Source: Epithemia pelagica
Taxonomy: Eukaryota; Protista; Bacillariophyta
Direction of reading: 5' to 3'
Assembly: GCA_946965045.2 (NCBI GenBank)
Contig: CAMPTO020000005.1
Span: 15,815-79,814 of the forward strand
Length of the DNA: 64,000 bases
The notes beneath the pieces were generated by a model. That model saw only the letters and a program-made list of their open reading frames with translations. It had not been told where the DNA came from and made no database searches. The position numbers were made by a program, and so were the translations under genes. Numbering within the stretch: position 1 is the first letter of the stretch; each line of letters begins with the position of its first letter. Shown piece by piece: positions 1 through 64,000 of this stretch.

Positions 1-11419: not shown

Positions 11420-13330
11420 AAAGGACCACTCGTAGCATGTTTTGAAGGCATCCAGCTGAGGTTGCATATGACCGGAAATGTATGATGATGCTAGATTCCT
11501 CCTTGTTGTCACAGCGGTCGTCATGATGCGTGCATCCGCCACGGCCAGCAGGAGACAATTCAAGCATTTTCGTGGCGGGGTGTAGAGGAAAAGGTTTCGG
11601 GGCCTCTGATCCAGTCATCTGAACGCACTGTGGACACCCTTGTCCACCGGCAGAGGAAGCAGTCCCCATTCGGCAGCCATCGTACCGCGTCCATCCATAT
11701 GTCGGTCAATCGTCTCGCTTTGGAACTGCCGTTGTGGGCAACGGCAATGCGATGTTCAGTGGTATACCTGCACCGACTCTTTCATGGCGAGTTTGGAATT
11801 TCAGGCCACACCACCAACTGTTCCACTGCTGTGGGTGCGTCGTGACAATTCAACGTCCTCCTCGTTGATGACAATGTTTTGGTCCATCTTGTTCGCAGAG
11901 ACTTGAGACTATTTGGTATTTGAGAAACCACCACAATTATTGTTACAGCAACAGCCAGTGTTGGATTGCCCATCTGCGAATGTGGATTTGTCTCTCGAGA
12001 TGGCATGGGGAACGTTCAATGCTTCAATAGTGACTGCTTTGGTTGTCAATGTACCTCCCTTCGTATCCGCATGAAATAGTAGCCTCACAACGGTGTCATA
12101 TTCCATGACTCCAGAGCAGTATGAGAACGTTCCCCCAAAGACAATTCTCCAATACTAAAGTGGCTTCCACCCCGAGTACAAGTCATATGGCGACTTCACA
12201 AACAATCTGCCAGCTCGCCCATTCCAAGAATGGCTGATTGTCGTATTTTTTCGTCTCCAACGTGAATTGCCCATCGCGAGGGTAGTAAATCCGGTTTTCT
12301 ATTCCAGTTTTGGTCCATTAGTGGCTTTCGTGCTTCGTGAGGACCTCATTTTGTTGGCTAGATCGCTGCGGCTATTTCATTGACCTTCACAACAAACTCG
12401 AAACTCGAGAGGGATTCGAGAGCAGGAAAGTCCACCAAAGAACTAACAGGAAAATTCCCCTTCGCAGAGGCCGGTGAGCAACTGTATGTGCTGTGTTTTG
12501 CTGTTTTGTCTTGCTGCTCTCCCTTTCACTAGCAGTGTCGTCGAGGTGCAAGGTTGACATTTCGGCTCAACGCAAGGCGATTGTAGGTGGGGTTTTCACG
12601 CCACTCTGGTACCGCCAACGCAAAACCAAACTTTCTTCTTCGCCATTGCCAGATGATCCGTTGCGCTGGTCCATTGCACCGCGAACTTCTCATCTCGGTT
12701 GACTGTCTGGAGGGTCTGTTGTTGTTTTTGTTCAATAAAAGTTGTCGTAGATGAAAAAGTAAGGAGATCCCTTTCCTGAATAGTTGCTGCTTCTCCACTG
12801 TTCTCCTCCTCCTCCTCCTCCCACACTCCATTGTGAACGTTGAAGTGTGGTCGTATTGAGTATTATCGTATACACGGCTCCAGAAGGACAACGGCTGGTA
12901 TAACATTCTAGCTGGCAACGTCGTTCACTGTCATTTCCATCAGGGACAAAGGAATTCCGCTCGTTGCTTCCAGTATATCACTCGAGAAACTGTTGTTGTA
13001 AACGTCTTCGGTGTCTTCGATATTGTCGCCATCTTCTCTACCCAAAGAAGAAAGCCACATGGTGTACTTGACACGAATGAATCCTCATCATGACTTGTCG
13101 TGATATCTTTGCAGATCTTTGGTCTCAGTTGATTGGAGCGATTCCAACTTGCGAATGACTTGCGCTCCTTGATCTGCTTTCACTTTTTGGTGACGATGAT
13201 CAACTTTAGCAACCCCATCTCGATGTTGGTGTCTCGCCGTGGTCTCGATTTTGGAAGTGCCCTAAGAGATATCACCCGTTAGCGGTGTATAGGGAATTGA
13301 GGACTAACTCCATACCAGACTGTGTAGGTA
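11420..13330 (-). pseudogene. Second long decayed copy of 'gene X'
   Basis: 12170-12720 aligns by eye with 2750-3200 (e.g. CCAAGAATG.CTGATTGTC.TATTTTT.CGTCTCCAACGTGAATT). Fragmented minus-strand ORFs. Boundaries approximate. Confidence 0.4.
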
Positions 13331-13346
13331 GTTCGTCTCACATTTT

Positions 13347-13468
13347 TATACTACAGTAAGAATTTTTTGTACGACCGGGAAGTAGTTTCGTGCGAGTCGC
13401 GCGGTTTCCCTCTCCTGTGTGACAATTGCGTGACACTTGCGTGACAGCTGTGTGACATATCTTCCAGG
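13347..13468. repeat. Conserved non-coding element (copy 2) with GTGACA motifs
   Basis: Near-identical to window 1-110, with one extra GTGACA unit. Confidence 0.75.
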
Positions 13469-14331
13469 ACCCGGCGCGAAAGGACGATTGAATGATTATA
13501 GTTGACCTCGATCGCCGCCCACGCGAAAGCGAGACGTCTTCCTCCCATACCCAGCGGCGGACTTCTGTAAGTGCATTCGATCGTGTTAAAAGAAAAAGGT
13601 ATGTGAAACGCGAGGTATGAACTGATGTAATGGTATCTTTTGCCTGTTTCGACGTTGTGGGTGTATCTTCGAGACACAAATACATAGACCCGACAGGAAT
13701 GACGTGAAGGAGACGAGACGACGACGAAGAAGAGACGACGAAGAGAAGAAGAAGCAGAGACAGAGGCCAGCCGTCCTGGTCAAAATAACAGACATAAGAA
13801 GACAGGACGAATCATACTATGGACGACGAATTACCACCGACACGTGTTGATGCTCCTCCTCTGCAGAGACCCAACACCACCATCTCAAGTTTATACCATT
13901 CCAACAGCAATGTCATTCGTTCGCTCCGATACAGGCCAAGAGATGCAGCACAAGAAGAAGCAAGTACAATTTCGGGTGGCATCCGCTACACCAATAAACT
14001 GACGGAAACGAATCGCACCAATCCTGCCATTCGTTTGTGGATACCAGTTGTTGCCTTTCTCGCCGTGTTTGATAGCATCGAAAAAACCTCCACGGTATAT
14101 TCCGAACCATAACATGCGTGGTCTTCTTCTTTATTTTGTGTGACTAGTACGGACACGATTTGTCTCGCGACGAAAGCTACCCGTCTTTGCGTGTTTCGAT
14201 CCATCCACATTTCGTCAAGTCAGTCGTGATTCCAGTCCACACCCATCAGAGCAGCAGCAAACCCAAGAACCTCAAACAAGACAGTGTCTCGTTCCTCATA
14301 AATTCTGCAGTCAACGTTTGGAACTGTGAGC

Positions 14332-15414
14332 ATGACATCACTGCAAGAACAAGCATGGCATTCGGGCCTTGTCCTTTTGGACGAAAGAGCAGAATGGAAT
14401 GAAGACGACTGGCCTCCTCTTGAGGGTGGATGGCGTTGGCATTATGCTACGGTCGTACTTGATCATACGGTCGTCGTGTTGGGAGGACTGAAACAAGGAG
14501 GTGCCACCAACTCCGTTCTTGTATTGAATTTGGCAGAACCAGAAAAACAGTGGCGAGAAGGGACGCCCATGAATAAGAAACGTTGTGTCCATGCCGCTGT
14601 TTTGTGCAATGGCAGCGTCTACGTGATGGGGGGATTCAGTGGATTTTCAAATCTTGATTGCATGGAACGAATTGATTCCAATGATTTGCTTCGACCATCG
14701 ACGACAACAAGTAATTCAAAAAAGAGTCCTTGGACGACATTGACATGTCGCTTATCAACGCGACGATTTGCATGTTGTGCTGTTGCGGTTCACAATCGAT
14801 ATATTGTTGTAATGGGTGGATGGGATGGAGGGCCAAACTTTCCGTCGGTAGATATTCTTGATACCAGTGACCACACTGTCATTGCGGGGCCAAATATGAA
14901 CTTTCCACGAATATGGTGTGCCAGTGCGGTTGTTGGCCACCGCATTTTTGTCGTTGGAGGCTCCACAGCAAACACCTTGGTAGAGTACTTGGACTTTGGA
15001 AAGCCTAGTGACAATGAAGAGGGACAGGACAATCTGTCTACATTCATTTCCTCCTTGTCTGGCTGGACGACTCACTCTGATCTGGTACTTTCGGCCTCGG
15101 GAGATTCTTGTGCACGGGTTACCGTGGGATCGTGTCTGGTGGTGGCGGGAAGACGAAATCGAACCCTGGAAGTCTTGGATACGCAGCACAACCGCGTGTG
15201 GAATCTCCCACCATTCGAAAACAGCCGTGAAGGCTGCAGTATGGTGACTGTTGGCAATCAAGTTGCCGTGATTGGTGGACGGCGTAATCTATCCTGTGCA
15301 ACATTACGACTCATGGACAAGAATACGTGGTGTTTTCGTCAACTCTGTGCGCAGCCTCAAATTGAATGGTTTCATTCTCTGGAAAGATTGGGTAATGTAG
15401 ATGTCGACTCTTGA
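14332..15414 (+). CDS. Stand-alone kelch-repeat protein, paralog K4
   Basis: ORF 14326-15414, first ATG at 14332; kelch motifs; collinear with K1/K5. Confidence 0.92.
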   Translation: MTSLQEQAWHSGLVLLDERAEWNEDDWPPLEGGWRWHYATVVLDHTVVVLGGLKQGGATNSVLVLNLAEPEKQWREGTPMNKKRCVHAAVLCNGSVYVMGGFSGFSNLDCMERIDSNDLLRPSTTTSNSKKSPWTTLTCRLSTRRFACCAVAVHNRYIVVMGGWDGGPNFPSVDILDTSDHTVIAGPNMNFPRIWCASAVVGHRIFVVGGSTANTLVEYLDFGKPSDNEEGQDNLSTFISSLSGWTTHSDLVLSASGDSCARVTVGSCLVVAGRRNRTLEVLDTQHNRVWNLPPFENSREGCSMVTVGNQVAVIGGRRNLSCATLRLMDKNTWCFRQLCAQPQIEWFHSLERLGNVDVDS

Positions 15415-16369
15415 ACGAATGAGGACCAATACATGATTGTCATTGTGACAAAGGGCAGGATGGCAGTTGAAATGTACAACTGGTGGCGCGGCCAAGAGCC
15501 CGGAAACTACATGGCCATTATATATGCTTGTACAAAACGGAGATTGTATCCATCTTGAGTTATGCTGTAAATAAAGGAACTGAATGAAAAGCTTTAAATC
15601 ACTTTACCTATACAGGAGTGGCTTACATTGTCGAAAAATCATTCCTGTTGATGAGATGGGCAACTCCAAGGTGTCTATGAATGGGAGGAGAGTATGACGT
15701 AGGTCGTTGATGCTGCTCGGAGATGGTCTGCAGTGAGAGATTCTACCGGCTCCGTTGCAACTGGAGACAACACCATGAGGAACTCTTGGTGGTTGGTGCA
15801 CCGTCATGATTCCCCCATTCGTGCCCAGTTGGACTTTTGGTATTTCTTGCGACAACTATAGAACATCGGTGTCTTCTTGGTTGGGGCCGGTTGGTTGGTT
15901 GGTTGGTTATGCATGTGTGTCTCGTTGATTGGGTGGTTGGTTATAGCCTGCGGCAGGGACTCTCTTGGCATGGTTTCTTTTGTTAGTAGAGGAGTATATA
16001 TCCATCCTTAACATGGTGCAGCAGTATAGCAACAAAAGAGCGTCGAATAGTTAGATCTTGGATGGACGTTCGGAACTCCACCATCATCGACTTGGGAGAG
16101 GATGCGACCGGAGACTGAAACGCCCCAGCGGCATAAGTGATAAAAGGCTTATTGTATGTAGTTGATCCATCGTAAGATTCAACGACGAGGGCGTATTCGG
16201 ATGGATGGTGTTGTTCTCGTAGATCTATCCACGCACAACAGCAGAAAGGGACAAGAAAAGTCTATTCTTCATTTCCAGCACACTTTGTTGTTTGGTTTCC
16301 TTTCCCGCCGCAACCGCAGCGCTGCAAATCGATCCAACCTACGTGCACAACACACACGAGCACATTGCC

Positions 16370-17705
16370 ATGTGTGGTTGCTGTCCCAAAGGAGAAAAAG
16401 GACGAATAACCACCACAAGACCCACACAGAGAAGCATGGCATGGCAGTCGTATACAAGATGACGATTCTCCCAATGCGTTGTCCACCAAAACGACGAGAA
16501 AGAGGAGACGACTACTCTTAGGAGGTGCGTGGTGGCACTGTTGGAAACGAAGACGACGATGAGGATTCAAACCGAGCTTTGCGAAACACCAATCATAGAG
16601 AACCAAGGCAAGAAGAAAGTAAGAAGGAATTGGCTCAAGGACAACAACGACACGATTCCCTGCAGAATACTTGTTGTTCCAAGGACACCGCCATGCCCTT
16701 GGTAGCGTACAGCGATATACAATCACTGGGTGGAGAGCAGGATCAATTATGAGGCACGTGCCTTACCGATAGTATGAAGCGACGCATGATACAACACTGG
16801 GGAGACCGAAACTTGCCCCATTTTAAATATACACAATGGACGATGATGCGGCGATTGCAGTGGCCCATGCGCTGCACCAAAACACGGCATGGACCTTTTT
16901 CGACTTGTCGGGAACGATTGGGAATACCGATAGACTCCAAGCCTTGGCCCAGGCACGGAGCGTCCGTACTGCATTGACACGATTCGAACTGTCGGGTTGC
17001 CGCCTACGTCACCACAATGGCCTTGAGTCTTTGAGGCTTTTGCGCTTCGGGAGACGCAAATCGACGATGCAGGAATGGAATCCTTGGGCTACGCCTTGCT
17101 GGACAATACAGGGTGGCGCGTCTTGGATGTATCGTTCATTGACTTAAGAGGAGAAGCACATGTCGATGCCTTGACAATGGCCTTTCAGGGACCATCATGA
17201 TGGAGATACTTGATTCTTAATGTTGGCGGTATGGGGGACCAGGGTCTGCAAATCCTCGCCGAGCTGTTGAATATCTCCCTGAACCACTGGCAGAGATTTA
17301 CCCTTCATTTGGGTGGACATTATTCGTGGAAGAAGGCGGATGATCATGTTCAGGAATTTGGCGTGCTATTGTTACGCAAGCGACTGACCAAGGACTGGAA
17401 CTCCTTGGTGCTTTGGTTTCCCCGTTGGAGCAGCAATGAAATGAATCACTTGATTCACATATAGGAGGATAGTTCTCCAGACGAAACCACGGCAACAACT
17501 GAGGAAAGCCACCCGGCATGCCGTAGTCATCACCAAGAACATGATCAACAGTTGTTTTGGACCAATTTAAGTGCCGAAAACTCGCTCCGCATGGCCAATT
17601 ATTTGGGACAGTGCGGGCAATGCATGGATCTGTCCAGGCTTCATTCTTCCAAGCAAAGCTATTCCAACAATGAAACGTCTTGTCGTGGTGGTGATGTGAA
17701 TGAAA
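16370..17705 (+). pseudogene. Truncated, frameshifted copy of the 5' half of the LRR-TIR gene
   Basis: Nucleotide segments match 20080-21780 (e.g. ATGAAGCGACGCATGATACAACACTGGGGAGA; TTTTGGACCAATTT.AG.GC.GAAAACTCGCTCCGCATGGCCAATTATTTGGGACAGTGC). Contains internal deletions. Similarity stops at GGTGATGTGAATG (~17702). Upstream flank 16085-16145 matches 19755-19830. Confidence 0.85.
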
Positions 17706-18416
17706 GACAGCATCAGTCATCCAGAATACTGAGGCATTGCACCGACGAACGGCATTTCTATTAGCAGGATGGAACAACAACAGGTCAAACTACGACAAGC
17801 AACTTCCTTCCCCGACTCGCCATGTCTCCATCTATGGCCTGTGCGGTGTCGTTGCTTATTCGTTGGGAACCAACAACCAGACAGACTGTGGAGCCTTTTC
17901 ATTGCATAATTGTTTGGAACATGGCATTATACAGTACTGCAAGCGGCACCCCGAACAACCACAAACTGACTGGAACGAATCGCACCAAGCCTGCCAATTC
18001 ACTCTCCAAACCAGTTTTCCATCTACTCTACCGCCCATGGCAAGTGGCATAACAACCACAAACTGACTGGAACGAATCGCACCAATTCTGACATTTTTGT
18101 TCTGCGAGTCTCGTGTGAGGATACCACAGTGGTTGTCTGTCTCGCCGTGAGGTGTATTTCGGTATCCAAAAACATCCACGGTATTTCGAATGAATTGGAG
18201 GCGTGGTCTTCTTCGTTTTGTGGGACTATTGTGGTCCATATTTGTCTCGCGACGAAAGCTACCCATCTCGTTTCGATCCATCCATTTCGTAAAGTGAGTC
18301 GTGCTTCAAGTCCACACCCATCCGCACCCATCAGGAGACGAAAACCCAAGAAACTCTCTCACAATACAGTGTCTTGATCCTCATCAATTCTGCAGTCAAC
18401 GTTTGGAACCAGGAAC

Positions 18417-19499
18417 ATGGCATCGAAAGAACAAGCATGGCAGTCGGGTCTTGTCCTTTTGGACGAGACACCTGAATGGAATGAAAACGATTGGCCTCCT
18501 CTTGTAGGTGGATGGCGAGAGCGTCATGCTACGGTCGTACTTGATCGTACGGTCGTCGTGCTGGGCGGATATCAACCCAACAGTTTTGCCACCAAATCAG
18601 TTCTTGTATTGAATTTAACAGAACGAGCCAAAGAGTGGCGACAAGGGCCATGCATGAACAAGACACGTTATGGACATGCCACTGTTGTGTGCAACGGAGG
18701 CGTATACGTGATGGGAGGAAATAGTAATGTACTTTCAAGATTGGATTGTATGGAACGAATTGATGCCAACGATTTGCTCCAACCATCTACGACATCAAGC
18801 TGCACGCATGAGAGTCATTGGACGAAATTGAAATGCCGATTATCAACAGAACGGAATGGATGTTGTGCTGTTGCGGTGAAGAATCGATACATTATTGTAG
18901 TAGGTGGATTTAACGGGGTGGAAGATTTGTCGTCGGTGGATATCATTGATACCAGGAATCACACTGTCATTGCGGGGCCAAATATGAACGTTCCACGAGT
19001 GTGGTTTGCCAGTGCGGTCATTGGTCACCGCATCTTTGTCGTTGGAGGCTCCACAACAAACACTTCGGTAGAGTATTTGAACTATGCAACACCTAGTGAT
19101 AATGAAGAGGGACAGGACACTCTGTCTACATTTATTTCCTCCTTGTCTGGCTGGACGACTCACTCTGATTTGGTAGTTTCCGCCTCGCAAAGATCTTGGG
19201 CAGTGGTTACCGTGGGATCCTGTCTGGTAGTGGCGGGAGACGATCGAACTGTGGAAGTCTTGGATACTCATCACAACCGAATGTGGAATCTCCCGCCATT
19301 CAAAAATGGTCGTGAAGACTGCTGTATGGTGACTGTTGCCAATCAAGTTGCAGTGATTAGTGGATGGCGTAATCCATCCTGTGCGACATTACCACTCATG
19401 GACAAGAATACATGGTGTTTTCGTCAACTCTGTGAGCAGCATCCAAATAGATGGTTTCATTCTCTGGAAAGATTGGGTAACGGAGATGTTGACTCTTAA
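18417..19499 (+). CDS. Stand-alone kelch-repeat protein, paralog K5
   Basis: 360-aa ORF; kelch motifs; same N- and C-terminal family signatures. Confidence 0.92.
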   Translation: MASKEQAWQSGLVLLDETPEWNENDWPPLVGGWRERHATVVLDRTVVVLGGYQPNSFATKSVLVLNLTERAKEWRQGPCMNKTRYGHATVVCNGGVYVMGGNSNVLSRLDCMERIDANDLLQPSTTSSCTHESHWTKLKCRLSTERNGCCAVAVKNRYIIVVGGFNGVEDLSSVDIIDTRNHTVIAGPNMNVPRVWFASAVIGHRIFVVGGSTTNTSVEYLNYATPSDNEEGQDTLSTFISSLSGWTTHSDLVVSASQRSWAVVTVGSCLVVAGDDRTVEVLDTHHNRMWNLPPFKNGREDCCMVTVANQVAVISGWRNPSCATLPLMDKNTWCFRQLCEQHPNRWFHSLERLGNGDVDS

Positions 19500-20081
19500 A
19501 CGAATGTGACATGGCAGTTGAAATGTACAACAGGTTGCTCGGCCATGAGCCCGAAAACTATATCATGGCAACTATATAGTATAATACTAAACAGGAGATC
19601 GTATCCATCTTTAGGTACGCTTTAAATCGCTACATCTAAGGACGCATCACGGACTGTCGTAGGAATGGGCTGAGAGAAAGTGCGGATCTGTTCTGTTCCA
19701 ATGGCGAAGGGACGAGTTAGGAGTTAGGACGGCTCCTCATCGAGAGGAATGGATAGCACATTACCACCATCGACTTGCGAGAGGATGCGACTGGAGCATG
19801 AAAATCCCCAGCGACATAATTGATATAAGTCTAATTGTATGACGTCTATCCATCAAAATATACGCCTAGGGAGTATTCCGTTGGATCTTTTTCTGCATAA
19901 CAAACATAAAATTCTGTGTTGTTCATCATCATCTTCTTCTTCTGTTTTGCCTTGTCGAAAGGAATCTCCTTTTTGCTGGACGGCAAGTCCTAGCTAGTAG
20001 ATCGACCCAAGCATACGAGCAATCGTGAGGGCAAACAAGAAGAGCATCGTTCCGCAGCACCAGACCCCCACACCAGACAAC

Positions 20082-23000
20082 ATGTGGTTCCTGTCTAAAC
20101 GAAGAACGAACAACCACAAGACCCCGTCCAACAAGCATGGCGATGGTACAAACGGCGATTTTCCAAATCCCTTCTCCTTCAATACGAGACAGAGAAGGAG
20201 ACTACTGTTTGGTGGTTCGTGGGAGTGTTGGAAACGAAAAAACCGAGACGAGGAGGATAAGGATTCGAATCGAGCATGGAAAACCACCAATCGTAGAGAA
20301 CCAAAACGGCGCCAAGAAAGCAAGCAAGCATCGGCTTCACAACAACAACAAGATTCCATGCAGAAGGCTAGTTATTCTAAAGACACCGCCATGTCCTTGG
20401 TAACGTACAACCATATCCAATCACTGGATGGAGAACAGGATCAATTACGGGGCACGTGCCTTACTGATAGTATGAAGCGACGCATGATACAACACTGGGG
20501 AGAACGACACTTGCCCCATCTCAACTACACATGTATAACTGATCAAGGGGCCCAAGCCCTTTTGGATTTGGATCGAGAGGCTAAATGTGGTCGTCCCATT
20601 GACTGGTTCTTCTTGAATCTCTCTGATGGTCGTGAGCTTGGAGATGCAGGCATTACAGCTTTGGCCCAGGCCTTTGTTCAACAATCCATTCGTCATCAAT
20701 CCGAGAACCCAACTTGGCTCACCATTTCCGTCCAATCGCTCAATGATAAACTGGCAGTCCAGTTGGCCGAGACTCTCAAGCAAAATCCCTCGTGGTATTG
20801 CTTGGAACTCAAGTTATGGATTGGAGTCGATAGCTTGCAAGCACTAATTCAAGCCTTGCATACCAACCGTGTTTGGAAAGAATTGCACTTGTACAACAAC
20901 ATGGATGACGATGCAGCAATTGCAGTGGCCCAGGCACTGCAACACAACACGGTATGGACCTTTTTGGACTTGTGTGGAACGATTGGGAATACCGATGGAC
21001 TACAAGCCTTGGCCCAGGCACTGAGCGTCCGTACTGCATGGACACGATTCGAACTGTCGGGCTGCGGCTTACGTCACCACAATGGCCTTGCGTGTTTGGC
21101 TCGGGCAATTAGTACAAATCCAGAATGGGAGGCCTTTGCGCTTCGGGAGACGCAAATCGACGATGGGGGAATGGAATTGTTGGCCAACGCGTTGATGGAC
21201 AATACAGGGTGGCGCGTCTTGGATGTATCGTTCATTGACTTGAAAGGAGAAGTACATGCCGAGACGTTGGCTTTGGCCTTGCGGGGACAATCATGTTGGA
21301 AGTACTTGATTCTCAACGTTGCTGGCATGGGGGACCAGGGCCTGCAAATGATTCGACAAATGTTTCATACCTCCCTAAACAATTGGCACCGTTTTGCCCT
21401 TCATTTGGGTGGCCATTCGTGGGAGGACGCCGACGATCATGTTCAGGAATTGAGCGAGCTCTTGCTACGCAAGCGACTGCGCAAGGGCTGGAAATCCTTG
21501 GTCCTTTGGTTTCCCCATTGGAGTAGCACTGAAATGACTCACTTGACTCACACATGGGAGGATGGTTCTCCAGACGAAACCACGGCAACAGCTGAGGAGA
21601 GCCAACAAGAACAAGATCAACATTTGTTTTGGACCAATTTGAGCGCGGAAAACTCGCTCCGCATGGCCAATTATTTGGGACAGTGCTGGCAATCCATGGA
21701 TCTGTCCATGCTCCATTCTTCCCAGCAGCAGCAAAACGATTCGACCGACGAACTAAGTCCTTGTGGTGATGTGAATGGAGCCTCTGGTCTCCTTATTCCA
21801 CGTCTCATTTCGTTACACCACATTCCACGCCTTTCCTTTGAAGCAGCCCTCGCATTGATTCAATCCATCCCGCACCACCGCCACAAGAAGCCTGCTGGTG
21901 TGTCGCACGGGACATTATGTGAGACCACGGATAGTACAAACAGAGCAACACGGATACTCACAACGCCCAATTTCTCTTGGACTCGTTTGTCCTTGAGTCA
22001 CCTCAATATGAGCGATATCGGAGCCAACATGATTGCAAAAGTGTTGCAACAAAACAAAACGTGGCAAATTCTTGACCTGGCCCATACGGCAATCGACGAT
22101 CATGGCATAGCGATGCTCATGGATGGTATGAAAGAACATCTGGAGTGGCATTGCTTGAATGTGTCTCACACCAAGGTTGGACCAATGGGAGCGCAAGTGT
22201 TGGGCATGGCATTGTTGCGTAACGTCACGTGGTCTTGTTTTTCCATCTCCCACAACAGGCTCATCACAGATGAAGGACTGCAGTGCCTGGCTCTGGGAAT
22301 CGCTGGTCGACCATGGCATACAATCGATCTCGGCTTCACCAAGAACCTGTCCGACACGGGCCTTAAAGTGTTGTCGCGTGCCTTGATGGTCACTGGAGGA
22401 GCCGCGTCGACATGCTCCTGGCGCCATTTGCGCTTGTCCCATTGCGACATGGGAGACTCGGGTGTGATTCGATTGGCCCTGGCAATGCGACAGAATTTGC
22501 AGTGGCAAAGGATTGATCTTGGGGACACATTCATGACCAGCGATGATATGGAAGTGATTTCGGATGCTCTGGAGAAAAATCCAGAATGGAATACGTTGGA
22601 CCTGAGGCACGCTGCTCGAGACAACTTTGAAGCCAAGACAATCCTGGATATCACTCAGATGAATCCGACCTGGAAAGCGATTGAATACAAATTACCTTCC
22701 TCGCCCAATCATCAAGGAATCGTTCCGTTTTCTGACGTTGGCATTGACTCCATAATGAATGAAAAAACACATGAGAAGGGTAGTGGAGGGCATCTTGTGA
22801 TTACCACAAAAACGTCGTCAGGGCAAGGCAGCAACGAAATATGTCTTGCCTCACAAGCAAAACCAGGTTTGGAACCGTTATTCTTTGGTTTCCATCTTGA
22901 AATGGCCATTGACTATGGTCAATCACTGATCACTTCTCTATGCATGATTAGGTCGAGGAGTTTTCTGGACGTGGGCAAAATCCTCCTTGAAGTGTCGGAA

Positions 23001-23862
23001 TCACTGGCAAGGATCAATCGTATTCGACTCTCCAGGAACGGCGGCACGGAATGGAATCCTTTGCAAAAGTTGCCTCCAGCACTGTCGAGACAAGTTGAGA
23101 GCATTCTTTCCTTTGGTATGGACTTGGCAGAAATCATGCAGGACAAGTTGGACGGTACTACCCGAAAGCCTCTCTATGACGTGTTCATCTCCTTTGCGGG
23201 AGAAGTTCGGTGCGAACGAGACTGTGACTATGTAGAAATGCTACAACAACAGATCGAACGGGCGGCAAACGGAGAGAAAGTCACCCTATTTGTGGATAGC
23301 CAGTCGATGCGTCCCGGAGAAACCAGTTGTCCCACGGTCACCATGTTCAAACACATTTTGACGTCCCGCGTGGTGGTCAGTGTTGCATCGACACACTATG
23401 TCCAAAAACGATGGCCAATGGCTGAATTTTTGTGTGCATTGGCTCGGAACAAGAGGGTGGGACCCTTGGGTCACAGTCCACTGATTGTCGATGCCATGCC
23501 AGGACTGGAGTCGTACCATCCGTGGTTCCCACTAATACCACAGGACACAACGACTCGTATTTATGGTACTTCCAGGAGCTGGTTGGATGACTTGATCGTG
23601 TTGTTTCCTCCCTCGAGTCAACTTCCGTCAATGCAAAAATGCTACGGCATGAGCGACCACAAACAAGGTAAGAGTGACTGCGCACGCACGCACTGTATAG
23701 TGATTGCGAATCATTCGTATTTGGTATCTGACACGTTTCACATCAAATGGCCATATCTGGTAATACAATGCAGTGGCGGATCACACTCTGCGCATTGCCA
23801 GCCATGTCCTTCATTCCCTGAAACTCCCCAAACAGGATGACCTATCAGCATCATCGGAATGA
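20082..23862 (+). CDS. Ribonuclease-inhibitor-type LRR protein with C-terminal TIR domain
   Basis: ORF 20025-23840. Two blocks of ~28-aa LRRs (N-x-x-W-x-x-L-x-L...IxDxGxxxLAxAL). TIR signatures YDVFISFAG, LFVD..SMRPG, S..YVQKRWPMAEF. Predicted intron 23668-23773 (GTAAGA...ATGCAG) gives C-terminus ..KQVADHTLRIASHVLHSLKLPKQDDLSASSE*. Start codon uncertain. Confidence 0.85.
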
Positions 23863-24419
23863 GAATCTGTGTTTGTCCCCAATCATACAACACATAATAT
23901 AGGGCTAATAGAAAGAGTCCCCCTTTGTTCGCGAGACACGAATAAAAGGCTTCTCGGAAGACCGACCCATCCGCGATCGACCCTCAGCGGACAGACAGAC
24001 AGACAATCCTACCCTTGCGCTCCGGCAATATTTTAGTCCCTACTCCTAGCTACCACGCCGGTTGTTGTTGTTGCGAAGACTGGTACAAGTAAGGAGAACC
24101 ACCTTTGTTGTCCCTCTCTATCCAAAAGCCACAAGTTCCAAACATGGGGTCGTTGTTACCACAAGGATGAAACAAAGCTCTCGAATACACTGAAATACGA
24201 TCTCATGAGCCGATACACACACGAGTTCCAAAATCCTCTAACTAACTAGGTAGTAGATACGAATACAGTAGTAGTAGGTAGTTCCCAAGGAGCAACCCCG
24301 TGGGTCGCCGCCTTCCAAGAGAGAGAACGGTATGTGGACCACTGCACGGTCCCCGTGGAACCCAGAGTCCAACGTTACGCCATGACGGACCCATCGGACA
24401 CACATCCAGAACCTCCTAC

Positions 24420-26257
24420 TTACTTGGCGTCGTAGTAATAGGCCACCAAGACAACATCGTGCGCCGCCGAAAACCGACCTCCGCCCTTGATTTCGAGTTG
24501 AATGGTCAACGGATGCATGGGTCCCACAATGGGTGAATCATTCGTGGGGTTCAAGACGACATGAGTCGGCGGCGGTCGATCGTCATCCTCGTCGTCCTCG
24601 TTAGTGTTGTTGGTTGGTTTGGATTGAGCGGGAATTTCCAGGGCGGGCACCACCACGGTGGCACCATTCAGGACTTGGACGGAAATGGGTTGGGTGGACC
24701 GAGTCCAGAGAGATAATTCCACACGTTGCTGGGCCGGCACGGTCCACGAGTGACTGGCCTTGTGTCGGACACTTAGCAATTGCGTGTCGAGATTGATATA
24801 CGGCGTGTTGTTGTTGCTGTCCAAAGTCGAAGTCGAATCCGTTGATGATGATTGTTGTTGCTGTAACAGTGTCACCGTATCGGGTCCGGTACCACCATAA
24901 TCACTGGGCAATTGATCCGCGTCCACCAATTCTCGCAAGCGTGCTTCACTGGCGGCCTTGCCGGAAATGAGTTCCACCTTGCTGGCCGCACGGGGATCCA
25001 AAAAGGCTTTGCACAAGCGCCAAAAGGCGGTAAAGAGGAGCGGGGCGTTCACCAAAATCATGCGACTCGTCGTTTCGGGAAAGCAAACGGCATCAATGGC
25101 CGATTGAGCCTTGATGATATTGAGCGTTTTCTTGTTCAAATGACTGGTCGTCAAGCCCTGCAAATCCAGAATGCACAAACATTCAAAGCTTTCCCAAACA
25201 CAAACAATAACAACAAGGAGAATTCGAAAAACAGCAAGAGCAAGACCGAATCCATTGGAATTGAAAAAGTTGCAAAGAAACACGTTCAAATACTGTGAGA
25301 GAGCATATGTACGTGGAATCCATGCGGTTGGATGGTCATCACAACCCATCCACAACGACAACGACAGATGAATTGGTTGCTTGCTTGGTTCGACCAATCC
25401 ACTGCGTCGTCACGTACGCACGTTCCTTTGTTCGTACGGAATGGTACGTACCGTGTATTCGGATACTGCGCTTTGCGTTGGACGAGTCGTTGGGCCAAAT
25501 CACGGGCCATTAAGTACCAATGCAATTGCACAATGTGGGTCACGTCCGTCAAGGTTTGAATGGCGGTACTATTGACTTGTCCCGGTTTGCTAATAAAGAC
25601 GGGGACACCCGTCTTGTCAAAGCCACCGGTATAGAGTTGGGGAAATTGATGATAATACAAGGCCGGATCACAGCCCAAGGCGGTCGTCGGATTGGGATAA
25701 AAGTTGGCGGCGGCCGCCGTCGCTCGAACCCGTTGTCCTTCTTCCACCAAGGCAATCGTTTTGGGCAAGTCGAATTTGGCGTGTCGCAAAAAGCGACAGA
25801 GGGCCCAGACTTCGCCTTCTTCCCGTCCAAAGCCAAAAATGGTATCGTAAAATGCTGTATCATCGGCCGCGACGCGATTGTGCACGACGGCTTGAAATTG
25901 CAAATAGACATCGGCTTCGTCCGAGGTTAAATGACCCGGCACTCCCCACAACAAGGGATTGGCCTCCACGCCACGACCCTTGACATTCTGTGGTTGTTGT
26001 TGGGGAGAGAAACAGGGAGCGGCATAGAAGAAACCAAGCAATACGAAACCACAGTCCGTCGTCGACCACAACAACAACAATGACATTCAAGTGTGTGTGT
26101 CAGAGAATTGGCATTTCGACACTCTCTTTTTGGATGATGGCAAGCATTTCTTTTGTCGTTTCGTTCGTACCTTTTTGTCTGGTTCGGGAGCTGGACCTCC
26201 CATGAGTTGTTCCTTGGTCCATCCTTGGTCCGAGCTCGGCGGTGTCGTCGTCGTCAT
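24420..26257 (-). CDS. SEC14/CRAL-TRIO lipid-binding protein with C-terminal beta (GOLD-like) domain, 3 exons
   Basis: Predicted exons 26257-26171, 25987-25452 and 25188-24420 (1392 nt, in frame; donors GTACG). Motifs LCRFLRHAKFD, RFECLCILDLQGL, FPETTSRMILVNAPLLFTAFWRLCKAFLDPRAASKVELI, VDADQLPSDYGG. Confidence 0.85.
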
Positions 26258-26982
26258 TGTTGTTGTTGTCTTTTTGTTATGATTGCAGGCGAGCTTTGGC
26301 GCAGGAGTTGCCGAATGAGCCACACTAGGTAGACACTATGGAGGGATTCACACAGCAGAGGGAGACACGAAACAAGATACCCTCTGATAGGATGTTGTTG
26401 TCTTGTGTGTTTCTCTGTACAAAAGAAGAATCCAAACCGTGCTTGTCTTGCGCCAACGTGTGTGTGTGCTGTGTTGGAGATGAGATTCCCAGAATTCCAA
26501 ACCCACAAAAAAGATGCTACGGACGGTTCGTCTGCGGTCGGTGACGACGACAAAACTCCTACCGTCGCTCCCATCACGGTGCCATATGGGTCGCGTATAA
26601 GTCGTCCCTGTCGCCTTCCTAGACTAGCTCTAGCTAGGTAGAGCAGAGGTGATACTCTTCGAGTTCTCTAGGAGTACGATAGAGATGCATCCTGGTCCTG
26701 GTCCTGGAGAGAGAGAGAGAGAGAATGAAAGGTTCCGACTCACTCTCTCGTTTTGATGCGGAGAATGATACCCGGAATAATGTGTGGGTCAGTGGGTTGT
26801 TTGGTTCAAGTTCTACTAAATTACAGTATCCAAAATACAGTGGAAGTGGCGTTTTCGTTCGTTCTTTTGCCGGAGGATCCCACATCCTCCGAAACAGCAA
26901 ACATCGAACGAAATCAAAGAGCCACACCACGGTCGGTTTCCCTGTTTCGTCAAGTTCCTTCGTTTGGGTTGTTGGTTCGTTC

Positions 26983-28998
26983 TCAGAGTGTTCGTTTGCC
27001 ATCCGAGACGGGTTTGGTCGGATACGAGTCATCGTCATCGTAATACTCGTAATGGTCATCGTACAAGAACTTGTCATCGTAATAAAAGTCGTCATACTTG
27101 GTTTTTTGGTCCGACTTTTCTTTCTTGCCACTCTTTTTGTCGTCATCAAAGTAATGATCGGTCGGGGGTGGTGCCACGGGTTTGCCATAATACTCATCGT
27201 CGTCATCATCGTCATCGTATTTGTCGTCGTCATAGTAAATAATCACCACTTCCTTCTTGCCGCCGCCCTCCTTCTTGCCCTTGGAATAGTAGTAGCCATC
27301 GTCGTAGGGCTCATAATCGTCGTCGGTTGGTTTGGGATGGTAGACGGGCTTGGCCGTTGGTTTGGGGACGGGTCGTGGCGTGGGTCGACGTGTGGGTTTG
27401 GGCGTTGGTTTGGGTGTTGGTTTGGGTGTTGGCTTGGGCGTGGGCTTCGGCGTTGGCTTGGGTGTTGGTTTGGGAGTTGGTTTCGGAGTCGGTTTGGGTG
27501 TTGGTTTGGGAGTCGGTTTCGGTGTTGGCTTGGGAGTTGGCTTGGGTGTTGGTTTCGGAGTCGGTTTGGGAGTGGGCTTTGGCGTTGGTTTCGGAGTTGG
27601 CTTGGGTGTCGGTGGTGGTCCTACGGGCTTGGTGGGATACGAGTCGTCGTCGTCATAATAGTAATCGTCGTAGTAATAAATCACTTCCTTTTTGCCACCC
27701 TTGTCCTTTTTGCCATACGAGGAATCGTCGTCGTAGTAGCCCTTGCCCTTGGCCGGTGGTGGTTCGGCACCCTTGCCCTTGCCTTTGGCGGGTGGTGTTT
27801 CACCACCCTTGCCCTTGGATGGTGCTTCGCCGCCCTTGCCCTTGGCAGGAGGTGACACTCCCTTACCCTTGGCTGGCGGTGACACTCCCTTGCCCTTGGC
27901 AGGAGGTGACACTCCCTTGCCCTTGGAATAGACATCATCTTCTTTCACCCAATCGTCGTCCTCGTAATAAATCACCACTTCCTTTTTGCCACTCTTGTTC
28001 TTTTTTCCACCATCGTAGTAGTCGTCCGTGCCCTTGCCGTATCCGCCCTTGGCAGGACTGTCGCCACCCTTGCCTTTTGAGGAGGGAAATCCCTTGCCCC
28101 CTTTAGCTGGAGGACTGTCGCCACCCTTGCCTTTTCCTTTCGAGGCTGGAGGACTTTCGCCACCCTTGCCTTTTCCCTTCGAGGCGGGAGGACTTTCGGA
28201 GCCTTTTCCCTTGGCAGGAGGACTCTCACCACCCTTGCTCGGTGCACCTTTGCCCTTGGATTTCATCATTTTGGAACTCTTCTGGTCCATTTTGCTGCTG
28301 CTATCATCGCCACCCATTCCCTTTCCTTTGCCCTTGGACGAGTCCATACCTTTCCCCTTGCTGCTGCTCATCATGGATTCCATGCCCTTGCCCTTGGCCG
28401 AGCCGCCCTTGGCCGGAGCATCACCGCCTTTTCCCTTGGATGGTGCATCGCCACCTTTGCTGCCCTTGGAGCGGTCCATCATTTTGCTTTTGCTACTCTT
28501 GTCACTCTTGTCCATCATTTTGCTTTTGCTACTCTTGTCCATCATTTTGCTGCTACTGTCGTCTCCGCCTTTGCCTTTGCTGCCCATGCCGCCGCCTTTG
28601 GTGGGTGCCCCACCCTTGCCCTTACCTTTGCCCTTGCCCTTGCTGGGTGGTGGTGGTGGAGGAGGAACGGGTTTGGGATACGAGGGATACACGTCTTCCG
28701 TGTAGTCGTCGTGGTCCTTGACTCGTACTTGGCGACCAGCAAGTAGTCGTTCTTCTTGCATTTGTGTCGGCCGAACCACTGGGAAGGACGACGATGACGA
28801 CAGGAGCGAGGAGGAGGACGACGATCCAAATGGTTCCTCAGTGTCGTCATGTAATTGTGATTGTGGTTCTTGATGTTGAGGACGGTGCCAGGACCAGGAC
28901 ATGGCCTCCACTGGTCGTGTGGTAGTGGTACTGACAACCACAATTAGAAACACAAGGGCGACCAGGGGCACCATCTTTACTCGCCGGGGAGACGTCAT
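26983..28998 (-). CDS. Secreted Lys/Gly/Pro-rich, Tyr/Asp-rich repeat protein (silaffin/cingulin-like or adhesive/cell-wall protein)
   Basis: 671-aa ORF with signal peptide ([12 protein letters not shown]), ERLL motif, many SKGKG/PAKGKG repeats, KSSK/KSGK tetrapeptides, ~17 PTPK repeats and KKEV(V)I(I)YY-DDD blocks. The 3' end may involve an unrecognised intron. Confidence 0.75.
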
Positions 28999-30382
28999 TA
29001 TCCTATTACGGGTCGACGATCGGCGATTGTTGGAGTATTCGTTGGTTCGTTTGCCTCTCGCTCTCTGGATCAGGCTCTGCCCTTCTTCTTCTTCGTTTGG
29101 AACTTGTTGTCACTCACAAGAGAGGGAGAAAAAGTGAGGTAGCTCTTGTCTCACACCAAAGAGAGAAACAGTACCTCTCAAAGAATATGTGTGTGTGTTT
29201 GGTTTTCAAATACTCTCTCACACAAATCTATCTATTGTTGATGGAGTTGTGTGCCATCAATCTCACAACAACACTACGACATGCAGATTTCGTCGTGTCT
29301 GGATGCTCATGTGTATTGTAAATGTGAGTGTGTGTGTGTCTCTGTGCCCTCTTCGATTCAAACACCAAGAGGAAAGCCAGACGCACCGCTCTTCTCTCAT
29401 CCAACTCCGCCGCGGTTGTGGTTGGTTGTTATGGTCGATATGGTTGTTGGGTGATTCAAATCAAATCGGAAGTGACCCTTCCAAAATTTTTGGCTCGGCC
29501 GGCGACACTCGAACGGACAATTTGAATCTTGGCTCGGAACTCGGAAGCGTTTCAGGCGGCAGCAGGGCGCGCGAACTCCGGTCCATCCCTTTTGGGGGGT
29601 GAGACTTTGGAGGGGGAATGTACTAGAGTATGCGTACCCCCCCGCTATTCTCTCTCTTCCTCTACGGAGGTAGAGGGGATAGACTTGCTCTCTAGAGAGG
29701 CGACGACCCAAACAACAACTCGGAAACGAACGAGTGCAACAGCAATAGAAGGTGAAGAACCAAGGAGCAAACTACAAACGAACTAGGTAGAGTAGGTAAG
29801 ACGAGAATATAGTTGTAGAAAGATGAATGGGAGCCAAGAACCAGAACACCACGCGTGGACCGACGTCACCCAGTAGGTAGAACCCAACGTCGTTTGCAAA
29901 GTAGTAGGTTTCTCAGGAGCATTTATGTTTGTGGAGCGCCAGAAACATTGGACGTGGAGCTTTTGGGTGAGGCCCCGAATGAGGAACAGAATGTTAGGAC
30001 TCGTGTACCCCGGACCGTGTGGAATTGTGGAGGCACGAATCGTCCGAATACAAGCCTCCGCCGCCCAAGCGCGCATGGTTCGGTCCATTTCGAACCATTG
30101 CAAACTCAACGATCCAAAGAAGGGATAGAGGTACACGCCAAGTCTCTTGTACTCTGGCTGTTCGAAACCACGGACCGTGGAGGAAGCACCGGCAAGGACG
30201 GCGACAACGACCCAAGGAAAATAAAAGAGTGCAAGAGTATATTTGGTACAGATTCAAGGAGCAAACTAGGGATTAGGACGAGCATCGAGTTTATAGTGTA
30301 AGTATATACATAGTCGAAATGAATTGGAACGAAAACGAAAAAAACAGAGAACGACCCAGTATAATCAACCAACCGTCTCCCA

Positions 30383-31594
30383 TTAGCTGGTAGGAGGCAG
30401 TGCGGGTGCGGCAGAGGGTGGTTGTTGCGAGGGTGGTGGCCCCGTGCCTTGTCGTGGTGCTGGAGCATGATGATGCGGTTCTTGAGCTGTCGTGGGTCCC
30501 GTAGCAGTCGTCGTGGGATCGTCGTATCCACCAAACAAGATTTGATCGGCAATAAAGGCGCCGAGGGGGGCACCAAAGCACGGCGCGACAATGTACAACC
30601 ACGCTTGTCGAAAGGCCAAATTGGTCCATCCTGCCAAGTAGGCCACGATGCGGGGTCCAAAGTCTCGCGCCGGATTCATGCCGGCACCCGTCAAGGGTGC
30701 CAAGGTACAGACGAGGGCACCGACGCAAATGCCAATAAAAGGCGCCACGTAGACATTGCGTTTCGTCGTATCATTGTCGGGATGGGTCAAGGCAAAGACG
30801 ACGCCAGCCAAAAAGGCGGTCCCCATGACTTCGGTAAAAAAGGCCCGGGTCATGGTGACGGGCGACTGATAATAATCGCCAAAACACCCCGCCGTGGCCA
30901 AGGCATTGTCACTGGACCGGACAATGCCATGTTGCACTTCGTACTGTCGAATTTCTGTCCCATACATGAAAAAGTTGACCCAGGCTCCCAGGGCGGCGCC
31001 CAAGACTTGAGCGACCACGTAGGGAATGAATTTGGGCCAGCCAAATTCCGGTGTCGGCCGCAAGACGACAAAGGCCAAGGAAATGGCCGGATTAATGTGC
31101 GCTCCCGAAATGGGACCGACCGTGGCAATGGCGGTCGTGACGGCAAAGCACCAGACGGCCGCGACTTGAAACAAACCTTCCAAACTGTCGGTGATACTGG
31201 CACTCATGACACTGCCCAATCCCAAAAACAGCAAAATGAAGGTTCCAATAAACTCGGCCACGACTTGACGACGCAATTCTTCCCAGGATTCTGGTGTCGT
31301 CGAGGCGGACCATTGCGGAAAGAGACGACGCCACAACTGAAACGAGTTGAAGGACGAAAAGCGTTGTTCCAATTGTCGTTGCAAACTGGGACGTGGGGCT
31401 GTAGTCGTGGTGGATTCGCCTGCCTTGCCCTCTTCTTCGGGAGGATTGCCATTGTTGGGATGATTATTCTTGGTGACACCATCTCCATCACCGCCACCCA
31501 AGGGCAACGGAATGGTACTCGAGGCAGAATAGTCAAATTCACCGGCCGCCGCCTCTGTTTGGGGGACCGTCTGGTATTGGGGATTGCGACTCAT
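30383..31594 (-). CDS. Major intrinsic protein (aquaglyceroporin-like channel)
   Basis: Two NPA boxes (GAHINPAISLA and GAGMNPARDFGPR), VVAEFIGTFILLFLG first helix, six hydrophobic segments. NPARD is typical of GlpF-like aquaglyceroporins. ATG at 31594 chosen as the likely start. Confidence 0.93.
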   Translation of the reverse strand: MSRNPQYQTVPQTEAAAGEFDYSASSTIPLPLGGGDGDGVTKNNHPNNGNPPEEEGKAGESTTTTAPRPSLQRQLEQRFSSFNSFQLWRRLFPQWSASTTPESWEELRRQVVAEFIGTFILLFLGLGSVMSASITDSLEGLFQVAAVWCFAVTTAIATVGPISGAHINPAISLAFVVLRPTPEFGWPKFIPYVVAQVLGAALGAWVNFFMYGTEIRQYEVQHGIVRSSDNALATAGCFGDYYQSPVTMTRAFFTEVMGTAFLAGVVFALTHPDNDTTKRNVYVAPFIGICVGALVCTLAPLTGAGMNPARDFGPRIVAYLAGWTNLAFRQAWLYIVAPCFGAPLGAFIADQILFGGYDDPTTTATGPTTAQEPHHHAPAPRQGTGPPPSQQPPSAAPALPPTS

Positions 31595-32872
31595 GCTGCT
31601 GATGATGATGGGATTTGCGGCAGTCGCAGTAGTTGTGGAAAGAACGAGGAGAAGAACAAGAATCGACAACCAGAACAAGTATCCAACCCACCGTCGTCGA
31701 GCGAGAATGATTGGGGAACGAATGCTGCTGCTGTAGGTAGTTTGGGGTCGTCGTCGTACCAACCAACCACACAACCAACAAACACAGACACACGACGCAA
31801 AATGACGACAACCAAGAAGAGAGTGTGAGATGACCTCGCGCTGCACCTCTACTTTGCAAACACAGGAGGACAGGCACACAAAGCACACACAAGCACAACC
31901 AGAAAACCAAGTCTACCATTTGCGACAGGGGTTGCTTTGTTCGTTTCCCGACTTGCTGCTCCGTTCTCGTCGGTGTTGTCGTTTTGGTTCGTCGAGAGCC
32001 ATTCTTCGCTTCGTCCGGTGGCACACCTCTACCATGTCTGGCTCCAAAACTACAGCGAGAGGAGGGAGAGGTGACAACCAACCGCCATTGTTGGATCCAA
32101 ACCAGGACACGACGGCAAACCATGAATGATCCGCCTGTTGCTTCTTGGAACAGCGCCTCCATGAATACTCGGCCCATTCGTTCGTGCCAGGACGTTGACA
32201 GAAAGAAAGAGAGAATCTTTGTGCCAACCAGAGAGAATCTGCCACTTCACCACCTGTGGTCTCTCTTGTGGTTGTCGAAGAGGGGATGGTACTTGCGGTT
32301 CGAGGCCCAACTGCCTGGACACACCAATGACCCATGGCGTGTGGTGGTGGGTGGATCGGGCGGTGTGTGTGTGTGCAATTTCAAAATGGAATCTTTGGGG
32401 CCACAGAGTGTGCGTGTCAGAATCAAAGCAATGACACGACGAGTTTCTTCACCTACCTCGAATGAGAGTGTCGTCGTCGAGAGAGAAAGAGCGAGTAGTG
32501 TCGACAAAGCAATGAAAATGCTTCAATTCGTGTTGCTATTCTATGGTTTGGTTTTCCGAATGGATGTAATGGCCGTGGATTGCGTTCGTGTGTGGATGGC
32601 TTTGCGTTTGATTTGATGGGGTGTGTTGATGGATTCGTTCGGGTGTGGGACGAGTTCCTCCATCCGCCGCTTCGCTTCTCGTTTCGGAAGGAACCGAGTA
32701 CGACTACTGTTTGGGCCTATACTGTCATTTCCGATTCTTCATGTCCCACCTTCGAAGGGACCCTGCGAACACACACTGTGCGTGTGTCCCTTCGGTGTTC
32801 TCTTGAGGTCCGCACAGTTCTGCTAGTGCTAGACTGACTGGATGTTCTAGGTGACATAGTCAGACTAGCGGG

Positions 32873-33399
32873 TGTGAGATATCCTAGTAGAGCTAGGGAT
32901 CCTAGGAAGATATCGCACATGTGCCGAAAGGCCACAAGAACCGGTGGCTCCAGGGCGGGTTAGGGGTATTTTTAAAGCTAGAGAACTTTACGGGACCTTC
33001 TCGGAGACTGGTTGCTGAAAAGCTCGTTCCAAGAATTGTGTGCTCCTCACGTTCGAAGTCTGAGGAGAATGACTGAGCTGGGACGTGCAGGCTTGATGGG
33101 GGGAACGCCTGGCGGGTGGCTTGCGCACTCTAGCCATCTGCTCAGAGAACTAAGAGTTCCACCTGCGAGACACACCAACCCATTACAAACAACGTGCGGT
33201 ACCCCTATATGGATCCCGCCATACGTGTCGCCACGTTCCATTCACGGTTCGCGTTCTTGACACTGAGACATGAATCTTGCGCCATCTGGCTGTTCCTCCT
33301 CCAGTCATTTCTCGTCGCACGTGGCACTGTGGATTCCTCATTCCCCCTAATTCCTCGTAATTCCTAAAGATCACAATTTTTTTACCGTGCTAGTTTACA
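32873..33399 (+). mobile_element. Candidate 5' LTR of the Gypsy element
   Basis: Begins TGTGAGA and ends TTTACA, ~135 bp upstream of gag. No second LTR in the window to confirm, and no tRNA match for a PBS could be assigned. Confidence 0.3.
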
Positions 33400-33534
33400 T
33401 GGGTATGGCACTCTGATCAGAAGCTCGAAAACTTCCCCCAACACTCTTTCACCATAACCACCTGCCGTTCTTTGGCCGATCCTCGTTGATCTCATCATCC
33501 TTTGATTCCTTTCCTTTCCTTTTGCAGTCTCATC

Positions 33535-34130
33535 ATGAGCACAGGATCTTCCCTCGTCTCCCTTGCGGATGTTCAACGCTTCCAAAAGCGCTTTGATCAA
33601 GCCTCATCTTCAGATTCTTCCTCTGCTCTTTCCACCCTCAAGATGAAAGACGACGACGATGACAAGTACTACGTCCGTCTCTTGCCATTCCGCGATGGCG
33701 TGGACGAAGAGCCCTCGAATCTCTTCCTGTGTGTCCTCCATTTTGTTGACAAGGTCAAGATCTCCGGTCATCCAGAGCCCTTTGCTGCCTGTTGCACCTA
33801 CTTTCCCCGTGTTACCACAAGTCTCGTAGCGGACAAGTTTCATGATGCATTCCAGGCCTTGCCTGATGGCGCCGACCTCGATGAGGCGTGTTTCAAACGG
33901 TTGATTGCTACGATCTTCGAACCCAAGTTGACGGTTTCCGAAGTCAATGCCTTTCGGGCACACCTTCTTAGCGGTCCTCGCAAGCCACCTGATATGACCG
34001 TGGATATCCATTATCACACCCTCCAGAAGATTTCCAACGGTCTCCGTTACTTGTCTAACGACAACGCTGTCCAAACCCTCACTGACGATGAGTTGAAGCA
34101 AGCCTTCTATCTCGGCTCCCCTGTTGCTCA
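33535..34130 (+). pseudogene. gag: Ty3/Gypsy gag, N-terminal half (interrupted)
   Basis: ORF 33502-34140 has gag-like KP-x-DMTV..HY..LQKIS..L.YL....L.DDELKQAFY..P and runs straight into the satellite array. It can be joined in frame to 46451. Confidence 0.65.
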
Positions 34131-37100
34131 TAGGCTCTGAACTCGTGTATCCCAGACCAAAAGTCTTGTTGTAGACCATACAAGTGTCGCGTTGTCGATG
34201 TCCCAAGCTTCCATGGACATGGAGCAAAGACGTTGTCGATGTCCCAAATTACCATGGACATGGAGCAAAGACTCTCTTCTATAACTCGAATCGCTCCAAA
34301 TATTGGTAGAGACACTTGGGGTATCATAGACATCGACGTCATAGGCTCTGAACTCGTCTATCGCGGACCAAAAGTCTTGTTGTAGACCATACCGGTCTTG
34401 CGTTGTCGTTGTACCAAATTACCATGGACATGGAGCAAAGACACCCTTCTATAACTTGAATCGCTCCAAATTTCGGTAGAGTTACTTGGGGTATCATAGG
34501 AATGGACGTCATAGGCTCTGAACGCGATAAGCATGGATGTCATTGGCTCTGAACTCGTCTATCGCGGACCAAAAGTCTTGTTGTAGACCATACCGGTGTC
34601 GTGTTGTCGATGTCCCAAACTTCCATGGACATGGAGCAAAGACACCCTTCTATAACTTGAATCGCTCCAAATTTCGCTAGAGACACTTGGGGTATCATAG
34701 GCATGGATGTCATAGGCTCTGAACTCGTCTATCGCGGACCAAAGGTCTTGTTGTAGACCATACCAGTGTCGCGTTGTTGATGTACCAAACTTCCATGGTC
34801 ATGGAGCAAAGACAGCCTTCTATAACTTGAATCGCTCCAAATTTCGCTAGAGACACTTGGGATATCATAGGCATGGATGTCATAGGCTCTCAACTCGTCT
34901 ATCGCGGACCAAAAGTCATGTTGTAAACCATACCGGTCTTGCGTTGTCGTTGTACCAAATTACTATGGACATGGAGCAAAGACACCCTTCTATAACTTGA
35001 ATCGCTCCAAATTTCGCTAGAGACACTTGGGGTATCATAGGCATGGATGTCATAGGCTCTGAACTCGTCTATCGCGGACCAAAGGTCTTGTTGTAGACCA
35101 TACCAGTGTCGCGTTGTCGATGTACCAAATTACCATGGACATGGAGCAAAGACACCCTTCTATAACTTGAATCGCTCCAAATTTCGCTAGAGACACTTGG
35201 GATATCATAGGCATGAATGTCATAGGCTCTGAACTCGTCTATCGCGGACCAAAAGTCTTGTTGTAGACCATACCAGTGTCGCGTTGTCGATGTCCCAAAT
35301 TACCATGGACATGGAGCAAAGACTCTCTTCTATAACTCGAATCGCTCCAAATATTGGTAGAGACACTTGGGGTATCATAGGCATGGATGTCATAGGCTCT
35401 GAACTCGTGTATCGCGGACCAAAAGTCTTGTTGTAGACCATACCGGTCTTGCGTTGTCGTTGTACCAAATTACCATGGACATGGAGCAAAGACACCCTTC
35501 TATAACTTGAATCGCTCCAAATTTCGGTAGAGTTACTTGGGGTATCATAGGAATGGACGTCATAGGCTCTGAACGCGATAAGCATGGATGTCATTGGCTC
35601 TGAACTAGTGTCGCGTTGTCGATGTCCCAAGCTTCCATGGACATGGAGCAAAGACGTTGTCGATGTCCCAAATTACCATGGACATGGAGCAAAGACTCTC
35701 TTCTATAACTCGAATCGCTCCAAATATTGGTAGAGACACTTGGGGTATCATAGGCATGGATGTCATAGGCTCTGAACTCGTGTATCGCAGACCAAAAGTC
35801 TTGTTGTAGACCATACAAGTGTCGCGTTGTCGATGTCCCAAACTTCCATGGACATGGAGCAAAGACACCCTTCTATAACTTGAATCGCTCCAAATATTGG
35901 TAGAGACACTTGGGGTATCATAGACATGGATGTCATAGGCTCTGAACTCGTCTATCGCGGACCAAAAGTCTTGTTGTAGACCATACCGGTCTTGCGTTGT
36001 CGTTGTACCAAATTACCATGGACATGGAGCAAAGACACCCTTCTATAACTTGAATCGCTCCAAATTTCGGTAGAGTTACTTGGGGTATCATAGGAATGGA
36101 CGTCATAGGCTCTGAACGCGATAAGCATGGATGTCATAGGCTCTGAACTCGTCTATCGCGGACCAAAAGTCTTGTTGTAGACCATACCGGTGTCGTGTTG
36201 TCGATGTCCCAAACTTCCATGGACATGGAGCAAAGACAGCCTTCTATAACTTGAATCGCTCCAAATTTCGGTAGAGACACTTGGGGTATCATAGGCATGG
36301 ATCTCATAGGCTCTGAACTCGTCTATCGCGGACCAAAAGTCTTGTTGTAGACCATACCGGTCTTGCGTTGTCGTTGTACCAAATTACCATGGACATGGAG
36401 CAAAGACACCCTTCTATAACTTGAATCGCTCCAAATTTCGCTAGAGACACTTGGGGTATCATAGGCATGGATGTCATAGGCTCTGAACTCGTCTATCGCG
36501 GACCAAAGGTCTTGTTGTAGACCATACCAGTGTCGCGTTGTCGATGTACCAAATTACCATGGACATGGAGCAAAGACACCCTTCTATAACTTGAATCGCT
36601 CCAAATTTCGCTAGAGACACTTGGGATATCATAGGCATGAATGTCATAGGCTCTGAACTCGTCTATCGCGGACCAAAAGTCTTGTTGTAGACCATACCAG
36701 TGTCGCGTTGTCGATGTCCCAAATTACCATGGACATGGAGCAAAGACTCTCTTCTATAACTCGAATCGCTCCAAATATTGGTAGAGACACTTGGGGTATC
36801 ATAGACATCGACGTCATAGGCTCTGAACTCGTGTATCGCGGACCAAAAGTCTTGTTGTAGACCATACCGGTCTTGCGTTGTCGTTGTACCAAATTACCAT
36901 GGACATGGAGCAAAGACACCCTTCTATAACTTGAATCGCTCCAAATTTCGGTAGAGTTACTTGGGGTATCATAGGAATGGACGTCATAGGCTCTGAACGC
37001 GATAAGCATGGATGTCATTGGCTCTGAACTAGTGTCGCGTTGTCGATGTCCCAAGCTTCCATGGACATGGAGCAAAGACGTTGTCGATGTCCCAAATTAC

Positions 37101-40100
37101 CATGGACATGGAGCAAAGACTCTCTTCTATAACTCGAATCGCTCCAAATATTGGTAGAGACACTTGGGGTATCATAGGCATGGATGTCATAGGCTCTGAA
37201 CTCGTGTATCGCAGACCAAAAGTCTTGTTGTAGACCATACAAGTGTCGCGTTGTCGATGTCCCAAACTTCCATGGACATGGAGCAAAGACACCCTTCTAT
37301 AACTTGAATCGCTCCAAATATTGGTAGAGACACTTGGGGTATCATAGACATGGATGTCATAGGCTCTGAACTCGTCTATCGCGGACCAAAAGTCTTGTTG
37401 TAGACCATACCGGTCTTGCGTTGTCGTTGTACCAAATTACCATGGACATGGAGCAAAGACACCCTTCTATAACTTGAATCGCTCCAAATTTCGGTAGAGT
37501 TACTTGGGGTATCATAGGAATGGACGTCATAGGCTCTGAACGCGATAAGCATGGATGTCATAGGCTCTGAACTCGTCTATCGCGGACCAAAAGTCTTGTT
37601 GTAGACCATACCGGTGTCGTGTTGTCGATGTCCCAAACTTCCATGGACATGGAGCAAAGACACCCTTCTATAACTTGAATCGCTCCAAATTTCGGTAGAG
37701 ACACTTGGGGTATCATAGGCATGGATCTCATAGGCTCTGAACTCGTCTATCGCGGACCAAAAGTCTTGTTGTAGACCATACCGGTCTTGCGTTGTCGTTG
37801 TACCAAATTACCATGGACATGGAGCAAAGACACCCTTCTATAACTTGAATCGCTCCAAATTTCGCTAGAGACACTTGGGGTATCATAGGCATGGATGTCA
37901 TAGGCTCTGAACTCGTCTATCGCGGACCAAAGGTCTTGTTGTAGACCATACCAGTGTCGCGTTGTCGATGTACCAAACTTCCATGGTCATGGAGCAAAGA
38001 CAGCCTTCTATAACTTGAATCGCTCCAAATTTCGCTAGAGACACTTGGGATATCATAGGCATGAATGTCATAGGCTCTGAACTCGTCTATCGCGGACCAG
38101 AAGTCTTGTTGTAGACCATACAAGTGTCGCGTTGTCGATGTCCCAAATTACCATGGACATGGAGCAAAGACACCCTTCTATAACTTGAATCGCTCCAAAT
38201 ATTGGTAGAGACACTTGGGGTATCATAGGCATGGATGTCATAGGCTCTGAACTCGTGTATCGCAGACCAAAAGTCTTGTTGTAGACCATACAAGTGTCGC
38301 GTTGTCGATGTCCCAATTTTCCATGGACATGGAGCAAAGACACCCTTCTATAACTTGAATCGCTTCAAATATTGGTAGAGACACTTGGGGTATCATAGAC
38401 ATCGACGTCATAGGCTCTGAACTCGTCTATCGCGGACCAAAAGTCTTGTTGTAGACCATACCGGTCTTGCGTTGTCGTTGTACCAAATTACCATGGACAT
38501 GGAGCAAAGACACCCTTCTATAACTTGAATCGCTCCAAATTTCGGTAGAGTTACTTGGGGTATCATAGGAATGGACGTCATAGGCTCTGAACGCGATAAG
38601 CATGGATGTCATTGGCTCTGAACTCGTCTATCGCGGACCAAAAGTCTTGTTGTAGACCATACCGGTGTCGTGTTGTCGATGTCCCAAACTTCCATGGACA
38701 TGGAGCAAAGACACCCTTCTATAACTTGAATCGCTCCAAATTTCGGTAGAGACACTTGGGGTATCATAGGCATGGATGTCATAGGCTCTGAACTCGTGTA
38801 TCGCAGACCAAAAGTCTTGTTGTAGACCATAACGGTCTTGCGTTGTCGTTGTACCAAATTACCATGGACATGGAGCAAAGACACCCTTCTATAACTTGAA
38901 TCGCTCCAAATTTCGCTAGAGACACTTGGGGTATCATAGGCATGGATGTCATAGGCTCTGAACTCGTCTATCGCAGACCAAAAGTCTTGTTGTAGACCAT
39001 ACCGGTCTTGCGTTGTCGTTGTACCAAACTTCCATGGACATGGAGCAAAGACAGCCTTCTATAACTTGAATCGCTCCAAATTTCGCTAGAGACACTTGGG
39101 ATATCATAGGCATGAATGTCATAGGCTCTGAACTCGTCTATCGCGGTCCAAAAGTCTTGTTGTAGACCATACCAGTGTCGCGTTGTCGATGTCCCAAATT
39201 ACCATGGACATGGAGCAAAGACTCTCTTCTATAACTCGAATCGCTCCAAATATTGGTAGAGACACTTGGGGTATCATAGGCATGGATGTCATAGGCTCTG
39301 AACTCGTGTATCGCAGACCAAAAGTCTTGTTGTAGACCATACAAGTGTCGCGTTGTCGATGTCCCAAACTTCCATGGACATGGAGCAAAGACACCCTTCT
39401 ATAACTTGAATCGCTCCAAATATTGGTAGAGACACTTGGGGTATCATAGACATGGACGTCATAGGCTCTGAACTCGTCTATCGCGGACCAAAAGTCTTGT
39501 TGTAGACCATACAGGTCTTGTGTTGTCGTTGTACCAAATTACCATGGACATGGAGCAAAGACACCCTTCTATAACTTGAATCGCTCCAAATTTCGGTAGA
39601 GTTACTTGGGGTATCATAGGAATGGACGTCATAGGCTCTGAACTCGTGTATCGCGGACCAAAAGTCTTGTTGTAGACCATACCGATGTGGCGTTTTCGAT
39701 GTCCCAAACTTCCATGGACATGGAGCAAAGACACCCTTCTATAACTTGAATCACTCCAAATATTGGTAGAGACACTTGGGATATCATAGGCATGGATGTC
39801 ATAGGCTCTGAACTCGTCTATCGCGAACCAAAGGTCTTGTTGTAGACCATACCAGTGTCGCGTTGTAGATGTACCAAACTTCCATGGACATGGAGCAAAG
39901 ACACCCTTCTATAACTTGAATCGCTCCAAATTTCGCTCGAGACACTTGGGATATCATAGGCATGGATGTCATAGGCTCTGAACTCGTGTATCGCGGACCA
40001 AAAGTCTTGTTGTAGACCATACCAGTGTCGCGTTGTCGATGTACCAAACTTCCATGGTCATGGAGCAAAGACACCCTTCTATAACTTGAATCGCTCCAAA

Positions 40101-42620
40101 TTTCGCTAGAGACACTTGGGATATCATAGGCATGGATGTCATAGGCTTTGAACTCGTCTATCGCGGACCAAAAGTCTTGTTGTAGACCATACCAGTGTCG
40201 TGTTGTCGATGTCCCAAACTTCCATGGACATGGAGCAAAGACACCCTTCTATAACTTAAATCGCTCCAAATTTCGCTAGAGACACTTGGGGTATCATAGG
40301 CATGGATGTCATAGGCTCTGAACTCGTGTATCCCAGCCCAAAAGTCTTGTTGTAGACCATACAAGTGTCGCGTTGTCGATGTCCCAAGCTTCCATGGACA
40401 TGCAGCAAAGACACCCTTCTATAACTTGAATCGCTCCAAATATTGGTAGAGACACTTGGGGTATCATAGACATGGACGTCATAGGCTCTGAACTCGTCTA
40501 TCGCGGACCAAAAGTCTTGTTGTAGACCATACCGGTCTTGCGTTGTCGTTGTACCAAATTACCGTGGACATGGAGCAAAGACACCCTTCTATAACTTGAA
40601 TCGCTCCAAATTTCGGTAGAGTTACTTGGGGTATCATAGGAATGGACGTCATAGGCTCTGAACGCGATAAGCATGGATGTCATAGGCTCTGAACTCGTCT
40701 ATCGCGAACCAAAGGTCTTGTTGTAGACCATACCAGTGTCGCGTTGTAGATGTACCAAACTTCCATGGACATGGAGCAAAGACACCCTTCTATAACTTGA
40801 ATCGCTCCAAATTTCGCTCGAGACACTTGGGATATCATAGGCATGGATGTCATAGGCTCTGAACTCGTGTATCGCGGACCAAAAGTCTTGTTGTAGACCA
40901 TACCAGTGTCGCGTTGTCGATGTACCAAACTTCCATGGTCATGGAGCAAAGACACCCTTCTATAACTTGAATCGCTCCAAATTTCGCTAGAGACACTTGG
41001 GATATCATAGGCATGGATGTCATAGGCTTTGAACTCGTCTATCGCGGACCAAAAGTCTTGTTGTAGACCATACCAGTGTCGTGTTGTCGATGTCCCAAAC
41101 TTCCATGGACATGGAGCAAAGACACCCTTCTATAACTTAAATCGCTCCAAATTTCGCTAGAGACACTTGGGGTATCATAGGCATGGATGTCATAGGCTCT
41201 GAACTCGTGTATCCCAGCCCAAAAGTCTTGTTGTAGACCATACAAGTGTCGCGTTGTCGATGTCCCAAGCTTCCATGGACATGCAGCAAAGACACCCTTC
41301 TATAACTTGAATCGCTCCAAATATTGGTAGAGACACTTGGGGTATCATAGACATGGACGTCATAGGCTCTGAACTCGTCTATCGCGGACCAAAAGTCTTG
41401 TTGTAGACCATACCGGTCTTGCGTTGTCGTTGTACCAAATTACCGTGGACATGGAGCAAAGACACCCTTCTATAACTTGAATCGCTCCAAATTTCGGTAG
41501 AGTTACTTGGTGTATCATGGGAATGGACGTCATAGGCTCTGAACTCGTGTATCGCGGACCAAAAGTCTTGTTGTAGACCATACCGATGTGGCGTTTTCGA
41601 TGTCCCAAACTTCCATGGACATGGAGCAAAGACACCCTTCTATAACTTGAATCACTCCAAATATTGGTAGAGACACTTGGGGTATCATAGGCATGGATGT
41701 CATAGGCTCTGAACTCGTGTATCGCGGACCAAAAGTCATGTTGTAGACCATACCGGTCTTGCGTTGTCGTTGTACCAAATTACCATGGACATGGAGCAAA
41801 GACACCCTTCTATAACTTGAATCGCTCCAAATTTCGCTAGAGACATTTGGGATATCATAGGCATGAATGTCATAGGCTCCGAACTCGTCTTTCGCGGACC
41901 AAAAGTCTTGTTGTAGACCATACCGGTGTCGCGTTGTCCATGTCCCAAACTTCCATGGACATGGAGCGAAGACAGCCTTCTATAACTTAAATCGCTCCAA
42001 ATATTGGTAGATACACTTGGCGTCTCGTTGTAGGCCATACCAGTATCGCGTTTTCGTTGTCTCAACCTTCCATGAGGGGTATGGAGCAACAACACCCTTC
42101 TATGACTTGAAGCGCTCCAAAATTCTGTACAGACACTTGCGGTATCGTAGGCATGGACGTCATAGGCGCTGAATTCGTCTATCATTGACGTAAATTATTG
42201 TTGTAGACCACACCGGTGCGGTGTTGTCGTCGTCCCAATCTTCCATAGACTTTTTGGAACAAAGACATTTTTCTTTTCATCTAATCGACCCAGGTATTGG
42301 TACATATCCTCGGGATATCATAGCCATGTGTACCATAGGCTCTGATCTCATGTGCCGTCAAGACAAAGGCTTGCAATAGATTAGATCGGTTTGGCGTTGT
42401 CGTTGTGCCAAAGTTGTATGGACATGGAGCAAAGAGATCCTTCTCTTCATGGAATCGGTCCAGATTTTGGAAGAGACCCATAGTGTCTCATTTTTATGGA
42501 TACCATAGGATCTGATCTCGTGATCTGTGACGAGAAAGGCTTGCAATAGACCATACCGATATAGCGTTGGCCTTGACATTGTCCAAAAATTTCGTACGCT
42601 CATTTCATCCTCCATTGATT
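34128..42620. repeat. 170-bp tandem satellite array 1 (~50 monomers) with higher-order repeats
   Basis: CATAGGCTCTG recurs at 170-bp spacing (34340, 34510; also 42334, 42504 in degenerate copies). Identical ORF-track peptides recur at 1424-bp (35220/36644, 35591/37015, 35952/37376) and 881-bp (39799/40680, 40158/41039) offsets. Divergence rises after ~41900. Confidence 0.97.
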
Positions 42621-42804
42621 CGTATGACAAAGCAAACAAGACTCAGAAATTCTTAGCGTTATTTGAATTTTTCCCCATAAAAACGATAAGAACTGAGAGA
42701 TAGTCAGGATCAGTTGTTTTCTCTGAAGTACATCTTCTTCCAACCGCAAACAGAAATCCTCGCACCATTACTCTTCAAGAAGACCGTTCGATATCGTATA
42801 AAAG

Positions 42805-43680
42805 ATGGAAGACTCGTCTTGGTTGAATACTGTTGCAATATGGAATCTCATCTCGAATACACGATTTGATGTTGAAACTTCGTTTTGTCTTCGTAGCAGT
42901 GATAGGAATGTTGTTCTCACTGAAGATGTTGCAGCGGCAGCCGAAGGAATCAAAAACGAATTCAAGGATCTTGTAGACAAGATTATTAATCACGAGGGAC
43001 GACTTGATGTGATTTCCATTATGAATGGTAATAAGGAGGGATATACAGAAGAGCACCAGTGTCAGATGGGCACATGGGCAGACAGACCGGAATTCCTTGA
43101 CGGACCCTTCATCTGGAAACAAAACTTCCTCGAGACATGTCTTGTTTGCGGTAAATTCACCTGTAATCAACAGGTAACAAGATACACATGCAAACATTGT
43201 TTCCGTCCTTTACAAGTACCTGGGTCGTCTTCATCTTGTGATACCACTTGTGCAAAGACTCCCTGTACTTCATCCATGAACATGTCCTTCGTATGGGAGT
43301 TCTGTATGACTTTAAGAGAGGCATTCCAAGCGTGGTTTGACTTCCACAAGTTTGGAAAAAACAGAAAGATTCCCTTTTTTGAATATATCCCAGCCGAAAC
43401 TTGTGGCATCTTGACAAAAACGGTCGGTAAAGTATGGAGAGAAAAATTGGAGCCTTATTACAACGAGGATACCAAGTGGCGTAGTCCATCTCATTTCATT
43501 CACACCGAGAAACAATGGGCATTGTGGCTGATTTCTTCACCACCTGGTTGCTCCTTTCGCAACTATATGCCTATTTTTACTGCATGTTATCACATAGCGC
43601 AGGAAAATCCAAAGAAACACGCTGCTGGTGTACCACACCAGAGTGCTCGTAAGAAGCAAAAGACGTGGAATGCTCCTTGA
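42805..43680 (+). CDS. Cys-rich protein of unknown function (element-borne)
   Basis: Intact 291-aa ORF. CLVCGKFTC..YTCKHCFRP..C..FVWEFCMTLREAF resembles CKGCLRPC..FIWRFCMIVRRAL in 58383-58814. Confidence 0.65.
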   Translation: MEDSSWLNTVAIWNLISNTRFDVETSFCLRSSDRNVVLTEDVAAAAEGIKNEFKDLVDKIINHEGRLDVISIMNGNKEGYTEEHQCQMGTWADRPEFLDGPFIWKQNFLETCLVCGKFTCNQQVTRYTCKHCFRPLQVPGSSSSCDTTCAKTPCTSSMNMSFVWEFCMTLREAFQAWFDFHKFGKNRKIPFFEYIPAETCGILTKTVGKVWREKLEPYYNEDTKWRSPSHFIHTEKQWALWLISSPPGCSFRNYMPIFTACYHIAQENPKKHAAGVPHQSARKKQKTWNAP

Positions 43681-43719
43681 ATTTGTTTTTCCTTGGTGAT
43701 GAATGCATCCAGAAAGAAT

Positions 43720-45333
43720 TTATAATGTTCCGCTACGAATGCCTTGAACCGTTTTGGTTATACCATGGTCCTCTCTTGTTTCGTTGACAGTTGCATTCAT
43801 AGACCTGGAACTTACTGCCCAAAACCAACTAATAGTGTCGTTCTTCATGTTCCCATCTGTATGTTGTCTTTGTTTGTGTATTGACGTTCCATGCCGGATC
43901 ACACGTCCATCCCATAGAACCGAAACCCCATGAAATAGTTGTATACAAAGACCATGGTATGTAGTACCATCATATTCCACAAGAATATTCGGCAAAACAA
44001 AGAACCAATTTTGGGAGTCACCTGGGATTGTCTCTGTCCAGATTGCGAATGAAACAGAACCATCGTGAACATCATAGTGTGTCGTGTTCATGAGGTTCAA
44101 ACTCAGGGTAATGGCTGAGGTCATACCTCCGACTCTTCCTCCGAATTCACTAGGCATTTCTTCGCCAGCTGAATCTTCTAGATACCGGAATGTTGGAATC
44201 ACCCCAGGATATTCGCGTTCACAGAACCTTTTTGCCGCTGTACTTATTTTCGGCAGTATCATCGATAATGTCTTGTCCTTTGTAAATAATTTCTCGGAAA
44301 CGAAAGTAGAACCGTTTCCTCTTGTCGCAGTATTACCAACAGTAGTCATAGATCCTAAGTCTCCCTTATTACATCTGGCATTGGCCGCCTTTCTCAGAGA
44401 CCCAGTACGTGTAAATTCCCTTGCTCTGTGGTGTAATAGGTCCAACAACGTCTGGTCTTTCCGTAACAGAGATGTCACTCGAATGTAACTAAGTGACTCT
44501 GGTCTCCCATCATTTCGGCGTGTCCGAACAATGAAAGTAATGTTTCCCCGAATACGATGGTCGTATACCAGTGGCCTTGGGTGTGTACCGGACGACATTT
44601 GCAACCATAGGTTTCGATGCAAAGCACCACTAACATATCTCCGACTCCCTTTCTTATCTGAGTCATTCCTGGTTATAATCAGCCTTGTTCGATATTGTTC
44701 CCGTGACATGTGATGTGTCATCGACTGTTTATTCCCTGGCTTTTCGATCTTTCCCTTGTCATCGAGGTACACGTCAGGAGGTAAAAGTGGGCTCCCATCC
44801 TCCACATCGGACCATTGGTAACATTCCTTCACAGTTTTGTCATTATTAGTAAGATGTTCACCCCAATCTAGACTCCAACAACGATGAATCTTTTTCAAGA
44901 ATGCATTACTTGCAGGTTGGCCATCTTTGTGTCGCAGACGTAACCAAGACAACGGTAGTGGGACTGATGACGATGTGATGTTGGACGACCTTGATAGTTC
45001 TTGAAATTGACGCACACATGTATAAAAAACCCCAGCCAAAGGGAAGAGGATAATAATATCTCTGAAGAGGTGATCATTTTCGTCAAGACATAAGTTTTTG
45101 TTAGTCCGAATCATCATGACAGGATCTTTGAATATAGAGGACGACACATGTGTTGTCTTTTTCCTGATTTCTCTATATCTTGTCCTCGACAAGGTACATT
45201 CCAATATGAATGCATTGTGGATCGTTTTAGTTACAAGACCCACCGGGATTTGAGTAACAATCATAGGACAACATTCTGGTATAATGTTCGAATGACTGAC
45301 AACGTCATCTCTTGTCTCCACAACATCATCCAT
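43720..45333 (-). CDS. TET/JBP-like 2-oxoglutarate-Fe(II) dioxygenase
   Basis: Uninterrupted ORF; likely ATG at 45333. C-terminal N-x-x-H-Y-D-V-H-D (HxD at 44071-44079), WFFVLPN, I.L.HG.SVLWDGRVIRHGT (distal His at 43891-43893) matches the double-stranded beta-helix metal-binding pattern. The canonical 2OG-binding Arg is not obvious. Confidence 0.6.
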   Translation of the reverse strand: MDDVVETRDDVVSHSNIIPECCPMIVTQIPVGLVTKTIHNAFILECTLSRTRYREIRKKTTHVSSSIFKDPVMMIRTNKNLCLDENDHLFRDIIILFPLAGVFYTCVRQFQELSRSSNITSSSVPLPLSWLRLRHKDGQPASNAFLKKIHRCWSLDWGEHLTNNDKTVKECYQWSDVEDGSPLLPPDVYLDDKGKIEKPGNKQSMTHHMSREQYRTRLIITRNDSDKKGSRRYVSGALHRNLWLQMSSGTHPRPLVYDHRIRGNITFIVRTRRNDGRPESLSYIRVTSLLRKDQTLLDLLHHRAREFTRTGSLRKAANARCNKGDLGSMTTVGNTATRGNGSTFVSEKLFTKDKTLSMILPKISTAAKRFCEREYPGVIPTFRYLEDSAGEEMPSEFGGRVGGMTSAITLSLNLMNTTHYDVHDGSVSFAIWTETIPGDSQNWFFVLPNILVEYDGTTYHGLCIQLFHGVSVLWDGRVIRHGTSIHKQRQHTDGNMKNDTISWFWAVSSRSMNATVNETREDHGITKTVQGIRSGTL

Positions 45334-45335
45334 GT

Positions 45336-45700
45336 CTTGGCCCTTGTTCCAATTGAGAAGGGGTAGCAACACAGCAATCCAACAGGGTCTTGGTCGATGG
45401 AAATGGAGGGGTGAAGGAAGAGGGTGCACCAACTTGGTGTCTTTTTGCCCTTTGTTCAATTGAATCCTCACCAATCCGACCGTTCAGATCGTTGAAAATG
45501 GTCTTCTGGGATAATAGGAGGGAAGAAGCAGCGGCAATCCAGCAATCCAACCAGTTTTGGTCGATGGAAATTGATGGGAGAATGAAATGGGTGCACCAAC
45601 TTGGTGTCTTCGCCCTTTTTCAAACAGAACCACCAATCCAGTCGTTCAGAGCGTTGAAAATTGTCTTGTGGGATGATAGGAGGGAAGAAATAGTTGCCAA
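45336..45700. repeat. Degenerate repeats containing palindrome CACCAA-C-TTGGTG, upstream of the TET-like gene
   Basis: CACCAACTTGGTG at 45427 and 45594. 45336-45440 matches the ~105-bp unit at 62935-63520 in the same orientation. Confidence 0.8.
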
Positions 45701-45861
45701 ACAGCGATCACATGGTTGGGTTTTCATGGAAACAGAAGAAAATGATTAGTGGGCATATAGGAAAACGACAAAACGAACTCTCACTGTTGTCTTGTCGACT
45801 TGGCTTACCTAGCACCTTTCCAATTTGAAAAAGGAAATGATTCTCTTTGTGTTCGCCTGTT

Positions 45862-45925
45862 TGTTGTAGCTGTTGTTGTTGTTGTTGCTGTTGTGTTGTT
45901 GTTGTTGTTGTTGTTGCTGCTGCTG
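45862..45925. repeat. (GTT/GCT)n microsatellite
   Basis: Visible trinucleotide runs. Confidence 0.85.
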
Positions 45926-46223
45926 TGTGTTTTTTGGGGCGTTGGGGGTTGGTGTGAGTTGGATGAGGCACTCTATGACTCTATAGTCAAAAAGTGATCA
46001 CAAAAGTGGGAGAGTATATCTTTTGTGTGGTTGTTGTGTGAGGAAAATCTAATTTTCAGCGTTCTTCTGTGATTTTGTGTCCATTGTTCTTCGTATGTCA
46101 CTGTGACGTGATTTGGTGGTGGAGGAGAAATTTGTGGGTCGCTTTTGGAGTTTACGTGCGACTGGAATACTAGGTGTTATATGTGTAGCTAGTAGTTAGG
46201 TATCTAGGCAAAGGTTAGGCTCT

Positions 46224-46415
46224 GTGCACGCGTTTCCACATACAATAAACATGCTCACGCGGGTGTCAACACGTTTCACGCGTTGTCTACACGTTTCACG
46301 CGCATTCACGCGCAATCTGGAGCGCCACGCGCTTCGTACGCGCCAAATCCGCGTGATCCGTGTTCTGGGGGTGCTGCACGCGCCTATTGGGCGTGTGTCA
46401 CGCGCCTGTTGGTGG
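46224..46415. repeat. Subterminal cluster of (C)ACGCG motifs near the right end of copy A
   Basis: About nine ACGCG occurrences in ~190 bp, ending ~35 bp before TCCTTAG. Confidence 0.6.
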
Positions 46416-46450
46416 AATTCCAGTCACTTATCTTCAAAAAACCTCCTTAG

Positions 46451-47384
46451 ACGCAACGAGTTCAAGACGGCCAATCCCTTGGTTGCATATTTGGTGAACC
46501 ATTTCAACGTCACCGACCTCCTTCATGCGATGCGTGGCTATCAACGGGCCTCCCAAGAGAAGATGGCTGCCAATGCACAGTCCCAGGCCAAGTCCCGCAA
46601 TCCTCGCGATGATTCCACTTCTCGTGGTTCTACGAAGCGTTTTCGCTCCTCTAATGGTGGCCGTGGCGGTCTCCGCGGCGGCAATCGCCAGTCTAATGGT
46701 GGACGTCAAGCGTCCGGTGATCGTCCCGTCAATGACGGCAATGCCTGTCCGTACAAGGACGCGATTCCTTCGCACGCCAATCATACTTGGGCCAACTGCA
46801 TCTACAACCCGCAGTCCTCCAATTTTAACCAAGAGCGTTTCAACGCCTTTCTTGCCCGTACCGGGTCTGGTCTTCGTACCCCTACTGGGTCTCACCCCAA
46901 CAATGGTTCTCAGAACCAAGGCCGTAACGGCCAAGGCTCTCGTAGCCAGGGAACTCCCTCATCTGGAGGATCGCGCCCTATTGGTTCCAGTTGGGGCGCT
47001 GTTCCCCGTCGTTCTGGATCTGGCTCAGACCAGCATGCCTCTGAAGGCACCAACACAGGCGACAATCCACCGGTTGATCCGTTGTTGGCCGAGCCGTTGC
47101 CTTCTGTGCAAGACGCGGCCTATCGTGCTCGTCAACGTCCTCTCGCTGATACTCGTGATTGGTCGAGTCTCCGCAATGCCGATCAAACGGTCCCCGGTAT
47201 GTGCTCTTCTTCCTTTTTTACCTCATCCTCTCCGGATATTTCTCATCATCTTGATGTTCTTTTTGCTCAGCAATGTCACATCCAGACTGGCCCTCCACAG
47301 GCTATGCCGGCCGAGAATGCCATCCTCAGGCCCCAATTCTCGAGGTCCGCGAACAATTGTTCAAGATCTACGGGCGTAACATAG
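46451..47384 (+). pseudogene. gag: Ty3/Gypsy gag, C-terminal half
   Basis: RNEFKTANPLVAYL..DLLHAMRGYQ followed by a basic Gly/Arg/Asn-rich region and the zinc-knuckle-like CPYKDAIPSHANHTWANCIYNP; lies directly upstream of pol. Confidence 0.75.
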
Positions 47385-47636
47385 ATATCGCCCACATCTA
47401 CGACTTGTCCTCCCCTGAAGGCAACGACGAATACTGTCGCTTCCCCTTGTCTTAAAAACTGTCCCAATCCTACGGATGCTGTCATCGCTGACATCGTTGA
47501 TCCCAATAATGGTTTTTTATCTAACCTAGATCACTATGAAGATGTCTACTCATCTAGTTCTGTCTCTGACGCTCCTAGTTTATCTAGTCCCCTTTCGGTC
47601 GCTCCCTCTGAGCCTCCGTCTGTTCCCCTCACCATT

Positions 47637-49370
47637 TTGATGGCTCGGTCCATTGGTGGAGTCGAGAACACCGTCCCGTTGCGTGCCCTGCTCGATTCAG
47701 GCGCCGACAAGACGATCCTGCACGCGCGCTGTCTTCAGCCCGGCATGCATCCACGTGTAACCAATCGGTCTGTCAATACCACCATGGGTACGCGCGACCA
47801 CGTCTCCGAGATTCTTCTCGAAGATTTGGTTCTCCCCGAGTTTTCTCGGACCAAACACATTTCATACCCCCTTTGGGCCGACATTTTTGATGCCCCCAAT
47901 TGTCGTTATGACATCATTATTGGCCGCGATCTCTTGCGTCGCTTGGGCATTGTGCTCAATTTCAACACTGGTCTCACAACTTGGGACTCAGTTGATGTCG
48001 CTATGCGCCACCGCGATTCATTCGCCACAGACCAGACATTCATGTCTCATTTCATCGACATCTTTGCCGACGATCCCATTATTGGTGACCAATTCCTCTT
48101 GGATTCGAACTACGTTCCTACGGATCTACAAGAGTTGATTGACAAACAGAATCATCTTACCGATGCCCAAAAGCAAGATCTTCTTGCTATTTGGCAAGAC
48201 TGTGGCAAAATCTTCGATGGAGAGCTCCGTGAATATCCGGACCGAACACTCCATCTTCATCTCAAGCCTGATGCCCAGCCTGTCCATCATCGTCACTTTT
48301 CAGTGCCCCGCAATATACATGATACCTTCACAAAGGAGCTGTGGCGCTTCGTCGACATCGGCATCCTAGAGCGCGTCGGTTCTACCGAATGGGCTGCTCC
48401 TCACTTCGCCATTCCCAAAAAGGATGGTCGAATCCGAATGATTTCGGACTTTCGTTCTCTGAACGCCCAACTTTATCGTCGGGTCTATCCGTTCCCTCGT
48501 ATCGAGGATATGCTCCGAAAACGGAAAGGCTACAAGTATTTTACGAAACTTGACATTTCTATGTGTTTCTATACGTTCAAGCTCGATGAAGAGTCAAGCA
48601 ATCTTTGCGTCATTACCACGCCTTTTGGCAAATTTCGTTACCGTCGTTTGCCGATGGGTGTTAAACAGTCTCCTGACTTCTGTCAAGAGATCACGGAAGA
48701 AGTCCTCAAGGACTTCAGCGACCATGTCGAAGTCTATATCGACGACATTGGCATCTTCTCCAATTCTTGGAAAGAACATGTGGACATCCTGTCCAAAGTT
48801 CTCCAACGTCTTCAAGACAAGAACTTCTCCATCACCCCTTCCAAATGTGAATGGGCCGTTAAAGAAACGGAATGGCTCGGCCTTTGGCTTACGCCCACTG
48901 GGATAAAACCCTGGAAAAAGAAGATCTCAGCCATCCTGGCATTGGCTCCGCCAAAAACCATGAAAGAACTTCGTTCCTTCATTGGCATGATCAATTTCTA
49001 TCGCCACATGTATCCGCAACGATCTCATATTCTTGCTCCCCTCACATCCATTACGGGTAACAAAACCCTCGTTTGGTCCCCGCAATGTCAACGTGCTTTC
49101 GAACAAGCCAAGTCCATGCTCGCACATGATGCCTTCCTTCGATATCCCGACCATAACCTTCCCTTCCATGTCTATGTGGACGCCTCTGATTACCAGCTTG
49201 GTGCTGTAATCATGCAACAAGACGTTCCTGTCGCTTATTACTCTCGCAAGTTAAACCCTGCTCAACGCAACTACACTACGATGGAAAAGGAGTTACTCTC
49301 CATTGTCGAAACCCTTAAGGAGTTCCGCTTCATGCTTCTCGGCTGCGCCAAACTGCACGTCCATACGGAC
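47637..49370 (+). pseudogene. pol: Ty3/Gypsy pol (protease-RT-RNase H), truncated in RNase H; integrase absent
   Basis: ALLDSGAD (aspartyl protease), KKDGRIRMISDFRSLN, FTKLDISMCFY, YIDDIGIF (RT), VYVDASDYQLGAV and EKELLSIVETLKEF (RNase H). Homology breaks at VHTD|LRIF where VHTDHKNL is expected. Confidence 0.95.
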
Positions 49371-49971
49371 CTAAGGATATTTGCCTTTTTGGGGTGTCTT
49401 TAGTACTAGACACCGTAGGATTTGAACGTGTGCATATGAGCACAAGGGGCTATAGTATCTGTGCATATGAGCACTGATATATATGCCTTTTGTTGCAAAA
49501 GAGCACTGCCCCTTGTGCAGATGAGCACAGAATGTCTGTGCCCCGCTCAAGTCTAATTTCTAAGCACTCATATTCAGTATGAGTCCTAAATTTCATTGAT
49601 TACTAACCATTACGTCTAAGGGCAGCGTCACGCGCCCCCAAAACGCACACCCCATACGCGCCGTCGGCATGCGCCATTTTTCGTACCCGGTTTTTTTATA
49701 CGGATTTACACCATTTTGACTAATCCCCCCCACCACCACGCACATACAACATCATACACATTCACGGCGACCCTAGCTTCCACGCACGCACACTCCCATC
49801 TTCCACGCACAGAGAACTTACTTTCTAAGCACACTGACCTTGCCCTCCACGTCCAAAACACTCTGAACACAAAGTACCAACCTCATCGGAACAAGGCATC
49901 TATACACCCTCTCTACAGGTGCAATAACACAAGGGCAAACCCCCAATCTCTCCTATCCCATTCTCCAATGA

Positions 49972-50167
49972 CACCAGCAGAAGCCACTCACCTTTTGCAT
50001 CCCATGCTCCGAAAGCACCAGCGGAAGCCACACACCATTAGCATCCCATGCTCCGAAAGCACTGGCAGAAGCCACCCATCTTTTGCATCTCAGGCACCGA
50101 AAGCACCGGCAGAAGCCACCCACCTTTTGCATCTCAGGCTCCAAAAGCACCAGCAGAAGCCACACAC
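49972..50167. repeat. 44-bp minisatellite, ~4.5 copies
   Basis: Unit approximately AGAAGCCACTCACCTTTTGCATCCCATGCTCCGAAAGCACCAGC. Confidence 0.85.
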
Positions 50168-50252
50168 TTATGGTAACTCATTTCACAACACAATCGATAC
50201 CATCCACAGAAGAATGTGAAAACATGCACAGAAGCTAATGAAGAGATACTAT

Positions 50253-51594
50253 TTAAAAAAAACAGAGTCCGTGCTTCCTCCGCTTTTTCTGCTGCGATTG
50301 ATCTTGATCAGCACTGTCCACATATCCCATCCTCTCCCGATGTTTCTTAAGAAGATTCTCCATGAACACATTTTGTCTCTGAAACAGTCCATCAACTGAT
50401 ACATATTCTCGATCATCCCTCACCTTCTGCTGCAATTCATCAAGACGATCAAGGCCAATATCACTCATACCACGTCCCTTTTTGTTTGCACAACCTGAAT
50501 ACTTGTATTGTTCTACTCCATCTGTATCAATGTCCTCATTAATTTGGTTTGCTTGACACCAAGCAGGGTCTTCTTTGTACAACTTTTGTTTGAACTCTTG
50601 TCTGCTCCTCAGAGCCCATGCATCCCATGAATCTTCAAGAGCCAAGAGAATGAAAGCTTCATCACTTGTAGTAAACTTACTCATCGCTTCCTTCCATATT
50701 ACTTGCTTTTGTGCTTCTGGTGTATTAGCTGTAATATCTTGATTAATGATATCTCTCACCATTCCATCTCCATAAACCGACCCCCCAAATACTTCAAACA
50801 TGAAAACATAAGCATCATTGTCTCCATTCACTCCTCTCATTTGCATCATCTCTTCAAGACTTGGCATAGGACCTAGATTTTCATCGTCAACCAATAACTT
50901 AGGGAATTGTTGCTGAACAATTCCACCACCATGTGTTCTCCATAGATTCAACGAGAAATGTTCTGCCAGGCAGGAAGGCTCATGTTAGAGCAAAACTTTC
51001 CACAAGAATGAGAACAAGATAGCACCAAGACAGTACCGATTTACTCATGAACCTGAACCTTAGCGATTGTAGAACATTTGATCTCTTGCGTCTGAATTCT
51101 TTCCTCAAATGGGGGGAATACCTTTCCCACCACTTTGCCTTAGCCACATCACCAATAATCTTTTCTCGTTCGAAATACGCCTTGAAGTGATCCTTCCCCA
51201 AATGCCATAATCCATTATCATCTGCATCACAATCATCGGCAAGTGAGAAATACTTCACGTACCTCCAAGCAACATCAGGCACAAAAGTCTGGAACTCATC
51301 CGTACGACAAGCTAAGGGTAGATCCTTGTATTTGCTCCTGCTCTTTCTTTGCTGTTCTCTCTTTCTTTCCCTCTTGTCTTCTCTCCTTCTTTCCCTCTCA
51401 CCAGCCGTTGCATTAGCCCCAGAACTCTGACCATCACTAGTACCATAGATAGATGATGCAACCATTGAGCTATCGCCTTCGACTTCCATGGCTACAAGAG
51501 ATGATGACGACCAAGAGAGATCAGAAAGTGAGGAAACATCATCCATCCAGAAGTCCACATCTTTTTTGATTGTACATTTCCAAACCCACATCAA
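50253..51594 (-). CDS. Transposon accessory protein of unknown function (SDEAF-motif family), spliced
   Basis: ORFs 50980-51594 and 50253-50951 join in frame via intron 51044-50963 (GTAAAT...CTAAC...GGCAG), giving ..RFRFMKHFSLNLWRTHGG... Motifs FTTSDEAFILLALEDSWDAW and GMSDIGLDRLDELQQKVRDDR. 5' end unresolved. Confidence 0.65.
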
Positions 51595-51662
51595 CCCAGA
51601 TTAGAGTTCCACTCTAACCAGTAAATACCGATAGGGCACAAACAAAACAAAGGAAGTACACC

Positions 51663-52586
51663 TTACTTACAAACGCGACTGACTCCTCCACCACCACCAC
51701 CACCACCACCACCCATAACCTCTTCCATAATATTTTCAACATCTTGGTGCGACATTACAGTCACACCACCATTGTCATTAGCTGCGCACTCAATATTATT
51801 TGTATCCATATGGTGCATCTGTGTTTGCTGTGGTTGGTGAACACCAACGCCTCCTTGCATCAGAACGCCCCCATTGGGTGGGTATGGGACAGACATCATC
51901 TGCTGTTGTGGGTATCCTTGATGCACCATTATACCAGTTCCTTGTTGTGGATAAATCGTAGATGATGAGGCCACCGGGAAATGATGATGTTGTTGCCCCC
52001 CAAGAGGAGCTTGGGAATAATTGAACTGTGTATGGACCTGATGTTGTTGTTGCCCTTGAGGAAGAAATGACAACACCGATGGATTTGGTTGCTGGTGAGG
52101 ATAAGGATGGGTATGATTCGGATATGGAGCAACTCCATTCGCATTATAAGGAACTCGTTGACCATGGTCGACTCCATTCATAACAGCAGTATTGTGTTCG
52201 GATTCCATAGGTGCTCCTGTATTAGTAACACCACGGGTTCTTGTACAGCTCATGGTACTACCTTGGTCCTGGGATTCGTTGGATGAAGCTCCCCGTCCTC
52301 CTCTTTCCTGAAATATTACCTGACTCTTTTCAGATACGGATCCTGAATCCTCTTGGTTACGGTCATCATTGCTATTCTTGTTGTTGACATCTCTGATCGT
52401 TATTTCTTCGTCGTCTGTTTCATCATCGGTACTGCTTTCTCCAGCATCTTTGCCACCAGATAAACCGTGGAACGCTGAATTCTTACTGCTTTGGTTGTCC
52501 TTTTTATCTTGCTTTGGATCACCACAGTGTTGGCTTCCTTGTTTTCTATTCTTGGTCCCCTGGTTTGTTTCAGAATGGGGCGACAT
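51663..52586 (-). CDS. Low-complexity acidic/Gln-His-Pro-rich ORF, possibly the first exon of the accessory gene
   Basis: 307-aa ORF. GTAAGT donor at 51670, but no in-frame acceptor could be assigned. Confidence 0.45.
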   Translation of the reverse strand: MSPHSETNQGTKNRKQGSQHCGDPKQDKKDNQSSKNSAFHGLSGGKDAGESSTDDETDDEEITIRDVNNKNSNDDRNQEDSGSVSEKSQVIFQERGGRGASSNESQDQGSTMSCTRTRGVTNTGAPMESEHNTAVMNGVDHGQRVPYNANGVAPYPNHTHPYPHQQPNPSVLSFLPQGQQQHQVHTQFNYSQAPLGGQQHHHFPVASSSTIYPQQGTGIMVHQGYPQQQMMSVPYPPNGGVLMQGGVGVHQPQQTQMHHMDTNNIECAANDNGGVTVMSHQDVENIMEEVMGGGGGGGGGGVSRVCK

Positions 52587-53014
52587 GACAAGAAGAGTAT
52601 ACCTGATATAAGAAGTGTTGACAATGCAATGAGTTTTGGATGCAACAAGAGGAGAATGTTATGCCAATCCGTTTTCATTGAGGTATTACCTTTTGACTAT
52701 CAACTTTCAAAAGTCGAGCCGTTACACCCGGTTTTTTTTTGAATTGAACCAAATCGACAGGCGACAATTATACATTCAAACGTCCAATGCCACATGGGCA
52801 TTTGTGTTCGTTCCGATCCCATGTACTGATAGACTCATAGTTTATGTGGAATAGTATGGGGGATGGGGGGGGGGGGGGGGGGGGGTAAACCATATCCATC
52901 CACAACCAATGAGAAAGCGAGCCGGGCGACCATAAAATCGAAACCATTCGTGTCAGTCGTCACACTAGCAATGATTCTCATTCCACAAAGACTAAGGACC
53001 ACAAAACCAATACC

Positions 53015-56000
53015 ATGGGCCGTCCTTGTAAACCAAGGTATTTAAGAAATAAACCTTCCGTCATCAAAGATCAATGGGTGGGCGAAGATCCAAATGCGAG
53101 TACAGGTGGTTCCATTCTTCCATGTCGTAAATGTAGAAATTGTCATGTATTATTCCACGTCTCCGGTATCTTCCAACATGAAAGGGTTTGTAATACCAAG
53201 AGAGAAAACGGCACTTTGGTCTCACATGCATTGGAGCACGAATCGTCCATGATATGCCACGAAACTGCTGGAGTCGAGAACAATACCTCTCATGATAAAG
53301 ATCAGGGAAATCATTTAGAAAATGGAGGAACCGATGATAGTGCTGTAGGGATTTCAGAAAATGGAGGTACCGATGATAGTGCTGTAGGGATACCCTGGGC
53401 GGACGATCGAGAAGATGAGGAAAGAGAGGATCTGCAACCCACTACACAAAAACAACCCATCGTGAGAAAGCCATGTCGGAATAGTACAAATATTGCTCAT
53501 TCCTTGCTGTCATCTGAGAATGAGGAAGAATCAGATGAGGACCAAGAAGAGGGACCACCAGCAGATCATGATGATGGGCTCCAACAACCTGTCGATGACA
53601 ATGAGGATGTCCAAGGCAAAGGTTCATCCAGTGATGACCATGTTATCGATGAAAACTCAAAAGACAATCCTTTGGAATTTCCAGTGTATCTTGAACAAAA
53701 TGGTCTCCGATTTTCCGAAGATGACAAGGCTTTATTAAGGTTGGCCATACTCCTCCGGAATGCTGGGTGTCCGAAGTTCATGCTCGATGCCATTTTGGCA
53801 TGGATTGATTCTACTAACGAGTGTTGTGGCTCACGTTTTTTCAATAAAAAACATCCACGGCGAAAGAGATTCATGGCGAAATTCGAAAAAAGAGGTTTCG
53901 ATTTCCCCAAACCAAAGATTGTCACCGTCCCAATGGAAGTTACAACCAAAAAGGATATAATCATTCCAGACAGCGAGAAGTCCGTTGATACCGTTATATT
54001 TGATTTTGTGCATCAACTTCGACGTGTCTTGCAAGATCCTGAAGCCACTTCCAAGGATAAAACAATATTATGTGATGACGACCCGTATCGCCCTTATATA
54101 CCGAATAAATGTCTCGAAAACATACAAGATGGCCATGTTTTTGCCAACGTACCGTACGGAAATACAGACATGACAACGATACTTTCGTTGTTGGTTTATT
54201 GTCTTATATGGATAAGACACACGCGACGGGGGATGGTCGGTTTAATGCGGAACCAGTTGTTATGGTACCTTCATTTTTGACGATGTCTGAAATGCCAAAA
54301 CCGAATAGACAAATCATCTTAGGGTTGATCACAGATATGGAACGGAAGTCATCTGCGGCCAAATACATCTTGGAAAGGGGGTCCCTCTGTCGGAATTATC
54401 ATGCACAGCTCTCGCGAATACACCAAGCTCTTTTGAAGATACAGAATCGAGGTGGATTGCGGATGCGATTACGGATCCATGGGATCGAGAAGGTGGTGAG
54501 ATTAGTATTACCCGTGATCATGATAAAGGGAGATGCGAAGTCACAAGATAACATCGCAGGAAGATATGCATCTCATCATCAAAGTGTTGGCCGGCTTGTT
54601 TGGCAGTGTGATTGCACACCTCGGGAGTCTAGATACCCATGGTCCACATGCAACTACCTCTTCAAAAACCCTATCCATTTCAGAAGCCTCCGTGTGCTTG
54701 GTTTAGAAAAACCATCAGGAAACCCAGTAGTTATCGATTCTGGACAACCCGGTATAGATGATCCAAGAGAGGATCCTTGGAGAGAACCTGTGAACAATTC
54801 CAAGAAAATTTTACATCAGATTGGACAATACCCAGTGAACAACATCTACAACCATTTGTATTTGGGTGAGGGTGTTAATAAAACACATGGGATTTTTACC
54901 GCAGCATGTTGTGATGTATTACATACTTTGAAATCGGGGATCATGAAATATATCATGACTGATTTCTTTGCTCTGATGACAATGAGAGAAAAAGCCATGT
55001 TTGATTTCTTGTACAGCTCTTTCTTCTGAGCCAACCGGCAGTTGGTATTCTCTTATTCTTCTAGTTGGGGGTACCCCAGAACATCCCTCTCTGCAGGTAT
55101 CAGTAATGTTACAAAGGTAACAGCCAATGAATGGGTTGGTATCATGTTTGTCTCAGCCGCTTTGTGTGTTTCTGTTCGTGGTCATCTTATTTTCGCTTCG
55201 ACTATGGCGGAGAAATGGAAAAAAGTAGTTGCAGAGTGGAAACAATGATGCAAAGAAGAAGAAGAGAGACGAAAGAAAAAGGAAGAAGAGAAAGAACAGA
55301 AGAGAAAGAAAAAACAATTAGAAAAAAAAAGAAAAAACGACAACGAATGGGCGCTGGACAAAACAACGTATCCTCTACCAACAATAAACGTCAACGACAA
55401 TCGAAAAAGAAACGGGTTGTGCACCACAGTATCGCTGATGATTCATCCGATTCGGATGAGAATGACTTATCTGTGGATGATAGGAACGAAGAAATAACCA
55501 CAAATATCAACGACAATCTGCCCGGTCATGTACAGGAAAATGAAGATTACCAATATTGTGAACCTGACATTGAGGTACAGGTTACGAGCGAAACAGTATT
55601 CGACGATGACCCTGTGGCATATGCATCAATCTGGGATGAAGGTGAGCGGGAACCATATCTGGATTTTCTCTTCCTGTTTGAGACAATACTCTGTTTCAAC
55701 AACTGGACAAGGATGGATAGATTTTGGGATAGCGACCCACGTTCTCCTGCCGCGAAGGAAACAGCGCAACGATCAGTTGAATCTGTCAAGATAATGATGG
55801 ATGGTATACGGCGGTATGCACCACGATTGGATAAAAAAGGGAAACTGATGTGCAATGGTTGGATGATCCCAAAATACCACAACTTGGTACATATAGTTTG
55901 ACAGGTGTCCAATTTCGGCCCAGTTAAAATATCGGACACTGAATCAGAGGCGAGTAACCACAAAGAAATCGTCAAACTGAATGCCAAAACAGTACAAAAA

Positions 56001-57146
56001 CGGGGTAAGGGTGTCTTCGACAGTCAACTTGGTGATAATATACGGCAGATGCAGGCATGGGATCTGCTCTGTAAAGCATCTGGGATCAAACAAGATGACG
56101 TGGAGCTACTAAAAAATGGTCAATCTCCAACCCTTGCTGCAAGGAAAAAAAGAAGTCAAGTGTATCATAATCATGAGAATGATGACGAGGAAAATGAAGA
56201 AGATAGATGTAAATTCAAGGGGCGAGGGACAACAATACAAATCCAATTGGTCAGATCTGGACGGACAGAGAGCCCCGTGGTCAAGTGTACTTACAAGTAT
56301 ATTTCGAAAACAAATACCGGTATGATCCTCCCAAAAGTAATCCTTGACTTTCTGGTGAAACATGCAGGTGCACTCTTCACACAAATGAATATAATACAAC
56401 AGAATGACACAAGTGATTACATCATGATCCATGGGTGTACAGAGGTCAAATTCAGGGACGAAAACATAGGTGGTATCCGATGTCATCCGAATTTCCAAAG
56501 TGAGGGTCCTTGGAGAGACTGGGTGAGAGCATGGATCCCACGACACCAGCGTACACCATTCACTGACACTGCAACAGGTAATCAGGGAACAGACAATATC
56601 TTGGTACTCTGTCAGGTTTTATGCTTCATACGCAGACCATGGGAACAACGGGAAAGTGCTGGTTTCATGCAAGAACAGGGAAATGATCCTCGTACATCAA
56701 GAATCCACCAAGAAAATCCGAGAGATGTCACACATGCTTTACTACGAACCACTTATTGTCGTAGTGACAAGGATAAAGAGAAGTCCTCCGTCCTTTTCAT
56801 TCGATGGAGCAAGGCCTTTACCCGGAATTCCCGCGTTCCCGATCTTGTAGTGGTTCCTTTCACCAATATATTTGAATTGGTAGGAGTGATCGATGAAAAC
56901 CCGGAAATGATCCAACACCGAGATAAGGTACCGGAATACCTGTATTCTGATGCGGAAAGAGAAATATTGCTTGAATATACTCGGAATCACAGGAACTATT
57001 CCGATATTGTATGGGAGGTACTTCCTGCCAGTAAATGGGCCAAGGAGTTCAATGACTCAGCAAGTGATTCGTTGAGAGCAAGATATACATCTTCATCAGA
57101 TCCTTCACAAACAACAACAACAGATCGTAACACTGCTGGATCATGA
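53015..57146 (+). pseudogene. Plavaka-like transposase with N-terminal zinc finger, disrupted
   Basis: Consecutive fragments: CRNCHVLFHVSGIFQHERVC; FDFVHQLRRVLQDP; LLSYMDKTH..GRFNAEPV; RNYHAQLSRI; KGDAKSQDNIAGRY..CDC; CDVLHTLKSGIMKY; YPRT..GISNVTKVTANEWVG; PKYHNLVH; NFGP..DTESEASNHK; CHPNFQSEGPWRDWV. Frameshifts near 54150 and 55325; in-frame TGA at 55027, 55246 and 55899. Confidence 0.75.
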
Positions 57147-57728
57147 AGGTGTCAGTGAAAGTTGTTCTGTATAACCAATGGGGGGGGGGTGGGGGTGGGG
57201 GTGGGGGTGGTGGTTTCCAACCACCAACAAAGGTCATGGGGGATGTCCGAGTGGTATCCATACTATTTATTTCAGAGAAGTGGTCCCAAAAATATACTCC
57301 CCAATATGTCGGAGTGGTACTCCGTTTATTAAAAAGAGTGACACGTGATGAGGGATAGTATGAGATAGATGTCCATGTGGTATCCACAAACGGCAGCCGA
57401 CCCATTATTCTTCATAAAAAAACAAAGACATCTTAGTAGATGTCTCGTCTCTTCTTTTTCTTGAATGTGAAAGGTTCATTCTGTTTGATCATCAAGTAAT
57501 CATTTTTACACAAGCGGTGAGATAATACTCTCTGGCTTAAGCAATGTTGAGCAATCCATACAAAAAACCACGCACCATGACGAACCCATACAACAAACGC
57601 CAAAAACCACAAAGTACCAAACCACAAAACAAGGGGGACTTAGTGAAAGCCGTGGAAACAATCTTCATCCAGAAGAAACCCAGTTCCAAAATGACGGCGA
57701 CATCACATTTCTCGAGGATTTATTTCAA

Positions 57729-58814
57729 TTGAGAGAAGAGAAATTCCAGAAAGAGAACAAAGGACATCACAAAAATAACAACAGCAACCACGTCGGTGAA
57801 TTGGCACCACGAGTAGGAGATGTCAGCTCTCCTGAACCAAGTATATCCGTCGAAGGGCATCACGAGAAAACAGAGTCTCCAAAGAAAACAGAGACTCCTG
57901 GTAACGTTGTTGTACCACCATCCATTCCCGATACAACTATCGTTCCTCATACTAATCCCAAGAAAACGGTCATTCGCAATCCATATGCGGTCAAAAGCCG
58001 TATCATTGACCCCTCTGTGGTCACTGCGAAATTTAAGATAATACCATTGGCTCCGGAATCACCGAGTTATTCTGATCGAGTCGGTGACCGAGATGCAGAC
58101 TTTCACCCTGAAGTGGTTAAGTTCACCAGACTTGCCAACGAGGTATTGGGTTCTACAGAGAATATAGCAGATGCCATTTGTCCAGTTTGTTTGTTTCAAG
58201 ATAACCCATCAACCGATCGGTATCTAACAGGAAAATTCTGGCATCCTTTTGGTACTACTCACCGGTGCCGTGACCATTGTTACGGTTGTGGGGTACATTG
58301 TGATGTATGCGAAACAGGCGGCAATGAATACAAATGCCGATAATGCATTTTCGACCACGATGGGAAACTCCATGATAAACTTGTGGATTGCACATGTACT
58401 TATGTTCCAATCATATGTAAGGGTTGCCTCCGACCATGCAATTCAAATGGAGAATGTGTCAGTATTCGGGTCTGTTGGAAGTCCAACAATAAATATTTCA
58501 TATGGCGTTTCTGTATGATCGTTCGAAGAGCCTTACTCTTGAATCAATGCAGGCCTGACCTGACTTCTGGGGTAGGAGGGATACCCCGATACACACAGGT
58601 GGTCATAGTCAAAGCAGTTCAACAGATGTACAAGGACCTCCGGTACCCCAATGAATCATCACAATTCTCTAGCCCCTTCATACACATGGGAACAGAGGTC
58701 GAGTGGACAAAATGGTTGGTATCAACCTGCTTCGGTCCCTTTTTCAATTACATGGTGTTATTCCGATACTGTTTCCAAGCCATCATGAACCTCAAAGAGA
58801 ATATCGCGACTTAA
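57729..58814 (+). pseudogene. Cys-rich protein (paralog of 42805-43680) with one in-frame TAA
   Basis: ORFs 57729-58343 and 58383-58814 are in the same frame, separated by TAA at 58341-58343. Multiple CxxC pairs (CPVC, CYGC, CDVC, CKGC). Confidence 0.6.
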
Positions 58815-58825
58815 ATTAAAACAGA

Positions 58826-61800
58826 CATCGATGTCCCAAACTTCCATGGACATGGAGCAAAGTCCGAATTTCGGTAGAGACACTTGGGGTATCATAGGCA
58901 TGGATGTCATAGGCTCTGAAATCATCTACCATGGACCAAAAGTCTTGTTGTTTACCATACCGGTGTGGCGTTACCGTTGTACCAAACTTCCATGGACACG
59001 GAGCAAAGACACCCTTCTATAACTTCAATCACTCCAAATTTCGGTAGAGTCACTTGGGGTATCACAGGAATGGACGTCATAGGCTTTGAACTCGTGCATC
59101 GCAGACCAAAAGTCTTGTTGTAGACCCTACCGGTGTCGCGTTGTCGATGTCCCAAACTTCCCTGGACATGGAGCAAAGACACCATTCTATAACTTGAATC
59201 GCTCCGAATTTCGGTAGAGACACTTGGGGTATTATAGGCATGGATATCATAGGCTCTGAACTCATCTACCATGGACCAAAAGTTTTGTCGTAGACCATAC
59301 CGGTGTGGCGTTGTCGATGTCCCAAACTTCCATGGACATGGAGCAAAGACACCCTTCTACAACTTGAATCACTCCAAATTTCGGTAGAGACACTTGGGGT
59401 ATCATAGGCATGGATATCATAGGCTCTGAACTCATCTACCATGGACTGAAAGTCTTGTTGTAGACCATACCGGTGTCGCGTTGTCGATTTCCCAAACTTC
59501 CATGGACATGGAGCAAAGACGCCCTTCTATAACTTGAATCGCTCCGAATTTCGGTAGAGACACTTGGGGTATCACAGGAATGGATGTCATAAGCTCTGAA
59601 CTCGTGTATCCCAGACCAAAAGTCTTGTTGTAGACCATACAAGTGTCGCGTTTTCGATGTCCCAAGCTTCCATGGACATGGAGCAAAGACACCCTTCTAT
59701 AACTTGAATCGCTAAAAATATTAGTAGAGACACTTGGGGTATCATAGACATGGATATCATAGGCTCTAAACTCGTGTATCGCAGACCAAAAGTCATGTTG
59801 TAGACCATACCAGTGTCGCGTTGTCGATGTCTCAAACTTCCATGGACATGGAGCAAAGACACCCTTCTATAACTTTGAATCGCTCCAAATTTCGGTAGAG
59901 TCACTTGGGGTATCATAGGCATGGATATCATAGGCTCTGAACTTGTCTATCGCGGACCAAAAGTCTTGTTGTAGACCATACCGGTGTGGCATTGTCGTTG
60001 TACCTAATTTCCATGGACATGGAGCAAAGACACCCTTCTATAACTTGAATCACTCCCAATTTCGGTAGAGACACTTGGGGTATCACAGGCATGGATGTCA
60101 TAGGCTCTGAACTTGTCTATCGCGGACCAAAAGTCTTGTTGTAGACCAAACCGGTGTGGCGTTGTAGTTGTACCAAATTTCCATGGACATGGAGCAAAGA
60201 CACCCTTCTACAACTTGAATCACTCCAAATTTCGGTAGAGTCACTTGGGGTATCACAGGAATGGACGTCATAGGCTTTGAACTCGTGCATCGCAGACCAA
60301 AAGTCTTGTTGTAGACCCTACCGGTGTCGCGTTGTCGATGTCCCAAACTTCCCTGGACATGGAGCAAAGACACCATTCTATAACTTGAATCGCTCCGAAT
60401 TTCGGTAGAGACACTTGGGGTATCATAGGCATGGATATCATAGGCTCTGAACTCATCTACCATGGACTGAAAGTCTTGTTGTAGACCATACCGGTGTCGC
60501 GTTGTCGTTGTACCTAATTTCCATGGACATGGAGCAAAGACACCCTTCTATAACTTGAATCACTCCCAATTTCGGTAGAGACACTTGGGGTATCATAGAC
60601 ATGGACGTCATAGGCTCTGAACTCATCTACCATGGACTGAAAGTCTTGTTGTAGACCATACCAGTGTCGCGTTGTCGATGTCTCAAACTTCCATGGACAT
60701 GGAGCAAAGACACCCTTCTATAACTTTGAATCGCTCCAAATTTCGGTAGAGTCACTTGGGGTATCATAGGCATGGATGTCATAGGCTCTGAACTTGTCTA
60801 TCGCGGACCAAAAGTCTTGTTGTAGACCATACCGGTGTGGCATTGTCGTTGTACCTAATTTCCATGGACATGGAGCAAAGACACCCTTCTATAACTTGAA
60901 TCACTCCCAATTTCGGTAGAGACACTTGGGGTATCATAGGCATGGATGTCATAGGCTCTGAACTTGTCTATCGCGGACCAAAAGTCTTGTTGTAGACCAA
61001 ACCGGTGTGGCGTTGTAGTTGTACCAAATTTCCATGGACATGGAGCAAAGACACCCTTCTACAACTTGAATCACTCCAAATTTCGGTAGAGTCACTTGGG
61101 GTATCACAGGAATGGACGTCATAGGCTTTGAACTCGTGCATCGCAGACCAAAAGTCTTGTTGTAGACCCTACCGGTGTCGCGTTGTCGATGTCCCAAACT
61201 TCCCTGGACATGGAGCAAAGACACCATTCTATAACTTGAATCGCTCCGAATTTCGGTAGAGACACTTGGGGTATCATAGGCATGGATATCATAGGCTCTG
61301 AACTCATCTACCATGGACTGAAAGTCTTGTTGTAGACCATACCGGTGTCGCGTTGTCGATTTCCCAAACTTCCATGGACATGGAGCAAAGACGCCCTTCT
61401 ATAACTTGAATCGCTCCGAATTTCGGTAGAGACACTTGGGGTATCATAGACATGGACGTCATAGGCTCTGAACTCATCTACCATGGACTGAAAGTCTTGT
61501 TGTAGACCATACCGGTGTCGCGTTGTCGATTTCCCAAACTTCCATGGACATGGAGCAAAGACGCCCTTCTATAACTTGAATCGCTCCGAATTTCGGTAGA
61601 GACACTTGGGGTATCACAGGAATGGACGTCATAGGCTTTGAACTCATCTACCATGGACTGAAAGTCTTGTTGTAGACCATACCAGTGTTGCGTTGTCGAT
61701 TTTCCAAACCATACCGGTGTGTCGTTGTTGTTGTACCAAGCTTCCATGGACATGGAGCAAAGACTCCGTTCTATAACTTGAATCACTCCCAATATCGGTA

Positions 61801-61855
61801 GAGACACTTGGGGTATCATAGGCATGGATATCACAGGCTCTGAACTCATCTACCA
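58826..61855. repeat. 170-bp tandem satellite array 2 (~18 monomers), same family and orientation as array 1
   Basis: Same monomer (CCATGGACATGGAGCAAAGAC...ACTTGGGGTATCATAGG...CATAGGCTCTGAACT). An 851-bp higher-order duplication is visible (60098/60949, 60268/61119). Has array-specific variants such as CATCTACCATGGACTGAAAG. Confidence 0.97.
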
Positions 61856-62818
61856 TGGTCTACAACAAGTCGCTGACAGAGACTCAGATGGTGATTTGCT
61901 CTCATTATTTGAAACAGTGAAAATGGTAGAACTTGTTGCACCATCACATTTACTGTCTGACGCTCGTTTACGGCGTTTCCTGTCTTGAGATCGTTGTTCA
62001 TGTCGCCCCTTTTGATACTCCTTCGTCTTTGTAGCGTATTCCCGTTCCGTCGTCTGGTAATATGAAATTAGAACCGCCAAATTGGAATAGTCGTTTGCGG
62101 GATACTTAGCAGCTCTTGGTATGTCAAAATAAGGACGAAACCAGCAATCAGGAAGTGTAAGGGCTAATGCTTTTTCAACATCGACTCCTTCCATTTCATA
62201 GGAGTCAGATTCCAATACCCGATAGACAGCTGCCATATGTTGAACGCTCCAAACCATTTCTCGGACTGGTATTGTTCTGTCTTTCCGAAACTTTGATCTA
62301 TCAGACGTCATGTAGTCCAATATTTTTGCAGCCACGACATTAAGCCGTCTCTCCATCGAATACAAGTTGAGGACAATATCAGCGAGCATAGGATGGGCTC
62401 CAAGAAAGACCTTGAGGGATCGAGTAAAGCTTGCGCTCGACTTTGATCTTGTCGTGAACGGGAATTCCTTGTCCCACAGACGAAGTGCGTCTCCATATAG
62501 AGTTTGTTCGAATAGGTCGATTCCTGGTGAAATAAAACTACCAGCTCCGTCACTCTTGTTTCCCTCTTGTTGTTCTTCGATCGTCTCTACAAGTCTCAGT
62601 ATCTTCGGGAAACAAACAGCAGCATGCGAGGCGATATCACTGAAAATACTTGATCCACAGCGCAAGAGGGATACGAATATGGTTTCACCTCCATATGTAG
62701 TGGAGAAATCTGTCCAATTATCAGTGTTGGAATAAACAGAACGATACCACTCGATTGTATATTCATAACATATCAAGTCTGGGAAATATCGATCGGAATC
62801 TTCTACCGAATCAGCCAT
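61850..62818 (-). CDS. Hypothetical protein (element cargo), basic C-terminal NLS-like tail
   Basis: Uninterrupted 322-aa ORF with no recognisable domain; RKRRKR near the C-terminus. The stop codon lies at the satellite junction. Confidence 0.55.
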   Translation of the reverse strand: MADSVEDSDRYFPDLICYEYTIEWYRSVYSNTDNWTDFSTTYGGETIFVSLLRCGSSIFSDIASHAAVCFPKILRLVETIEEQQEGNKSDGAGSFISPGIDLFEQTLYGDALRLWDKEFPFTTRSKSSASFTRSLKVFLGAHPMLADIVLNLYSMERRLNVVAAKILDYMTSDRSKFRKDRTIPVREMVWSVQHMAAVYRVLESDSYEMEGVDVEKALALTLPDCWFRPYFDIPRAAKYPANDYSNLAVLISYYQTTEREYATKTKEYQKGRHEQRSQDRKRRKRASDSKCDGATSSTIFTVSNNESKSPSESLSATCCRPW

Positions 62819-62934
62819 ATTAACGTGCGATTCAATCAGCTTGGGGAAGAAACAAGGAGAAATTTTCTTTCGATGCAGGGTTCCGATGCAACTTGATACT
62901 ACCGTTTCTCAAGCTTGCGTGATGGAAACCCTGG

Positions 62935-63520
62935 AGAGTATTGGTCGATAGGGATGGAGGAGTGAAGGATATGGGTGTACCAACTTGATGTCTCGGTCCT
63001 TCCAGTCAAGAATCAGTAGCAAATACAACAATCCAATAGGGTCTTGGTCGATAGAGATGGAAGAGGGAAGTATGGGGGCGCACCAACTTGGTGTCTCGGC
63101 CCTTCAACAGAACCACCAATCAAGATACAGCAATCCAATGGGGTCTTCTTGGTCGATGTAGATGAAGGAGGGAAGGAGAGGGGTGCACCAACTTGGTGTC
63201 TCGGCCCTTGTTCCAATCGGGAAGGAGTAGCAACACAGCAATCCAACAAGGTCTTGGTCGGTGGAGATGGAGGAGTGAAAATTGGGTGCACCAACTTGGT
63301 GTCTTGATCCTTGTTCCAATCGAGAAGGAGTGGCAACACAGCAATCCAACAGGGTCTTGGTTGATGGAGATGGAGGGGTGAAGGAAATGGGTGCACCAAC
63401 TTGGTGTCTCGGCCTCTGTTCCAATCGGGAAGGAGTAGCAACATGGCAATCCAACACGGTCTTGGTCGATGGAGGTGGAGGGGTGAAGGAAATGGGCGCA
63501 CCAACTTGGTGTCTTGGCCC
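62935..63520. repeat. ~105-bp tandem repeat, 6 copies, each with the palindrome CACCAA-C-TTGGTG
   Basis: Core at 62978 (variant), 63081, 63186, 63289, 63394 and 63499; spacing 103-105 bp. Confidence 0.9.
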
Positions 63521-64000
63521 TTAGGGTTAGGGTTAGGGTTAGGGTTAGGGTTAGGGTTAGGGTTAGGGTTAGGGTTAGGGTTAGGGTTAGGGTTAGGGTT
63601 AGGGTTAGGGTTAGGGTTAGGGTTAGGGTTAGGGTTAGGGTTAGGGTTAGGGTTAGGGTTAGGGTTAGGGTTAGGGTTAGGGTTAGGGTTAGGGTTAGGG
63701 TTAGGGTTAGGGTTAGGGTTAGGGTTAGGGTTAGGGTTAGGGTTAGGGTTAGGGTTAGGGTTAGGGTTAGGGTTAGGGTTAGGGTTAGGGTTAGGGTTAG
63801 GGTTAGGGTTAGGGTTAGGGTTAGGGTTAGGGTTAGGGTTAGGGTTAGGGTTAGGGTTAGGGTTAGGGTTAGGGTTAGGGTTAGGGTTAGGGTTAGGGTT
63901 AGGGTTAGGGTTAGGGTTAGGGTTAGGGTTAGGGTTAGGGTTAGGGTTAGGGTTAGGGTTAGGGTTAGGGTTAGGGTTAGGGTTAGGGTTAGGGTTAGGG
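63521..64000 (+). repeat. Telomeric (TTAGGG)n array
   Basis: 480 bp of TTAGGG repeats with no visible variants, running to the window end with the G-rich strand pointing outward. Confidence 0.99.

Follow-up and report, generated by a model that had tools for sequence, protein, structure and literature searches.

A family of giant Plavaka-like transposons with a putative TET/JBP-like dioxygenase gene in the diatom Epithemia pelagica

Family 1 and the known Plavaka elements

TET-positive transposons of the PlavakaB type were reported in the fungi Agaricus bisporus and Gymnopus confluens (Kojima 2025, PMC12730594; Iyer et al. 2014). Plavaka target duplications are 2–3 bp long and the element termini read TGT..ACA in PlavakaA and CATCA..TGATG in PlavakaB (Kojima 2025, PMC12730594). 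Giant Plavaka elements of 17–19 kb with the PAG1-3 accessory cassette are found in the red alga Bostrychia moritziana (preprint 10.1101/2025.02.11.637652). The lineage belongs to the CACTA/EnSpm-Mirage-Chapaev-Transib group (CMC/CMCT). For diatoms, a literature search found no elements of this kind described. The family described here (family 1) is present in the genome of Epithemia pelagica, and two of its copies, A and B, lie in a window of 64,000 nucleotides (the whole stretch of DNA that was analysed; positions below refer to it).

A genome-wide search identified 15 right and 15 left ends of family 1 (97–99% identity) whose pairing yields 12 complete elements of 7.9–26.1 kb, 97–99% alike; intact members measure 20–26 kb. 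Both ends bound one continuous element in these 12 instances, in agreement with the initial annotation of the window, which had reconstructed a single giant Plavaka-like family from its two partial copies. The termini form a 9-bp inverted repeat, CGTCTAAGG...CCTTAGACG, and CACGCG motifs are clustered internal to the right one. Left ends carry CGTCTAAGGG at the position equivalent to 49613 in all 14 other copies, and the right ends of the nine other copies all terminate with CCTTAGACG at the position equivalent to 46453. The boundaries are the same in every copy examined and the flanks of the left ends are unrelated. A 2-bp target duplication was found in 7 of the 8 pairs checked out of the 12, the pair without a matching duplication being C17:1183549-1208880. 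Public contigs of other copies break at the left terminal repeat (equivalent of 49613).

Intact elements have a constant organisation: an accessory gene, the gene of a 1410-aa transposase, Cys-rich ORF 1, a 170-bp satellite whose length varies, Cys-rich ORF 2, the TET-like gene, the gene of a 1003-aa RING-like protein and a 105-bp palindromic array. Genome-wide mapping located the satellite and the array essentially only inside element copies, a co-occurrence that had been foreseen. Family 1 is one family of giant Plavaka-like elements with satellite, palindromic array and TET-like gene. An exchangeable cargo slot had also been postulated; however, the intact copy L041 holds both presumed “cargos” together and, because intact copies keep both in constant order, the gene cargo of family 1 is fixed and not exchangeable. 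The genome holds at least three related families. The gene order is maintained in a sister family (L046), which has no satellite, and in family 2 (contig C13), a sister family whose termini are CATCTAAGG...CCTTAGATG with a TG duplication.

Family 1 would share with fungal PlavakaB elements the cut-and-paste mode and a DDE transposase of Plavaka type. Both have short duplications (2 bp here, 2–3 bp in fungi) and encode a putative TET/JBP-like dioxygenase so diverged that its structure is the main clue to it, and the role proposed for it is in both an escape from methylation silencing. It differs in its diatom host, its larger size, its content of at least five genes including those of RING-like and Cys-rich proteins, its two internal tandem arrays and a transposase to which the Pfam Plavaka model gives no direct match. 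The CATC-type termini of PlavakaB resemble those of family 2 (CATCT), whose ends CATCT..AGATG agree with PlavakaB at 4/5 positions, whereas those of family 1 begin with CGTCT and its ends CGTCT..AGACG give no match. The first two bases of family-1 termini are CG, compared to the CA...TG usual for the Plavaka/CMC group.

Likewise, the Bostrychia elements are giant and have several accessory genes, and tandem arrays of inverted repeats adjoin the one that encodes a 2OG-dependent oxygenase. Their oxygenase is fused to a ParB-like domain that the TET-like protein of family 1 lacks, and their cassette includes an N6-adenine/SET methyltransferase, whereas the partners in family 1 are RING-like and Cys-rich proteins; family 1 adds the 170-bp satellite, 1–8 kb long. 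Short target duplications (2–5 bp) are common to family 1 and the CMC group, in which RAG1 and Transib are the best structural matches of the family-1 transposase. CACTA/EnSpm elements differ from family 1, whose termini are not CACTA.

The transposase, the TET-like protein and their possible role

Transposase open frames of up to 1410 aa are found in other copies while the window copy is a pseudogene. The check by HMM proposed in the initial annotation turned out negative: hmmscan of the window transposase gave no match to Pfam Plavaka (PF18759), even at E 10. Transposase_21 did not match the transposase either, direct Pfam scans of the element ORFs detected no Plavaka, CACTA or Tet_JBP, and PDB sequence searches with single proteins and profiles gave no match. 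The language-model features of the transposase point to Plavaka (PF18759, 0.97) and weakly to Transposase_21 (0.89). phmmer identified 541 transposase relatives; those at E 1e-15 to 1e-18 exceed the Pfam gathering score for Plavaka, and 24 of the 41 relatives sampled match Pfam Plavaka and nothing else. Invariant or nearly invariant residues are D23 (Y.DKT), D130 and D135 (GD..S.D), C155, C169 and H260; the exact C(2)C spacing was not seen. The core of the AlphaFold2 (AF2) model has a pLDDT of 87.8, and its top 43 Foldseek matches in the PDB are RAG1 without exception, with Transib and BbRAGL coming next. On these sequence relationships and the model, the transposase is probably a diverged relative of Plavaka and has a predicted RAG1-like fold, its membership being assigned because of the intermediates, the language-model features and the fold rather than by a direct Pfam match. 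The predicted enzyme would bind the terminal repeat and CACGCG motifs, excise the element and reinsert it elsewhere.

The TET-like gene of copy A (43720–45336, minus strand) has an open frame of 538 aa whose AF2 model has a pLDDT of 81.7. Foldseek matched it to TET2 (2.4e-10), the top 25 matches being TET2, CMD1, CcTet and NgTET1, and the VIA Z-scores were 19.0 for TET2, ~16 for NgTET1, CcTet and CMD1, and 11.9 for ALKBH3. The predicted iron triad is conserved within the family: all 44 sequences have H420, 43 of them have D422, and H482 is present in all 42 that are ungapped there. R478 and R481 are also conserved but precede H482, and no conserved Arg (candidate 2OG-binding Arg) follows it. 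None of the 44 family members matches any Pfam model, Tet_JBP (PF12851) included, and PDB searches by sequence gave no match for this protein either, while the language-model features point to Tet_JBP clusters (0.95). The gene product is a putative TET/JBP-like 2OG-Fe(II) dioxygenase, its modelled double-stranded beta-helix fold being nearest to that of TET/JBP members. A profile search with the 44 sequences returned only the same family and no fungal relatives; a link to the fungal PE-type TET proteins was rejected on this result.

Of 8 loci outside family 1, which comprise the sister family L046 and seven loci from elsewhere (6/7 linked), 7 have a TET-like gene with a Plavaka-like transposase as its neighbour. 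The linked loci from elsewhere are five metagenome contigs (L042 and L047–L050) and one locus of Fragilaria crotonensis (L051), and the two genes are convergent in all six; the linkage is absent at L043–L045. Because it recurs in 7 of the 8 loci, we argue that the pairing is old or repeatedly favoured and not a fungal oddity. Epithemia pelagica is a third, unrelated host lineage, beside fungi and red algae, for oxygenase-carrying Plavaka elements.

The relationship that had been noticed between the Cys-rich ORFs was confirmed (BLASTP E 3e-12), but they are two paralogous genes of one element rather than the same gene in two copies. An Atlas search with Cys-rich ORF 1 gave no usable match and the RING-like protein has weak RING matches.

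The predicted TET-like enzyme would oxidise methylated bases, countering methylation-based silencing of the element, and the internal arrays may be binding platforms for the element's own proteins. It is conceivable, though we consider it rather doubtful, that the TET-like, RING-like and two Cys-rich proteins would form a self-directed anti-silencing device, recruited to the element's own 105-bp palindromic and 170-bp arrays and keeping the transposon unmethylated. The same logic was proposed for PAG3 of the red-algal Plavaka elements (10.1101/2025.02.11.637652). If this reading were true, by-products of the family would be the seeding of satellite arrays of nucleosome length and a reshaping of diatom chromosome ends, where it is enriched. 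The family also provides an instance of a satellite array housed within a DNA transposon and spread along with it. Diatoms methylate their transposons and 1410-aa transposase frames persist in some copies, which suits the family to the question of whether transposons are able to remove methylation from themselves.

Copies A and B and the structure of the chromosome end

The region is read, with a probability of about 0.85, as a chromosome end built of nested mobile elements, namely a Gypsy element and two family-1 copies of the Plavaka lineage. It illustrates how a chromosome end is assembled by such elements together with deletions and the healing of telomeres. The exact nesting would hold as far as one unplaced contig of 79.8 kb represents the chromosome.

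The 5′ part of gag (33400–34128, plus strand; stretch tested) has ~25 genomic copies, 92–98% identical. Gypsy homology ends at 34128 and resumes at 46452/46454, so that the first half of the claim that two inserts split one Gypsy stands for the break in gag. Across copy A only TGG+CG+CA (7 nt) of the intact Gypsy are missing, and the loose end of a public contig with intact Gypsy sequence reads GCT-TGG-CG-CA. Copy A, as a giant DNA transposon of the Plavaka lineage that moves by cut and paste, would have landed in the gag of the Gypsy; a deletion that started 7 nt outside copy A and ended within the satellite would then have removed its left part.

Copy A (34129–46453, plus strand) begins in the 170-bp satellite (34131–42020; TRF, BLAST to the L041 satellite), with ~46 units and a higher-order period of 340 bp; degenerate units reach ~42560. 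Cys-rich ORF 2 follows (42805–43680, plus strand, 291 aa); it is paralogous to Cys-rich ORF 1 and has a homologous ORF in family 2. Alignment to L041 shows that copy A has also lost ~4.8 kb, which held the RING-like gene and the bulk of the 105-bp array; the deletion junction is at the ATG of the TET-like gene (45333–45334). The array remnant (45366–45721; TRF) consists of two units with CACCAACTTGGTG. The right subterminal CACGCG cluster (46225–46405, by motif count) has 11 matches to ACGCG/CGCGT in one 200-bp bin for a window mean of 0.29. The right terminal inverted repeat, CCTTAGACG, occupies 46445–46453 (plus strand) and is the same in nine other copies. The element had been thought to end at 46450, three bases short of this.

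The Gypsy continues with the rest of gag, protease, RT and RNase H (46454–49371, plus strand; Pfam RVP, RVT_1 and RT_RNaseH, genomic copies) and its homology ends permanently at 49371. At this second break the Gypsy meets a subtelomeric repeat module, not an element as previously supposed. The first 241 bp of the module (49372–49612, plus strand), which opens with CCCTAAGGATATTT in other copies, recur without the element in at least 40 places near contig ends, with variable upstream flanks and a common downstream sequence. The Gypsy would have been broken later in RNase H and then joined to the module, in which copy B sits: the sequence of the module breaks off after TA, at the very first base of copy B.

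Copy B (49613–63520, plus strand) starts with the left terminal inverted repeat CGTCTAAGG (49613–49621, plus strand), identical in 14 other copies. The accessory gene (50253–51594, minus strand) comprises one ORF of 204 aa and one of 232 aa; it was traced by tblastn to L046 and to family 2 in C13, being conserved in three families; a low-complexity ORF lies upstream of it (51663–52586). The transposase pseudogene (53015–57146, plus strand) has a frameshift at ~54143 and stops at 55027–55029 and 55902–55904. Cys-rich ORF 1 (57729–58814, plus strand), which runs uninterrupted over 411 aa in the intact copy, is split into 204 and 143 aa. The 170-bp satellite (58863–61852; TRF) has ~17 units. The RING-like gene (61850–62818, minus strand; L041 gene 6466–9477) retains the N-terminal 322 of 1003 codons; a 6.2-kb deletion with its junction at ~61868 has taken the rest of it, together with Cys-rich ORF 2 and the TET-like gene. 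The 105-bp array (62941–63522; TRF) keeps 5.6 units with CACCAACTTGGTG and is cut by 80 telomere repeat units that reach the contig end (63521–64000, plus strand; TRF). The telomere is joined inside a 105-bp unit with a 2-nt overlap. Copy B would have lost its 6.2 kb, accumulated a frameshift and two stops in its transposase, and then been cut inside the array by a chromosome break healed with new telomere repeats; it is not bounded on its far side, contrary to the bounded insert first described.

As the initial annotation reported, the inserts share the palindromic arrays, a minus-strand ORF between satellite and array, and the 170-bp satellite, which was confirmed in the same orientation at 34231–42020 and 58863–61709. 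Judged from the alignments, copies A and B are both deletion derivatives and differ only through deletions. Their being halves of one element was rejected because they are flanked by unlike loci, copy B by TA of the module and copy A by CA of gag.

The first alternative, which we regard as improbable, is that subtelomeric segmental duplication or break-induced copying brought A and B, their boundaries being recombination breakpoints. The region is indeed subtelomeric, copy B abuts a repeat common to many chromosome ends, 6 of ~20 family-1 loci lie <40 kb from contig ends, and the Gypsy/module junction at 49371 is itself a recombination or repair joint. Against it, the boundaries at 46453 and 49613 match the family termini to the base, the Gypsy is continuous across copy A apart from the 7 nt, and the module is interrupted precisely where the element starts.

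Somewhat less probable still is an assembly artefact in which the family is real and copy A, the Gypsy piece, the module and copy B are not truly adjacent. All components are multicopy, the contig (79,814 bp) is unplaced, and public contigs, which are short and break at repeat boundaries, bridged none of 34128, 46453, 49371 and 49612. However, a random chimera would not give gag halves that fit within 7 nt beside copy A, and junctions inside repeats with specific deletions are unlikely misassembly products.

The earlier reading of partial copies with CTAAGGA/TCCTTAG ends at 49371 and 46450, AC flanks and a slot for different genes is very unlikely and, for the left end and the cargo slot, refuted: the 7-mers exist (TCCTTAG at 46444–46450, CTAAGGA at 49371–49377) as exact inverted repeats at two Gypsy-homology junctions (chance ~6e-5 for fixed positions) and CTAAGG is part of the true terminal repeat, but in all 14 other copies the left end lies at the position corresponding to 49613, after unrelated flanks, the 49371 CTAAGGA opens the module that recurs without the element and is also excluded by interior family-2 copies, the real target duplications are the 2-bp ones and not the AC, and intact copies unite both “cargos”.

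The 49372–49612 piece was also considered as a left terminus of family 2 and rejected, interior family-2 copies starting 745 bp further in, at CATCTAAGG. An empty site of family 2 is visible in a paralogous subtelomeric module.

Termini, copies and repeats of the element family

The giant Plavaka-like element family (family 1) represented by copy A (34129-46453) and copy B (49613-63520) is real. The 500 bp upstream of position 46450 occur 15 times in the genome (99% identity), and the 3.4 kb starting at 49614 and the transposase region 13-15 times (97-98% identity). Same-strand pairing of left and right ends yields 12 complete elements of 7.9, 10.5, 14.6, 19.3, 19.8, 21.5, 22.7, 23.2, 25.0, 25.3, 25.9 and 26.1 kb, so that the two ends, seen on separate inserts in the window, do bound single continuous elements as the initial annotation had supposed. 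The termini that it had proposed at 49371 (left) and 46450 (right) are displaced. The left end is at the equivalent of 49613 in 14 of 14 other copies, which start with CGTCTAAGGGCAGCG next to unrelated flanks, while in all nine other right ends examined the last base corresponds to 46453 and the sequence finishes with CCTCCTTAGACG. The two ends form a perfect terminal inverted repeat of 9 bp. Target duplications were checked in eight of the 12 pairs and a 2-bp duplication was found in seven (AG, AA, TA, TG, CG, TG, CA; probability by chance ~3e-8). Plavaka elements are described with duplications of 2-3 bp, and PlavakaB with CATCA termini (Kojima 2025, PMC12730594). Eight CGCGTG motifs lie in the right subterminal 230 bp, and just two ACGCG in the left end.

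The positions first assigned to the satellites, palindromic arrays, Cys-rich ORFs and minus-strand ORFs are all correct. The 105-bp palindromic array was located at 17 loci, all of them inside element copies or remnants. The 29 candidate loci of the 170-bp satellite are likewise confined to copies or remnants, except for two divergent ones (79-82% identity) outside family-1 elements at G000:C10:3050386 and C18:2432209, the former ~6 kb from a transposase of the related family 2. From the position of the C10 locus, related families may carry related satellites. Array length (~1 to 8.3 kb) accounts for much of the range of element sizes.

Gene order and encoded proteins

The two copies had been thought to differ by a swappable cargo. 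The gene order is instead fixed. In L041, an intact copy from another assembly that matches the one on contig C6, the satellite is followed by the equivalent of 42022-45339 (copy A), 2.9 kb absent from the window, the equivalent of 61869-63520 (copy B), a long 105-bp array and 45333-46453. This order recurs in seven further genomic copies; both “cargos” are present in intact copies. The “cargo” ORF of copy B (61850-62818) covers codons 1-322 of a gene for 1003 aa that shows weak RING-finger matches. In copy A ~4.8 kb are missing, and the junction (45333/45334) coincides with the ATG of the TET-like gene. A deletion of 6.2 kb affects copy B; a small inverted satellite piece is found at its junction, near 61868. 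The two Cys-rich ORFs are paralogues flanking the satellite (E 3e-12). A sister family of the same species (L046) has the order accessory gene, transposase, Cys-rich ORF, TET-like gene and RING-like gene, with no satellite, and family 2 shares this order as far as it was read.

The transposase gene in the window is broken by a 2-nt frameshift near 54143 and by stops at 55027 and 55902, lesions called against relatives whose coordinates run through those points. Open frames in other copies encode 860 to 1410 aa. One family-1 copy (G000:C3:489349-494193) has a 2730-aa open frame with the transposase core repeated three times at a spacing of 1980 nt, an in-frame internal tandem triplication. The window protein has no Pfam match; its language-model features point to Plavaka (0.97). 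Among 541 relatives retrieved by phmmer, 41 were sampled, and Pfam Plavaka is the sole Pfam match in 24 of them. The catalytic Y.DKT and GD..S.D motifs, two Cys and D.MH..G are conserved. The AF2 model of the core (pLDDT 87.8) has RAG1 as its top 43 structural matches, followed by Transib and BbRAGL; Plavaka has been grouped with EnSpm, Mirage, Chapaev and Transib (Kojima 2025, PMC12730594).

The TET-like ORF (43720-45336, minus strand) encodes 538 aa. Single-sequence and profile searches found 47 and 63 relatives, respectively, in none of which a Pfam domain was found; the sole named relative is from Fragilaria crotonensis and the Atlas clusters are mostly Bacillariophyta, which fits a host that is probably a pennate diatom. 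The structural model (pLDDT 81.7, pTM 0.87) first matches TET2, CMD1, CcTet and NgTET1, with Z of 19 and ~16 for TET/JBP matches versus 11.9 for the next family. H420 and H482 are invariant and D422 nearly so. The conserved R478 and R481 both precede H482, so that neither is assigned with confidence as the 2OG-binding residue. The protein is a predicted TET/JBP-like dioxygenase. Its gene is convergent with that of a Plavaka-like transposase (profile E-values 1e-114 to 6e-21) in metagenome contigs L042 and L047-L050 and in F. crotonensis (L051). Counting the sister family L046, linkage is found at seven of eight loci outside the window's own family. At the remaining locus (metagenome contigs L043-L045) no transposase was found, and nothing Plavaka-like occurs within 16 kb of the TET-like gene; that homologue (30% identity) is flanked by a Copia-type RT on one side and by a 1066-aa ORF of unknown type on the other. 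No description of such elements turned up in literature searches for Plavaka, or for JBP/TET, in diatoms. TET-positive transposons are reported in fungi (Kojima 2025, PMC12730594), and red algae have been reported to carry giant Plavaka elements in which a 2OG-oxygenase gene sits next to inverted-repeat arrays (10.1101/2025.02.11.637652).

The chromosome end and its history

The window corresponds to positions 15815-79814 of contig C20 (79.8 kb) and closes, as does the contig, with 80 telomere repeat units (63521-64000). The two-copy region therefore makes up the final 30 kb of a chromosome end. Comparison with ~25 genomic Gypsy copies places the end of Gypsy homology at 34128, its restart at 46452/46454 and its final stop at 49371. 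The uninterrupted element on a public contig reads ...CCTGTTGCT-TGG-CG-CAACGAG; Gypsy and target sequence lost around copy A thus amount to only 7 nt, which identifies copy A as a true insertion in gag, as first annotated. None of the public contigs spans the junctions of the window itself. The Gypsy RT/RNase H ORF (47637-49403) has the expected Pfam domains. Copy B had also been read as a Gypsy-flanked insert, but beyond it there is telomere and no Gypsy.

The CTAAGGA at 49371, taken initially for an element end, forms the first bases of a subtelomeric module. The segment 49372-49612 recurs at least 40 times, always close to contig ends; at other chromosome ends it forms the beginning of a ~1-kb module with a constant start (CCCTAAGGATATTT), varied upstream flanks and a continuation not present in the window. 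The module was considered as a family-2 terminus and rejected, interior family-2 copies beginning 745 bp further in. In the C13 subtelomere the module is interrupted by a complete 12.76-kb family-2 element (C13:2964-15725, minus strand; L003/L010/L004/L011), whose termini are CATCTAAGG...CCTTAGATG and which has a TG duplication; the C1 paralogue of the module retains the empty site. Exclusion of the module from family-2 copies and this insertion with its empty site identify it as a subtelomeric repeat. Copy B sits in it after ...CCATTA, and Plavaka-like elements have struck the module at least twice. CTAAGGA resembles the true repeat C[A/G]TCTAAGG either by chance or through old kinship. Frames for a 1292-aa transposase were seen in ~20 family-2 copies. 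Modules at many chromosome ends (49372-49612 in the window; L016-L018; L003/L010/L004) open with CCCTAAGGA after varied upstream sequence. The motif is similar to a single inverted telomere unit and also to the Plavaka-like terminal repeat. On C1 (C1:1-30000, L016-L018) the modules make up a 5.4-kb tandem repeat, several segments of which begin with it, all in one orientation.

The window may have arisen as follows. Copy A would have inserted at a CA in gag; a one-sided deletion would then have taken its left part up to the satellite along with 7 nt of flank, and a second one the RING-like gene. The Gypsy would have suffered a break in RNase H and become fused to the subtelomeric module, copy B either inserting into the module or arriving with it. 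At the joint (49360-49385) the start of the module shows scattered identity with native Gypsy (TDHKNL codons), and two more divergent Gypsy copies extend the alignment by 10 nt; this suggests a joint made through microhomology. Copy B would finally have decayed and been cut within a 105-bp unit, with telomere added after ...GGCCCTT. The telomere repeats begin there with a 2-nt overlap (63490-63522), a start compatible with telomerase healing of a break.

Of the ~20 family-1 loci in the genome, six are no more than 40 kb from a contig end: two on C20, and one on each of C13, C16, C7 and C10. From length, ~3% would be predicted (binomial p near 3e-5). A preference for inserting at chromosome ends, or better survival there, could explain the excess.
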